Source: Vulcanimicrobiota bacterium
GTDB lineage: Bacteria; Vulcanimicrobiota; Vulcanimicrobiia; Eremiobacterales; Eremiobacteraceae
DNA: 64,000 nt
Assembly (NCBI GenBank): GCA_963805945.1
Contig: CAWDVP010000006.1
Span: 256,001 to 320,000 of the forward strand
Direction: 5' to 3'
Below are positions 1 through 64,000 of this stretch, in pieces (the first letter of the stretch is position 1; every line of letters begins with the position of its first letter). A program made the position numbers and the translations under genes. Under the pieces are notes generated by a model. That model had not been told where the DNA came from. It did not search any database and saw only the letters and a list, made by a program, of their open reading frames with translations.

Positions 1-371
1 CAGCGCAGGACGTCGGCTTCGCGATCAATCCGACCGGTGTCATCGGTCAGTCCGAAGGCGGCGCGGTCATGGGCGTCGGCTGGGCGCTCACCGAGGATCT
101 GCAGCGCGACGAGCATGGCAGCGTCGAGCCCGGTTTCAAAGACTACCTGTTGCCGACCGCGGTCGACGCGCCGACGATCGAGACTATCATCGTGGACTCA
201 CCGTCGGGCGTCGGCCCCTATGGCATGAAGGGCGCGGGCGAGCCGCCGATCACGACGCCGCCTGCGGCGATCGCGTGCGCGATCCGCGCCGCCGTCGGCG
301 CGGCACCGCATATTACGCCGATGACGCCGCAGGAAGTCGTCCGGACCGCTCCTTCAAAGCCCGGGGACTGA
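1..371 (+). CDS. Xanthine/CO dehydrogenase-family molybdopterin-binding subunit, C-terminal part (5' truncated by the window)
   Basis: Frame open from position 3: AQDVGFAINPTGVIGQSEGGAVMGVGWAL...DYLLPTAVDAP...GPYGMKGAGEPP, typical of the XDH large-subunit C-terminus. Confidence 0.9.
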   Translation, partial: AQDVGFAINPTGVIGQSEGGAVMGVGWALTEDLQRDEHGSVEPGFKDYLLPTAVDAPTIETIIVDSPSGVGPYGMKGAGEPPITTPPAAIACAIRAAVGAAPHITPMTPQEVVRTAPSKPGD

Positions 372-2942
372 CCGGCCTTCCAACGCGATCGACACCTTGC
401 TCTGCAGGTTCGCGAGATGCGCCCGCGATAGCGGGTCGAGCGAACCCGACGCCAGCGCGCCGCGCAACGTGCCCGAGAGGCTCACGAGCTTCGCGCGCGC
501 GAGCGCCTGCGCGTCGCTCGGCGTGTCCTTCGCCGGCGATAGCGTCATCGCGATGAGCATGCGCGTGTAGCTCGCCTGCAGATTGCGCGTCAGCAGCGGC
601 ACGTTCGTGAGGCTGCCGGAGCGCAGGTCGCCATACACGCTGTCTTGCGTCCAGTCGAATAGGTCGGCGAGCGTCATCGTGCTGCCTGTCTTGGCGCGCA
701 CGCCGATCTCATCGATGCGCTGCAGCCGCAGCGGTTGGTAGAGCGTCTTGAGCACGTTGTTCTGCATGGTACCGATGATCTCGACGATCGGCACGTCGTG
801 GCGCGCCGGCGGATCGTACGCCCACTTGCCGTTCTCTAGCGGCTCCCACTCCTGGTAGGTCATGCGGTTGAGCGTCGCCGGCGACAGCTGCAGCGCGGTG
901 CTCGAGAAGACGTAGCGGTCGAGATTCTGCCACGCCCGGCGCTCGGTGGCACGCGACACCGGCGTGAGCGGCTGCGTCGCCTTGGGATCGCCTGGCCGCG
1001 CGCGCGAGAGGTACTCGCCGCCGATGTAGTGCTCGAACACATTGCTGCAGCGCCTGAAATCGATGAAGAGCAAGCCGAACGCGGTCGTCTCCTCTTCATA
1101 GGGATGCTGCGCGCGCGGCACGCGCGTGTCGAGCTTGCCCATGAGAGAGCGCGCCAGGCCGAGCCGCATGTCGCACCAGCCGATGTTGTCGTCCGTCAGA
1201 TCGAACTGGTCGACGCGCGGGTCGATCGCGTGCGCGTCGCCCCACGACACGTCTTCATCGGAGGCGAAGCGGTACCACGGGTTGGTCCACTGCGACGCCC
1301 ATTGATGCAGCGTCGGCAGCTCGTCGTCCGGCGTGCGTGCACCCGGCACCGGCGCGTACGCCCAGTGGATCGCGTAGTAGTCGTACGGACCGATCGTGGT
1401 CATGAAGAGAGCGCCATGCGACTGCCCCTTGGGCCACAGGTTGATCGGGTTGTACTCCATGACCGACGACGACATGCCGTGCTTGGCGGTGAACTCCGCG
1501 CTCCTCACCTGCGCAGCCGTGTACGCCTGCGAGCCGATGAAGTTGTGCATCATCCCCATGTCGTGGCCGACTTCGTGCAGTGTGCCGTCGATGATGAAGT
1601 CATCGACGTACTGCTGCGGCACGTCGCCGCCCGGCCAGTCGCCGGTGAGACCAAACGCCACCGCGCCGAACCCTGCTTGCATCCGTTTCTCGGCTGCGTA
1701 CAGCTGCTCGCGCCCACCGAACGTTCTGGCGCGCGATGGATCCACGTAGAACGGATATTCGACGTCGAAGAAGTTGATGTAATCGGCATCGAACACGACG
1801 CCGGTGCGGAATTCCTGGCCGGTCCGCGGATCCCAGTAGAGCTGCGCCTCGAGGAAGCCGCCTGAGTTCGAGTCCGTGAGCCAGCGCAGCATGCTGTGGC
1901 GCACGTCGTCGGGATCCCAGCTCGGATCATCCGGCTGGTCTTTCACCTGGACCGCGTCGGTGATGCCGAGCGGGAGAAACGCCTTGTTCCACTCCAGCAC
2001 CGCGCGCTTGACCGGCGCGCGATACGCCTCCGGCATCGTGTTGCTCATGTAGAACACCATCGGATGCTTGGCCGGCGACATCGCCGCGTTCGGATCCGTC
2101 TTCTGCATGTTCCAGCGGAGGATATAGCGCTGGTGGCGGTTCGTCAGCTTATCGGTGCCGAAGTTGAGGCGCACGTTATCGAAGAAGCCGACGCGGTCGT
2201 CCGCGAGGCGCGGCATGTAGTCGCCGTCGTTCGGCGGCTCGATGAAATTGTAATCGATCTTGAACTCGATCGCGCGCGGGTCGGGCACGTTGTCGATGAT
2301 CGACGCGTCGTCGGTGGTCCAGGTCTGGCGCACGTCGACGAGCGTGTTGTCGGGGAACGACTTGGTCGGGCCGAAGTAGCTTCGATCGGCGTCGAGGTGA
2401 TACAGCTTGCCGGGATCGGGGTTGCCGAGCGACGCCTTGAGCGTGTCGGCGAAGTCGATGACGTCCCCGAGGAACGCCGACATGTCGACGATGATCTTGC
2501 CGGATGCGTCATCGGTGGCCGCGACCTTCGCCACCCCCACGACGGATTTCGCAGTTTGGTCCTCGATCGCGCGCGCATCCGCCGTGTTCGCGGGCGCGAC
2601 GAAGAACTCGTTCGGGAAGAGGATCGCGACCTTATCGTCCTGGCGCGTGAAGCGGATGATGCGCGGCGGGAAGTAATCGCCGCCGCCCGCGATGATGAAA
2701 TACCCGCCCAGGCCGTTGCGCGGCACCGCGCTGAGGATGTAGTCGTGATCGAGCTGCGCTTTACTGAGCTCGAAATAGATCTTGCCGCTCTTGCGCCACA
2801 CGGTGAACAGCCCGGGCTGTGACGTCAACCCGGTCGTGAACTTGGCGTACGCCGCCGGCGCGTCGTCGTCGGCCATCGCCATCGGGAGCATGCTCAACAC
2901 AGCGACGGCATACAGTGCCGCCGCAATACCAAAGCGTTTCAT
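354..2942 (-). CDS. Secreted zinc-dependent metalloprotease (DUF5117/DUF4953, EcxA-like)
   Basis: Signal peptide; HEVGHDMGMMH zinc motif; SSVMEY Met-turn; PRLADDRVGFF and GPYDYYAIHWAY motifs. Confidence 0.9.
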   Translation of the reverse strand: MKRFGIAAALYAVAVLSMLPMAMADDDAPAAYAKFTTGLTSQPGLFTVWRKSGKIYFELSKAQLDHDYILSAVPRNGLGGYFIIAGGGDYFPPRIIRFTRQDDKVAILFPNEFFVAPANTADARAIEDQTAKSVVGVAKVAATDDASGKIIVDMSAFLGDVIDFADTLKASLGNPDPGKLYHLDADRSYFGPTKSFPDNTLVDVRQTWTTDDASIIDNVPDPRAIEFKIDYNFIEPPNDGDYMPRLADDRVGFFDNVRLNFGTDKLTNRHQRYILRWNMQKTDPNAAMSPAKHPMVFYMSNTMPEAYRAPVKRAVLEWNKAFLPLGITDAVQVKDQPDDPSWDPDDVRHSMLRWLTDSNSGGFLEAQLYWDPRTGQEFRTGVVFDADYINFFDVEYPFYVDPSRARTFGGREQLYAAEKRMQAGFGAVAFGLTGDWPGGDVPQQYVDDFIIDGTLHEVGHDMGMMHNFIGSQAYTAAQVRSAEFTAKHGMSSSVMEYNPINLWPKGQSHGALFMTTIGPYDYYAIHWAYAPVPGARTPDDELPTLHQWASQWTNPWYRFASDEDVSWGDAHAIDPRVDQFDLTDDNIGWCDMRLGLARSLMGKLDTRVPRAQHPYEEETTAFGLLFIDFRRCSNVFEHYIGGEYLSRARPGDPKATQPLTPVSRATERRAWQNLDRYVFSSTALQLSPATLNRMTYQEWEPLENGKWAYDPPARHDVPIVEIIGTMQNNVLKTLYQPLRLQRIDEIGVRAKTGSTMTLADLFDWTQDSVYGDLRSGSLTNVPLLTRNLQASYTRMLIAMTLSPAKDTPSDAQALARAKLVSLSGTLRGALASGSLDPLSRAHLANLQSKVSIALEGRSVPGL

Positions 2943-3093
2943 CGGTGAACCTTTCGCGTGGATAGTATCGCCGCGTGCTTGTGCTTCGTCTGGGTCGAGG
3001 GTCGATACCTCCGGCGCCGCAGCGCCAGGGCCGCCCCCGCAGGCTCGTCGAAGGCGCGTGCATCCTGCACCTGACTAAAGGGGGTCTTCGCCT

Positions 3094-3555
3094 GTGCATC
3101 AAGCCGCGCTCGTGGCCCACGTCTTCTTCGGAACCCTCGCGTTCGGCTTCGCGATCACGTTCGAGCTGCTGATGAAGTCGATCGGGAGGTCCGGCGACGT
3201 CCGGACGATCCGCACGGCCTTCACTCTCGCCGTGCGCTACGCCATATGGATCGGACCGCTCTTCGGCATCGCAGTGCTGCTCGGCTTCGGTGTGGCGATC
3301 GACCGCCACGAGCCGCTGCTGCAGACGTGGCTTGTGATCTCCTACGTGCTCGCCGCCATCGGCTTGTTTCTCGGCACCGGCCTCAACCGGCCCGCATTTA
3401 TGGGGATCCTTGAAGCCGCCAAGGTCTCGCCCGACGACGCGCCCTCGCCGGAACTGAAGGCCGCCGTGGCGCGCTTTAATCCGGCGACGTGGCTCATGGT
3501 GTTGCTCATGATCGCGCTCATCACGCTGATGTTCGTGAAGCCCTTCTCGAACTAG
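3094..3555 (+). CDS. DUF2269-like integral membrane protein
   Basis: Four hydrophobic segments, N-terminal His (AHV), C-terminal LMFVKP. Confidence 0.75.
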   Translation: MHQAALVAHVFFGTLAFGFAITFELLMKSIGRSGDVRTIRTAFTLAVRYAIWIGPLFGIAVLLGFGVAIDRHEPLLQTWLVISYVLAAIGLFLGTGLNRPAFMGILEAAKVSPDDAPSPELKAAVARFNPATWLMVLLMIALITLMFVKPFSN

Positions 3556-3637
3556 GCACGCGCGCCGGCGCAGGTTTACGCCCCGACAAGCGTGGGTACC
3601 ATGGCAGCAACCCGCGGTCATGAGGGGGACCCCCACT

Positions 3638-4183
3638 ATGTCAGATGTGAAGACGGTCGGTTCGCCGACCCTGTACGCGGCTTTTCCCAGCGGTGAAATC
3701 GCGCAGCGGGCGTACGGCGCGCTGCTCGACCGTGGTGTCCACAAAGAGGACATCAGCATCATCGCTCCCGTCGCGCACGACGGTCGTGTGCCCGAGGCCG
3801 CTCGTCTCGTGATCGGCACGACGACGCGCTCGGACGTCGCGGTGAGGGCGGCGAAGGGTGCTGGGTTCGGGGTCGCAGTCGGCACCGCCGCGGCGCTCGC
3901 AGCTTTGTTCATCCCGGGAGTCGGTTTGGTGCTCGGCGCGGGCGCGCTCGCCACGGCGCTGGCGGCTACCGCCGGAACCATCGCCGGCGGGGCGGCGATC
4001 GGAGCCGTGGTCGGCTGCCTGATGGATCAGGGCGTGCCGGCGGAGATCGCCGCGCGCTACAAGGACTCGCTTCGCACCGGCGGCGCGATGCTCGCTGTGA
4101 CGGTCCCATACGGCGATGCGGACCAAGCGGCCATCGAAGACGCGCTCGTGAAGTTCGACGCCACCGACATCAACCTATACTAG
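3638..4183 (+). CDS. General-stress-protein-like membrane protein with Gly/Ala-rich hairpin
   Basis: AAFPSGEIAQRAYGALLDRG, IPGVGLVLGAG, GVPAEIAARYKDSLRTGG; GAGGGG ribosome-binding site before ATG 3638. Confidence 0.7.
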   Translation: MSDVKTVGSPTLYAAFPSGEIAQRAYGALLDRGVHKEDISIIAPVAHDGRVPEAARLVIGTTTRSDVAVRAAKGAGFGVAVGTAAALAALFIPGVGLVLGAGALATALAATAGTIAGGAAIGAVVGCLMDQGVPAEIAARYKDSLRTGGAMLAVTVPYGDADQAAIEDALVKFDATDINLY

Positions 4184-6310
4184 GCCGCCCATGAGGTCGG
4201 CGTCCTTGGCCCAGCGCGGCGGCTTGCCGAAGCCGGTCGCAGACGCGCTCACAAGGCCTCGCGACAGACCGTAGCGCAGCGCGCGCCGCTCTTCCGCCAG
4301 ATAGAGCTGCTTGGCCTCGAAGCGCGCGTAGTACCACGCAAATTTCGCCGTCTGCGACGCACCGGGCGCGACGTTCTCGCGCACGATGAGGCCATAGGTG
4401 CGCGAGAACGCCATGGCGCGGGACACGTAGATGCGCGGGAAGCGCTCGTGTGCGAGGCCGATGACGAACACGTGCGGCCAGCGCTCGCCTTTGGCCGCGC
4501 TGATCGTGTCGCAGGCGATCGCCTCGCGCGTGCGCAGCGCCGGCCGCAGCAACGCCATGTCGTCTTCCAACGCCCTCACGAGCTCGCTCACACCGCGCTG
4601 CGCGCCGCTCGCGCCGGCCGCGGCGAAGGCTTCGAGCACCCGCTGCGCATCATCGAGCAGGCGCGGGCGGCGGTGCTGTGGCGCCGACTCCCAGCGCCGC
4701 ATGAAGCCGCCTGCCCGCGCGAGCCCGGCGATCTGCGCGGCGGGCGAGGCCCCAGCGAACCGCGTGCGCCACGCCTCGAGCTGCGCGCGGAAACGCGCGA
4801 CGGTCTCGCGCGTCGCCTCCGGCAGCCGCTTGTCCACCGTCCCCTCGAGCATGTTGCGCGCGAGCGCGGTGCGTTGACGCCCCTTGCCCGGTCGCTTGCG
4901 TTCGTCGTTGACGCCGACTTCGAGCGCCAGCTGCGTCACCGCAGTCGTATCCTCGCACAGCGCGTAGATGCTCGCGTCGGAGAGACCGAGCAGCGGCGAC
5001 GCGAGCACGCGCAGCATGTGCTCGTGGTCGTAGGGGTCGTCGACGACCGCCGCGAGGGCGAGCCAGTCGGCGATATCGTTGGGCGTCTCGAAGCGCGCCA
5101 GCGGCGCGTCGACCGGCAATCCTCGCCGCTGCGAGCAGATCGGCATACACGGCCGCCGCGTCATCGCTGCGCGTCAGCAGCGCGATGTCGCTCGGCGCCG
5201 CGCCTTGGCGGAGCAGATCCTCGATCGCCGCCCCGAGATGCTCGACCTCTTCCGCCTCGTCAGAGAAGCGCTGCGCACGCGGCTGGGGCGACGCGGGGTT
5301 CGGCGCGAGCTCGATGCGCTGCGTCGGCTCCATCGCGGACAGCACCGAACGGCGGCCATGGAGCCCGTCGACCGCCGCGTCCGGCCAGCCCGCGATGGTG
5401 ATGCCTCGCAGCCCGGCGGCGCTCAGCGCGATGAGCAGATCGCCGACGCCCGCATGCGCGTCCTCCGCGTCGTCCACCATCACGTGCGCGATGCTGCGCG
5501 CGATCGCCCGAGCACGAGCGGCCGTCTTCGACCAGCCAGCGCAGGCACTCATCGACGATATCCTCGTCGCTGGCCAGCGGCGCGCTCCGCGCGACCGTGA
5601 GATACTCGCGATACAGCCGCGCGAGCAGGATGCCGAGATCGCGCTCGGCGCGCTTTTGCGATTGCAACACGTCGGGGCCGGCGCGCAGCGCCTCTCTGCC
5701 GCGTTTGCTGACGCGCCCGAGCACTGCCGGGTCGCGCGCCTTGGCGAGCGCCGCCTCGACCTCGTCGCCGTAGAACGCCTGCAGCCCGGCGACGCTGCCG
5801 CGCTCGAACTCCTCCGGGCTCACCCGCGAGCCGCGCAATTGCGTCATGAGCGCTGCGGCTTCGTCCAAGAACTTGTCCGGCCGGCTCAGGAACGGGATGT
5901 TCAGATCGAGCTCGCCGTCGCCCAACTCGGGCCACGTCAGGTCGAGCAGCCCGGCGGCCGCTTCGCGGACGATCTCGCGGGCGGCGGCAGGACCGCCGTT
6001 GCGCAGGTCCGGACGCACGCCGGCCAATGCATAGTGCGAGCGCAGCAGCTGCAACAAGTGATTCGGCGCAGTGTCGACGCGGATGTTGTCAGGCGCGTCG
6101 AACGACGCAAGGGCGCGGCGAAATGCGCGCACGCCCGACTCGTGCGAGCAGATGACGAGCAGAGAACCCGAGCTTCGCTCGGGCACTACAGGATAACGTG
6201 GCGGCGAGGTGCGCGGCGCGCGCGGCGAGCGCCGCGGTCTTGCCTGAGCCGGGCGGGCCGGTGATCTGCAAGACGCCGTCCTGCGGTGCGGCGACCGCCG
6301 CGTTCAGCAT
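4175..6310 (-). CDS. UvrD/AddA/AdnB-like superfamily 1 helicase, split by three +1 frameshifts (about 6195, 5515, 5120; probable sequencing errors)
   Basis: Walker A GPPGSGKT; motif II-like VMVDDAED; DIALLTRS; TISAAKGERWPHVFV; EERRALRYGLSRG, in four consecutive frames. Confidence 0.8.
6167..6190 (-). repeat. REP-like palindrome, family A, inside the helicase gene
   Basis: Minus strand TGTAGTGCCCGAGCGAAGCTCGGG; encodes VVPERSSG. Confidence 0.85.
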
Positions 6311-6344
6311 CGCGGCTCCCGGTGCCGTATCCGACGGCGCTCGC

Positions 6345-7917
6345 TCAACGCGCAAAGACGCGCTCGCGATCGACAGGCTGTTCGCGGCAGCCGCGCGCGT
6401 ACGCGCAGTACGCGCACGGCGGGTCGACGCCGGCTTCGAAATGGGCGACGCCTTGTTTCGTGAGCATGTCGGCGCGCGCGAGCAGCACGTCGACGGAGGC
6501 CGCCATGTCGGCCGGCGAGGCGACGCCGCGCACCACGCCGCTGCGCGCCGCCCGCTCCACGACCGCCTTGCCCTGGTCGTCGACGATGTCGAGCGCGAGC
6601 ACCCACACCGGATCGCGCGGGTCGCGCAGCGAGATGAGCGCGAGCCGGCCGACGTCGTCGCCCCGCATGCGCCGCACCGTATAGTACAGCGCGAGCTGCC
6701 CCTCCTCGCCGCGGCGGATCTTCCTTATGTACTCGTCGGGATTCTCATCGATGCGGCCGGTCTTGTAATCGTAGATCGTCACCGCACCGCCTGCCGCCGG
6801 CCGGTCGATGCGGTCGATGTAGCCGACGAACTCGTGGCCGCCCATCGACCAGCGCTGCAGTGCTTCGACCGACTCGACCTCCATCGGATGATCGTCCGCC
6901 TCTGCTTTGAGCCAACGCGCGTAGTGAGCGGCGACCGCATGCGCCTTGAGGCGGCTCACCTCGAACTCGAGGCGCGAGGCGAACTCCTCGCGATTGCGCT
7001 CGAAGGCGAAGTCGAGCTGTGAGTGCAGCCGTTCGAGGATCGCGTTGCCGGAATACTCCGCGGGCACGCGGATCTCGCGATGCAGCGCCTCGAGCGCTTC
7101 GTGGAAGACCTTGCCGTAGGTCGCCGCCGCAGAGCCGTCGTCTTCGACCGCATCGCAGAGGTACTCGAAGAACCAGCGGCGCGGGCACTTCACGAAACCG
7201 TTGAGCCGCGAGGCGGAAAACGCCATCGCCGGCGCCACCAGCGGGCGCGGTTCTTCCGGTATCGGCCAGGCCCACGCTTCTTCTACTTCGATTTCTTCGG
7301 TCGCGTCGCTGAAGTGCCGCGCCAAAGCTGCGTGTGCCGGCGCGGTGACCGTGATCTGAAGCGCCGCGCCACGCGGCTCGAGCGCGCCTGCATCCGCGCC
7401 CAGCGCATACGCGAGCGAGCCTGGACCCGCCGGACTGCTCGCCGCTTCCGCGAAGACGATCTCAAGCGTCTCGTCGCCGGCCTCGTCGTCGCCGCACGAC
7501 AGCACGCGCAGGCCGGCCGGCGCTTGCAGCGACTGCGCGACCCAACGCGGCAACACGACGCCGCTTTTCCCGGAGCGCCGAGCGATTTCGAATGCTTCCT
7601 CGAGGGTTGCCGCTTGTCGTTGCGAGGGTTGATCTGAAGATCGATCGGGCCGACCTGAAGGTCGGCCCGCTACATGGGCCGTCGGCGCGAGAACCATGAG
7701 AAGACGGGCGAGAGCGCTGTAAGGCAGCGTTCTCGTCGGCGACCGCAGCCGCCAGAGCGAGCTCGTCGATGTCGGCGCGCGCGCACGCGTCCGCCAACGC
7801 GCAGATCCCGTCGACGAACGCCGCGTCGCTGCGCAGCTCGAGCGGCCACGGCCAGTCGCCGGCGGCAAGGGCGCGCACCAGGGCCGCGCGGCAACCGCCG
7901 CCCGAACTCGAATCCAT
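6345..7917 (-). CDS. PD-(D/E)XK nuclease, AddB/AdnA-like C-terminal domain with four-Cys Fe-S staple; one +1 frameshift at about 7722
   Basis: FSASRLNGFVKCPRRWFF, GKVFHEALE, GYIDRID, IYDYKTG, QLALY, CAYCAYARGC. Confidence 0.85.
7646..7674 (-). repeat. REP-like palindrome, family C, inside the nuclease gene
   Basis: Minus strand TGTAG CGGGCCGACC TTCA GGTCGGCCCG, perfect 10-bp stem; encodes HVAGRPSGRP. Confidence 0.8.
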
Positions 7918-7927
7918 GGTCGCGTGC

Positions 7928-9136
7928 TTAGACGTCGCGGAGGCTGCGTACTGCGGCATTGAGCCGCTCGAGCGAATTCTCGACGCAATCGATGAGCAAC
8001 GCGAGCAGACCGCTCATGTCGCCGGCGTCGGCCTCGCTCAGGCCGTCGTAGTAGCGCGCGCGGTCTTCCACCCGCACGATGGCCGGCGGGTAGCCGTTCG
8101 CGTCCAGGATCAGATTGGAGAGGAGGCGGCCGACGCGGCCGTTGCCGTCCAGGAACGGCGCGATGTTGAGGATCTTCGCCTGTGCGGCCGCGGCCTTAGC
8201 CACCGGATCGGCCGCGGAATCCTCGAGCCACTCGGTGAACTCCCGCAGCAGCGCGGGGACGAGAACGCTCTCCGGCGGCAGATAATCGCGCCCGACGATG
8301 CCGCCGTCGGTGCGCCGGTACTCGCCCGCCTGCTCGTCGTCGATCGAGGCGAAGAGCTGTGCGTGCAGCTCGCGGATCGCGTGCTCGGTGAGCGGCGCGT
8401 CGCTGATCGCGAGCACGGACGCGCGGTCGAGCGCCTTGTTCAAGTTGACCGCCTCGAGGTGCGCGCGCAGCGTCAGACCGCCGACCGTCGTGCCCTGTTC
8501 GATAAGCTCTTGCGTCTGCGCACGATCGAGCGTGTTGCCGCGCAGCGCGTTCGAGTGATATATCTCATCGAGGCGCATCTCTTTGCGCAGCGACTCGCGC
8601 GCCCGCGCCGCCTTCTCGCCGTGCGCCTCGAAGAGCCGGACGTGCTCGCGCAGTTCTCGCAGGCGGCCTTCCAGCTCGGGCGCGAAACGCAGACCGGTCG
8701 CTTGCTCTTCGGAGCGCGCGGCTTGCTCCAAACCGAAGGCCGCCGGGTCGATCTCGTGCTCGCGCAGCCAGTCGAGCGCGAGCGCTTCCAGCCGGCGCTG
8801 CCGGTAGGACAGCCAGGAGCGGCGCGCACGCGGATAGGCGCTCAAGGTCTGGAGGAAGCGCGCCGGATTGGCGGAGCCGGTGGACGCGGCGCGCAGGCGG
8901 TCGGCGAGTTCGCCGTCGAGCAGCGTTTCGATGAAGTCGGAGACGAGCGCCGCCGCCTCGGCATGCGACACCGCCCGCACCGGGACGGCGTCCGCGCGAG
9001 AGGCCACCCGCAGGGCGGCCGGATCTTCAGCCGCGTATGGCTCGACCCGCCCGGCCGCTGTCAGGAAGAAATAGCGGAACTGGCCGCTGCGGTCGTCGAG
9101 CGCGTCGGCCAGTTCTTCAAGCAAGAAGTTTCGCAC
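7928..9136 (-). CDS. UPF0158-like N-terminal domain fused to a Fic domain with a degenerate active site
   Basis: LEELADALDDRSGQFRYF...SDFIETL...RRSWLSYRQRRLEALALDWLREHEI (UPF0158-like); IAPFLDGNGRVGR (Fic motif, His replaced by Ala); start chosen at GTG 9136, ORF open to 9241. Confidence 0.85.
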   Translation of the reverse strand: MRNFLLEELADALDDRSGQFRYFFLTAAGRVEPYAAEDPAALRVASRADAVPVRAVSHAEAAALVSDFIETLLDGELADRLRAASTGSANPARFLQTLSAYPRARRSWLSYRQRRLEALALDWLREHEIDPAAFGLEQAARSEEQATGLRFAPELEGRLRELREHVRLFEAHGEKAARARESLRKEMRLDEIYHSNALRGNTLDRAQTQELIEQGTTVGGLTLRAHLEAVNLNKALDRASVLAISDAPLTEHAIRELHAQLFASIDDEQAGEYRRTDGGIVGRDYLPPESVLVPALLREFTEWLEDSAADPVAKAAAAQAKILNIAPFLDGNGRVGRLLSNLILDANGYPPAIVRVEDRARYYDGLSEADAGDMSGLLALLIDCVENSLERLNAAVRSLRDV

Positions 9137-9367
9137 GATAGCGGGCGCGATTTCGCCCGGTCGTCCCGACGCGCCTGGTCTGCGTCGCAAGAAACGTGAC
9201 CCCGCGCACTCGCGTCGGGCCGGGGAATCGCGCAGAATCAAAGAACCTGGATCTCAAGAGCGTCGGGGGGCACGCTTCTCATCCGCGCCGCCCGCGTCCC
9301 GTTCTACAGCACGGAAGTGATGCCGGATGCCGCTTTTCTACGGACCAGCCGATAGCAGCATGTAACA

Positions 9368-9952
9368 ATGTTGAACGCGGTCCGGTCCAAACAATTGGAA
9401 CCAGTCTCGTCGGGGCAAGACTACGCCCTGATGCAGCGCATCGCCAAAGGGGATGGGGATGCGTTCGCCGAGTTGGTGCGGCGATACACGAGAATGCTGT
9501 ACAACGTTGCCTATCGATATAATGCGGCGTCCGCCGAGGACCTCGTTCAAGAGGCATTTCTCCGGGCGTTTCAGCATGCCAACACCTATTCGGGCCGCTC
9601 CAAGGTATCGAGCTGGCTCTATCGCATCTGCGTCAACGTCTGCCTGACCAACATGGGTCGGGCGAACCTGCAGACGACCGACATCGAAGAGATCCCTGAA
9701 GCGGAGCTGACCGCCTCTTTCAACGAGCGGCCTGAGTCGCGCGCCCAGGGCAAAGAGACCTACAAGGCGATCGAAGAAGGCCTGCGACTGCTGCCGAGCC
9801 AGGAGCGCATGGTCTTCATCTTGCGCGAGCTGCAGGGGCTCGCGTACTCCGAGATCTCCGACCTGCTCGGCATGACCGAGCAGGCGGCTCGCACCAACCT
9901 GCATCGCGCCAAGCGACGGCTCCAGTCGTGGCTGAGCCCGTTGCTGACATGA
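9368..9952 (+). CDS. ECF RNA polymerase sigma factor
   Basis: AEDLVQEAFLRAF, SSWLYRICVN (region 2); LAYSEISDLLG...RTNLHRAK (region 4). Confidence 0.95.
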   Translation: MLNAVRSKQLEPVSSGQDYALMQRIAKGDGDAFAELVRRYTRMLYNVAYRYNAASAEDLVQEAFLRAFQHANTYSGRSKVSSWLYRICVNVCLTNMGRANLQTTDIEEIPEAELTASFNERPESRAQGKETYKAIEEGLRLLPSQERMVFILRELQGLAYSEISDLLGMTEQAARTNLHRAKRRLQSWLSPLLT

Positions 9953-9965
9953 GAGGACACGTATA

Positions 9966-10868
9966 GTGGAGTGCTCTGAAGCGCTCGACTTCCTGTACCT
10001 GTCCTTCGACGGTTCGTTGACGGCGCAGCAGCAGATGCTGCTCGACGCGCACCGCCGGACGTGTTTCGCATGCGCAAACACGCTCTCGCGCGCGCAGCGC
10101 TTCCAGCAAATCCTGGTGCAGGTGCCGCAACTGAGCGTGCCGCGCGGTCTCGAAGATCGCATCATCGAAAGCGTCTTCGCCGCCAGCGGCATGACGAACA
10201 AGCGCGAGGAGACGTTCCGCACCGTCGTCGATTCTTTCACCAATTGGCGCTCGTTCGGGCTCGCCTTCGGCACAGCCGCAGCGGCGCTGGCATTGATCTT
10301 GATCAGCCGCAACGTCATGCAGCAGGCGGCCATGAACCATCAGACGCCCGAGCGCACTTTGACCGCCGCGGTCGACGGCACGCTCCAGATCCAGCCGGCT
10401 GCAGGCCAGCCGGAGCAAGCGGGCTCGAACGTGGCGATTGCGCCTGGTGAGACGTTGACGAGCGGCGACGCGCGCCCGGCGACCGTGGCGCTCGCGTCAG
10501 GCCTGGCGATCACATTGAGCGGCGGCACGCAAGTCCGCGTGGGCACCGTCAAGGTGGATCAGCAGACCGGCGATCCCGATGTGATCGCGCTGCGCGTCGA
10601 TCATGGCACCGTCGGCGTGCGTGAGAATCTCAGCCGCGGCGGCAGCGCCGTGCACGTGGCCACCGACCAGGCGACCGTCGTGCCGACCGGCACGATCTTC
10701 ACCGTGTCGGCGAATCCCGGCGTGACCCAGGTCGCGGTGGGCGAAGGCAGCGTCGAAGTGTATCTGCCGGGCGAGACGTTCAACGTGACCGCCGGCAGCG
10801 AAGCGCGCATCACCAAGGACAAGCATACGGTCGGCAAGATCAAACCGACCGAGCGCATCTCCCACTAG
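9966..10868 (+). CDS. Anti-sigma factor: zinc finger (HxxxCxxC), transmembrane helix and FecR-like domain
   Basis: MECSEA...HRRTCFAC; one TM segment; VATDQATVVPTGTIFTV...TQVAVGEGSVEV. Confidence 0.85.
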   Translation: MECSEALDFLYLSFDGSLTAQQQMLLDAHRRTCFACANTLSRAQRFQQILVQVPQLSVPRGLEDRIIESVFAASGMTNKREETFRTVVDSFTNWRSFGLAFGTAAAALALILISRNVMQQAAMNHQTPERTLTAAVDGTLQIQPAAGQPEQAGSNVAIAPGETLTSGDARPATVALASGLAITLSGGTQVRVGTVKVDQQTGDPDVIALRVDHGTVGVRENLSRGGSAVHVATDQATVVPTGTIFTVSANPGVTQVAVGEGSVEVYLPGETFNVTAGSEARITKDKHTVGKIKPTERISH

Positions 10869-10902
10869 GGGCCCTTCCGCTTCGAGCGCGAAGCCCGCGC
10901 TC

Positions 10903-12082
10903 ATGACACACTATCGCTTATCATGGGCGGTCGTTCGCGCTTGTCGCGACCGCATCGCTGTTCGGCTGCGCCGGACGCACCACAGCGCCCGGTCAGAACG
11001 CGAGCCCGCAGGCCGGCAAAGTCCGCACGTATTACATCGCGGCCGACGAGGTGAACTGGGACTACGCGCCCACCGGCATCGACCAGATCACCGGCAAGCC
11101 GTTCGACGCGATGGCGAGGATCTACACCGCGCGCGGACCGCATCACATCGGCAGGGTCTACCGCAAGGCGGTCTACCACGAATACACCGACGCGTCGTTC
11201 ACGACGCTCAAACCCCGACCGCCGGACCAGCAGTATCTGGGCATCCTCGGGCCGATCATCCATGCCGAGGTCGGCGACACCATCAAAGTCGTGTTCAAGA
11301 ACAACGCGTCGCACCCGTACAGCATGCACCCGCACGGCGTCTTCTATGATAAGGATTCCGAAGGCGTCGTGTATCAGGGTGCTTCACCCGCCGGTAGACT
11401 CGGCGGTGCAGTGCCGCCTGGCCGCACCTACACGTACACCTGGCAGGTGCCCGAGCGCGCAGGCCCGGGTCCGGGCGATCCGAGCTCCATCGTGTGGCTG
11501 TACCACTCGCACGTCGTCGAGCTGAAGGACGTCAATGCAGGGCTGGTCGGCGCGATCATCGTGACCGCGCGCGGCATGGCCAAGCCGGACGGCACGCCGC
11601 AAGACGTCGATCGGGAATTCGTCGTGTTGTACAACATCTTCGACGAGAACGAAAGCTGGTATCTGGCCCAGAACATCGCGACCTATGCCCCCAGCGTGAA
11701 AGGCGCGGTCAAACTCGAGACCATTCCGGTGGACAGTGACGGCGCGTTCACCCTCAATGGCAGCGGCTTTGTGGATACCAATTTCAAATCCAGCATCAAC
11801 GGCTACCTCTATGGCAACAACCCCATGATGACGATGAAGAAAGGCGATCGCGTCCGCTGGTACGTCATGACCATCGGGATCGGCTTCAACTTCCACACGC
11901 CGCACTGGCATGGCAACACGGTGCTGCTCAACAAGCAGCGCACCGATGTGATCGCGTTGTCGCCCGCGCAGATGGTGACCGTGGATATGGTGCCGGACGA
12001 CCCCGGCGTCTGGATGTTCCACTGCCATGTCAGCGACCACATGATGGCCGGCATGACCGCCCTCTACCAGGTCGACCCTTAG
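10903..12082 (+). CDS. Two-domain multicopper oxidase, probable lipoprotein; +1 frameshift at about 10930
   Basis: SMHPHG, WLYHSH, FHTPHWHG, FHCHVSDHMMAGM copper motifs; lipobox LFGC in frame upstream of the 11051 ORF. Confidence 0.9.
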
Positions 12083-12086
12083 GCGT

Positions 12087-13707
12087 TCACCAGCCCGCTG
12101 CGGCGCCGTCGCTGCGCGGGTCCGCGGCGCCCACGAACGTCCCCTGCTCCTTGTCGACGACGATGGCGCCCGCGTGGCCCATCGATTCTTCCCAATCGTC
12201 CATGACGATGACGTTGTGCCCGCGCGCGCGCAGGCCCGCGATGCACGCCTCACCAGCGCGCGCCTCGATCGCGACGCCGGGAACTTCTGCGCCCCACGTC
12301 CTGCCATAGCGCCAGCGCGGCGCGTCTAGCGCGGTCTGCGGATCCCATCCGCGCTCCCCGATCTTGATCGAGTTCTGGAGGCAGGTCTGCGGCTGGCCCT
12401 CGCCGCCCATGGTGCCGTAGACGAGGCGCGGCGCGCCGTCGTCAAGCAGCATCGCTGCCATCAGCGTGTGGAACGGCAAACGCTTCGGCTCGAGCGAGGT
12501 GGGGCGGCCCTCGTCGAGCGTGAACGCGCAGCCGCGGTCCTGCAGCACGATGCCGAGTTCGGGCACCCCGACGCACGAGCCGAAATGGTAGTACAGCGAC
12601 TGGATCATGGACAGCGCATTGCCGGCCTGATCGACGCAGGCGAAGTATGTCGTGTCGCCGCCCGCGCCGCCCGTCTTCTTCTCTCCTGACGCACGCTGCG
12701 CGTCCATTCGACCGGCGTATTCGCGCGCGTGCTCGGGCGACAGCAGCTCGCTCAGCGGCGCCTTGACGACATCTGGGTCGCCGATCCACCGATCGCGATC
12801 CGAAAACGCGAGCTTGATCGCTTCGATGCACGTGTGCGCGAGCTCGGCGCTGCCGTCGGGCAGCCGCCGCGTGGCCATCGACCGCGTCATAGATGCCCTG
12901 TGCGATCGGCAGCACGATGCCTTGCGAATTCGGCGGCGTCGTCAGCGACGCATAGCGCCCGAAGACGCCGTGCGCCGGCTCCGCGTAGAAACCGCGATGC
13001 GCCGCGCAATCCGCCGCGCGCAGCGGACTGCCCACCCGCTTGCAGGTCGCCTCGATGTGCGCGGCGCCTTCACCCTCGTACCAGAACTCGCGTCCCTCGC
13101 GGGCGATGCGTTCGAGGGTCTTCGCCAGCGCCGGCTGCGCGAAGCGCTCGCCGATCTCGTATTCGGGTTTCGCCGCATAGAGCTGTTTTGCGCCCGCATC
13201 CGACTCAAGCGCGGCATGCTCTTCGTGCAATGCGCGCACCATGCTGCGCGCCAGCGGCGCGCCGAGGCGCGCGAGATCGATCGCGGGCACGAGGACGTGC
13301 TCGAGGGGCAATGCGCCGAAGCGCTCGTGGAGCGCGAACCACGCATCGACCGCGCCGGGCACGGTGAGCGCTGCGGGGCCGCCCTGTGCGGGAATCGTGT
13401 GCAGCCGGGCGCTTTCATAGAAACCGCGGGTCGCAAGCGCCGCGGATCTGCCCGATCCGTTGTACGCGTGCACGTGGCGCGTCGCCGCGTCATGGTACAG
13501 GAAGAACGCGTCGCCGCCGATGCCGGTCATGTGCGGATAGACGACGCTCAATGCTGCCGCCACCGCCACGCCCGCGTCCGCCGCCGTGCCGCCGGCGCGC
13601 AGGATCGCGACGCCCGCCTGCGTCGCGAGCGCGTTGGGCGCGGTGACCATGCCGCGGACGCTGCGCGCGCTCGGCCGCGTGCCGTCCGGCTTGCGCGAGC
13701 CGTTCAT
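12087..13707 (-). CDS. ggt: Gamma-glutamyltransferase family protein; +1 frameshift at about 12880
   Basis: HMTGIGGDAF, TVPGAVDAW, PPNSQG, GDTTYF (catalytic Thr), GTMGGEGQPQ, AADPRSDG. Confidence 0.9.
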
Positions 13708-14451
13708 GCGCCGGGCACGATGATGCTCGAGGCGCGCGATCCCGCTGCGGCCTCTTCATCGAGCGCGACGGGGGCGACCCGCAGGAACTCGTCGATGCCG
13801 ATGATGCGCTGCGAGCGGACGAAATGCGAGGTGGCGTCCGCGCACCGCTTGCGCGACCTCTTCCGCCTGTCGCGCGCCGAACTGCGTCGGCCGTCCGATG
13901 CACACCGCCGTGTCGACCGCCGGCAGCGCGCGTAACGCCGCGGGCGCGCCGTCGTTGATGAGCCCGGCATCGCGCCCCAAGGGCCAGACGCGGATCTCCG
14001 CCGCTTCTTCGGTCAGAAGGTCGCTGCATCGCAGAAACCCGGCCGACCAGCCGTCGACGCGATACAGCCGGCGGCGCGCCGCCTGCCAGTCCGCCAGCAT
14101 CCGGCGCTCGTCTTCGCGCAGCGCATGCGCCCGCTCGAGCACGAACTCGTCGATCGCCGTCCTGCCGTAGCGTTCGAGACGGGCGTCGAACATGAGATGC
14201 TCGACGACCCGCGATGCCTTCGTCTCGTCGAACGCGCCATGCCAGAAGGGGAAATCCGCGGCGGCGACCGACTCGAGCGGCGCGCGCATCGCCGTTTCGG
14301 CGAATTTCAGCAGCCCGGACAGCAGCGGCAACGCGCTCGCCTCCAATGCAGCCGCGTAGGCGTCATGCTCTGCTTCGTGCCCGAGACAACAGCGTTTGTA
14401 CTTGCGACCGCTGCCGCACGGGCACGGGTCGTTCCGCCCTGGTTTGCTCAT
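13704..14451 (-). CDS. SEC-C metal-binding domain protein; +1 frameshift at about 13822
   Basis: N-terminal GRNDPCPCGSGRKYKRCC; corrected stop overlaps the ggt start (ATGA). Confidence 0.8.
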
Positions 14452-14473
14452 ATCTGCCGATAATCGACTTACG

Positions 14474-15259
14474 ATGACATCGAGACTTGTCCTCGCGGCG
14501 TCGGCCGCGGCGGCGGCGTTCTCGCTCTCGGCGGGCGCGCCGCCGGACGGCCACCTCCTGGCGCTGCGCCTCCAGGCGGGCGAGCGCATCCAGCAACGCA
14601 GCGATCTGGTGGATCGGATCCAGTGGGTGCTGCCGCAAAAACGCCTCGACGCCTTCATCGCCCAAGGCATCGTCATCAACGAGGAGATGCGCACCACGAC
14701 CGCCGCGATAGGCGTCGTCACGTCGACCACGAGCACCGCGGCGACGCTGCAAGGCTCGTCTTTCACGACGGTGCGTGACGTCCCGCGCCATCGCTCTGCG
14801 TCATCGAGCGACAGCGGCGCGTCGCGCGTGACGCCGCGCAACGTCAACGTCGGCACGACCGTCTATGCGATCGAGAGCGCCCCGATGGTGGACCTGCCGG
14901 ACGTCCCCGTGACGCTCGGCAGCCGATGGACGACGCGGCAACGGGTGCTCACCACGATGGGCAGCGGGGTCGCGACCTTCGACCACGTCGTCAGCGACAT
15001 CAGTGATGGGCGCGTGCGGATCGACGTCAGCGGCCGTGGCGAGATCACCGGCAAGGAATACAATCTTCCGCACCTGCTGCCCGGCACGATTTCGCTGAAC
15101 GGCTCGGCCTGGTTCGATCTCGACAGCGGGCTTGTCTCTTTAGAGAGCTACCGCATCGAGAACACCCTCATCAAGCCCGCGGGCGCCGAGCGGATCGGCT
15201 TTCTCGAGGTGCTTGACGTCTCCATCGACGTGCGCAAGGAGTCGCAGACCAGCCCTTAG
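14474..15259 (+). CDS. Hypothetical secreted beta-rich protein
   Basis: Signal peptide MTSRLVLAASAAAAAFSLSA; similar to the 20717..21538 product. Confidence 0.75.
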   Translation: MTSRLVLAASAAAAAFSLSAGAPPDGHLLALRLQAGERIQQRSDLVDRIQWVLPQKRLDAFIAQGIVINEEMRTTTAAIGVVTSTTSTAATLQGSSFTTVRDVPRHRSASSSDSGASRVTPRNVNVGTTVYAIESAPMVDLPDVPVTLGSRWTTRQRVLTTMGSGVATFDHVVSDISDGRVRIDVSGRGEITGKEYNLPHLLPGTISLNGSAWFDLDSGLVSLESYRIENTLIKPAGAERIGFLEVLDVSIDVRKESQTSP

Positions 15260-15326
15260 CCGCACGGGGAAGAGCCGGCCGCTTCTTGAAGGCCTCCGGC
15301 CCTCTCGTTTCTCAGGAGACACTCTC

Positions 15327-15773
15327 GTGCGAATCGTTCTCGGCGCGCTCATCATCGTATGCGCCCTACTGCTGGCCGGCGCACCCCAGGCTGATGCCAA
15401 AGGGACGGTGCTCGTCCAGCAAAGCGATGGATCGACGCAGTCCTATGCCGGCGTCGACATCCGGATCACCAACAAGACGTTGAGGGTCACGACGGCAGAC
15501 GGCAAAGGCACGCTCGTCATCGACAAGGCCGCGTGCTCGTACGCCGGCGATCTGCTACGCTGCCTGCCGTACAGCATCACGCTGGACCAAGGCGGCGGGA
15601 CGCATCCGCTCGACTTCGAGCGAGGGACGATCTACGCCAACCTCACCGACACGAAGCAGCAGCTGCCATTCTCTTCAACGCAAGTACCGCCGAAGGGCAT
15701 CCTGCTCGCGCTGAAGACGAAGATCGGCACGATCGTCACGATGACCGGCGAAATCGATGAGGTGTCGAAGTGA
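15327..15773 (+). CDS. Hypothetical secreted protein
   Basis: AGGAG ribosome-binding site, GTG start, signal peptide ending ADA, two Cys. Confidence 0.8.
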   Translation: MRIVLGALIIVCALLLAGAPQADAKGTVLVQQSDGSTQSYAGVDIRITNKTLRVTTADGKGTLVIDKAACSYAGDLLRCLPYSITLDQGGGTHPLDFERGTIYANLTDTKQQLPFSSTQVPPKGILLALKTKIGTIVTMTGEIDEVSK

Positions 15774-16567
15774 AGCGCATAGCTATCGCGATCTCGATCC
15801 TCCTGTTGCTTGGTGCTCCGCTTAGCGCAGCCGCTCGCCCCGGCGGTGGTGGTGGCGGCGGCGGCGGACGGCCCGCGGGCGGCGGCGGTCGGCCGGCAGC
15901 CGCAGCTCCGGCAGCTCGACCTGCAGCGCCTGCCTCACGGCCTTCCGGCGGTGGCGGCGGCGGCGGCTTCAATCTCAACCAGGACGTCAACGCGGGCAAG
16001 CGTCCCAACCCGCCATCCGGCGGCAACATGGCGAATCGCCCCAACGGATCTGGCAACGGCAATCTCAACAACAATAACAACATCAACCGCAATCCCAATA
16101 ACAATAACAACAATACCAACCGCAATATCAACAACAACAACCTAAACAACAACAATATCAACCGCAACGTCAACAACGTCAACGTGAATCGCGCGGTCGT
16201 GGTCAACCCCGTGTATCATGGGCCGGCCTGGGGCTGGAATCGCGGCGTCGCGTGGTATCCGGCGCCCAACTACTGGGGCGGCGGTTTCTGGGGCGCATGG
16301 GCGATCGGCGCCACGACGGCCATCATCTACGGTTCGATCGTCAATTCGACGACCCATCAGACCGTCACGTCCTACCAGGTGGCGCCGGACAGCCCTGGCG
16401 CGACGCTGCTCCAGAACTACAGCCTGACCCAGACCCAGTGCGGCCCTCCGAATCTCGTCGTCATCTACGGTCCGAACGACAGCGTCATCTGCGCGGTCCC
16501 GAACAACCTGGTCACGGCCGGCCAGTACACCCTCGACACCTCGAACTTGTCCATCGTGTCTATGTGA
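15770..16567 (+). CDS. Secreted Gly/Asn-rich low-complexity protein
   Basis: GTGA overlap with the previous gene; signal peptide; poly-Gly; NNNINRN repeats; Trp/Tyr/Gly-rich segment. Confidence 0.85.
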   Translation: MKRIAIAISILLLLGAPLSAAARPGGGGGGGGGRPAGGGGRPAAAAPAARPAAPASRPSGGGGGGGFNLNQDVNAGKRPNPPSGGNMANRPNGSGNGNLNNNNNINRNPNNNNNNTNRNINNNNLNNNNINRNVNNVNVNRAVVVNPVYHGPAWGWNRGVAWYPAPNYWGGGFWGAWAIGATTAIIYGSIVNSTTHQTVTSYQVAPDSPGATLLQNYSLTQTQCGPPNLVVIYGPNDSVICAVPNNLVTAGQYTLDTSNLSIVSM

Positions 16568-16576
16568 TCACGCCTA

Positions 16577-16600
16577 TGTAGCGCTCGAGCGAAGCTCGGG
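16577..16600 (+). repeat. REP-like palindrome, family A, intergenic upstream of panB
   Basis: TGTAGCGCTCGAGCGAAGCTCGGG. Confidence 0.8.
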
Positions 16601-16621
16601 TCGGCTCCCGGAGGAACCCCA

Positions 16622-17467
16622 ATGCCAGACAAGATCACCGCGCCGGCAATCCGGTTGCGAAAAGGCGGCAGCAAGATTGCCGTGATCACCGCATACGACG
16701 CGCCCTCGGCGCGCATCGCCGACCGCGCCGGCGCCGACATCATCCTGGTCGGCGATTCGCTCGGCAACGCTGTGCTCGGCTACGACGACACGTTGTCGGT
16801 GACGGTCGATATCATGGTCCGCCACACCGCGGCGGTCACGCGCACCAAACCGCGCGCGCTCGTCGTCGGCGACATGCCGTGGCTGAGCTACCACCTCTCC
16901 CCTGCCGACAGCGTCCGCAACGCCGCGCGCTTCATCGTCGAAGGCGGCGCCGGAGCGATCAAGCTCGAGGGTGGACGCAAGCGGTTGCCGATGGTCGAAG
17001 CGATCCTCGCGGCCGAGATACCGGTGATGGGTCATCTCGGGCTGACGCCGCAATCCGTGCACGCCATGGGCGGCTTCAAGGTGCAGGCGAAACTCGCCGA
17101 GGCGGCCGCCGAGCTGGTGGACGACGCACGCGCGCTCGCCGAGGCCGGCGTGTTCGCCGTCGTGCTCGAGGGCATCCCCGATATCGTCGCCGCGCGCGTC
17201 ACGCGCGAGATCCCCGTGCCGACGATCGGTATAGGCGCGGGACCGCAATGCGACGGTCAAGTGCTCGTGTTCCACGACGTGCTGGGTTTGAGCGCGGGCA
17301 CCCCGCCGAAGTTCGTGCGGCGCTACGCGTCCCTGGGCGATGAGGCGGTTGCGGCGGTCAAGCACTTCTTCGATGACGTCCGCTCCGGCGAGTTCCCCAA
17401 CGAAGCCGAGACCTATCACATGCCGGACGCCGACGCGCAGGAGTTCCAAGCCGGCCGACGCGGTTGA
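16622..17467 (+). CDS. panB: 3-methyl-2-oxobutanoate hydroxymethyltransferase
   Basis: ITAYDA, ILVGDSLG, IKLEGG, HLGLTPQ, TIGIGAG, DGQVLV. Confidence 0.97.
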   Translation: MPDKITAPAIRLRKGGSKIAVITAYDAPSARIADRAGADIILVGDSLGNAVLGYDDTLSVTVDIMVRHTAAVTRTKPRALVVGDMPWLSYHLSPADSVRNAARFIVEGGAGAIKLEGGRKRLPMVEAILAAEIPVMGHLGLTPQSVHAMGGFKVQAKLAEAAAELVDDARALAEAGVFAVVLEGIPDIVAARVTREIPVPTIGIGAGPQCDGQVLVFHDVLGLSAGTPPKFVRRYASLGDEAVAAVKHFFDDVRSGEFPNEAETYHMPDADAQEFQAGRRG

Positions 17468-18423
17468 AGATCCTCTTCTGCGACGAGGGCTACTCGGAGG
17501 CGCGCCGGCAGCTGGCTGCGCTCGTGCCTGCGCATGAGATCGCGTGGTGCGCGCGCGACGCGGTCGCCAGGCACCTCGGCGGCGTCGACGTCATCGTGCC
17601 CTACATGGCGGCGATAGACGCGCATATCATCGGGACCGGCTCGTTCGGTCTCGTCCAGCAGTTCGGCGTCGGTTTGGAGAGCGTCGACGTCGAAACCGCG
17701 ACGCGCGCAGGGGTGTGGGTCGCACGCGTGCCGAGCGGGCAGACCGGCAACGCCGAATCGGTGGCCGAGCATGCGGTTCTTCTCGTGCTCATGCTCGCCC
17801 GTCATACCTCTGATGCCCGCAGTGCCCGAGCGAAGCTCGGGGAGCCATCGGGCCTTGCGCTTTTGGGCAAGACGGCGTGCATCGTCGGCGTGGGCGCGGC
17901 CGGCGGCGCGCTCGCGACTCGTCTCACCGCGTTCGGCATGCGCCTCATCGCGGTGCGCAAGAACGCCGCCGGCACACCGCCGCCGGGTGTCCGCTTCGAA
18001 AAGGTCTACCCGCTGGCTCAGCTCTCCGACGCGGTACGCGAGGCGGACTTCGTCGTCATCACAGCGCGCTATGAACCAGACGCGCATCATCTCGTGGATC
18101 GCCGTGTGCTGGAGTCGATGCGCCAAGGCTCGTTCATCGTCAACGTCGCGCGAGGCGGTTTCGTCGACCGCGCGGCGCTCGAGGCAGCGCTGCGCTCCGG
18201 GCGTGTCGCCGGTGCCGGTCTCGATGTTGTCGAAGGCGAACCGCTCGATCCTGGTGATCCGCTCTTGTGTTTGAACGTTATCGTCACGCCGCATATCGCG
18301 GGAGTGACTGACGTGTCCTATGCCGGCATCGCTCGCGTGGTCGGCGAGAACATCCGGCGTTATGAGAGCGGCGAAGCTCCCTTGCACGCGGTCAACAAAC
18401 CGCCCAGACCACGCGGCAGATGA
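17464..18423 (+). CDS. D-isomer-specific 2-hydroxyacid dehydrogenase
   Basis: NAESVAEH, IVGVGAAG, VNVARG, GAGLDV, EP, TPHIAG. Confidence 0.92.
   Translation: MKILFCDEGYSEARRQLAALVPAHEIAWCARDAVARHLGGVDVIVPYMAAIDAHIIGTGSFGLVQQFGVGLESVDVETATRAGVWVARVPSGQTGNAESVAEHAVLLVLMLARHTSDARSARAKLGEPSGLALLGKTACIVGVGAAGGALATRLTAFGMRLIAVRKNAAGTPPPGVRFEKVYPLAQLSDAVREADFVVITARYEPDAHHLVDRRVLESMRQGSFIVNVARGGFVDRAALEAALRSGRVAGAGLDVVEGEPLDPGDPLLCLNVIVTPHIAGVTDVSYAGIARVVGENIRRYESGEAPLHAVNKPPRPRGR
17818..17841 (+). repeat. REP-like palindrome, family A, inside the dehydrogenase gene
   Basis: CGCAGTGCCCGAGCGAAGCTCGGG; encodes RSARAKLG. Confidence 0.75.
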
Positions 18424-18433
18424 GATCGCCGTG

Positions 18434-20716
18434 CTACATCCTCGAAGCGCGCTGATCCGTTCCGGGGCCGGCATACCACGCGCCGAAACCCCGCAGCCAT
18501 AGGTCGCCGGCCGCCTTGTCCGGCGGCGGTGCGACGACGTAGAACCTCGTCCAGGTGATCGGCCAGCGCGCCTGCACCGGCACGACGAGATTGATCGTGC
18601 GCCAGCCGTTCCAATCGACGTGGCGCGCCAATGTCAGCGACTCGTTGATGCCGTCGCCGTTGCGGTACGCACCGCGCAGCCAGGCGCCGCTCGCATCGCC
18701 ATAGACCTCGATGTTCACCACGAGCGGTTCGCCCGGGATCGCTATCTCGCTTTGAACGCCGGCCGCGCGAGAGCCGCCCGGCGCGCCGAGATCGAAGCTC
18801 AGATGGAGCGCGCTCGCTCCGTCAGGCGCTTTGCCCGACTCCAATGAAGCGCTGAGCTCGGCAGGACTGCGATACAGGTGCCATTCGCCGGCGGCTTCTC
18901 CCAGCGGGAGCGCAGACTGCAGGGCCACTTTGTGCGCGCCGACGAGCAGTTCCGCGTCCGCGCGCGCTCCGCCGGCGCGGGCGATCACCACCGACTTCGA
19001 CGGCTGCGCGGCCGTCTTGAACACGCCGTTCCCGCCCAACACACCGGCATCGCCCGCCGCGCTCCACGCCACCTTGTCGCGATCGACCGCGATCGCGGCG
19101 CCGTTGCCCGCGCTGGCGACCGCGCTCAGTTCGACGAGCACCGAGGGAGGATACGCGCGCTCGAGCCGCGCGACGGCCAGCTGCGCGACCGATGCGACGA
19201 CGCTCGTCTTGAACTCGCCGCGGATAGCGCCGCTCTGCGCGACCACGTCGACCTCACCAGGCCGCAGCGCGGCGAGAACGCCGTTCGCGTCGATCGTCGC
19301 CGGACCGCTCGCGACCGAGAACGTGACGGGACCGCTCGCGGGCACCGGCTGGTCGTTCGCGTCCACGCCCTGCGCGGTGATCGCGAGATGGCTGCCTGCC
19401 AGCACCGCTTGCGCGTCGGCGCGCAGCACGAGGCGCGCGGGAGGTCCGGGCGACGCGCTATTGACGACGAACAAGCCGTCGGCGATCGAACGCTCCCGGC
19501 CGTCCGACGGCACGTTCGCGACGCTCACTTTCGCATCGCCCAAACGCCGCACCACCATCTCGGTCGAGCCGCCGCTGTCGAACGCCATAGCGTCGCTCGC
19601 GCCTAGCGACGCGAGCAGCGCGCCGAGCATCGGGCGCGTCACGCCTACCGAGCGGCTTGGCGCGCGCCCGTCGATCGCCACGAGCCACAGCGTCGCGCCA
19701 TCGGCGGAGATCCCCGCGCCGGTGAGCGGATAGCGGACGTCGCGTTCCTCCGGAGACGGTGCGTTTGGATCCTCATACGCGACGCCGCCTTTCAGGAGCA
19801 GCGGTCCGCCACCCACCCCTTCGCGCGGTCCGATCAAACCGGGCGTCCATTGTTGGCTCAGCCGGACGGAATCGCCGGCGTGGAAGTTCTGGAGCAGCGC
19901 AACGCCCGCCGCGCCGCGCGCCGCGATGCCAAGATCATCCGGCCGCAACGGGAAGAACGTAGGCTGGTCCGCTGCGGCCTTCGCCACGCGATAACCGCCG
20001 TCGCCCTGCGGCTCCAGGATCACCTCGGTGGCGCCGCCGGCCGCCCCCGGCAATCCGAAGCGTTGCGTGAAGAGCATGAGCTGCGTGCTGGCCGACCAAT
20101 CGTTCACGGTATCGATGGTCGTCGTCACGCCGCTGGAGCCGGTGACGACGAGCTGCCAGGCCACGGGTCCCAACGACACGCTCTTGTCTTGGCCGACCAC
20201 AAAGGCGGCTCGGCCGTTCGGCTGATGCTGCACGACGCCGTTCGAGAGCACGAGATTGGTCGGCATGCCGCTCCCGCTGATATCGTAGTAGTCCGCGTTG
20301 ATACCCGCTTCTGCCCCGCTGCGGTCGGCCATCGTCGAGAGCGCTTCGCCGAAGCCGATGATCTGGTCGTTGCGCGTGCCGATCCTCAGGTCGACATCAG
20401 GGTTGCGCAGATCGACGCGGGTGATGGAAAGCGTCAGCGGACCCGTCGCCGTGTCGAGGTGCCAGCGCTCGAAGTCGACGCCCGGCCCGAGATGCTCGCT
20501 CGCACGAAGCGATCTGACGACCGCCGGCCAGCCTGCCGGATGCACGAACGCCGCAGATGAGAAGACATACGTCCCATCGTTATCGACGCTAGTGCGCTGC
20601 GGTTCCACGATCGTCGTGGTCGTGCTGTTCGTGGACGTGGCCGCCGCCGCTGCGAGCGCGGCGCAGGCGGTAAACGCGAGGGCGGCGGTGAACACGCGCC
20701 GTGCATGGACGAACAT
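18434..20716 (-). CDS. Secreted phosphodiester glycosidase (NAGPA) family protein with Ig-like and carbohydrate-binding-like domains
   Basis: GINADYY, GGGPLL, VAIDGR, AMAFDSGGST, ERSIADGL; signal peptide after ATG 20716. Confidence 0.85.
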   Translation of the reverse strand: MFVHARRVFTAALAFTACAALAAAAATSTNSTTTTIVEPQRTSVDNDGTYVFSSAAFVHPAGWPAVVRSLRASEHLGPGVDFERWHLDTATGPLTLSITRVDLRNPDVDLRIGTRNDQIIGFGEALSTMADRSGAEAGINADYYDISGSGMPTNLVLSNGVVQHQPNGRAAFVVGQDKSVSLGPVAWQLVVTGSSGVTTTIDTVNDWSASTQLMLFTQRFGLPGAAGGATEVILEPQGDGGYRVAKAAADQPTFFPLRPDDLGIAARGAAGVALLQNFHAGDSVRLSQQWTPGLIGPREGVGGGPLLLKGGVAYEDPNAPSPEERDVRYPLTGAGISADGATLWLVAIDGRAPSRSVGVTRPMLGALLASLGASDAMAFDSGGSTEMVVRRLGDAKVSVANVPSDGRERSIADGLFVVNSASPGPPARLVLRADAQAVLAGSHLAITAQGVDANDQPVPASGPVTFSVASGPATIDANGVLAALRPGEVDVVAQSGAIRGEFKTSVVASVAQLAVARLERAYPPSVLVELSAVASAGNGAAIAVDRDKVAWSAAGDAGVLGGNGVFKTAAQPSKSVVIARAGGARADAELLVGAHKVALQSALPLGEAAGEWHLYRSPAELSASLESGKAPDGASALHLSFDLGAPGGSRAAGVQSEIAIPGEPLVVNIEVYGDASGAWLRGAYRNGDGINESLTLARHVDWNGWRTINLVVPVQARWPITWTRFYVVAPPPDKAAGDLWLRGFGAWYAGPGTDQRASRM

Positions 20717-21538
20717 ATGCCTGTGGTGCGTCGCGGTCCGGGGCGGTCCCTGCGCGCGCTCATCGTGGTGATCGGGCTCGCAGTGCCGGCGTTGCCGTTG
20801 CGCGCCGACGACGCGGTGCCCATCGCGCTGCATCTCATCCCAGGGACCTACGTGACGAGCGAGTCGCTCGTGCATCTCGTGACGATCGACATCAACAAGA
20901 CGCTCAAGGCCATGGCGGCCGGCCGCGCGGAGGATAAGACGGTGCTCGAAGACCGCGCGATCGTGCTCACCGTCCAAGCCGCCGGTGCGGTGAGCGAGAT
21001 CGAGACCAACACGCGGCGCTACGGCGGCAATTCGAAGGACACGGACACCAAGGAGCGCACCAACTCGTACCAAGGGACCATCGCGCCGGACGGCGTGCGC
21101 ACGCCGCCGCAACCCGTCCTCGAGGATGCGGGCGACGGCGCGCTCGACCAGCTGCCGGACATCCCGCTCGCGCCCGGGCAGCAATGGACGTTCACGCGGC
21201 CGATCAAGACGGACCGAGACCTCGGTCAGGGCACGATGACCTACACGGACAAGGTCGTGCGCGTCGACGATCGAGCCGGCCACAAGATCGCGACCATCGA
21301 GGTCACCGGCGTGGGGCGCATCGACCCCGCGTCGGATCTCGCGGCGCATGGCTTCAAGACCGCGGAGATGAAATTCGGCGGCACCGCCGAGTTCGACACC
21401 ACGGCCGGCTTGCCGGGCGTGCAGCATTACACCGGCAAGGTCACCTGGACGACGGTCGTGATGATGCAACACATCCCGGTCACGTTCAACGACGCCTACG
21501 ACGCGACGCCGCTCGTCCCGAGACCGCCCAAGACTTGA
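20717..21538 (+). CDS. Hypothetical secreted beta-rich protein
   Basis: Signal peptide; strong GC3 codon bias; stop overlaps the next TTG; exact start uncertain. Confidence 0.75.
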   Translation: MPVVRRGPGRSLRALIVVIGLAVPALPLRADDAVPIALHLIPGTYVTSESLVHLVTIDINKTLKAMAAGRAEDKTVLEDRAIVLTVQAAGAVSEIETNTRRYGGNSKDTDTKERTNSYQGTIAPDGVRTPPQPVLEDAGDGALDQLPDIPLAPGQQWTFTRPIKTDRDLGQGTMTYTDKVVRVDDRAGHKIATIEVTGVGRIDPASDLAAHGFKTAEMKFGGTAEFDTTAGLPGVQHYTGKVTWTTVVMMQHIPVTFNDAYDATPLVPRPPKT

Positions 21539-22365
21539 CCGCGTTCGCCGACCTCACCGAGAGCCCGCGGCTGACCGCGGCGCTGCTCGGCGCGCTCGAT
21601 AGCGCGGGTCTGCGCGATATCGCATCCGCGTGTGTGGTCGATATCGGATCGTCCGCGTTCGCCCATTGGCGCGGCGACGAGGATATCTATCCTGCGAGCG
21701 TCATCAAGATCGCGCTGATGGCGGAAGCATATCGGCGCTACGCGACGGGCGATATCACGCCCGACGATCGCGTCGTCATCGAAGCGCGCAATCTCACGCC
21801 GACCGCCGAGGCGACGCCGCTCGTCGCCGGCTACGAGGCGCGCCTCCGCGAACTCGTCGAGCTCATGATCGCGCGCTCGGACAACATCGCGACCAATCAG
21901 CTCATCGATGTGCTGCGGCGCGAGCGGGTCACCGCCGCGATGCGCGCGCTTGGTCTCGAAGGATTTCTGCTGGGCCGCAAGCTCTCCGGCGCCGATCCGC
22001 TCATCGACGATCCGGAGATGACGGGCCGCAATTCGATGAGCGCGATGAACGCGGCTCGCTTGCTGCATCTGATCGCGACGGACGCCGTTCCCGGCGCGGC
22101 AACGCAACGCGACATCCTCGCCCGCTGCGTGGACGACGACAAGCTCGCGCCTGGTCTGCACGAGAGCGACCGCTTCATGCACAAGACGGGAGAGACGAGC
22201 ACGGTGAGCCACGACGCGGGCATCGTGATGACCGCGCGCGGCGATCCCTACGTCGTCGTGCTCTACACGACGCCCGAACCCGCGCCCGGCGGCGGGGATG
22301 CGTCGCACGTGAACCCGCGCATGGTGCGATGGATGAGCGCGCTGCGGCCGGCTTTGGTGCGATAG
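21535..22365 (+). CDS. Class A beta-lactamase-like serine hydrolase
   Basis: PASVIK (SxxK), SDN, HKTG; TTG start overlapping the previous TGA. Confidence 0.9.
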   Translation: MTAFADLTESPRLTAALLGALDSAGLRDIASACVVDIGSSAFAHWRGDEDIYPASVIKIALMAEAYRRYATGDITPDDRVVIEARNLTPTAEATPLVAGYEARLRELVELMIARSDNIATNQLIDVLRRERVTAAMRALGLEGFLLGRKLSGADPLIDDPEMTGRNSMSAMNAARLLHLIATDAVPGAATQRDILARCVDDDKLAPGLHESDRFMHKTGETSTVSHDAGIVMTARGDPYVVVLYTTPEPAPGGGDASHVNPRMVRWMSALRPALVR

Positions 22366-22413
22366 GTCACACGCGTGCCAGGGTGCCGAGGGGCAGAGGC
22401 GAATGTATGATTT

Positions 22414-25400
22414 GTGCCTGACACCCCTATCGTCGTCACCCTTCCTGAAATGGGCGAATCCGTCGCCGAAGGCACCGTCACGAGCTGGCGCAAGCGGCTC
22501 GGCGATGAGGTGAAAAGCGGCGAAGCGCTCGTCGACGTGACCACCGATAAGGTGGACGTCGAGGTGCCGTCGCCCGCGGCCGGCCGCGTTTCGAAGATCC
22601 TCGCGCAAGAGGGCGCCACCGTCAAAGTCGGTGCACCGCTCGCGGAGATCGACCCGTCCGCCAACGGCGCGGCCGAAACCCGACCGCCCAAAGCCGCAGA
22701 GGCGAAATCCAGCGCAGCACCCGCGACGAAGATCGAGCAAGCCCGACCGGCGCAACGCCCGACACAGGAGCCGGCGACGTCTCGCGACGCGTCACCGCTC
22801 GCACGCCGCGCCGCCGCGATCCGCGGCGTCGATCTTGCGAAAGTGGCCGGCAACGGCCCCGGCGCGACGATCCGTCGCGATGACGTGCTGAACGGCGAGG
22901 CGGCGCCCGCCCCCGAGCTTCGCTCGGGCACTACGGACACCGCCCCCGTTGCCAAACCGCCCGCGATCGCGGCGCCGCCCCGCGTGACGCTGCCCGCTGC
23001 GGTTCCCACGGCAGCGACGCCGCAAGCAGTCGAACAAACTCGACCACAACAAACGCCGCCCGACAAACCGGTCGAACAAGTTCGACCGCTACAGCCCTCT
23101 TCAAGAGCCGAGGCCGCGCCGCCGCTTCCCCCGGGCGCGACAGCAACGCCGATCAAAGGCCCTGCCGCGTCGCTCGTCACGTATATGGAAGAGAGCTTGT
23201 CGATCCCCACCGCGACGAGCTTCCGCACGATGTCGGTCGGACACGCTTGAAGTGCGGCGCCGCGATCTCAACGCGGCGCTGCGGACCGCCGGCCGCGACG
23301 AGAAAGTCTCCTTCACCCATCTGATCGGTTTTGCGCTCGCGCAGGCGACGCATCAGGTCCCCGCGATGACGGCGGCGTTTCGGCGCGAAGACGGACAACC
23401 GACGCGGGTGGAGCAGGGCTGCAACCTCGGCCTCGCCGTCGACATGCAGCGTAAAGACGGCAGCCGTTTTCTCGTGGTGCCGGTGATCCGCGACGCGGAC
23501 AAGCTCGATTTCGCGGCGTTCCACAAGACCTACGAATCGCTCGTCGCGCGTGCGCGCGGCAACACGCTCACACCCGCGGATATGGCGGGCGCCAGCATCA
23601 CGCTGACCAATCCGGGCGGCATCGGCACCGTCGCCTCCGTGCCGCGGCTCATGCCGGGCCAAGGCGCGATCATCGCAACCGGCGCGATCGGCTATCCGCC
23701 CGGCTTGGGCTCCGTGCCCGAATCGTCGTTGCGCGCCATGGGCGTCGCCAAAGTCATGACGCTCACCAGCACGTACGACCATCGCGTCATCCAGGGCGCG
23801 CAGTCAGGCGAGTTCTTGCGCCGCATCGAAGAGCTGCTCAACGGCGCGGACGGCTTCTACGACGCGCTCTTCGTCAGCCTGGGCCTGCCCAGGCCGACCG
23901 CCGCGCCGAACCTCGAAACGCGCGCGCCGGGGACCGAGCCCTCGACGGTCAGTCCGGACGTCATCCGTGCCGCCACCGCCGCCGCCTCGCTCATCGCCCG
24001 GTACCGCACGTTCGGCCACACGGCGGCCACGCTCGATCCGCTCGGCGAGCCGCCGGCAGGCGATCCGGCGCTCGATCCGGCCAGCCTCGGTTTGACACCA
24101 CCGCTCATGGAGTCGGTACCCGCGTCGGCGCTGCGCCTCCATCTGCCCGGCAACACGCTGGCGGAGCTGCTGCCGCGCTTGCGTGAGACATATTGCTCGA
24201 CCATCGCCTATCAGATGGAGCACATCTCCAGCCACGAGCAGCGCGGCTGGCTGCGCGAGCAGATCGAGTCAGGCGCGCACACACGGCCGCTCACCCGCGA
24301 GGAAGCGCTCAAGCTGCTCGACGCGCTCACCAGCGTCGAAGTCTTCGAACGCTACTTGCGCAAGTCGTTCCTCGGCCAGAAGACCTTCTCGATCGAGGGT
24401 CTGGACGCGATGATCCCGATGCTCGAAGAGATGGTCGACCTCATGGCGGCCGACGGCATCGGCGAAGTCGATCTCGGCATGGCGCACCGCGGCCGGCTCG
24501 CGGTCATCACGCACGTCGTCGGACGGCCGTTCGAGGAGGCGCTGCGCGAGTTCGAGCTCGCCGACAAGCGCGGCGACACCGACCTGCCGGGCGATGTCAC
24601 GGGCGACGTCAAGTACCATCAGGGCGCCGAAGGCGTGCGCCAGTCGCCAGCGGGCAAGAACGTGCGCGTCGTGCTGGCGCACAACCCTTCGCATCTCGAA
24701 GCGGTGAACTCGGTCGTCGAGGGCCGCACGCGCGCCTCGCAGACCGACCGCTCGCGCAACATCGCGACCCAGGACACGCGCAAAGCCGCCGCCGTGCTGA
24801 TCCATGGCGATGCGGCGTTCCCAGCGCAAGGCAGCGTCGCCGAGGTGCTCAACATGCAGTCGCTGCCCGGCTACACTACCGGCGGCACCGTCCACATCAT
24901 CGCCAACAACCAGATCGGCTTCACCACGACGCCCGGCGAGGGCCGTTCCACGCGTTACGCGAGCGATCTCGCCAAAGGCTTCGACATCCCCATCATCCAT
25001 GTCAACGCGGATGACATCGAAGCGTGCATCGCAGCGGTCCGGCTGTCGGTGGGCTTCCGCCGCACCTTCAAGCGGGATATCCTCATCGACGTGGTCGGCT
25101 ACCGGCGCTCCGGCCACAACGAGACCGACGAGCCCGCGTACACCCAGCCCATCATGTACGAGCGCATCAAGAACCATCCGACCGTGCGCGAGATCTTCGC
25201 GCGGCGTCTGGTGGAGCACGGCACGATCGGCGAGGACGATGTCGCGCGCCTGCTCGAAAACGCGCAGCGGCGTCTCGCCGGCGCGCATGCCGCCGTCAAG
25301 GCGGGCGCCGGTGCAGCCGCTGCGGAGCCTTCGAGCGCCCCGGCGAGCGATGGCGCGGCGGTCGACACGCGCATCTCGGCCGCCACCCTGCGCGCGCTCA

Positions 25401-26551
25401 ACGAGCAGCTGCTCGCGGTGCCCGACGGCTTCACCGTGCATCCCAAGCTCGTCCGCCAACTCGACCGGCGGCGCGCGTCGCTCGCCTCGGGCAGCGAGAT
25501 CGATTGGGCGACCGGCGAATCGCTCGCGTTCGGCTCGCTGCTGCTCGCCGCCAAGCCGGTCCGGCTGACCGGCCAGGACACCGAGCGCGGCACCTTCAGC
25601 CATCGGCATCTCGTGCTGCACGACCCGCGCAGCGGCGCGTCGTGGACGCCGATGCAGCACCTCAAGGAGGCGCGCGCCTCGTTCGAGGTCTTCAACAGCC
25701 CGCTCTCCGAGCTCGCCTGCGTCGGCTTCGAGTACGGCTATAGCGCCTCGGCACCCGATGCGCTCGTGCTGTGGGAAGCGCAGTTCGGCGACTTCTTCAA
25801 CGGCGCACAGGTCATCATCGATCAGTTCATCTCGGCCGGCCACGCGAAGTGGGGTCAGCTCTCGCGCCTGACGCTGCTGCTGCCGCACGGCTACGAGGGG
25901 GCGGGACCCGAGCACTCGAGCGCGCGGCTCGAACGCTTTCTCCAGCTCGCCGCGCAGGGCAACTTGCGCATCGCCAATTGCACCACGCCCGCGCAGTACT
26001 TCCATCTCTTGCGCGACCAGGCGCTGTCCGCCAAGGGACGCCCGCTCGTCGTCATGACGCCGAAGAGCCTGCTGCGGCTCAAGGCGGCCAGCTCCACGCT
26101 CGGCGACATGACCGAGCACGGCTTCATGCCGGTCATCGACGATCCCGAGGTCCGCGATCGCAAGAAGATCGAGCGGCTCATCTTGTGCAGCGGCAAGATC
26201 TACTACGACCTCACGCTCGACCCGCTGCGCCCGGCGGCGAACAACCTGGCGATCGCGCGCGTCGAACTGCTCGAGCCGTTCCCGCTCGACGACGTGCTCG
26301 CGCTGGTGAAATCCTACCCCTCGCTCAAGACGGTCGCGTGGGTGCAGGAAGAGCCGAAGAACATGGGCGCGCGCGCTTTCGTGTCGCGCCGCCTGCGCGA
26401 GCGCCTGACGCCGATGAAGATCGCCTTCGGCTACGTCGGCCGGCCGGACCGCGCGAGCCCGAGCGAAGGCTACCCGGGTCCGCACGCGGTCGAGCAGGAG
26501 CGCATCGTGCGCGAAGCGCTCTCGCAGTCCATCTATAAGGAAGCGCAATGA
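22414..26551 (+). CDS. kgd: Multifunctional 2-oxoglutarate dehydrogenase: lipoyl, E3-binding, E2 catalytic and E1 domains; +1 frameshift at about 23240
   Basis: TTDKVDVEVPSP; ASPLARR...GNGPGATIRRDDV; TYDHRVIQGA; GMAHRGRL, HGDAAF, WEAQFGDF, GPEHSSAR. Confidence 0.93.
22912..22934 (-). repeat. REP-like palindrome, family A, inside the kgd linker
   Basis: Plus strand CCCGAGCTTCGCTCGGGCACTAC; encodes PELRSGTT. Confidence 0.85.
23029..23093 (-). repeat. Two REP-like palindromes, family B (one degenerate), inside the kgd linker
   Basis: GTCGAACAAACTCGAC and CGGTCGAACAAGTTCGACCGCTACA; encode VEQTRP and VEQVRPLQ. Confidence 0.8.
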
Positions 26552-27918
26552 CGTTGAGCGTCGTCGTGCTCGGCGGCGGGCCTGCCGGCGATGTCGCCGC
26601 GCTACGCGCGGCGCAGTTGGGCGCGCAGGTCACGCTTATCGAACGCGCCCAGCTCGGCGGCACGTGTCTCAATTGGGGCTGCATCCCCACCAAGGCGCTG
26701 CTCGCGAGCGCAGACCTGCTGCGCAAGATCCGCCGCGCCGAGGAGTTCGGCATCGACGTCCCCGAGCCGAAGATCAACTTCGCCAAGATGATGTCGCGCA
26801 AGGAAGACATCGTCCTCAAGCAGCGCACCGGCGTCGAGAACGCGTGCAAGCGCAAGAAGGTCGAAGTGGTGCACGGCCAGGGCGTCGTGGCGTCGGATGC
26901 GGTCGTCGTCAACGGCAAGCGCTATCCATACGATTTCCTCATCATCGCGGTCGGCACCGAGCCATCCGGCCTGCCGGTCGTCGAGCTCGATCAGCCGGCG
27001 GTCATCACCTCGAACGGCGTGCTGCGCCTGGAGTCCGTGCCGAAGACGATGCTCGTCGTCGGCGGCGGCGTCGTGGGTTGCGAGTTCGCCAGTCTCTTCG
27101 CGGCGCTCGGCACGCAGATCACGATCGTCGAGCTGCTGCCGCGCATCCTCACCGGCATCGACTCGCGCACCGCCGCGCAGTTCCAGAAGATGCTCGAGAA
27201 GGAAGGCGTGCGCGTCCTCACGGGCCGCAGCGTCAAGGAGATCCTGCAATACCGCCGCGACGGCTTGGTCGCGCAGCTCGATGACGACGAGAAGATCGAC
27301 GTCGAAAAGCTGCTCGTGTCCGTGGGCCGCGTGTCGCAGACGCGCGACATCGGACTCGAGGGCGCCGGCGTGAAGGTGGACAAACGCGGCTTCGTCGAGA
27401 CCGATGACTACCTGCGCACCGCCAACCCGAAGATCTACGCGATCGGCGATTGCCGCGGCGGGCCCCAGCTGGCGCACAAGGCGTCGGCCGAGGGCGCGCG
27501 CGCCGTCGAGAACGCGCTCGGCCATCACCCCATGCCGATGGATTGGAGCGTCATCCCGAGCTGCATCTACACACACCCGGAGATCGCCTCGATCGGGCTC
27601 AACGCGGATACCGCCAAAGAGGCCGGCCGCGAAGTGAAGCTCGGGATCGCGCGCGTCGTCGGCAACGGCAAAGCGCTCGGCGAAGGCGAGTCGGAAGGCT
27701 ACGTGCAGATCGTCGCGGACGCGAAGACCGACCGGATACTCGGCGCGACCATCATGGGCATCCATGCGGTGGAGATCGTGCATGAGATCGCGGTCGCGAT
27801 GGCGGACGCGCTCACCATGGACGAACTCGGATCCATCATCCACGCGCACCCGACGGTCAGCGAACTGGTCATGGACGCCGCCGAACAAGGCGAGGGCGTC
27901 GCCCCCTATCTGTCCTGA
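26548..27918 (+). CDS. lpdA: Dihydrolipoyl dehydrogenase
   Basis: GGGPAG, GGTCLNWGCIPTK, GGGVVGCE, HAHPTVSE. Confidence 0.97.
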   Translation: MTLSVVVLGGGPAGDVAALRAAQLGAQVTLIERAQLGGTCLNWGCIPTKALLASADLLRKIRRAEEFGIDVPEPKINFAKMMSRKEDIVLKQRTGVENACKRKKVEVVHGQGVVASDAVVVNGKRYPYDFLIIAVGTEPSGLPVVELDQPAVITSNGVLRLESVPKTMLVVGGGVVGCEFASLFAALGTQITIVELLPRILTGIDSRTAAQFQKMLEKEGVRVLTGRSVKEILQYRRDGLVAQLDDDEKIDVEKLLVSVGRVSQTRDIGLEGAGVKVDKRGFVETDDYLRTANPKIYAIGDCRGGPQLAHKASAEGARAVENALGHHPMPMDWSVIPSCIYTHPEIASIGLNADTAKEAGREVKLGIARVVGNGKALGEGESEGYVQIVADAKTDRILGATIMGIHAVEIVHEIAVAMADALTMDELGSIIHAHPTVSELVMDAAEQGEGVAPYLS

Positions 27919-27951
27919 GGCGCGCGCGCCGTCGCCGACCGCCTCGTCTGT

Positions 27952-28344
27952 CTACTCAGTCGTCTTGCCGTCGAAGTGCTCGTTGTCGGCCTCGGCCTCG
28001 GCGCGGGTATGGTGGACGATGCCGTCCCGATGATTCGGCGGCGCATACAGCGTGTAGAGCTTCAACGGAACATCGCCCGTGTTGATGATGTTGTGATTCG
28101 CCCCCGCAGGGACGATCACCGCGAAGCCCGCCCGGATCGCCGTCCGAACGCCATCGAGAACCGCCACGCCGGTGCCCTCCTCCACGCGGAAGAACTGGTC
28201 GAGCCTATGCACCTCTGCCCCGATCTCTTCTTCGGGCTTTAACGCCATCACGACGAGCTGGCAGTTCTTCGCTGTGTATAGCACGCGGCGGAACTCGTCG
28301 TTCTTGACTGCGAGATCCTCGATGTCTTGCACGAAGCCTTTCAT
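27952..28344 (-). CDS. Cupin domain protein
   Basis: FRRVLYT...EIGAEVH..DQFF...VPAGANHNIINTG..PLKLYTLYAPPNH. Confidence 0.92.
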   Translation of the reverse strand: MKGFVQDIEDLAVKNDEFRRVLYTAKNCQLVVMALKPEEEIGAEVHRLDQFFRVEEGTGVAVLDGVRTAIRAGFAVIVPAGANHNIINTGDVPLKLYTLYAPPNHRDGIVHHTRAEAEADNEHFDGKTTE

Positions 28345-28517
28345 GACGACTCCTCTCCCGGCCGCCCGACGCTTCCAGGACTGAGCGGCGGCCGCAGGCG
28401 GGTTCGCCGGAGCGCTGTGGTCCGTCTCCATACGGAGAGATGGAAGTCGCAAGAGGGGCTGTCGGAATCCGAGGCAAACGCTGTGCGGCGTCCCCCAAAT
28501 TCGAAAGGAAGTCATCC

Positions 28518-29015
28518 ATGCGTTTCCCAGTCGCGCTCTCGCTCGTCGCTTTGCTCCTCGTGCTGCCGGCATGCGAGAAACAGTCCACCAGCAGCGGCAA
28601 TGCGCCCGCTCCCGGGGCAGGTGCCGCATCCCCCGGCGATTACACCACGAAATCGGTGACGATCAAGAGCGAAGCGGGCAATCTCGAGATGGGCCAAGGA
28701 GCGGTCGATCCGGCGTCGATCGGACTTCCCGTCTACCCGGGAGCGGAGCCCAGCGTCGGCGGTTCGCTCGCGACGTCGAACAAGGAAGGCAGCTCGAAGA
28801 TCCTCGTGCTCACCACCAAGGACCCCTTTGACAAAGTCTATGCGTTCTACAAACAGAACATGCCGGCGGGCTCTGAGCTCGCGCACGCCGCGGTCGGCCC
28901 GCATATGGCCACGTTCCAGGTGGGCAAAGACGGCGACAAAGTCGTCAAGCGGCTCAACGTGCAGCAGCTGGGCGATAAGATCAACATCACGATGATCGTC
29001 GGCACGAAGAACTAG
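28518..29015 (+). CDS. Hypothetical lipoprotein
   Basis: AAGGA ribosome-binding site; lipobox LPAC; GLPVYPGA motif. Confidence 0.8.
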   Translation: MRFPVALSLVALLLVLPACEKQSTSSGNAPAPGAGAASPGDYTTKSVTIKSEAGNLEMGQGAVDPASIGLPVYPGAEPSVGGSLATSNKEGSSKILVLTTKDPFDKVYAFYKQNMPAGSELAHAAVGPHMATFQVGKDGDKVVKRLNVQQLGDKINITMIVGTKN

Positions 29016-29025
29016 ACTGTCGCGG

Positions 29026-32000
29026 CTAGCGCGGCTGCGGCTGATCGGCGCCCAGGAGGTCGCCGTTCCCGTGGCCGACGTCGTCGAGGGCCGCCTGGAG
29101 CGGCGGGATGTGCTCGGGGATCTCTTCTTCTTCCACGAATTTGTCGGGCGCGAAGCGCATGTACGCGATCGGCACGAGCACAAGGGTGAGCAGCAGCGAG
29201 CTGATCAGTCCGCCGATGACGACGATACCCAGCGACTGCCGCACCTGCGAGCCCTCGACCAGCCCGAGCGCGAGCGGCGTCATGCCCGCGACCATCGAGG
29301 CGGTCGTCATCACGATCGGCCGAAATCGCGTGCGCGCGCTCCTGCGCAGCGCTTCGAGCTTGCCGTAGCCGCGTTTGCGCAATGTGTTCGCATAGTCGAC
29401 CAAGAGGATGCCGTTCTTGGACACCAGTCCCACCAACATGATCACGCCGATGAGCGAGAACAAATTGAGCGTCTGGCGTGTGAGCGCCAGCGCGCCGAAC
29501 GCGCCGACGGCGGCGACCGGCACTGAGAACATGATGATGAACGGCGTCATGTAGCCGTTGTAGAGCGCCACCATCAGCAAGTAGACCAGCAGGAACGACA
29601 GCGCCAGCGCGGCGCCCATGCCGAAGACGGTGTCTTGCAGGTTCTGTTGGTTGCCGTTGGGGTTGGCCCGCACGAGCACGAATGTCGGGAGTTTGAGCGC
29701 CTTGAGCCTGGTCTGGAAATCGCGTTGGACGTTCGACAGCGCGATGCCCGGCACCGTGTTCGCAGTGATGTGGATGACGGTCTGGCGATTGACGCGGGTG
29801 ATGACGAGCTGCGTCGGCTTCCAGGTGAGCGTCGCGACGTCGCCCACCCGCGCGAGCGTTCCGTTGTTGGCCCGCACGGCGATCGTGCCGATCTCATCGA
29901 GGTTGGTGCGGTCCTGCAGTGGGTAGATCACCTGCACGTCTTTGAGCCCGTTCTGCGCCTCGATCTGCGTCGCCACCGTGCCGCCGAGCGCGGCGCGGAT
30001 GGCGGTCGACGCCGAGCCGATGCTCACGCCTTCCGCTTGCGCGGCGTTGCGATCGAACGTCACCTCCACCTGCGGCGCCACTTGCTGCGCGGAGCTGGTG
30101 ACGTTGGTCGTGCCGGGCACGCCGCGCAGCATCTGGTACACCTTCTCGGCGTAGGGCAGCGGATCGCCCTGGAGGCTGGTGACGAGGTAGTCGATCGGCT
30201 GGGCGTTGCCGCCGCCCGTGCTCGTCGCGGGGATCACGACGATGGTCGCGGCAGGCTCGGCCGCCCTCACTTTGGGCTTGAGGAATTCCACCCAATAGTT
30301 GGTGTCGTGCGAGCGGCCGTCTTTCAGCCACAGGTGGACCTGACCGACGTTGCCCTCGTTGATGAAGCCGCCAAACGGCGACGAGTACGCACCCGCGACC
30401 GCAGTCACTGCCTTGGCGTCCGGCACCGTCATGGTGATGTTGTTGATCTTCACCACCGCGGCTTTCGTCGTCGTCAGCGGCGTGCCGGCAGGAAACGTGA
30501 TCTGGACGAACAGCTCGCCGCGGTCGACCGGCGGAATGAACGTGGCGCCGACCACGCCGAGCGGCACCAGCGAGACCGCGAGCACCAGCGAGCCGAACGC
30601 GATGGCTGCGACCATGCGCGGACGCGCCAGCCCCGCCGGCAGCAGCCGTTCCACGTACCAGGTGCGGGCCTGCTCGAAGCGCTCTTCGAATGCACGCATG
30701 ATCGGCCACGGCCGCCAGCCTGCTCATGAGCGACCAGCGGCCGGCGAGCGTCGGTGTGACGGTGAACGACACGAACAGCGAGGTGAGCGTCGCGACCACG
30801 ACGCATAGCGAGAATTCGACCAAGAACTTGCCGACGACGCCCGGCAGAAACGCGATCGGCAAGAACACGACCACGTCGACGAGGGTGATGACGATCGCCG
30901 CGAAGCCGATCTCCGAGCGGCCGTTCACGGCCGCGATGAGCGGCGGCTCACCCTCTTTGTGGTGGCGCTCGATGTTCTCGAGCACGACGATCGAGTCATC
31001 GACCAGGATGCCGACGACGAGCGTCATCGCGAGCAGCGAGACCGTGTCGATGGTGAAGTTCGCTATCTTCATCACGGTGAGCGTGATGAACAGCGAGGTG
31101 GGTATCGCGATGAGCACGACGACCGAACTGCGCCACGATCCGAGGAAGAACAGCATCACGATGGCGGTGAGCGCGATGCCTTCCAGCAGCGTGTGCAGCA
31201 CGCCGGTCAGCTGCGCCTTCGTGTACGCGGACTGAACGTTGACGATCGAGAAATCGACGCCCGGGAACTGCGCGCGCAGCCGCGGCAGCTGCTTGAGGAC
31301 GTTGTCCGAAGTCGTCACCTCGTTAGCCTGGGTCGTCTTCTGCACCTGGAGGAACGAGCGCAGCGCGCCGTCGACGAACGCGTAGACGCGCCGTTCCTCG
31401 TATGCATCGGTCACGGCGGCGACATCGCCGATGCGGATCACGTTCGAGGTCGCCGTCCAGGGATTGACGCCGGTCGGCGGGGCGCCGGCCGCAGCGGGCG
31501 CGGCGGCGGGCAGTAATACCGGGAGGCTCGCGACAGAGTCAGGGGTCCGAAGGTCGCCGCGCACGTCGACCGTCGTCTCGCGCCCGGGCTGGTAGACGAT
31601 TCCGCCCGGCTCGCGCGTGTTGTTCGTCGCAAGTGTGTTGACGATATCGTTGATAGCATAGCCGCCGGCCCGCAGCGCCGCGGGATCCACCGTCACTTGG
31701 AACGACGGCGTCACCGTGCCGTTCGCGGTGACGAAGCCGACACCGTCCACCTGCTCGAGCGCCGGGATGATCTGGTTGTTCACGACGTCGGAAAGGCCGG
31801 CCACCGAGTACGTGCGCGACGCGACGCCGAGCGTCACCACGGTCGACTGGCTGGGGTCGACCGTCGAGATGGTCGGCGTCCGCAGATCGGTCGGCAGCTG
31901 CGACTGCGCGGCCTGCACGCGCTGCTGCACCTGGACGAGCGCGGTGTTCACGTCCGCGCCGAGGTTGAAGACGGCGGAGATCGTCGCCCTGCCTTGCAGG

Positions 32001-32251
32001 ACGGTCGTGTTGATGACGTTGAGGTTCGACGCGCCGGCGAGCTGGTCTTCGATGGGCCGGGCGATGGCATCGCGCATCTCGGTCGGCGACGCGCCTGGAT
32101 AGTTCACGTTCACCGTGACCGTCGGCAGGTCGACGTTCGGAAATTGCTGCTGTGTGAGATTCAGAAACGAGATGACGCCTGCCAGCGTCACGAACACGAT
32201 CAGCACGAAGACGAGCGCGGGGCGCTGGACGAAGAGCCGCGTCAGCAGCAT
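29026..32251 (-). CDS. RND efflux permease (AcrB family); +1 frameshift at about 30720
   Basis: YPGASP, GILVDDSIVVLENI, GLVSKNGILLVD, RFRPIVMT. Confidence 0.93.
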
Positions 32252-32252
32252 G

Positions 32253-33464
32253 TCATTGGACCTGCACCTCTTGCCCGTCGGAGACGGACAGCGAGCCGTC
32301 GCTCACGACCAAGGTGCCGCTTGTGATCCCGGTGACCACCGCGTAATTCGTGCCACGCGCGAGCTCTACGACCGGCGTGATGTGCGCCTTCTTGTCGCCG
32401 TCAATCGTGAGCAGCGTCTGGTGGGTGTCGTCGATGAAGGCGCCCACCGGTACGCTCACGCCGGTGACGGTCTGCTTGCTCACCGTGGCGGAGACGGTCA
32501 TGCCGGGCAGCAGCGAGCGCTGCGGGTTGGGGATCTCCACCTTGACGATGAAGCCCGCCGACGTCGGCGTGGTCGGCGAAAGCACGGCGACGACGCGCGC
32601 CGCGAAGCGCTTGCCCGGCACTGCCGGCGAGGTGAGCACGACGATCCCGCCCTTGCCGATGCCCGAGATCTGGCCGCCGAACGCGTTGAGCGATGCGTAG
32701 ACGCTCGACACTTCTTGCAGCGTGAAGACCTGACGGGCGCCCGGATACTCGCCGGGGTTGAGGTTCCGATTGACGACCACGCCTTCGACCGGCGCGACGA
32801 TGGTGGCTTTGTCGATCTGCGCCTGCAGCGCTTCGGCCTGGGCGTGCGCAGACTGCGCGGCCGCGATCGCCGCCGCGATGTTCGCCTGCTGCAGGCCCTT
32901 GTCTTGATTTCCGTTGACGCGCTGGTTTTCCAGCGCGGAGTTCAGCGCCGAGCGCGCGGCCGTGACCTGGGTCTCTTGGGTCTGCACTTCCTGCGCGGAG
33001 ATGTATCCTTGGCCGACCAACTGCTGATCGCGCTGCAACGTGGTCTCCGCCAGCTGCAACTGCGCTCGCGCGGAGCTCACCTGATCGCCGCCGGACGAGA
33101 TCGCGTACTGCGCCTGGTACCGGGCTTGCACGGCCTTGGCGTCCGCCTCCGCGGCGGCGCGCTGCGCGGCGTCCAACTGGGCCTGGAGGTCGGCGGTCGA
33201 GAGCAGCGCGAGCAGTTGGCCGCGCCGTACGACATCGCCCTCGTTGACGGCGACGGTGGCGGCCGGCTCGAGAAGATCGCTTGTGATGCCGACGTTTTGC
33301 AGCGGCGCGACGACCCCTGAGAGGGATACGACCGGTTGGACCGTGCGCACCACGGCCGACTGTGCGGGAACGATCGGTGCGGTGACCTTCAGACCCGCGG
33401 GGTTGCGCGAGCAGCCGGATATGAAGAGCGCGAGCATGACAAGTGCGACGGCTGCGCGCTTCAC
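32253..33464 (-). CDS. RND periplasmic adaptor (membrane fusion) lipoprotein
   Basis: Lipobox ISGC; VNEGDVVRRGQLLA; helical hairpin; IVAPVEGVV; LLPGM. Confidence 0.93.
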   Translation of the reverse strand: MKRAAVALVMLALFISGCSRNPAGLKVTAPIVPAQSAVVRTVQPVVSLSGVVAPLQNVGITSDLLEPAATVAVNEGDVVRRGQLLALLSTADLQAQLDAAQRAAAEADAKAVQARYQAQYAISSGGDQVSSARAQLQLAETTLQRDQQLVGQGYISAQEVQTQETQVTAARSALNSALENQRVNGNQDKGLQQANIAAAIAAAQSAHAQAEALQAQIDKATIVAPVEGVVVNRNLNPGEYPGARQVFTLQEVSSVYASLNAFGGQISGIGKGGIVVLTSPAVPGKRFAARVVAVLSPTTPTSAGFIVKVEIPNPQRSLLPGMTVSATVSKQTVTGVSVPVGAFIDDTHQTLLTIDGDKKAHITPVVELARGTNYAVVTGITSGTLVVSDGSLSVSDGQEVQVQ

Positions 33465-33551
33465 GCGGTGTTTCCTTTAGATAGCATGTTCTTGGCGAGG
33501 CTTCGGCAGGCGTCCGCAGAGGTACCTCCGGACCCCGGGTTTTCCCAGGAA

Positions 33552-34730
33552 CTAGTCAAGCATTCGCACCACGAAGCACTTGAGATACGCCGTTTCGGGG
33601 GCCGCCATCGAGATCGGGTGATCGGGCGGCTGGCCGCGATCTTCCAGCAGTTGCAGTTCACGTCGCGCGTCGCGCGCCGCATCGCGCAACATATCGGCGA
33701 ACAGCTCGCGCGTCACCGGTCGAGAGCACGAGCAGGTGACGAGAACGCCGCCCGGCTCCAGCATCGTGAGGGCGCGCAGATTGATCTCCTTGTAGCCGCG
33801 CAACGCGCCCGGCAGCGCGCTCTTGCCGCGCGCGAACGAGGGCGGATCGAGGATGATCAGTTCGAACTTCTGCTCGCGATCGCTCGCGCTACGCAGCCAA
33901 TCGAAGCAGTTCGCGACGATCACCGGCGCGTCGGGGAACCCGTTGAGCGCGAGGTTGCGCCGCGCGAGCTCGCACGCCTCGTCCGAGATGTCGACGCTCG
34001 TGACGGCGCTCGCGCCCGCAAGCGCGGCGTGGACGCTGAAGCCGCCTGTGTAGGCGAAGCAATTGAGCACGCGCCGGCCTCGCGCGTACGCCGCTGCCGC
34101 TTCGCGGTTGAGGCGCTGATCCAAGAACAGGCCGGTCTTCTGCCCGTGCGACACATCGACCAGCAAGCGCGCCGCGCCCTCACGTATTTCGATGAGCTCC
34201 GGCGGCGCCGCACCAGCGACCACGCCGGTGTGCGGTTCGAGACCTTCCAGTTTGCGTTCCGGCATGTCGCTGCGCTCGTAGATGCCGAGCGGTGCGACGA
34301 GCGTTTCGAGCGCACTCACGATATGCTGCTTGGCGCGTTCGACGCCGAGCGTCGAGAGCTGCATCGCCAGCCAGCCGGCGTACGAATCGACGATGAGCCC
34401 CGGCAGGCCGTCACCCTCGGCGTTGATGAGGCGCCGTCCGGCAGCCACGTCGAGCGGCCCACGGGCGCCGACGGCGGCGGCGATGCGCCGCTGCCAGAAG
34501 GCAGCGTCGATCGGCTCGTCGTGCCAGGAGATGACGCGCAGGCGTATCTTCGATGCGCGGTTGAGGTAGGCGATCGCGAAGAAGCGCCCGCGGTGATCGA
34601 GGACGCGGACAGCTTCGCCATCGACGGCGCCTGCGGGCAGCGAGTCGACCTCGCCCTCGAACAGCCACGGGTGGCGCAAGCGTTCCGGGCGCCGCGCTTT
34701 GATGCGGGCGGCCTCGGGTGCCGCGATCAA
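33552..34730 (-). CDS. RlmI-family class I SAM-dependent rRNA methyltransferase
   Basis: HPWLF PUA domain, [40 protein letters not shown]. Confidence 0.92.
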
Positions 34731-37342
34731 ACCTTCTCCTTCGAAGCCTTCTTGCGCATGACGACCTCGCCGTTCTTGCTGTCCACCACCACCGTATCGC
34801 CCGGCACGAAGTCGCCGCTGAGCGCTTTGAGCGCGAGCGGATCGACGACTTCCTTCTGCAGCGCGCGCTTGAGCGGCCGTGCGCCGTACACGGGATCGTA
34901 GCCGCGGCCGGCGATGAACTCCTTGGCGGCGTCGGTGAGCTCCAGGCTGATGCCGCGCTCCGCCAGGCGCTTGCGCAGCGTGCCGAGCTGGATCTCGACG
35001 ATCTGCTTGATGTCCGCCAGCGAAAGATTGCGGAAGATGATGATCTCGTCGATGCGGTTGAGGAACTCGGGCCGGAAGTGCGCGGTGACGACCTCCATGA
35101 CCTCCGTGCGCATCTTCTCCGGATTGCCGGCATTCTCGGCGATCGCCGCCGAGCCCAGATTGCTCGTCATGATGATGACGGTGTTCTTGAAGTCGACGAG
35201 GCGGCCTTGACCGTCGGTGAGCCGGCCGTCGTCGAGGATCTGTAGCAGCACGTTAAAGACGTCGGGGTGGGCCTTCTCGATCTCGTCGAACAGGATCACG
35301 CAGTACGGCCGCCGCCGCACCGCCTCGGTGAGCTGGCCGCCCTCGTCATAGCCGACATAGCCGGGCGGCGCGCCGATCAGCCGCGCGACGGTGTGCTTCT
35401 CCATGTATTCCGACATGTCGATGCGGATCATCGAATGCTCATCGTCGAACAAGAACTCGGCGAGCGCGCGCGCCAGCTCCGTCTTGCCGACGCCGGTGGG
35501 ACCGAGGAACAAGAACGAGCCGAGCGGCCGGTTGGGATCTTGCAGACCCGCCCGAGCGCGCCGCACCGCTGCGGCGACCGCCTTCACCGCGTTCTCCTGG
35601 CCGACCACCCGGACGTGCAGCCGCTCCTCCATCTGAAGAAGCTTCTGCACCTCGCCCTCGACGAGCTTCTCGACCGGGATGCCGGTCCATTTGGCGACGA
35701 CCTCGGCGATGTCGTGCTCGTCCACTTCTTCTTTGAAGAGCTTGGGGCCGGCGGACGGTTTTTCAAACCGCTCCTCGATCGCCTGCGCCTTCTTCTGCAG
35801 TTCCGGCAGATCTTTGTACTTGAGCCGCGAGATCTCTTCGAGGTCGACGTTCGGATCGTAGCCCTGCTCGGCTCGCTCGATGCGCGTCTTCATCGCCTCG
35901 ATCTTCTCTTTGATGCCGCTCACCTCGCCGACGGCGTTCTTCTCCGATTCCCATAGTTTCTTGAGGCGGGTCGTCTCCGCGTCGAGCTCCGCGATCTCTT
36001 TCTCGATGTCGGTGAGCCGCTTGCGCGAGCCGGCGTCTGACTCTTTCTTGAGCGCCTCGCGCTCGATCTTGAGCATGTTGTTGCGGCGCTCGACCTCGTC
36101 GAGCTCCACAGGCCGCGAATCCATCTCCATGCGGATCTTCGACGCGGCTTCGTCGACGAGATCGATGGCCTTGTCGGGCAGGAAGCGGTCCGTGATGTAG
36201 CGCTTCGAGAGGACGGCGGCCGCCACGAGCGCTGAGTCCTTGATGCGGACGTGGTGGTGCGCCTCGTAACGCTCGCGTAGGCCGCGCAGGATCGAGATGG
36301 TGTCCTCCACCGTCGGCTCGCCCACCATGACCGGCTGGAAGCGCCGCTCGAGCGCGGCGTCCTTCTCGATGTACTTGCGGTACTCGTTGAGCGTCGTCGC
36401 TCCGATGCAGTGGAGCTCGCCGCGCGCGAGCATCGGCTTGAGCAGGTTCGAAGCGTCCATCGAGCCTTCGGCCGCGCCCGCGCCGACGACGGTGTGCAGC
36501 TCGTCGATGAACAGGATGATCTCGCCCTGGCTGCTCGTGATCTCTTTGAGCACGGCCTTGAGGCGGTCTTCGAACTCGCCGCGGTACTTCGCGCCGGCGA
36601 TGAGCGCGCCGAGGTCGAGCGAGATGATGCGCTTGTTCTTCAGACCCTCCGGCACGTCGCCGCGCACGATGCGGTGGGCCAGGCCCTCCACGATCGCCGT
36701 CTTGCCGACGCCGGGCTCGCCGATGAGCACCGGGTTGTTCTTGGTGCGCCGCGAGAGCACTTGGATGACGCGGCGGATCTCCTCGTCGCGACCGATGACC
36801 GGATCGATCTTGTTCTGCCGTGCGAGCGCGGTGAGATCGCGGCCGTAGCGCTCGAGCGCCTGGTACTTGCCCTCCGGATCTTGGTCGGTGATACGCTGGC
36901 TGCCCCGTACCGGTGCAAGGCCGGCGAGGATCTTATCGGGCGTCGCGCCGGCTTTGACCAGCAGTTCCTTGGCCTCAGATCTGCCGGGCGCGTCCGCGAT
37001 CGCGATCAGGAGGTGTTCGGTCGAGACGTACTCGTCTTTGAACTTCTCGGCCGCCTCGCCGGCTCGGCTTATGAGCGCCGTCATCTCGCGGCCGAAGCGC
37101 GGCTCTGCGCCGCCGTACACCTTGGCGCGGGCATCGAGCCTCGCGACCGCCTGCTTCTCGAGCTGGCCGACGTCTATGCCCAGCTGGCGCAGCACGATCG
37201 CCGGGGTGCCCTCAGGGTCGCTCAGCAGTGCGACGAGCAGGTGTTCGGCGTCGACCTCAGCCGCGTGGCGCTCCGCTGCGATGCGTTGCGCCTCGACGAG
37301 CGCCTCCTGCGCTTTGCGCGTGAGCTTGTCGAAGTTCGTCAT
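34727..37342 (-). CDS. clpB: ATP-dependent chaperone ClpB
   Basis: Two AAA+ modules ([16 protein letters not shown]), long middle coiled coil, GARPLKR. Confidence 0.97.
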
Positions 37343-37357
37343 CGGCCGCCTCTCACG

Positions 37358-37394
37358 TCATCCACAGTGTCCACAGTTTCAAAAGTTCTCCACA
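37358..37394. promoter_or_regulatory. Three co-oriented DnaA-box-like 9-mers upstream of clpB
   Basis: TCATCCACA (37358), GTGTCCACA (37367), TTCTCCACA (37386), each followed by G; consensus TTATCCACA. Confidence 0.45.
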
Positions 37395-37507
37395 GGCTAG
37401 TTTGGTCGATGTCCGGCCGGACCCTTGTCGCGCGCAGTCGCACGCGTGATTGCATTGCCGTCATGCCGGCTCTGCGGTAGAATCACGCTAGTCTCGTTCC
37501 TCAAAGG

Positions 37508-39058
37508 ATGAACGCCATGCCGCATTTCCGTACGTGCGGGCTGCGCGTTGCACCGCTTCTCATCCTCGTCTGCTGCGCTCCGTCATACGGCGCGGCCCTT
37601 CCGAGCGCGCCTCGGCAACCGGTCCCCTCGGTCTTGGCGCGCTTCGCCGGCTTCGAAGGCCGGATCACCTATGCCGGCCATCGCATCGATATCGTCTCCG
37701 CGCCGGAAGTGACCGGCACCGCCATTGTCTCGCGCAACGGCTTTGTCATCGAAGAACGCGGTCCGCGCTACGCTTTGCGCGCCGATGCGAGCGGCGTCGT
37801 CGTGCGTTCGGGCGCGACGGCTGCGCGCGCGGCGGATCCGCTCGACGCGGACGCGTTCGTCTATCCGTGGGCCATCGCGCTCGCCGCGCTCGCGAGCGGC
37901 GATCTTCGCGCCGGCGGGCATGCGGCGTGGCGCACGCCGATGGGCATGACCGTGTATACCGACGCCAGCGGCGCAGAGATCGAAGGTTTCGTCGGGCAAG
38001 CCGGCGCGCGGCTCTCCTTCACATTCGCCGGCTGGAGCGACGTCGCGGGTCTGCCGTTCCCGACGCGCGTCTTGCGCCTGCGCGACGGCGTGAGCGATGC
38101 GGCTTTTCAGATCGACCGCCTCTATGTCGCACGCGCGCCGGGGCCGGGAGACCGGCCGGTCGACGGTGCGCCGGTGGCGGCTGTGACCACCGGTCGAGTG
38201 AATTCGACCGCTCCAGCCATCATGGAAATGCGGCCGGCGCCGCCGTTTCCGTCGCGGCTCGTGCTCACATTCTTCGGCTTGATGCTGCTGGCGGTGGCGA
38301 TGGTCGCGTGGCTGCGGCGCGACGCGTTCACCTCGCGTCTGTGTGCGCGCGCGTCGCCCGACGCGCGAGGATGGCGGACGTCGTCGGCGGCTGCGTATGT
38401 CACGCCCGACGGTATCGTCCGGATCGAGGGCAACGACTACCACGTCGGACCTGAGTTCTTCGCGCGCGCGGTCGAAGTGAGCTTCTCCGCGCTCTTCTTG
38501 CGGGTGTCGGCGCCCGGCCTGTCACGTGCGGTCGTCCTGCCGCGGCGCCTGCCGCGCATCGGCACGCCGCCGCGCCGTCGCCGCGCCGCGTCGGCGGGCT
38601 TCAGCCTCGTCGAGTCGCTCGTCGCCGTGGGCTTCTTGTCCGTCGTGATCGTCGGCGCGATCTATCCGGCGCTCGTCGCGGTTGCGCACGCGGATCTCGT
38701 CGCCGGCCAAAAGCGTGCCGCGATCGCGGCCGCTGCCAACGCCCTCACGGACGAGGAGATGGCGTGCGCCTACGGCACGAGCGCGCCGACCGGCGTCACC
38801 ACCACCACGGTCGACGGCATGACGGTGACGGTCAGCGTCACAAGCTCATCCGTGGCCGGCGCGCGCGATATCCGCGTCACGGTCGCGAATGCGTCGGGCC
38901 GGACGCTCGCGGCGCTGGCCACCACCGTGGGTCCGCCGGTGCCGCCGCCCGGTTCGAGCGGCGCGGCGACGCCTCCACCTACGGCCGCGCCGACCGCGGC
39001 GCCGACGACCGCACCCGGACCTTCGGCGACCCCACCGTCTTCGTTCGGCGGCCGCTGA
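37508..39058 (+). CDS. Membrane protein with an internal prepilin-type N-methylation motif
   Basis: Signal-like N-terminus, TM segment, then RRRRAASAG|FSLVESLVAV and a pilin-like C-terminus with Pro/Thr tail. Confidence 0.75.
   Translation: MNAMPHFRTCGLRVAPLLILVCCAPSYGAALPSAPRQPVPSVLARFAGFEGRITYAGHRIDIVSAPEVTGTAIVSRNGFVIEERGPRYALRADASGVVVRSGATAARAADPLDADAFVYPWAIALAALASGDLRAGGHAAWRTPMGMTVYTDASGAEIEGFVGQAGARLSFTFAGWSDVAGLPFPTRVLRLRDGVSDAAFQIDRLYVARAPGPGDRPVDGAPVAAVTTGRVNSTAPAIMEMRPAPPFPSRLVLTFFGLMLLAVAMVAWLRRDAFTSRLCARASPDARGWRTSSAAAYVTPDGIVRIEGNDYHVGPEFFARAVEVSFSALFLRVSAPGLSRAVVLPRRLPRIGTPPRRRRAASAGFSLVESLVAVGFLSVVIVGAIYPALVAVAHADLVAGQKRAAIAAAANALTDEEMACAYGTSAPTGVTTTTVDGMTVTVSVTSSSVAGARDIRVTVANASGRTLAALATTVGPPVPPPGSSGAATPPPTAAPTAAPTTAPGPSATPPSSFGGR
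38191..38215 (-). repeat. REP-like palindrome, family B, intragenic
   Basis: CGGTCGAGTGAATTCGACCGCTCCA; encodes GRVNSTAP. Confidence 0.85.
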
Positions 39059-39741
39059 TGCGCCGGCGCCGAGGCATGGCCCTCATCACCGCGCTGCTCG
39101 TCGCCACGCTGGTGCTCGCGGTCCTTGCGTTCGTCGTCACCGTCGGCACGTCGCAGTTGCGGCGCGCCACCGAAGAGCTGTGGGAACTGCAGGCGCAAGC
39201 CGGCGCCGACGGAGCGGTGGGGTGGACGCGCGCGCTCATCGCGAATCGCCAGGGCGACATCGTCGCGGCGCTCGGCGACATGGCTGCGGCGAAGAGCACG
39301 TACGTGCTGACCATCGACGAGAACACGGAGGTGGATGCGTCGGTCACCTTCCATCTCGCGAACGTGGGAGCGGCGAACGATCACGTCGACGTCTTCTTGC
39401 AGCAGGACCCGTCGGTGGCCGAGACGCCGCTTCAGGTGAGCGTCACCGCGACGGTCGTCGTGGGCGGCAATGCGGTGGCGAGCCGCAGCACGACGGCACT
39501 GGTCCGCGTGTTCCGGCAGGCCGCTCCCTATTCGGAGATCACCGGCTTCATCGATAACTCGGGGCCGGTGGGTATCGATAGTCCCGGTGATCCCGCCGGT
39601 CAGGCCGGCAGCGCGACGGCGACCGAACTGCGTATCCACGTGTTCAAGACGGACGCCTCCGGCAACCCGATCGCAAACGATACGTTCGGCGATCAGACCT
39701 GGTCGGACGGCAACTCCGCGCCCTCCGGCGCGCTTCCATGA
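39058..39741 (+). CDS. PilX/GspK-like minor pilin
   Basis: MRRRRG|MALITALLV (no Glu5), QAQAGADGAVGW; TGATG coupling. Confidence 0.8.
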   Translation: MRRRRGMALITALLVATLVLAVLAFVVTVGTSQLRRATEELWELQAQAGADGAVGWTRALIANRQGDIVAALGDMAAAKSTYVLTIDENTEVDASVTFHLANVGAANDHVDVFLQQDPSVAETPLQVSVTATVVVGGNAVASRSTTALVRVFRQAAPYSEITGFIDNSGPVGIDSPGDPAGQAGSATATELRIHVFKTDASGNPIANDTFGDQTWSDGNSAPSGALP

Positions 39742-40277
39742 GATCCCGTATGGAGCGGTCGAATCTATTCGACCGCGGGATGACGCTGATCGAGTTGCTC
39801 ATCGTCGTCGCCATCCTCGCGATCGCGTGCGCGCTCATCTTCCTCTCGCCCGTGCGCGCGTATCTGCACGCTCGCGCCGCAGCCGACGCAGCGCAGACTT
39901 TTGCGCAGGACGTGGCGCTGCTGGAACGCGTGGCGCAGAACGGCGGCGCCAACGACGGCGCCACGCTGCAGATCGTCTCGACCAGTCCGCTCGTCTACGA
40001 ATGCTACTACGGGCGCCCGAACGCGATCGATCCGAACTCCGCGCTCGGCGCGTTGATCGTCCGCCGTAGCTACGATGACGTGACGCTGTCCGGCGGACCC
40101 ATCGACGCCACCACGCCGTTGCTGTTCGCGAGCAACGGAAGCGCGCAGTACGTCGCGGCCGGAGTCTGGGCGGACCAGCATCAGACGATCGAGATGACGC
40201 TCGCGCCGTCCGGAGACGAAGAACGCTCTTCCGCCATCGACCTGGACCTTTTCACCGGCGGGGTCTCACTGCGGTAG
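39738..40277 (+). CDS. Prepilin-type N-terminal cleavage/methylation protein (FimT/GspH-like)
   Basis: RG|MTLIELLIVVAILAI; ATGA overlap. Confidence 0.88.
   Translation: MRSRMERSNLFDRGMTLIELLIVVAILAIACALIFLSPVRAYLHARAAADAAQTFAQDVALLERVAQNGGANDGATLQIVSTSPLVYECYYGRPNAIDPNSALGALIVRRSYDDVTLSGGPIDATTPLLFASNGSAQYVAAGVWADQHQTIEMTLAPSGDEERSSAIDLDLFTGGVSLR
39751..39775 (+). repeat. REP-like palindrome, family B, encoding the prepilin leader
   Basis: TGGAGCGGTCGAATCTATTCGACCG; encodes MERSNLFDR. Confidence 0.85.
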
Positions 40278-40289
40278 CGCGACGACCTT

Positions 40290-43200
40290 CTAGCGGAAAT
40301 CACGCGTGGTCAACCCGTCCGTGAGGCGATCCAGGTCGAGCTTCCAGAAACGGCGAGCCAGCACGTTGATGTGGCCCTCATCCTTCTGGATGACGCCCTC
40401 CACGATGACCGCCGGCTCGTCGCGCGCGATCGGACGGTACTTCTGATAGATGTCCGGCCGGATGATCACGTTGACGAGCCCGGTCTCGTCCTCGAGCGTG
40501 GCGAAGACGAAACCTTTGGCGGTGCCCGGACGCTGACGCGTCGTGACCAGGCCTGCGACTTTCATGACCAGGCGATTGGGAAGACGCTCGAGGTCGGCGG
40601 CGCTGTAGATGCGCCGCGCGGTGAGCTGCTCGCGATAGAACTGCATCGCGTGGTAGGTGGGCGACAGGCCTAAGCCCCACAGGTCCGCACCGGCTTCTTC
40701 CACTTGATGCATGCGCGGCAGCGCCACCGGCGGTTCGTCGAGCGTCATGCCCCGTTCGAGCGCGCCGACGCGGGGCAAGATCGCGAGCCGCTGCACCTCC
40801 CACAGCGCCTGCCGGCGCGACAGCCCGAAGCACGCGAACGCGTCCACCGCGGCCAGCGACTCCAAGATCTCTTTGGAGAGCTGTGTCCTCAAGACGAAGT
40901 CGCGCAGATCCATGTACGGCCCCTTCTCTCGCTCAGCATTCAACATCGCTTTGTGCTTTTCGCCGATACCGCGCACTTGACTGAGCCCGATACGAATGGC
41001 ATAGCCGCGCGTCTCGAGCGGAAGCACGCGGCTCTGCGAAGCCGGGGCCTCTGAGGAGGCGAGAGCCGACGAAGGAGCCGCGGAGTCAAAATCTCCCTTA
41101 GCTCCGCGAGCGTGCCCCGGCGGCAGAGCCGCGTGCGCGCTCGCGACGGGCAGCCTCTCCGACGTGCATTCGTAGCGCGAGACGTTGACGTCCGGCGCCA
41201 GCACGGTGACCTTATGCCGGCGCGCATCCGCGATCAAAGATTCAGGCGAATAGAACCCCATCGGCTGCGCGTTGAGCAGCGACGCGTAGAACTCCGGCGC
41301 GTAACGCAGCTTGAGATATCCGGAGATGTAGACGATGAGCGCGAACGACGCGGCGTGCGATTCGGGGAAACCGAAGTCGGCGAACGCGCTGAGCATCTGG
41401 AAGAGCCGCTCGGCGACCTCGCGTGTGATGCCGTTGCGCGCCATGCCTTCGAGCAAGCGCGCGTGCAGGCGCTCCATCTTCTCGCGCGAGCGCTTGTGCC
41501 CCATCGCGCGGCGCAGCTCGTCCGCCTGGCCGGCCGTGAAGCCCGCGGTCTCGACGGCCATGCGCATGCCTTGTTCCTGGAAGAGCGGCACGCCCAAGGT
41601 GCGCTCGAGCACCGGCTTGAGCTTCGGATGCGGATAGGTCACCGGCTCGAGGCCTTTGCGCCGGCGGATGTAGGGATGCACCATATCGCCCTGGATGGGG
41701 CCGGGCCGGATGATCGCCACCTCGACGACGATGTCGTAGAAGCAGCGCGGCCGCAGGCGCGGCAGCGTCGCCATCTGCGCGCGCGACTCCACTTGGAACA
41801 GCCCGACCGTGTCCGCGGCGCACAGCATGTCGTAGACGCCCGGATCGTCGCACGCGCGCAGGTCCGCCAGATCGAGCGTCTCTCCGCGCACGCGCGCGAT
41901 CTCCTTGATCGCGAGCTCGATGGCGTCGAGCATCCCGAGCCCGAGCAGGTCGATCTTGATGAGCCCGAGCGCGGCGCAATCATCCTTATCCCAGCACAGG
42001 ATGGTGCGGTCGGGCATAGCCGCTTTCTCCAGCGGCGCCACTTCGATGAGCGGCGAGCGCGTGATCACCATGCCGCCGACGTGCTGGCTCAGGTGGCGCG
42101 GGAAGCTGTCGATGCGGCGGCACAGCTCGTAGAGCCGCTCCGCGGTGTCGCCGGCCAGATCCACGTGCAGCGCCGGCGGCAGCGCGGCGACCGCGCCCGC
42201 CACCTCAGCCGCCGACAGCGCCGGCGGCTCGCCGTGCGCGTCCAAGGACGGCAGGTGGGATGCGTTCCCCGAGCTTCGCTCGGGCACCACAGGCTCAGGC
42301 ACCACAGACCCGCGCGCGACGTCCGAGAGAGCGCGCGCCGCGCTGTAGCCGTCGAGCGACTTCGCGAGCGCGTCCACCTGATCGAGCGAGAGACCGATCG
42401 CCTTGCCGATATCGCGCACCGCGGAGCGCGCGCGGTAGCTGATGACCTCCGCGACCATCGCGCTATGCTCGCGGCCATAACGTTGATAGACGTATTGGAT
42501 GATCTGCTCGCGCTTCTCGCCCGAGGGGCAATCGAGGTCGATGTCGGGCAGTTCGGCGCGCTCTTCCGACAAGAAGCGCTCGAAGAGCAGCTTCAAGCCG
42601 ACCGGGTCCACGCTCGTGATGTTGAGCGCGTAGCAGACGGCCGAGTTGGCGGCCGACCCGCGGCCTTGCACGAAGATACCGCGCTCCATCGCGAAACGCA
42701 CGATATCCCAGACGATGAGGAAGTAACCGGCCAGATCTAGCTTCTCGATCACCGCGAGCTCATGCGCGATTTGCTTGCTCACCTCGGGCGTCACCGGACG
42801 GTAGCGCCGCCGCACGCCTTCTTGCACGAGCGCGTAGAGATACGAAAAGGCGGTCTCACCGCTCGGCAGCGGAAAATCGGGAAACTCGTTGCGTAGGCGC
42901 TCCAAGCGGAACGAACAGCGCTGCGCGATGGCGGCGCTGGCCGCGATCGCGCGCGGATGCTCGGGGAAGAGCCGCAGCATCGCCTGCGCCGAGCGCAAGG
43001 CGTATTCGCCGTTGGGCCGCAGCCGCGCGCCCGCGTCGTCAAGCGTGGTCTTGAGCCGGATGCAGGCGAGCACGTCGGCGAGCTCGCGGTGCTCCGGCAG
43101 CGCGTAGTGCACGCCGCCGGTGGCGACCAGTCCGAGCTCGAGGTTCTGCGCCACCGCCGCGAGCGCGCGGATGCGCGGGCCGTCGTCGGGCAGCAGATGC

Positions 43201-43691
43201 CGCTGCAGCTCGATCCAGAAATTGCCCCAGCCGAAGATGTCGCGGAACGCGGCGGCGCGTTCGCATGCGCCGCGGACGTCATCGCGCGCGAGCGCCTGCG
43301 GGACCGCGCCATGCTCGCAGCCGGACAGCGCGATGAGCCCCTTGGCGTAGCGCGAGAGGTTGTAGTAGGACGTGCGCGGCGCGCCGCGTTCGTTGTCGAG
43401 ATGGGCGCGGCTGAGCAGCCGCGAGAGATTGCCGTACCCCTCCTTCGTCTCGGCGAGCACGACGAGATGGCTGTCGTCCTCGAGCGTCAGCTCGGCGCCG
43501 ATGACGGCGGGCAGCTGCGCTTCACGCGCGGCTTGGGCGAAGCGCACGGCGCCGTAGAGGCCGTCGCGATCGGTGATCGCGCAGCCGGCCAGGCCGAGCT
43601 GCGCTGCGCGCTCGACCAGCTCTTCGGGGTGCGAGCCGCCCTCGAGCAGGGTGAAATTGGAATGACAGTGGAGCTCGGCGTACGGCAGCAT
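40290..43691 (-). CDS. dnaE2: Error-prone DNA polymerase DnaE2 (ImuC)
   Basis: YAELHCHSNF PHP domain, QGRGSAANS, PDIDLD, HLSQHVGG, GFPESH, RQRPGTAKG, C-terminal RDFR. Confidence 0.97.
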   Translation of the reverse strand: MLPYAELHCHSNFTLLEGGSHPEELVERAAQLGLAGCAITDRDGLYGAVRFAQAAREAQLPAVIGAELTLEDDSHLVVLAETKEGYGNLSRLLSRAHLDNERGAPRTSYYNLSRYAKGLIALSGCEHGAVPQALARDDVRGACERAAAFRDIFGWGNFWIELQRHLLPDDGPRIRALAAVAQNLELGLVATGGVHYALPEHRELADVLACIRLKTTLDDAGARLRPNGEYALRSAQAMLRLFPEHPRAIAASAAIAQRCSFRLERLRNEFPDFPLPSGETAFSYLYALVQEGVRRRYRPVTPEVSKQIAHELAVIEKLDLAGYFLIVWDIVRFAMERGIFVQGRGSAANSAVCYALNITSVDPVGLKLLFERFLSEERAELPDIDLDCPSGEKREQIIQYVYQRYGREHSAMVAEVISYRARSAVRDIGKAIGLSLDQVDALAKSLDGYSAARALSDVARGSVVPEPVVPERSSGNASHLPSLDAHGEPPALSAAEVAGAVAALPPALHVDLAGDTAERLYELCRRIDSFPRHLSQHVGGMVITRSPLIEVAPLEKAAMPDRTILCWDKDDCAALGLIKIDLLGLGMLDAIELAIKEIARVRGETLDLADLRACDDPGVYDMLCAADTVGLFQVESRAQMATLPRLRPRCFYDIVVEVAIIRPGPIQGDMVHPYIRRRKGLEPVTYPHPKLKPVLERTLGVPLFQEQGMRMAVETAGFTAGQADELRRAMGHKRSREKMERLHARLLEGMARNGITREVAERLFQMLSAFADFGFPESHAASFALIVYISGYLKLRYAPEFYASLLNAQPMGFYSPESLIADARRHKVTVLAPDVNVSRYECTSERLPVASAHAALPPGHARGAKGDFDSAAPSSALASSEAPASQSRVLPLETRGYAIRIGLSQVRGIGEKHKAMLNAEREKGPYMDLRDFVLRTQLSKEILESLAAVDAFACFGLSRRQALWEVQRLAILPRVGALERGMTLDEPPVALPRMHQVEEAGADLWGLGLSPTYHAMQFYREQLTARRIYSAADLERLPNRLVMKVAGLVTTRQRPGTAKGFVFATLEDETGLVNVIIRPDIYQKYRPIARDEPAVIVEGVIQKDEGHINVLARRFWKLDLDRLTDGLTTRDFR
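42268..42306 (-). repeat. REP-like palindrome, family A, plus a partial duplicate, inside dnaE2
   Basis: CCCGAGCTTCGCTCGGGCACCACA followed by CTCAGGCACCACA; encodes VVPEPVVPERSSG. Confidence 0.85.
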
Positions 43692-43692
43692 G

Positions 43693-45246
43693 TCAATCGA
43701 ACACGCCTTGCACGTACCAGCCGCCGTCGCGGCGGTCGCAGAACACGAGCAGCAGCGCGCCGGTGCTATCGACGAGCTGGTAGTAGTCGCGCTCGATCGG
43801 ACGCTCCCACCAGCTCTCGCTCAAGCGGAACGGGCCGGCGCGTGCGGCTGCAAGCGGCGGCGCGCTGATCGGCGCGGGCGGATCGACCAGGCGCAGCGCC
43901 GGCGCCCACGCGCCGTGCGAGGTCAACGTCGTCATACCTGACACATATGGAGCGGTCGAGTTCACTCGACCGTTTAGGGAGGTCGAATGTATTCGACCGT
44001 TGAGAGTGCTCCGGCCGTTCGGCTTTCGCGCCCGCGCGCCGTCGCGCGGCGAATCTAGGATGTCGCGCGGCGATTCGATCGGCGTCGCCCGCTGCATGCG
44101 CTCGGGCAGACGGGAACGCGACGGCGTAGATGCCAGCAACACCACCTCCTCACGCTGCAGCGCGGCCTGCAGCCGCGCGAGCGTCGCCGCCAACGCGGCA
44201 CGGCGCGATGCCGCCGTGCCGTCGAACAGCGAGAGCTGCGGCAGCGCCTGGCCGCACGGCGTGACGCGTGCCGTCACCGCCGCCACCGATTCCAGCATCT
44301 CGCGCGACTCGAGCGCGATGCGCGCGAGATGGAACATCGTCTCCGCATTGGCGCTCGGCTCGGCGAGCAGCACCGGCACGGTCGTCGACTCGGTGGAGAA
44401 CTCCAGCTCGATGTCGAGCCGATCGCACGTCTGCGCGCCGCCCGCCAGCCGCGCGGTGACGGCCGCGATGCAGCCGCGCGCGGCGACCAGCACCGGCTCG
44501 AGCCGGTCCACGGCGCCGTCGAATGCGAAGCGTTCCTGGAAGACGGCGGTCTCGTGCCGGGGCTGCAGACGCTCGTCGTCGTCGCCGCGGGCGAGCCGCT
44601 GATAGCGGCGCGCTCGCTCGCCGAAACGCAGGGCGAGCGGCCCGGTCGGCAACGCGGCGAGCTGCCCGAGCGTGCGCAAGCCGAGCAGATCGAGGCGATC
44701 GGCATCGCCAGGCGCGAGCGCAAGCAATGCGATGGGCAGCGGCGCGAGAAACGCCGTGCTGCCGCCCGGCGGCACGATGCTCACCCCGGCGCCCGCGACA
44801 AGCGCTGCGCACCGCGCGGTGAACTTATCGTCGGCGATGCCGGCGGCGCACGAAAAGCCGAGCGCGCTGACGAGCGAGAGCGCGGCGCCGATCGCGCCGG
44901 CTTCGCCCGACGGCAGCGAGGCCGCATCGAAGTAGCAGACGCCCGGCGCCGCGCCCTCCACGAGCGGACCGCACGTCTCGAGCGCCTCGAGCAGCTCGCG
45001 CGTGGCAGCAAGCTCCGCGGCGACATCGCGTGCGATGACCACCAGGCCCGGGCAGGCGGCACGCGCCTGCTTGGGCGTCATGCCGGCCACGACGCTGCCG
45101 GCGTTGCGGCTCGCACACGCAATCTCGCGCCGCGACTCGCCTTGCGCGATGGCGATCGGCCGGCCGCGTAAGGACGGCTTCGCGCGCACGCAGACCTCGA
45201 CCGAGAATTGCGGCAGGACCAAGCATGCGATGCGGCTGGCGATCAA
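43693..45246 (-). CDS. imuB: Inactive Y-family polymerase ImuB
   Basis: RIACLVLPQF, GMTPKQARAACP, LGLRTLGQL, QLSLF clamp motif, GPFRLSESWW..RDYY..WYVQGVFD; TTG start overlaps the imuA TGA. Confidence 0.92.
   Translation of the reverse strand: MIASRIACLVLPQFSVEVCVRAKPSLRGRPIAIAQGESRREIACASRNAGSVVAGMTPKQARAACPGLVVIARDVAAELAATRELLEALETCGPLVEGAAPGVCYFDAASLPSGEAGAIGAALSLVSALGFSCAAGIADDKFTARCAALVAGAGVSIVPPGGSTAFLAPLPIALLALAPGDADRLDLLGLRTLGQLAALPTGPLALRFGERARRYQRLARGDDDERLQPRHETAVFQERFAFDGAVDRLEPVLVAARGCIAAVTARLAGGAQTCDRLDIELEFSTESTTVPVLLAEPSANAETMFHLARIALESREMLESVAAVTARVTPCGQALPQLSLFDGTAASRRAALAATLARLQAALQREEVVLLASTPSRSRLPERMQRATPIESPRDILDSPRDGARARKPNGRSTLNGRIHSTSLNGRVNSTAPYVSGMTTLTSHGAWAPALRLVDPPAPISAPPLAAARAGPFRLSESWWERPIERDYYQLVDSTGALLLVFCDRRDGGWYVQGVFD
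43948..43999 (+). repeat. Two tandem REP-like palindromes, family B, inside imuB
   Basis: TGGAGCGGTCGAGTTCACTCGACCG and GGTCGAATGTATTCGACCG, 27-nt period; encode LNGRIHSTS LNGRVNSTAP. Confidence 0.85.
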
Positions 45247-45995
45247 TGCAGCGCTCTTGGCGGTCGAATAAATTCGACCGCTCCATGGACCGCGTCGACC
45301 GCTCCATAGGTGTCGTGGGTCAGCGCCACGCGGACGCTGCGGCCCGGTGCGATGGCGCGCGATTTGGCCACGTCGACCGACGTGACGCACCCGGCCAGGC
45401 GCCCGGCGCCATCGCCACCCTCTTCCCACAGCGGCGCGAGGCCGTGCGCGTGCAACCGCAGCGATGCGAACGACGCCACCGCCTGCACGTCGCCGTTCGA
45501 GACGATCACAAGCGCCGTGCCCGTCTTCTCCGCTTGCGCCGCGAGCCGCGCGCAGTGATGGGTCTGCAACGCAGCGGGCGAGCCGCTGCAATCGAGCACG
45601 ACGACCGCGCATGCGCCGCCGCGCACCAACGCATCCGCGGCGCGGCGCGCTGCGGCCGCAGCGCGCGGACGCACCACCACGAGCCGGCGCAGATCGACGC
45701 CCGCGGCTTCCGCCACCGGCGCGAAGAACGTCCTTTGAGGATCGATATACGCGCCGATGCCGCCGCCCTGCGTGCAGGCCGCGAGGGCGGCCAGCGCGAG
45801 CGTCGTCTTGCCCGAGGAAGGGGCGCCGAAGATCTCGGTCAGGCGGCCGATGGGTATGCCGCTCGGCCCTAAGAGATCGTCCAAAACGGCGATGCCGCTC
45901 GGCGTGCCGGCCCGCGCAGGAGCGATGGCGTGGGGTACGGCTCCCTGCCAACGGCGCTCGAGCGCAGCCCGTAACTGCACGATAGAGGACGACAT
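45243..45995 (-). CDS. imuA: RecA-like ImuA protein
   Basis: SGIAVLDDLLG..GIPIGRLTEIFGAPSSGKTT, AYIDP, VVVLD; first gene of the imuB-dnaE2 cassette. Confidence 0.88.
   Translation of the reverse strand: MSSSIVQLRAALERRWQGAVPHAIAPARAGTPSGIAVLDDLLGPSGIPIGRLTEIFGAPSSGKTTLALAALAACTQGGGIGAYIDPQRTFFAPVAEAAGVDLRRLVVVRPRAAAAARRAADALVRGGACAVVVLDCSGSPAALQTHHCARLAAQAEKTGTALVIVSNGDVQAVASFASLRLHAHGLAPLWEEGGDGAGRLAGCVTSVDVAKSRAIAPGRSVRVALTHDTYGAVDAVHGAVEFIRPPRALH
45261..45307 (-). repeat. REP-like palindrome, family B, plus a partial duplicate, in the imuA 3' end
   Basis: CGGTCGAATAAATTCGACCGCTCCAT, then TCGACCGCTCCAT 21 nt later. Confidence 0.85.
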
Positions 45996-46003
45996 GGGAG
46001 ACT

Positions 46004-46032
46004 AGTATAATCGAACATACGTTCGATATCAA
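46004..46032 (-). promoter_or_regulatory. Sigma70 promoter of imuA with a Gram-positive-type LexA (SOS) box in the spacer
   Basis: Minus strand TTGATA-N17-TATACT; spacer holds TCGAACATACGTTCGA (46011-46026, CGAAC-N4-GTTCG). Confidence 0.9.
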
Positions 46033-46076
46033 GACTCTCGTAAGGTTGCCCCAAAGCAGGCACGAAAGCCCCGGAG

Positions 46077-47714
46077 ATGAGCGATTTCGCCGCCACAGCC
46101 GAGGCTATCATACGCGCTCGGCTCAAAGACGACCCCATCGACGCCACCCGGGCCGGCATCCACGACTACGACGGCGAGTTGCCCGATATCACGGCCGAGG
46201 GCGTCGCCCAGTCGCATGAAGACATCAAAGCGCACCTGGCGAGTCTCGCCCGCTTCGCGCCGGGCGATCTCACGCCCGCCGAGCGCATCGACCATCGCCT
46301 GCTCGGCTCGACGCTTGACGTCGAATCGCGCGAACAGACCGAGCTGCAGCCGGAGAAACACGATCCGTCGCTGTACCCGTCGATCGCCGCCGAAGGCGTC
46401 TACTCCCTCCTGGCGCGCGACTTCGCGCCGCTGGCGGAGCGGCTGCCGTCGATCGTGTCGCGCTTGCGCGGCATCCCCGAGATGCTGGCGGCCGGCGCGC
46501 GCAATCTCGTCCGTTCGCCGCGCATCTGGACGGAGATCGCGCTCGAAGAGACCGCCGGCGTCGTCGAATTCTTCGAGCAGACGGTAGCGCCGCTCGTCGA
46601 CGATCGAAGCGGTCGAATGAATTCGACCGCTCCAAAGGCCTTGCACGACGCCATCGCCGCTCTGCACGAGTACGGACGTTTCCTCAAGGAGCAGCAGCTG
46701 CGCCGCGACGGCATGCCGTTCGCCATCGGGCGCGACTTCTTCGACTACAAGCTCAAGCACGAGCATTTCTTGCCGTACACCGCGGAGACGCTGCTCGCAT
46801 TCGGTGAAGGCGCAGTGCGCGAGACGGAGCTCCGTCTCCAAGAGGTCGCTGCGCTCATCGAGCCTGATGCGCAATGGCCGGCGCTCGTCGAACGGCTGCG
46901 CGAGGACCATCCGGCGGAGGGCGATCTGCTATCCGAATATCGGCGTGGACTCGCGGAGGCGCGCCGCTTCGTCGTCAAGCGGGACCTGGTGAGCATTCCC
47001 GCCGGCGAATCGCTGGAGATCGTCGAGACGCCCATCTTCGTGCGTCCGACGATACCGTATGCGGCCTACGTACAGCCCGGCGTCTTCGATGCGCGCCAAC
47101 AGGGGCTGTATTACGTCACGCCGGTGAGCGAGCACGGCGACGCGACCGAGCGCCACGAGCAGCTGCAGGGCCACAACCGCTTCGGCATGCTGCTCACCAA
47201 CGTGCATGAAGGCTACCCCGGACACCACCTGCAGCTCGTCATCGCCAATCGTGCGCCGTCGCTCGTGCGCCGTTTCCACGACAGCACCGTCTTCTGCGAG
47301 GGCTGGGCGCTGTATTGCGAACAGCTCGTGCTCGACGAAGGCATGAGCGACGACCCGCGCAGCAGGCTCTTCCAGCTCAAGGACCAGCTCTGGCGGGCGT
47401 GCCGCGTGGTCATCGACGTCAAGCTGCAGACCGCTCAGATGACGTTCGACGAAGCCGTCTCGATGCTCGTCGACGTGGCCAAGCTGGAGCATGTCAACGC
47501 GGTGGGCGAGGTGCGCCGCTACACGCAGTCGGCCACGCAGCCGATGTCGTACCTGGTGGGCAAGCAGCAGATCATGGAACTGCGGAACAGCGAGCGTCGG
47601 CGGCTCGGGGCGGGCTTCGGGCTGCGCGATTTCCACGACCGTCTCTTGGCGCAGGGTTCGCTGCCCGTGGCCCTGATCGAAGAGTCTTTCGCGCCGATGG
47701 CGCAAGGGAGATAG
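46077..47714 (+). CDS. DUF885 family protein
   Basis: HEGYPGHHLQ, FCEGWALYCE, LWRACRVVID, EVRRY..QPMSYLVG, FHDRLL. Confidence 0.93.
   Translation: MSDFAATAEAIIRARLKDDPIDATRAGIHDYDGELPDITAEGVAQSHEDIKAHLASLARFAPGDLTPAERIDHRLLGSTLDVESREQTELQPEKHDPSLYPSIAAEGVYSLLARDFAPLAERLPSIVSRLRGIPEMLAAGARNLVRSPRIWTEIALEETAGVVEFFEQTVAPLVDDRSGRMNSTAPKALHDAIAALHEYGRFLKEQQLRRDGMPFAIGRDFFDYKLKHEHFLPYTAETLLAFGEGAVRETELRLQEVAALIEPDAQWPALVERLREDHPAEGDLLSEYRRGLAEARRFVVKRDLVSIPAGESLEIVETPIFVRPTIPYAAYVQPGVFDARQQGLYYVTPVSEHGDATERHEQLQGHNRFGMLLTNVHEGYPGHHLQLVIANRAPSLVRRFHDSTVFCEGWALYCEQLVLDEGMSDDPRSRLFQLKDQLWRACRVVIDVKLQTAQMTFDEAVSMLVDVAKLEHVNAVGEVRRYTQSATQPMSYLVGKQQIMELRNSERRRLGAGFGLRDFHDRLLAQGSLPVALIEESFAPMAQGR
46608..46634 (-). 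repeat. REP-like palindrome, family B, inside the DUF885 gene
   Basis: AGCGGTCGAATGAATTCGACCGCTCCA; encodes SGRMNSTAP. Confidence 0.85.
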
Positions 47715-47717
47715 CAC

Positions 47718-48200
47718 GTGTATATCGCTTTCAAACTCCTGCACGTCTTGGCGGTCATCATCTTCCTCGGCAACATCACCGTCGGAGGGTTCTGGAAGGC
47801 GTGGGCCGATCGCACGAAGGATCCGCGCATCATCGCCTATACCATCGACGGCATCATCCGAGCCGACAGGATCTTCACGATTCCGAGCATCTTCTTGTTG
47901 CTCATCGGCGGGATCGGAGCGGCGCTCGCCGGGCACATCCCCATCGTGAGCACCGGTTGGATCCTGTGGTCGATCGTGCTCTTCATGATCGCCGGCCTGG
48001 CGTTCGCTCCGGTGGCCCGAGCGCAGCGCCTGCTCTCCGCCACCGCGCACGAAGGCGTCGATTCCGGCACGATGAGCGCGGAGCTCTATGCGCGCTTCAG
48101 CCACGTGTGGAACTTCTGGGGCATGATCGCGCTGCTCGCGCCCGCCGCTGCGGCGGTGCTGATGATCGTCAAACCGGCGCTGCCGGCCTTTCACGCGTGA
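47718..48200 (+). CDS. DUF2269 family membrane protein
   Basis: KLLHVLAVIIFLGN, ADRIFTIP, LMIVKP. Confidence 0.85.
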   Translation: MYIAFKLLHVLAVIIFLGNITVGGFWKAWADRTKDPRIIAYTIDGIIRADRIFTIPSIFLLLIGGIGAALAGHIPIVSTGWILWSIVLFMIAGLAFAPVARAQRLLSATAHEGVDSGTMSAELYARFSHVWNFWGMIALLAPAAAAVLMIVKPALPAFHA

Positions 48201-48212
48201 AACTGCATCCAC

Positions 48213-48677
48213 GTGCGCAGCGGCCTGCTGCGCCGGGGCGAGCGCGTGCTGTTGACGCAGTGCCGATATCCAGGCCAAAACGAGGCGCTGTGGACGCTGC
48301 CCGGCGGCCGGCCCGAAGCTGCTGAGAGCAGCACGGCCACCGTGGTGCGCGAGTTCTTGGAGGAGACGTCCCTGCGCGTCGAGGTCGGTCCCCTCGCCTA
48401 CGTCAGCGAGTCGCTGGACGCCGCGCTTGGGATGCATGTCGTCAACCTGACCTTCCACGTCGAGGAGCTCGGCGGGCCCGTAGAGCCGCGCGCGCAGGAT
48501 CCCGCCGTCGTGCGGGTCGAGTTCGTGCCGGTCGCGCAAGCGCCGGCGCTGCTGCGCGCCGACGTGCTGCGCATCCCCGTCGCGGCGGCGCTCGCCGGAA
48601 CGCGCGAGCGCTACTTCTCGTTCCGCAGCGAGGACATCGTGGAACCGTTCTTCCGCACCGCCATGGGTAACGCGTGA
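48213..48677 (+). CDS. NUDIX hydrolase (true start possibly GTG 48197)
   Basis: WTLPGGRPEAAESSTATVVREFLEETSL Nudix box. Confidence 0.9.
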   Translation: MRSGLLRRGERVLLTQCRYPGQNEALWTLPGGRPEAAESSTATVVREFLEETSLRVEVGPLAYVSESLDAALGMHVVNLTFHVEELGGPVEPRAQDPAVVRVEFVPVAQAPALLRADVLRIPVAAALAGTRERYFSFRSEDIVEPFFRTAMGNA

Positions 48678-48982
48678 TGGGATATCTGATCGATCCGCCG
48701 CAACACGTGGAAGGCGAGTACGTCGCCGTGTTCGCGCAGTCCGATCTCGCCGACGCGCTCGCGATCGAGTTCCTGAAGAGCCATGGGCTGCATCCGGTGG
48801 CGATGCCGCAGATGGGCGACCTGGGCGCCGCGCTCGGCGGCGCTTTCGCAGGCGGCTCCGATCTCTTCGGCGGCGACGCCCTGCTGTGCGTGCCCGCCGC
48901 CGAGGCAGAGCAGGCGCTGGACCTGCTCGAGTTCGATTCCGGACTTGTCGACGAGGACGAAGCGGATGAGGACGACGCGTGA
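48677..48982 (+). CDS. Small acidic hypothetical protein (DUF2007-like)
   Basis: LADALAIEFLKSHGL...LCVPAAEAEQALDLL; coupled to the NUDIX stop. Confidence 0.6.
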   Translation: MGYLIDPPQHVEGEYVAVFAQSDLADALAIEFLKSHGLHPVAMPQMGDLGAALGGAFAGGSDLFGGDALLCVPAAEAEQALDLLEFDSGLVDEDEADEDDA

Positions 48983-48988
48983 ACTATA

Positions 48989-49960
48989 GTGGCTGAACTG
49001 CGCAACGAGTTCGCGTTCTCCTGGTCGCGCCACCAGTCGTTCTACTCCTGTCCGCGTAAGTTCTACTGGCAGCACTACGGCTCGTGGCAGGGCTGGGATG
49101 ACGACGCGCCGCGCGAGGCGCGCATCGCATATCGGCTCAAGAAGCTGCAAAGCGTCGCGATGCTCATCGGCGACACGTTCCACGCCGAGCTGAGCGAAGT
49201 GCTGCGCCGCCGGCCCGATCGGCCGAGCGGCGTGCCGGCCGACCATTTGCGCGAGACGATGGAGCGGCGGCTCCTCAAGCACGTCCGCGAATCCCGCGAC
49301 AAGGATTGGCAGCGTTTCGGCAACGTCAAAGACTATGCGATCCTGTTCGAGGACTACTACGGCGCCGGCTTGACGGCAGCAGACGAGCAGCGGGCGCTCG
49401 GCATGCTGCGCGAGTGCGTCGAGGGTTTCGCGCGCAGCGGCTTCGGCAAGCGGGTCTTCGGCGTCGAGAAGGCGCGGCTGCGGATGATCGACCCCAAGGG
49501 TTTCGAGGAGAAACGCGCCGTGCTCGACGGCTTGCAGGTCTACGCCGCGCCCGACCTCATCGTCGCCAGCGAGAACGGCGATCTGCACGTCATCGATTGG
49601 AAGACCGGTTCGCCGCACAAGCAGAATCTCGCCCAGCTGTCGATCTACGGTCTCGTCGTGTCGGAGAAACAGGGCGTGCCGCTGGAGCGGCTCACCGCGC
49701 ATCTCGTCTACGTGCGCGCCGGCGTGCACGAGCCCTATGCGAACCTCGCGGCCGGCGTCGAGGAGGCCCGCCGCTACATCTCGACGTTCGTCGACGACGT
49801 GCGCGGGCGGCTCACCGACATCGAGGCGAATCGAGCGGACGACATCGAGGCCTTCCCCATGACCACGGATCTATGGAAGTGCCGCAGCTGCAATTTCCGC
49901 GAGCTGTGCGGCCGGGCCGGCGAGCCTGCCTTGCCGCCGGATGACGAGGCCGCCTCCTAG
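48989..49960 (+). CDS. Stand-alone PD-(D/E)XK (RecB/Cas4-like) nuclease with four Cys
   Basis: FSWSR..SCPRKFY, GDTFH, APDL, IDWKTG, QLSIY, CRSCNFRELC. Confidence 0.9.
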   Translation: MAELRNEFAFSWSRHQSFYSCPRKFYWQHYGSWQGWDDDAPREARIAYRLKKLQSVAMLIGDTFHAELSEVLRRRPDRPSGVPADHLRETMERRLLKHVRESRDKDWQRFGNVKDYAILFEDYYGAGLTAADEQRALGMLRECVEGFARSGFGKRVFGVEKARLRMIDPKGFEEKRAVLDGLQVYAAPDLIVASENGDLHVIDWKTGSPHKQNLAQLSIYGLVVSEKQGVPLERLTAHLVYVRAGVHEPYANLAAGVEEARRYISTFVDDVRGRLTDIEANRADDIEAFPMTTDLWKCRSCNFRELCGRAGEPALPPDDEAAS

Positions 49961-50745
49961 GGCTCCGAGTCCATGCTCTCCGCTCCGGCCGGCGGCGTCG
50001 ATTCCGCGTGCACGCCGAGCGCGATCAGCTCGGGCACGGTGACCAGATGGTAGCCCTCATGCTTCAGCGCTTCCACGATGAGCTTGGTCGCCTCGACGGT
50101 GGGTTCTCGATCGCCGCCGCGGCCTCGATTCCCGTCGTGGAGCACGATGATGCTGCCGTCGCGGACATACTTGAGCACCCGATCCGCGATCACTTGCGGC
50201 GCGGGCCGCTCCCAATCGCGCGGCAAGGGGACGGACCACATGATGACCTGATAGCCCAGGTCGTGCGCGACCTCGATCACCGTGTAGTCGCGCGCGCCGA
50301 ACGGCGGCCGGAAGAGATCCGTCCGCTCGCCCGTCGCCTTGACGATCGCATCCTGCGTGCTCTGCAGCTCGCGCGCGATGTGCCCGCGCGATTCGAGGAC
50401 GAGGTGCGCGTGGTCCCATGAGTGATTGCCGATCGCATCGCCGTAGCGGGCTTCGCGCGCGACCGACTCCGGGTACTTCTCGACCGCCGAGCCGACCACG
50501 AAGAACGTCGCGCGCACCTTCTGCTGGTGGAGATACTCGACGATCTCGTCCGTGTACGGCGGGTTCGGACCGTCATCGTAGGTGAGCGCCACATACTTGC
50601 CCGGCATGGGCACTTGGGTGACGGTGGTGCCGAAGGTCTGGTTGTAGGGGTTCTCGAGCAGATACCAGACCGCCGCGCCCATCGCCGCGACGACGAGGCC
50701 CGAGATGCACAGCTCGCGCCAGCGTGTGGCGATCCAATCGCGCAT
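49957..50745 (-). CDS. Polysaccharide deacetylase (NodB family), membrane-anchored
   Basis: ALTYDDGP, NHSWDH, FRPPFG, IIVLHD. Confidence 0.93.
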   Translation of the reverse strand: MRDWIATRWRELCISGLVVAAMGAAVWYLLENPYNQTFGTTVTQVPMPGKYVALTYDDGPNPPYTDEIVEYLHQQKVRATFFVVGSAVEKYPESVAREARYGDAIGNHSWDHAHLVLESRGHIARELQSTQDAIVKATGERTDLFRPPFGARDYTVIEVAHDLGYQVIMWSVPLPRDWERPAPQVIADRVLKYVRDGSIIVLHDGNRGRGGDREPTVEATKLIVEALKHEGYHLVTVPELIALGVHAESTPPAGAESMDSEP

Positions 50746-50753
50746 CGCGCCCG

Positions 50754-51428
50754 TCAGCGGCCTGCGTTCGAGGCGTGCACGGGGTTGTCGCTCGCGGCCA
50801 GCTCAGCCCTGATCTTCGCCTGCGCCTGCTGCACGCTTGGCGGGCCGAACGACTCCACAGATTCGACGATGTTGAGATAGCGCTTGTCCTGCAGCGGCGT
50901 GCTGCTGACGCCGACCGGCGAGTTCGGAGTTCTTCAGATTGAGCGGATACTCGCGGCCTTTCGTCATCGCCCAGAAGAGCGGATCGGAAAAGCTCGAAGA
51001 CACGATAGCCGCCTTCGTCGCCGAGCGTCTGCGCGATATAGATGACGTACTCGTCACGCGGGTGGGCGCGGATCGGCTTATCGGGCACTCCCCAGATGTC
51101 CTCGGCGCGCAGCTGCTCGTAGAGGAACGTCGCTTGCTGGTCCGCTCAGCGGCACGTCGAACTGCTTGGTGACGCTGCCGTCGCGATTGGTCGCCGAGTA
51201 GAACATCATCACCTTGCCGTCGTCGTTGCTGATGCGATAGGTCTGCTCGGAGAGCGGCCCGGCCTGCAGGTATTGCTGCATCGTCACGGTCCACGTGCTC
51301 CTCGCGTCGCGCACCTGCTTGACGGCGCGCTGCTGGTCGAAATAGGGCTTTAGGAAGACGAAATACGCGGTGGCGAGCAGACTCGCCATTATGAAGAGGA
51401 CGACGATCGAGCGTGTGCGTTCGTTCAC
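50754..51428 (-). CDS. Hypothetical membrane-anchored protein, split by three +1 frameshifts
   Basis: Protein-like segments join across frames: IVVLFIMASLL...FDVPLSGP / ATFLYEQLRAEDIW...YRVF / SFSDPLFW...LKNSE / SPVG...AGR*. Confidence 0.55.
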
Positions 51429-51498
51429 CTCCGTTGTTTCGCGGCGCGGCGCGGCAAACGCTTTTGCGCGCGGAGGGCATCTGCCGCCGTATCCGCAA

Positions 51499-53376
51499 AT
51501 GGGGCGCGGGGGACGCCGCTTTTGGAACCTATCTCGCTTCGCTGGACCTCGAGAGTCGTGCTCGCCGACGGCGCGATGGGCACCCTGTTGCTCGAGCGCG
51601 CGCCGGAGGCGACCGCGTGCGTCGAACGGCTCAACCACGACCATCCCGATATCGTCGAACGCGCGCACGCGGACTACATCGCCGCGGGGGCCGAACTCAT
51701 CACGGCCAACACGTTCGCAGGCAATCGGCTCAAGCTCGCGGCGCACGAGCTGCGCGAGCAGCTTGAGGCGCTCAACGCCGCCGGCGTGAGCATCGCACGC
51801 GCGGCGGCCGGCGGGAAGGCGTACGTCGCCGGCTCCATCGGCCCGCTCGGCGCGCTGATGCGGCCGCTCGGGCTCATCGACCACGACGAAGCGCTCGATG
51901 TCTTCGCGGAACATGTCGCCGCGGTCGCCGCCGGAAGGCCGGACTGCCTGCTGCTCGAGACCTTCGGGGGCGTCGAAGAGGCGCTGCTTGCGCTGTCGGC
52001 GGCCAAGCAATACGGATCCTCGCTCCCCGTCGTGGTGTCGCTCTCCGTCGTCGAGGACGGCAAGACGCCCGCCGGCGATCCTTTGCTGCCTGCGCTGCTG
52101 CGGCTGCGCTCTGCCGGCGCCGATGGCGTCGGAGTGAATTGCGCCGTCGGACCGCAGGCGGTCTACGACGCGCTTGCGCCGGCCATCGCGCAGATCGAGG
52201 GTCCGATCTTCGTCATGCCCAACGCGGGCTATCCGCATCGCGTGCACGACCGCGCCGTCTACGAATCGACGCCCGAATATTTCCGACGCTATGCGCGCGA
52301 CTTCGTTGAGCTCGGCGCTAGCGTGGTGGGCGGCTGCTGCGGCACGACGCCCGCGCACATCGCCGCCATGCGCGCGGAGGTGTCTGGATCGGTGCGGCCG
52401 CGCGTCAAGCACGCGCCGGCGATCGGTCGACGAGCGACGAGTTCCCGAGATCAAGCGAGTGCTGTTGCCGGCCGAGCGGCCGCTCACGGCGTTCGAGCGC
52501 AGGCTCGGCAAAGAGTTCGTGACCACGGTCGAGGTATCGCCGCCGCGCGGCGTCGACTACTCCGCGAGCCTGGCGGGCGCGCGGCTGCTCGAAGCCGCCG
52601 GCGCCGACGCGATCGACATCTCCGATAATCCCACCGCGCGGCTGCGGATGTCGAGTTCGGCGCTCGCGCACCTTGTGATGCGCGAGACGTCGCTAGCGAC
52701 GATCCTCCATTTCACCTGTCGCGATCGCAACCTGCTCGGCTTGCAGAGCGAACTGCTCGGCGCGGCGGCGCTCAACGTGACCGCGATCCTCGCGCTCACC
52801 GGTGACCCGAGCAACGTGGGCGATTTCCCAAAAGCCACGTCGGTGTTCGACGTGACCTCGGTCGGACTCACCGAGATCATCAACTCGCTCAACCACGGCA
52901 AGGACCATGCGGGTAATGACGTCGGCGCGCCGACGCGCTTCCGGGTCGGCGTCGCGGTGAATCCGCTGGCCCGCGATCTAGACGGCGAGTTCCAGAAGTT
53001 CGACGAGAAGCTGGCGGCGGGGGCCGACTTTGCGATGACGCAGCCGATCTACGACGTCGCGCAGATCAAGCCGTTCCTCGATCGCATGGCCGCGCTCGCG
53101 TTCCCCGTGCTGGTCGGCGTGCTGCTGCTGCGTAGTCACAAGAACGCGGAGTTCTTGCATAACGAAGTCCCCGGCATGACCGTCCCCGAACACGTGCGGG
53201 AACGCATGCGCGGCGCACAAGACCAGCGCGGCGAGGGCATCGCCATCGCGCGCGATCTGCTGCTCGAATTGGCCGCGACGCCGGGTGCGGCGGGCGCCTA
53301 CCTGATCCCTCAGGACCGCTACGACACCGCTGCTGAGGTGCTCACGCAGTCACTACGCAGGCGTGCGACCGCCTGA
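51499..53376 (+). CDS. Bifunctional homocysteine S-methyltransferase / methylenetetrahydrofolate reductase (YitJ-like); +1 frameshift at about 52425, start uncertain
   Basis: LADGAMGT, GVNC, VGGCCGTTP; then VEVSPPRG, HFTCRDRN, ALTGDP, GADFAMTQP. Confidence 0.9.
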
Positions 53377-53411
53377 CCGACGAGCGCTCAAGGGGGAAGC
53401 CGAAACCGACG

Positions 53412-53437
53412 GGAACCTACTATTCCGGGTTTTCGTT
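53412..53437 (+). promoter_or_regulatory. Candidate ECF-sigma promoter
   Basis: GGAAC-N17-CGTT about 55 nt upstream of ATG 53491. Confidence 0.45.
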
Positions 53438-53490
53438 AGCCCGGTAATACGTGCATTTGCACGCGTCCACGCTCGTTGGGGGAGACGCTG

Positions 53491-54309
53491 ATGAGATCGA
53501 CTGCGAAAGCCATTCTTCTTAATTCATTGCTCGCGATCGCGTTCTGCGCGACGACGGTGGCGATCGGCGCCGCGCCGGCTGCCGCCAAGTGTCCGCCGGG
53601 GACGATGCTGACCGAGATCCACCGCAACATCGACACCGGAAAAACCGCTCCCGGTTCCGGGTCGCAGCTGTGCTTGGAGTCCGGCAAGACAGCGCACCTG
53701 GTGGCAGACGCCTCGCTTACCGCCGCCAAAGGCACTTATACGTTTCTCTTCTGGGATGTGTACGGGAAACTGCACACGACGCCTGGCGTGACGGTCAAGA
53801 CGTGGAAGAGCGAACCCGCATTTAACGCCACTGCATGGTACTTGTTCCAGCCGAAATGCAAGACGCCGGGGCATTGCGGCGGCGGCAATACCAACGTGAG
53901 GACGCTTGGTTTCGAGGTCGACACGAACAAAAGACTGCCGGGAACGCCGATCGCTTCGGTGACTCCGACCACCAATGGTTGGGCGACGCCGCAGACGGTG
54001 GTGTACACCAACACGTCCGCGGTCACCATCACCGCCGCCAACCCGCTGGACTTCATCTACTGGAAGATATTTCCACCGAATCCCGCCGTGACGGTCAAGA
54101 GCACGGTGCTCAGCGCCCCGCAGAACGCCGAAGTGCTGTTGGCGATCGCGTTCTACGGACCGAATCCGTGCCACCAGATCTCACCGCCCGCTCCTGGTGA
54201 GCTCGGACCTGGCGCAGGGACCTCGGCGTACGAGGCCGCGGCGAAATACGACACGGAGATGTACAACGAATGCGTCGCCCGACATGGCGGCGCCACGCCG
54301 GCGCCGTAG
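53491..54309 (+). CDS. Hypothetical secreted Cys-containing protein
   Basis: GGGGAG ribosome-binding site, signal peptide ending AAA, six Cys in the mature part. Confidence 0.75.
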   Translation: MRSTAKAILLNSLLAIAFCATTVAIGAAPAAAKCPPGTMLTEIHRNIDTGKTAPGSGSQLCLESGKTAHLVADASLTAAKGTYTFLFWDVYGKLHTTPGVTVKTWKSEPAFNATAWYLFQPKCKTPGHCGGGNTNVRTLGFEVDTNKRLPGTPIASVTPTTNGWATPQTVVYTNTSAVTITAANPLDFIYWKIFPPNPAVTVKSTVLSAPQNAEVLLAIAFYGPNPCHQISPPAPGELGPGAGTSAYEAAAKYDTEMYNECVARHGGATPAP

Positions 54310-54316
54310 GTCGAGC

Positions 54317-54733
54317 ATGAGGCGCATCGCGTCGATACTGCTTGGGGGCTTGCTTGCGAGCGTGCTCGCGGCGAGCCCCGCAACCGCGATCACCTATACG
54401 TGGAGTCTTGGCAAGCCTTCACAGATCGTCGCGTACCAGGTCGGCAACGGCGTCATCACCGTCGCCACTGCCGTGGTCCTGTGCCAGCCGATCAAACTCG
54501 CCCTGGACACTACGAAGCCGTTCGTGTACGACTTCAAGATCGGAACGGCGAAAGGCGTGTATTGCTCGTGGCCAGCGCTGAGCCCGCCTCCGTACACCGC
54601 CCCGATCGCCGCGTACTATCAGGTGGGCTCTCCCTCGAGCGTCACGGTGCACACAAAGACCGGCGTGATGACGATTTCCGTCCAACCCGCTCCGCCCTCG
54701 AATCCCGCGATCGGCCACTTACCGTTCCACTAG
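54317..54733 (+). CDS. Hypothetical secreted protein
   Basis: MRRIASILLGGLLASVLAASPATA signal peptide; two Cys. Confidence 0.75.
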   Translation: MRRIASILLGGLLASVLAASPATAITYTWSLGKPSQIVAYQVGNGVITVATAVVLCQPIKLALDTTKPFVYDFKIGTAKGVYCSWPALSPPPYTAPIAAYYQVGSPSSVTVHTKTGVMTISVQPAPPSNPAIGHLPFH

Positions 54734-55188
54734 GACGTGGCGTCGTCCAAGCGTTTTTGAGCAGCGGCCGCATCTAACGCGGCGTTCACGAGCTTGTCTG
54801 CCCGGCCGTTCTGCTCGCGCCGGATGTGCGTCACGTGCGCTTCCTCGAAGCGCCGCAGCAGGTGTTTGGCGCGCGCATGCAGCGGGATGATCTTCTCGTC
54901 CTTGACGCGGTACTCGCCGCCGATCTGCTTGACGATCAGCTCGCTGTCCATGCAGATGTCCGCGCGCGCATAGCCGGCGGCCAGCGCTCGATCGAGCGCG
55001 AGCAGCAGCGCTCGATACTCGGCGACGTTGTTGGTCGCGACGCCGAGATATTCGCTGATCTCGTCGACGACGGCGCCATCGTCCGCGAGGATGACCGCGC
55101 CCGCGGCCGCCGGGCCTGGATTGCCGCGCGCGCCGCCATCGGTGTAGATCACGCAATGGGCGCCATGTCCCAGCTTCGCGTCGCTCAT
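54730..55188 (-). CDS. rnhA: Ribonuclease HI
   Basis: YTDGGARGNPG, TNNVAEY, MDSELIVKQ, REQNGRADKLVN. Confidence 0.95.
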   Translation of the reverse strand: MSDAKLGHGAHCVIYTDGGARGNPGPAAAGAVILADDGAVVDEISEYLGVATNNVAEYRALLLALDRALAAGYARADICMDSELIVKQIGGEYRVKDEKIIPLHARAKHLLRRFEEAHVTHIRREQNGRADKLVNAALDAAAAQKRLDDATS

Positions 55189-55217
55189 AGTCGGGCGGAC
55201 CTTTAGGGCCGCACGAC
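55187..55217 (+). repeat. Degenerate REP-like palindrome, family C, at the rnhA start
   Basis: ATAGT CGGGCGGACC TTTA GGGCCGCACG; one compensatory C-G to G-C swap relative to the 7646 copy, two mismatches. Confidence 0.5.
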
Positions 55218-55265
55218 GCGCTTGCCTGCCAGGGTGCGCGCGCCGCGAGGTCGTATACCGGACTC

Positions 55266-55847
55266 ATGTTCAAACGTCTGCGCGAGCTTTCATTGCTCGG
55301 ACTCGCGGTCGCCGCCATCATCGCCGGATCAGGCACCGCATCGACCGTCATCGCCGTCGCGGCGGAACCGTCACCGTCCCCGACGCCCACCCCTGTGCCC
55401 ACGCCCTATATGGCGCTCGAGATGATCCCGAACGGCACCTGGCAGATCATCGTCGAGACGCAGGACATCCAATATTCCAGCATGACGCTCAAGGCGAAGG
55501 GCAACGCCATCGACGGCGTCTGGAAGGTGGACAAGAAGACGATCTACGTCGTGAGCGGCGTGCGCGACGGCGCGCACCTCAAGCTCGATCTCAAAGCGAC
55601 GGACGCAGCGGATGCGCCGCTGCTCGGCAAGATCGACGCGACCCTCGACGGCATCGCCGACATGTACGGCACGATCACGATCGCCGGCGTCGAGAAGCCG
55701 TTCCAGGGCGCCCAGCACTCGCGAGTGCCACCGCCGGTCGACGTCGCCTCGCCTGGAGGCCAGGGCGTACCCGGCGGCCCCGGCCAGCCGGGCGGACCCG
55801 GCCAACCCGGCATCCCCGGCGGCGGGATCCCGACGCCGTATCATTGA
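55266..55847 (+). CDS. Hypothetical secreted protein with Pro-rich and G-x-P repeat segments
   Basis: Signal peptide, PSPSPTPTP, C-terminal GGPGQPGGPGQPGIP. Confidence 0.8.
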   Translation: MFKRLRELSLLGLAVAAIIAGSGTASTVIAVAAEPSPSPTPTPVPTPYMALEMIPNGTWQIIVETQDIQYSSMTLKAKGNAIDGVWKVDKKTIYVVSGVRDGAHLKLDLKATDAADAPLLGKIDATLDGIADMYGTITIAGVEKPFQGAQHSRVPPPVDVASPGGQGVPGGPGQPGGPGQPGIPGGGIPTPYH

Positions 55848-55874
55848 TCGCCGATCTGCGAACGCAGAACAAAG

Positions 55875-55906
55875 AAAAAACGCCGCATCTCGCATGCGGC
55901 GTTTTG
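55875..55906. terminator. Bidirectional intrinsic terminator
   Basis: AAAAAACGCCGCAT-ctcgc-ATGCGGCGTTTT between convergent genes. Confidence 0.85.
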
Positions 55907-55933
55907 CTTGGGGTTGCTGAGACCCGCTTCTGA

Positions 55934-56266
55934 TTAGTTGTTGTGCTTGCCGGACTTGGAAGCGCGGACCGACGCGTCGGTGGCCTGCTTGCTCGCCGTC
56001 TCGATGAGCTCGGCGACCTTCAGCGTGTAGTCCTTGCGCAGTTCCCAGAACTTGCGCGCGAACTCGAAGCTCTGCTCGATCACTTCGTGGGCGGTCGGGA
56101 AGCCTTCGAGCTTCGGCATCGCGGGCAGCGACGGCACGCTGGTCGGGTAGCTCGCGGCGATCTCGCGGAACGCGTTCATGCTCTTGAGGCTGGCGTCTTG
56201 CGCCTCTTTGATCGTGTTGAGCACGTCTTCTTGGACCTTGGTGAGTTGTTCGGTGTATGTAGGCAT
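55934..56266 (-). CDS. Phasin-like amphipathic helical protein
   Basis: Own strong promoter and AAGGAG ribosome-binding site; amphipathic helices; adjacent to phaC; function inferred from context. Confidence 0.7.
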   Translation of the reverse strand: MPTYTEQLTKVQEDVLNTIKEAQDASLKSMNAFREIAASYPTSVPSLPAMPKLEGFPTAHEVIEQSFEFARKFWELRKDYTLKVAELIETASKQATDASVRASKSGKHNN

Positions 56267-56296
56267 GAGTTGTCTCCTTAGCGGTTGGTTGAATAC

Positions 56297-56332
56297 GTGC
56301 TAAGTATACCAAGCACTTGCATGGTCTGTCAA
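56297..56332 (-). promoter_or_regulatory. Sigma70 promoter of the phasin-like gene with a palindromic operator candidate
   Basis: TTGACA-N18-TATACT with extended TG; GTGCTAAGTATACCAAGCAC (56297-56316, 16/20 symmetric) covers the -10. Confidence 0.75.
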
Positions 56333-56396
56333 TGGCCGCAGGGCGGGACAGAAGACCTCATTGGGATGCTGGTCGCAGGGATGGACAGCCGGGGTT

Positions 56397-56750
56397 CTAG
56401 CGCTCCGTGAAGCCCTTGTAGATCCGGATGAGGGTCTCTTTTTGATCCTGGCTGAGGGCCGGATCCAGCTTGATCGCGGACTCGACGCCGTGCGGCGCCG
56501 CCCCCTTGCTGTCTTCGTCCAGCAGCCCGGCTTGCGAGTACATCGTCTCGGCGGACATGTGCAGCGCGTTGGCCAGATTCTTGAGCACTTCGGCTGACGG
56601 CTTGTAGAGCCCGCGTTCGACCTGGCTCAGATACGGATTGGAGACCTTGGCGAGGTCCGCGAGCTGACGCAGCGACAGATTGGCGAGCTCGCGCTGCGCC
56701 TTGATGAACTCGCCGAGACCCTTCCAGACCTCGTCGTCGCGCGCGCTCAC
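56397..56750 (-). CDS. XRE-family HTH regulator, Rv0474/MLDSR-like
   Basis: GEFIKAQRE..LSLRQLA..VSNPYLSQVERGLYKPSAEVL...QKETLIRIY; GTGA coupling to phaC. Confidence 0.9.
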   Translation of the reverse strand: MSARDDEVWKGLGEFIKAQRELANLSLRQLADLAKVSNPYLSQVERGLYKPSAEVLKNLANALHMSAETMYSQAGLLDEDSKGAAPHGVESAIKLDPALSQDQKETLIRIYKGFTER

Positions 56751-58558
56751 GAGCGAGCCTTCTTCTTCTGTTTGCGACGAGCCGCTGCGACCGGCTTGCG
56801 CGCTATCGCCTTGGACGAGGGTGTTCTCGCGCTCGGTCTGCTCGGTCTGCTGGGATCAAACGCCGGCCCTGTCTCGCCTTTGACATAGCGCCCGGGGGCG
56901 GCTTCGCCGTCGGGCAGCGCATACGGCGTCACGAGCTTGCCTGCGCGCGGCTCGAACCACTTGGTCCAATCCTCCCACCAACTGCCCTCGCGCCGCGTGG
57001 CAGATCCGAGCCACGCTTCGGCGTTCTCACCTTTGACGGCGCGCGGTTTGGTCCAATACGAAGCCTTGGCGTTGCCCGGCGGGTTGACGATGCCGGCGAC
57101 GTGGCCTGAATTGGTGAGCGTGAACTTCGCTTCGCCGCCGACGAGCTGCGTCGCGGCGTAGGTCGAGCGCCACGGCGCGATGTGATCGCCTTCGGCGCCG
57201 AGCACGAACAGCGGCGTGCGGATGCGGGCGAGATCGATCGGCGTCCCCTCGATGACGAAAGCGTTGCGTGTGGCGATCGCGTTGTGCAGGTAGCAGGCGC
57301 GCAGGTACTGCGAGTGCATGAGAGCCGGCATGCGCGTGCTGTCGCCGTTCCAGGCCAAGATGTCGAACGCGGGCGGGGTCTTGCCCATGAACCAATTGCT
57401 GACCACGTAGCTCCAGATCAGGTCGTTGGCGCGCATGGCGTTGAACGTGCCGGCCATGTCGCTCGACTCGAGGAAGCCGAGTTCGCCCATCTTCTGCTCG
57501 AGCCGCGAGATCGTCGTCTCGTCGGTGAAGACGCCGAGGTCGCCGGGCTCGGCGAAATCGATGAGCGTGTTGGTCACGGCGGCGGTGCCGATGCGATCCG
57601 CCTTGCCCTTCGCCGCCAGATAGGCGAGCGCGATGAGCGCCATCGTGCCGCCGAGGCATAGCCCGTGGAGGTTCACTTTCTTCGCCTTGGTGATGCGCTG
57701 GACGGCGTCGAGCGCGGCGAGCAGGCCTTCGCGCAGATAGTCGTCCATGGAGAAGGCGCCCATCGTCTCATCAGGATTGCGATAGCTGATCATGAAGGTC
57801 TGGTGGCCGTGGCGCACCGCCCATTCGACGAACGACCGCCCCGGCGCCAGATCCATGATGTAGAACTTGTTGATCCAGGGCGGGCTGCATAGTAGCGGCG
57901 TCTCGTGCACCTTCGCCGTCTGCGGCTCGTAGGCGATCAGCTCGATGAGCGCGTTGCGAAACACGACACGGCCCGGCGTCGCGCCGAGATTGCGCCCGAG
58001 CACGAACGATGAGGTGTCCACCTGGCGCGGCTGGCCGTTGTTGTGCTCGACGTCGTCGAGGAAATTCTTCAGCCCCTGGACCAGGCTCGAGCCGCCGGTG
58101 TTCATCGCCTCTTTGACCACGGCGGGATTCATCCACGGCACGTTGCTCGGCGCGATCGCGTCCATCATCATCCTGATGGCGAAACGCGCCTTGCGCCGCG
58201 TCGTCTCCGGCAAGCGCGATGCGTCCACCAATTGCAGCGCGGCCTGCGAGCGCACGAAGTAATCCTCAAGCGCGCCGTGCAGGAACGGATTGGACTTCCA
58301 GGCGGGGTCGGCGAAGCGTTTGTCGCCGTGCAACGGCGCGGCGACGGGGTCTGGGGTCTCGCCGTTCATGCGCCGCAGGGTGTTCAGGCCGACCGTCTGT
58401 TCGGCGATCGAGAGCCCCGCGAGCCAGGTCGCGAGCAGGGTCGGGTTCATCATCACGTCGGCGGCGACTGCGCGCACCGCATCGCCGAGCGACGCCGGGT
58501 CGAAGCCTGCGACGTCGAGGCCGTAGCCGAACTCCTCGGGCGGTATCGAGCCGATCAC
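56747..58558 (-). CDS. phaC: Class I/II poly(hydroxyalkanoate) synthase
   Basis: DKRFADPAW, ATPGRVVFRN, PPWINKFYIMDL, GLCLGG lipase box, DHIAPW, SGHVAG, GSWW. Confidence 0.95.
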   Translation of the reverse strand: MIGSIPPEEFGYGLDVAGFDPASLGDAVRAVAADVMMNPTLLATWLAGLSIAEQTVGLNTLRRMNGETPDPVAAPLHGDKRFADPAWKSNPFLHGALEDYFVRSQAALQLVDASRLPETTRRKARFAIRMMMDAIAPSNVPWMNPAVVKEAMNTGGSSLVQGLKNFLDDVEHNNGQPRQVDTSSFVLGRNLGATPGRVVFRNALIELIAYEPQTAKVHETPLLCSPPWINKFYIMDLAPGRSFVEWAVRHGHQTFMISYRNPDETMGAFSMDDYLREGLLAALDAVQRITKAKKVNLHGLCLGGTMALIALAYLAAKGKADRIGTAAVTNTLIDFAEPGDLGVFTDETTISRLEQKMGELGFLESSDMAGTFNAMRANDLIWSYVVSNWFMGKTPPAFDILAWNGDSTRMPALMHSQYLRACYLHNAIATRNAFVIEGTPIDLARIRTPLFVLGAEGDHIAPWRSTYAATQLVGGEAKFTLTNSGHVAGIVNPPGNAKASYWTKPRAVKGENAEAWLGSATRREGSWWEDWTKWFEPRAGKLVTPYALPDGEAAPGRYVKGETGPAFDPSRPSRPSARTPSSKAIARKPVAAARRKQKKKARS

Positions 58559-59349
58559 ATGTACAAGCCTCCGTTGACGTCGTACACTGATCCCGTGATG
58601 TAGCCGGCGCTATCGTCGATCAGGAAGCGCACCACGCGAGCCACTTCGTCGGGCTGGCCGAGCCGACGCTCGGGCGATCGCTGGATCGCCGCCGCTAACG
58701 CTTCTTTCGGCATCGCCGCGACCATGTCCGTATTGATGAAACCGGGCGCGACCGCGTTCACCGTGATGCCGCGGCTGGCCACTTCCAGCGCGACCGTCTT
58801 GGTCAAGCCCATCACCCCGGCTTTGGCGGCTGCGTAGTTCGCTTGGCCGATGTTCCCGGTATGGCCGACGACCGAGCTGATGTTGACGATGCGGCCGTAC
58901 TGGCGCTCCGTCATCGAATCGAGCGCCGCCTTGATCATGAAAAACGGCCCCGACAGATTGACCTGCAGGACCGCTTGCCACTCTTCGATCGTCATCTTGC
59001 GGACCGTGTGGTCCGCGGTGATGCCGGCGTTGTTGACGAGAAAATCGATGCGTCCGAACTCGGCGACCACGCTATCCACGACGCGCTTGCACGCCTCGTA
59101 TTGCGCGACATCGCCTTCTTGGAAGTGCACGAGACTGGCGGCGCCGTTGAGGGAACTGCGCAAGGCGTCGGTGCGCTGCCGATCCGGCTCGAGCCCCATG
59201 ACGATGACGTTCGCGCCGTCGGCCACGAGCATATTGGTGATGGCGGCCCCGATGCCGCGGGCACCGCCCGTGACGATGCCGACCCTGTTGGAAAGAGGTT
59301 TGAGTGCCATGCCGCTAGGTTTACCTAGCGCCTGCTGTGTCCCCTCCAT
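58555..59349 (-). CDS. phaB: Acetoacetyl-CoA reductase (SDR), second copy
   Basis: TGGARGIG, NNAGITAD, GQANYAAAK, NGGLYM; coupled to phaC. Confidence 0.85.
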   Translation of the reverse strand: MEGTQQALGKPSGMALKPLSNRVGIVTGGARGIGAAITNMLVADGANVIVMGLEPDRQRTDALRSSLNGAASLVHFQEGDVAQYEACKRVVDSVVAEFGRIDFLVNNAGITADHTVRKMTIEEWQAVLQVNLSGPFFMIKAALDSMTERQYGRIVNISSVVGHTGNIGQANYAAAKAGVMGLTKTVALEVASRGITVNAVAPGFINTDMVAAMPKEALAAAIQRSPERRLGQPDEVARVVRFLIDDSAGYITGSVYDVNGGLYM

Positions 59350-59365
59350 GCCGGTGGGACTGGTG

Positions 59366-60114
59366 TCACATGTCGAGGCCGCCGTTGACCGTGTAGACGG
59401 CGCCCGTGATGTACGCCGATTCGTCGTCGAGCAAGAACTTCACAACGCGCGCCACTTCGTCGGGACGGCCGAGCCGGCGCTGCGGGATCTTCTCGATCAC
59501 TTTGTCGAGCGCGGCTTTCGGGATCGCGCCGACCATCTCGGTTTCGATGAAGCCTGGTGCGACGCAGTTTACCGTGATGCCGCGCTGCGCCATCTCAAGC
59601 GCGAGGCTCTTGGAGAAACCGATCAGGCCCGCTTTCGATGCGGCGTAGTTGGCCTGGCCGATGTTGCCCGTCTCGCCGATGACCGAACTGATGTTGACGA
59701 TGCGGCCGGAGCCGCGCTCGATCATGTGCTCGAGCACGGCCTTGGTCATGTTGAAGGCGCCGGAGAGATTGACGGCGAGCACCTGGCGCCAATCGTCGAT
59801 GTTCATCCTGCGCACGGTCTTGTCGAGGGTGATGCCGGCGTTGTTGATCAGAAAGTCGATCCGGTGGTAGCTGGTCGAGCACCTCGCTGATGACGCGGTC
59901 GCAATCGCTCGGGTCGTCGACGCGGCCCTGATGGACGGAGACCGACGCGCCCTCCGCCGTCAGCTTCTCGCGCGAGCTTGCCGGCGGTCTCCTCGCCTTT
60001 GCTGTAGCCCGCCGCGACATGCACGCCGCTCTTGGCGAGCATCGCCGAGATCGCGGCACCGATGCCGCGCGTGCCGCCCGTGACGATCGCCACTCGCCCT
60101 TCCATGATGCCCAT
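59366..60114 (-). CDS. phaB: Acetoacetyl-CoA reductase (SDR), first copy; two +1 frameshifts (about 59972 and 59870)
   Basis: TGGTRGIG...VAAGY / HQGRV / NNAGITLD, GQANYAASK, NGGLDM. Confidence 0.85.
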
Positions 60115-60123
60115 AATCCTTTT

Positions 60124-60816
60124 CTATTCCACCAGCGTCGGCGGACCGGTCGATATCGAGAACGCGAGATTGTCGGCGTATCCGTCGTTCGCGGAGCCTT
60201 CCGTCCGTATCATCGCGATCATCACGCGGACCATCGTCGCGTGGGCAGGCACGAATCCATCGGCCGAGCGCCAGAGCAGCGACGTCTTGCCCTCGCGTTG
60301 CGCCTCGGTCACCGGGCCGATCGTCACGCTATCGAGCACGGTGGCGCCGTTGAAGAACGTCGCCTTCACATAGGCGTGATCCGCTTGCGTGGAGAAGCCG
60401 CCGAGCCACGCGGAAAGCCGGAAGTGCGCTTTGTTCTGATCGATAAGCACGGCGAACGCGCTCAGATCGACGTCCTGGGTGGCCATGGAAAGCGCGTCTG
60501 CGGCGCCGCCGCAGAAGAAATTCAGACCGCGGTTCTTCGGTCCACCGTCTGTGAGGCTCGGATAGCAGCCGCCGCCGGTGCACGAGCCGTACATGACGGC
60601 AGTGGCGTGGCCGGTCGTCGACCACGAGGGCACCGGAACCACCGATCCGTCCTTGCTGCCCGCGCCGGCCTCGGCTCCGGGGTTGTGTATCAGATTCTGC
60701 CCAAGCGGAGGACCGGACGCCACAGGCGCCGTGGCCGCGGCGCCCACCGTCACGCTTGCCATCAGCGTTGCGGCGAGCACGAGCACGAATGGTAAAAATG
60801 CCGACGTCTTGCGCAC
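60124..60816 (-). CDS. Secreted protein with a galactose-binding-like jelly-roll domain
   Basis: Signal peptide; NLIHNPGAE, QDVDLS, LSAWLGG, VPAHAT, DGYADNL. Confidence 0.7.
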   Translation of the reverse strand: MRKTSAFLPFVLVLAATLMASVTVGAAATAPVASGPPLGQNLIHNPGAEAGAGSKDGSVVPVPSWSTTGHATAVMYGSCTGGGCYPSLTDGGPKNRGLNFFCGGAADALSMATQDVDLSAFAVLIDQNKAHFRLSAWLGGFSTQADHAYVKATFFNGATVLDSVTIGPVTEAQREGKTSLLWRSADGFVPAHATMVRVMIAMIRTEGSANDGYADNLAFSISTGPPTLVE

Positions 60817-60913
60817 AGCGTCTCCTCATTCACAGCGAGTCCCCTCCCATTTGCGGTGACGAAGGAGCGGCGACCTGCTTCACATGGCATGGCCGGCCGA
60901 GCGAGGCGAGGAC

Positions 60914-61987
60914 CTACGCTCGCCCGCTCTTGGCGGCCGCCCGCTCGTGGTCGATGATCGCCCGTTTGCGTTCCAGGCCCCAGCGGTAGCCGCCCAGTTC
61001 GCCTGAACTGCGGATGACGCGGTGGCACGGTATGGCGATGGCGACGGCGTTGCTGGCACAGGCGTGCGCGACCGCGCGCACCGCGCGCGGCTTGCCGATG
61101 CCTTGCGCGACCTCGCTGTAGGACTGGACCTCGCCGTAGGGTATCGAGCGTAGATAGCTCCACACGCGCATCTGGAACGCCGTCGAGCGGATGTCGAGCG
61201 GCAGGTCGATGTGCGGCTGGACGCCTGCGAGATGCCGGCGCAGCGCTTCGACCCATTGCTCGAAATCCGGGTGGTGCGGCTCGCGCATCGGCTCGAGCGT
61301 CGCACGCGGATATTCGGTCCGTAACCGGCGCAGCAGTTCGTCCGGCGAGTCGCCGAACTGCACGAAGGCCAGACCGCGATCGGTCGCGCCGATCATCATG
61401 CGGCCCACAGCCGTCTCGATCGTCACGTGCGTGATGGTGACGCCTTCGCCGTCTTTGCGGTACTGCAAAGGCGTCATGCCGAGTCTCGTGTCGGCCTGTT
61501 CGTAGACGCGGCTCGACGACGCGTAGCCCGCGTCGTAGACCGCGGTGGCGACGTCCTTCGCGCTCTTGAGACTCGTACGCAGTTTGGCGTGACGCAGGGC
61601 GTCGACGTATTGCTTGGGGCTCAGCCCCACCACCGCCTTGAAACTGCGCTGGAAGTGCGACGGGCTCAAGCCTGCATGCGCTGCGAGGTCAGGCAGCGAG
61701 TGCGGCGCGTCAAGATCCGCCTCGATAAGCCGGCACACGTCGCGGATGCGCTGTGCGTTCGGATCGGCGCCGACCTCCAACGGATGGCAGCGCAGACATG
61801 CCCGCAGGCCATCTTTCGCGGCAGCGGCGGGGGTCGGGTAGAACCGGACGTTCTTACGCAGAGGCAGCCGCGACGGGCAGGAGGGACGGCAATACACGCC
61901 CGTCGTCACCACACCGTAGAAAAACGCTCCGTCCTCGGTCGCGTCGCGCCCCTGCACCGCTTGCCAGCACCGTTCCGCTTGTAGCAT
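60914..61987 (-). CDS. ada: Bifunctional regulator / O6-methylguanine-DNA methyltransferase Ada
   Basis: GVYCRPSC and RACLRC zinc site, AraC HTH, IPCHRV active site. Confidence 0.95.
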   Translation of the reverse strand: MLQAERCWQAVQGRDATEDGAFFYGVVTTGVYCRPSCPSRLPLRKNVRFYPTPAAAAKDGLRACLRCHPLEVGADPNAQRIRDVCRLIEADLDAPHSLPDLAAHAGLSPSHFQRSFKAVVGLSPKQYVDALRHAKLRTSLKSAKDVATAVYDAGYASSSRVYEQADTRLGMTPLQYRKDGEGVTITHVTIETAVGRMMIGATDRGLAFVQFGDSPDELLRRLRTEYPRATLEPMREPHHPDFEQWVEALRRHLAGVQPHIDLPLDIRSTAFQMRVWSYLRSIPYGEVQSYSEVAQGIGKPRAVRAVAHACASNAVAIAIPCHRVIRSSGELGGYRWGLERKRAIIDHERAAAKSGRA

Positions 61988-62115
61988 GACTCGATTTTCC
62001 TTCCATAGCCGGGCGACAGCACCTATCGCTCTGCACCTATGGTAGCGCGGCTTGAGCCGGGGAATCTATCGAAAAGACGCTGCGCAATTCGTGGCAAACT
62101 GGGCTCTGTGGCTAC

Positions 62116-62412
62116 CTAGCCGCCCGACATCGCTCCCACCACGAGAAACGGCTCGGTGCCGGCTGCGACCGCGTCCGGCAGCGGAGCATCGGCCGATTCG
62201 TGCGACAGGTCTTCTTCGCAGGCGAAGAACCGCACGAATGCTCGGCGCTGCTGCGTGACATGGTCGCGGATCGTGCCGCGCAGCGTCGGATAGCGAGCCT
62301 CGAGCGCGTCGAGCACCGACCGCTGCGTCACCTGGCCCTTGACGTCGAGCTTCACCTCGCCGTCGACATGCGCCAGCACCCGCAGATGCGCGGGCAGGAC
62401 GACGCGGATCAT
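62116..62412 (-). CDS. MoaD/ThiS-family ubiquitin-like protein
   Basis: [11 protein letters not shown]...VVGAMSGG with C-terminal diglycine; ATGA overlap. Confidence 0.9.
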
Positions 62413-63524
62413 GCCAGCGTCTGGACCTCGACCGAGAGCACCGCCGGAAGATCGCGCACGATAGGAGCCCAGTTGTCGCCCGCGTCCGCCGACGCGTACA
62501 CCTGACCGCCCGTCGTGCCGAAATACACGCCGCACGAATCGAGCGAGTCGACGGCCATCGCGTCGCGCAGCACGTTGACGTAGCAGTCGCTCTGCGGCAA
62601 GCCCTTGGTGAGCGCTTCCCATTCATCGCCGCCGCTGCGGCTGCGGTAGACGCGCAGCTTCCCATCGGGCGGGTAATGCTCCGAGTCGCTCTTGATGGGC
62701 ACGACGTAGACGGTATTCGGCTCGTGCGCATGCACGTCGATCGGGAAGCCGAAATCGGTCGGCAGGTTGCCGCTGACCTCGTGCCACGATTCGCCGGCGT
62801 TGTCGCTGCGCATGACGTCCCAGTGCTTCTGCATGTAGAGCACCTCCGGGCGCGACGGGTGCATCGCGAGCCGGTGGACGCAGTGGCCGACCTCGGCGTC
62901 CTGGTCGGGGATCTGTTCTGAGCGCAGACCCTTGTTGATGGGCCGCCATGTGGCGCCGGCATCGTCGCTGCGGAACGCGCCCGCTGCGGAGATGGCGACG
63001 AACATGCGCCCCGGATTCTTCGGATCGAGCAAGATCGTGTGCAGGCACATCCCGCCCGCGCCGGGCTGCCACGCGCTTCCGGTGCTATGGGTGCGCAGTC
63101 CGGGCAGCTCCTGCCAGCTCTTGCCGGCGTCGGTGGAGCGGAAGAGCGCTGCGTCTTCGACACCGGCGTAGACAGTGTCCGGATCGGTCAGCGACGGTTC
63201 GAGGTGCCAAACGCGCTTGAATTCCCACGGGTGCGGCGTGCCGTCGTACCACTGGTGGGTGCCGGTGGCGCCGTCGTAGGTGAACTGGTTGCCGACCTGC
63301 TCCCACGTCTTGCCGCCGTCGTCGGAACGCTGGATCACCTGGCCGAACCAGCCGCTGGTCTGCGACGCATAGAGCCGATTCGGGTCGGCGGGCGATCCCT
63401 TGACGTGGTAGATCTCCCAGCCGCCGAAATGCGGACCGTTGACATCCCAGCGTTGGCGCTTCCCATCAGACGTCAGCACGAACGCGCCTTTGCGCGTGCC
63501 GACCAGGACTCGAACTCCGCTCAT
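62409..63524 (-). CDS. BNR/Asp-box beta-propeller protein (sialidase-like)
   Basis: Repeated RSxDxGxxW boxes; VGTRKG N-terminus. Confidence 0.9.
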
Positions 63525-63579
63525 TGCTTACCCCTTCAAGTTGTTGAGTCGGGACTTTGCAATCAGTGCGTCGCCTCCT

Positions 63580-64000
63580 CTACACCGGAGGGAGGAGTTC
63601 GCGCAGCCGATGCTTTTCGATCTTGCCGAGCGCATTGCGGGGCAGCGCCTCGATGACGATGATCCGCTTCGGCACCTTGAAACTCGCCACGCGGCCGCGG
63701 AGATGTTCGAGCAGCGCCGCCGGGTCGAAGCCCTCGCCCGCCTCGACGAAGGCGATCGGCAGCTCGCCGCGCGCCCGATCGGGCAGGCCGACGACCGCGC
63801 TCGCCTTCACGGCCCGGAATCGATCGATCTCGATCTCGATCTCGCGCGGGTATATATTGAAGCCTCCGCTGATGATCAGTTCCTTCAGACGCCCGACGAT
63901 CCTATAGACGCGCCGCTCGCGGTCGTACGTGGCGAGGTCGCCGCTGCGATACCAGCGCATCCCTTCTTCATCCGTCAGGAACGCGGCCGCCGTGGCATCC
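63580..64000 (-). CDS. AMP-binding acyl-CoA synthetase, C-terminal part (truncated by the window)
   Basis: WYRSGDL, GRLKELIISGGFNIYPREIE, LPRNALGK. Confidence 0.92.
   Translation of the reverse strand, partial: DATAAAFLTDEEGMRWYRSGDLATYDRERRVYRIVGRLKELIISGGFNIYPREIEIEIDRFRAVKASAVVGLPDRARGELPIAFVEAGEGFDPAALLEHLRGRVASFKVPKRIIVIEALPRNALGKIEKHRLRELLPPV

Follow-up and report, generated by a model that had tools for sequence, protein, structure and literature searches.

Short palindromes bearing a 5' tetranucleotide tag are scattered through a 64,000-nucleotide stretch of a Vulcanimicrobiota genome (the window), most of them apparently within protein-coding genes, which raises the question of what these elements are and how they come to reside in reading frames. 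An initial annotation, made from the sequence alone, described 15 of them in three families, A, B and C, and proposed a REP-like repeat system that inserts in frame into linkers and adds new peptide sequence. All 15 were found within 1–2 bases of where it had placed them. Host genes were identified by Pfam and NCBIfam matches and by orthologue alignment; 13 copies do lie in 10 real genes, those first placed at 16577 and 55187 being the two outside genes.

The family A REP at 6167..6189 (minus strand) is located inside a UvrD-like helicase gene, directly past Walker A. In the alignment a 28-nt gap stands opposite it in all five orthologues examined, and an independent contig, approximately 93% alike, is without one base at 6193, which makes the insertion +27 and in frame. 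An ORF that opens within this copy does not mark a gene start: the helicase starts upstream and its Walker A is in a different frame. Other A copies occur in the genes for a 2-hydroxyacid dehydrogenase (17819..17841, plus strand; about 10 codons replaced, net -6 nt) and DnaE2 (42268..42290, minus strand; GTGG tag, net +21 nt, its own head partly repeated), while that at 16578..16600 (plus strand) is intergenic with panB downstream. The lipoyl/E3-binding linker of a fused 2-oxoglutarate dehydrogenase holds an A copy (22912..22934), a degenerate, tagless B hairpin (23029..23046) and a GTAG-tagged B copy (23069..23092), all on the minus strand; at the last of these, the related genome G002 encodes an identical peptide and G005 and G006 carry B in a different frame.

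Family B is further represented at 38191..38214 (minus strand), with net length change 0, in a linker of a membrane protein without a name or Pfam match (orthologues 53–56% alike), and at 39752..39775 (plus strand), where it forms most of a prepilin-type leader (PF07963 at residues 13–34) immediately preceding the G/M site; five orthologues of this leader are without the REP peptide. An ImuB-like gene contains a B copy (43949..43972) and a second, degenerate one (43981..44000) in its C-terminal linker, both on the plus strand, where G002 has family A. A RecA-like (ImuA-like) gene has one in its C-terminal tail (45261..45284, minus strand), and a DUF885 gene another (46610..46633, minus strand; net +15 nt) in a loop that in G005 and G006 carries an A-like insert of +21 nt. 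The AlphaFold model of the DUF885 protein, computed without an alignment, has a mean pLDDT of 38 and was set aside. A family C variant with a 10-bp stem (7646..7673, minus strand) occupies a variable linker of a PD-(D/E)XK nuclease gene, both sides matching orthologues in a single frame, and a degenerate C-like hairpin (55187..55215, plus strand) abuts the start of an RNase H-like gene and is otherwise intergenic. On folding, four consensus-like copies gave z values of -4.1 to -5.3 with 0/200 shuffles equally stable, and the degenerate hairpin at 55187 gave -3.6 with 2/200. An Rfam scan of the window matched no family. Orthologue comparison found the REP peptides absent from the orthologues. 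The idea of pure addition has to be relaxed, since several sites are replacements, among them the dehydrogenase and membrane protein sites.

A census of the source genome (G000) with fixed patterns recovered 80 copies of A, 164 of B and 159 of C, 403 in total, compared with 2 matches for all families together in an order-5 Markov control of equal length; copy number is beyond chance and the copies are dispersed along the chromosome. The census is conservative, since four window elements (7646, 23029, 43981 and 55187) escape the patterns, which catch the other 11 of the 15. The family C consensus in the genome is GTAGGGGYCGAHCTTYAGDTCGRCCC; the one proposed initially has a single exact occurrence. 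Families A and C are tagged GTAG, while B carries mostly GGAG in G000, G005 and G006 and mostly GTAG in G002. The elements have the 20–40-nt palindrome and unpaired 5' tetranucleotide tag of GTAG-type REPs, A and B measuring 23–24 nt, and their stems covary (four perfectly paired stem variants in B, 18 in C). They are not REPINs, in which most copies form inverted doublets: an inverted neighbour of the same family within 130 nt was found for 0/80 A, 18/164 B and 43/159 C copies. All 10 adjacent A-B pairs are arranged head to tail, and a composite A-B element was rejected, 10 neighbours being observed against 11.5 expected. Among the six other genomes of the genus (G001–G006), C is present in none, B in five and A in two.

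The initial annotation had found no RAYT gene in the window, which is correct; the source genome does possess one, on a separate contig (G000:C3:119708-120025). Its product scores 100 bits against NCBIfam REP_Tyr_transpos (NF047646; cut-off 80) and aligns with E. coli TnpA-REP (4ER8), including the HUH motif and the C-terminal tyrosine region. The gene is single copy, tblastn yielding a single significant location in the assembly. From profile score, motifs and copy number we assign it as a putative RAYT (TnpA-REP), and its flanks hold two plus two inverted copies of family C. RAYT genes are present in 17 of the 31 other genomes of the taxonomic family (the unpublished G016 included); around those of G009, G018 and G024 there are GGAG-tagged B-like hairpins, and the one in G011 is bordered by a hairpin that has the family A head. 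For A and B, only look-alikes of this arrangement were detected, in other genera; within the genus the RAYT of G000 is flanked by C. Since C flanks a RAYT and B-like GGAG hairpins flank those of relatives, the families are REPs, as had been supposed. No RAYT was detected in G001–G006 by Pfam, NCBIfam or with the G000 protein as query.

Genes were called with our own codon model, also applied to other genera, on an assembly that contains frameshifts. Predicted ORFs contain 31/80 A, 57/164 B and 3/159 C copies, each share being below the 82% coding share (78–88% per contig); the 49, 107 and 156 copies outside make the families mainly extragenic, although frameshifts may conceal some in-gene copies. 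The 13/15 seen in the window is therefore atypical of a genome in which approximately one third of A and B and 2% of C copies are in genes, and C cannot be retained as an in-gene family. Stop codons are not the full cause of its exclusion: C has an open-frame share of 0.56 against 0.82–0.87, a difference much too small for the gap of about 18-fold. Hosts beyond the window include CarB, ValRS and the replicative DnaE. Residence in frame is real, with linkers, loops and tails favoured, and the net length change per in-gene copy against orthologues spans -2 to about +9 codons, which indicates that host codons are often replaced. The insertion boundaries are not readable against the nearest assembled relatives, which are about 70–83% alike.

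Conservation had been attributed to the DNA level only, yet the frames are unevenly used: of the five open frames, two account for 25 of the 31 in-gene A copies, and a single one is preferred by B (p=1e-4 and 1e-5, respectively). Neither a disorder scale (rho 0.28, p 0.43) nor codon score (rho 0.40, p 0.25) correlated with the frames used. In-gene departures from consensus show a slight shift towards synonymous changes for A (25:19 vs 30:40) and none for B (20:71 vs 36:115). Hairpins are not kept better in genes than outside (p 0.49, 0.38). Family B was found in genes in 7/30 sampled copies of G002 and 4/30 of G006; the two RAYT-linked families sampled, both 26 nt and extragenic, gave 0/30 (g4 genomes) and 0/9 (G021). 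The idea that the GGAG tag is an adaptation which removes a stop codon and so eases entry into genes was rejected, as the B copies in G002 genes are GTAG-tagged and the g4 family with 0/30 is tagged GGAG.

We consider it probable that A, B and C are REPs spread by RAYTs, with in-gene copies kept in tolerant loops, C being recent and A and B older. RAYT (TnpA-REP) HUH tyrosine transposases would have moved C, and presumably also A and B, via folded single-stranded DNA. Copies would arrive in and between genes, with nearby host codons often lost or rewritten, and selection, presumably at the level of the peptide, may retain those that preserve the frame in tolerant loops, linkers and tails with linker-like peptides, where they would be neutral. 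Family C would be a recent arrival with its own RAYT, still nearly all extragenic, and A and B, whose own RAYT was not found, would be older families whose in-gene copies have built up over time and remained. Reoccupation would repeatedly have struck the same small set of tolerant loops; that of CarB is tolerant anyway, its length being 26 to 70 residues in the 34 parsable of 113 homologues.

Could the in-gene copies be artefacts of ORF calling, or lie in dead genes of an error-prone assembly? Frameshifts in three window genes and the predicted coding share per contig favour this, and one candidate case is the tig-clpP ORF, whose two parts are linked by an A copy. Against it, the CarB, ValRS and DnaE hosts are full-length and above NCBIfam cut-offs, the flanks match orthologues in frame, the same peptides occur in other assemblies, and the frameshifts at 5132, 6193 and 23238 are absent from independent contigs (that near 7710 is outside their cover); for internal sites this explanation is largely refuted and overall very improbable. 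A further possibility, which we raise tentatively, is that a resident in-gene REP is the preferred target and is overwritten in place, the RAYT swapping family, orientation or sub-variant while flanking codons are rewritten. Comparing 99 genes with G002, G005 and G006 gave 47 internal indel sites; relatives have a REP at 7/14 loops occupied in G000 and at 2/33 other sites (Fisher p 0.0014). The comparison starts from regions picked for their G000 in-gene copies and counts one site double; any REP site is listed by definition, wide linkers draw matches, and the kin are not independent. In the seven co-occupied loops the family differs in four (ImuB, DUF885, MutS2 and HutI, the A-like assignment in DUF885 depending on a 13-nt core), orientation in two (CarB and ValRS) and frame in one (the 2-oxoglutarate dehydrogenase linker). 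At ValRS, G000 and G002 have the frame in common and each carries the majority tag of its own lineage; a CarB 90% alike over the region has the main B variant where G000 has another stem variant. The head-to-tail A-B pairs also fit, and overwriting has been proposed for extragenic REPINs (bioRxiv 10.1101/2024.10.14.618302). However, the CarB loop of P0011 holds an inverted doublet, so opposite orientations can also arise from an ancestral doublet that has lost one member here and the other there. Family C is seldom at the relatives' REP sites (0/~22, 2/~11 mapped and 3/18), and its overwriting of older extragenic sites is not evident.

It is also conceivable, though we regard it as rather unlikely, that A and B now have no dedicated RAYT and are spread or homogenised otherwise, by the C-type RAYT in trans, another HUH enzyme or hairpin recombination, in which case a looser route or the 23–24-nt length would be what admits them to genes. 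This would suit the lack of a cognate RAYT in four genomes rich in B (97–98% complete in three cases), the lineage-specific tags, the 26-nt extragenic nature of the two RAYT-linked families, and the many exact B copies (68 in G002, 60 in G006), which, with no RAYT found in G001–G006, fit poorly with long decay after loss of the enzyme and count against the reading we favour. Nevertheless, recent RAYT loss, documented in Pseudomonas chlororaphis, fits equally well, G000 is 82% complete, and the net indels are unequal to the element length. Somewhat more doubtful than overwriting itself is a fuller version, in which surface loops of essential proteins (CarB, ValRS, MutS2, HutI and ImuB) would be standing landing pads where the resident REP is re-cut and overwritten, the loop peptide being rewritten in blocks, a process that would still go on for A and B without a findable cognate RAYT.

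In-frame REPs inside genes are an event of a kind already published, and the precedent is less rare than had been thought: intragenic GTAG REPs are catalogued in many species. The closest likeness is Opitutus terrae (Di Nocera, De Gregorio & Rocco 2013; PMC3733652), with three tagged families (GTAG-17, -18 and -19; 70 rows in supplement 3), dozens of copies in frame and in both orientations, recurrent short peptides, and hosts that include DnaE2 and 2-oxoacid dehydrogenase E2 linkers. The same source describes GTGG and other tag variants, and notes two Xanthomonas species with REPs at nearly identical positions of recB. Sequences (the Figure 1 consensus list apart) and phylum differ; more than half of the O. 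terrae copies are in dimers or groups, whereas ours are mostly singles, one family here is kept out of genes, and family and orientation change in the same loops across the genus. Family C and its RAYT resemble the REPtron of E. coli (4ER8) and of group 3 (PMC8266576) in the Y1 HUH gene, the inverted cognate hairpins with a 5' tetranucleotide and, for group 3, short perfect stems with 3–4-nt loops; here only C has a RAYT in the assembly, and GGAG, the main tag of B, has 0 occurrences in that paper. REPINs of P. chlororaphis likewise show different repeat types at one site by lineage, read as possible overwriting upon RAYT exchange (bioRxiv 10.1101/2024.10.14.618302), but they are extragenic doublets within one species, and the elements described here are mostly singlets, lie within coding sequence and span a genus. 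Rickettsia palindromic elements, as far as they are covered in PMC3733652, are also palindromes translated in frame in conserved proteins; RPE-1 is longer, and RPE-4/6 are of the CGTC type, described there without a linked transposase.

Less ordinary, and an open lead, is the finding that one and the same loop can differ between relatives in the type or orientation of its hairpin. The way in which RAYTs copy REPs to new sites in vivo is an open question in the field. A genus with approximately 90 in-gene copies per genome, in three families of different age and in loops that are used more than once, is convenient for reading insertion boundaries and, since in-gene copies record events against a frame and conserved flanks, for telling overwriting from repeated insertion. 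With it, a soil phylum (Eremiobacterota) joins the lineages in which repeats supply new peptide sequence.

Strand preference was also considered. In G000, B has no clear strand bias, and orientation gave no signal against local GC skew, which is too weak there. On contig 1 of G002, past 1.26 Mb, 38 of 40 exact B copies share one direction and 12 of the 18 ahead of that position have the opposite one, a switch that is expected of a strand-specific enzyme.

All 15 elements claimed for the window by the initial annotation were found, and they fold as a tag plus hairpin. Genome-wide scanning with the three families gave 80 (A), 164 (B) and 159 (C) pattern copies in the studied assembly (G000), far above chance, the order-5 Markov control yielding 2 matches. 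The family C consensus first proposed was wrong; it occurs once in the genome and the true consensus differs. Thirteen window copies do lie in ten genes, those at 16577 and 55187 being outside genes. A predicted ORF at 16028–16567 contains long asparagine-rich runs. Across G000, A and B copies lie next to each other ten times, always head to tail; among the 27 C-C pairs, 22 share a single inverted arrangement. The single Y1 transposase gene of G000 is on contig C3, bordered by inverted C copies; its product exceeds the REP_Tyr_transpos cut-off (NCBIfam) and matches the E. coli TnpA-REP structure (4ER8). The A, B and C elements are REPs.

RAYT-type genes were present in 17 of 31 other genomes of the family, a tally including the unpublished G016. 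With 8 of 27 loci unparsed, most parsable RAYT loci were flanked by their own tagged hairpins, B-like GGAG-tagged flanks occurring in three genomes and a flank with the head of A in one. At three loci of other genera (L133, L138 and L139) these hairpins are arrayed, about twelve at most, the stem differing from genus to genus. No RAYT gene was found in the six other genomes of the genus searched (one of the searches covered five). Within the genus, family C occurs only in G000, B in five of the six other genomes and A in two. Since B is so distributed and G000 is sister to the other five sampled members in a rooted DUF885 tree (support 99/95), B was probably already present in the ancestor of the genus. 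Excerpts of one preprint describe REPIN decay following RAYT loss (bioRxiv 10.1101/2021.07.10.451892).

The G000 assembly comprises 2.3 Mb in 8 contigs and is 82% complete, the window being its segment C6:256001–320000; a hexamer model trained on it predicted 2253 genes (82% coding). Copies inside predicted ORFs numbered 31/80 (A), 57/164 (B) and 3/159 (C), the shares of A and B exceeding that of C (Fisher 5e-14 and 4e-16, respectively). A stricter classifier gave 21/80, 45/164 and 2/159, and on the best-assembled contig 10/21, 22/53 and 0/31. All these shares are below the coding share; therefore even A and B favour intergenic space. By the stricter classifier, sampled in-gene copies among relatives were 4/30 for B in G006 (from 60 exact copies), 7/30 for B (from 68) and 3/14 for A (from 22) in G002, 0/9 for a C-like family in G021 and 0/30 for a GGAG family of another genus (g4). 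Thus, families with a linked RAYT are extragenic, those lacking one are partly intragenic, and the tag is not decisive.

Window hosts were checked with Pfam and another 27 host or window proteins with NCBIfam, and orthologues of five relatives in the genus served for comparison. Hosts include CarB, ValRS, replicative DnaE, the RpoC tail, FtsK, MutS2, HutI and PknB (NCBIfam). All three genes of an imuA-imuB-dnaE2-like cassette (40290–45995) carry REPs. Five of the ten window hosts act on DNA, recalling a remark in excerpts of PMC3733652. The same excerpts catalogue GTAG REPs within genes, 70 entries belonging to three O. terrae families, and, as here, list DnaE2 and dehydrogenase E2 linkers among the hosts. 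The in-gene REPs of G000 are real and their basic kind is already known. Our literature search found no paper on Eremiobacterota and "repetitive extragenic palindromic".

Compared with REP-free orthologues, the net change was +7 codons in DnaE2, +5 in DUF885, +9 in the helicase, +4 in a xanthine dehydrogenase-like FAD subunit, +3 in ValRS, +19 for two copies in an EfbA-like protein, -2 in a 2-hydroxyacid dehydrogenase and 0 in a membrane protein. Flanks are frequently rewritten past the hairpin, partial element repeats occur in DnaE2 and the ImuA-like protein, and at 39752 a B copy forms most of a prepilin-type leader. Orthologues bearing the same peptide with non-palindromic codons and no indel were looked for and none was seen. 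Use of the five open frames was uneven (A 14, 11, 4, 1, 1; B 25, 14, 10, 4, 3), the simplest reading being peptide selection; synonymy tests gave a weak signal, and neither of two predictors tried explained frame use.

Window orthologue alignment showed that the genes for the helicase, the nuclease and 2-oxoglutarate dehydrogenase are frameshifted in the assembly, positions in conserved genes being 5132, 6193, ~7710 and 23238. Because independent contigs ~92–93% alike lack one base at each of 5132, 6193 and 23238, these three are probably assembly indel errors, which would make the copy at 6167 an in-frame +27-nt insert common to a relative. Elsewhere (G000:C6:111099–113084; L175:9100–11085), trigger factor and ClpP form a single 661-aa ORF joined via a family A copy; since ClpP has its own ribosome-binding-like site, the fusion may reflect a one-base assembly error.

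In other systems, according to excerpts of PMC8266576, TnpA-REP binds a folded single strand, the tag helps select a nearby cleavage site and the ends are joined by strand transfer. Events of this type could place hairpins into genes, repair might then trim or rewrite the flanks, and selection would retain in-frame products in tolerant places. On G002 contig 1, 38 of 40 exact B copies share one direction along half of the contig, consistent with a strand-specific enzyme, and all 17 exact B copies listed for G005:C3 point one way; these biases suggest a replication-strand bias. No clear strand bias for B was seen in G000.

The comparison between relatives covered 47 internal sites with an indel or a REP, in 99 genes for which four or more orthologues were available. 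Fourteen of these sites, in 13 separate loops, hold a REP in G000; at 7 of the 14 there is also one in G002, G005 or G006, versus 2 of the 33 others; the Fisher value (p 0.0014) overstates the case, as regions were picked for G000 copies, one site was counted twice, REP sites were listed by definition, wide linkers attract matches, kin are not independent and the DUF885 match to A spans a 13-nt core. G001 and G003, with few copies, have a REP at none. The B copies of the CarB loop differ across lineages in frame (three) and orientation (two), all five peptide-pattern matches in 113 CarB homologues (117,558 residues) fall in this one loop, and it also varies in length without REPs. Repeated insertion into few tolerant loops is one possible explanation of the shared occupancy. 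Differential loss from ancestral doublets is also possible, one CarB homologue having an inverted doublet there, as is overwriting of one REP by another, put forward for extragenic sites in excerpts of bioRxiv 10.1101/2024.10.14.618302. In MutS2, HutI, ImuB and DUF885 the REP belongs to family A in one lineage and to family B in another, and the ValRS loop holds B in two orientations. A search with most subscription journals outside it turned up no publication describing a switch of REP family inside a single protein loop. In ribosomal protein L4 (orthologues of L178:3943–4584), a B-like copy lies in a loop of G005 and G006 and is absent in G000.
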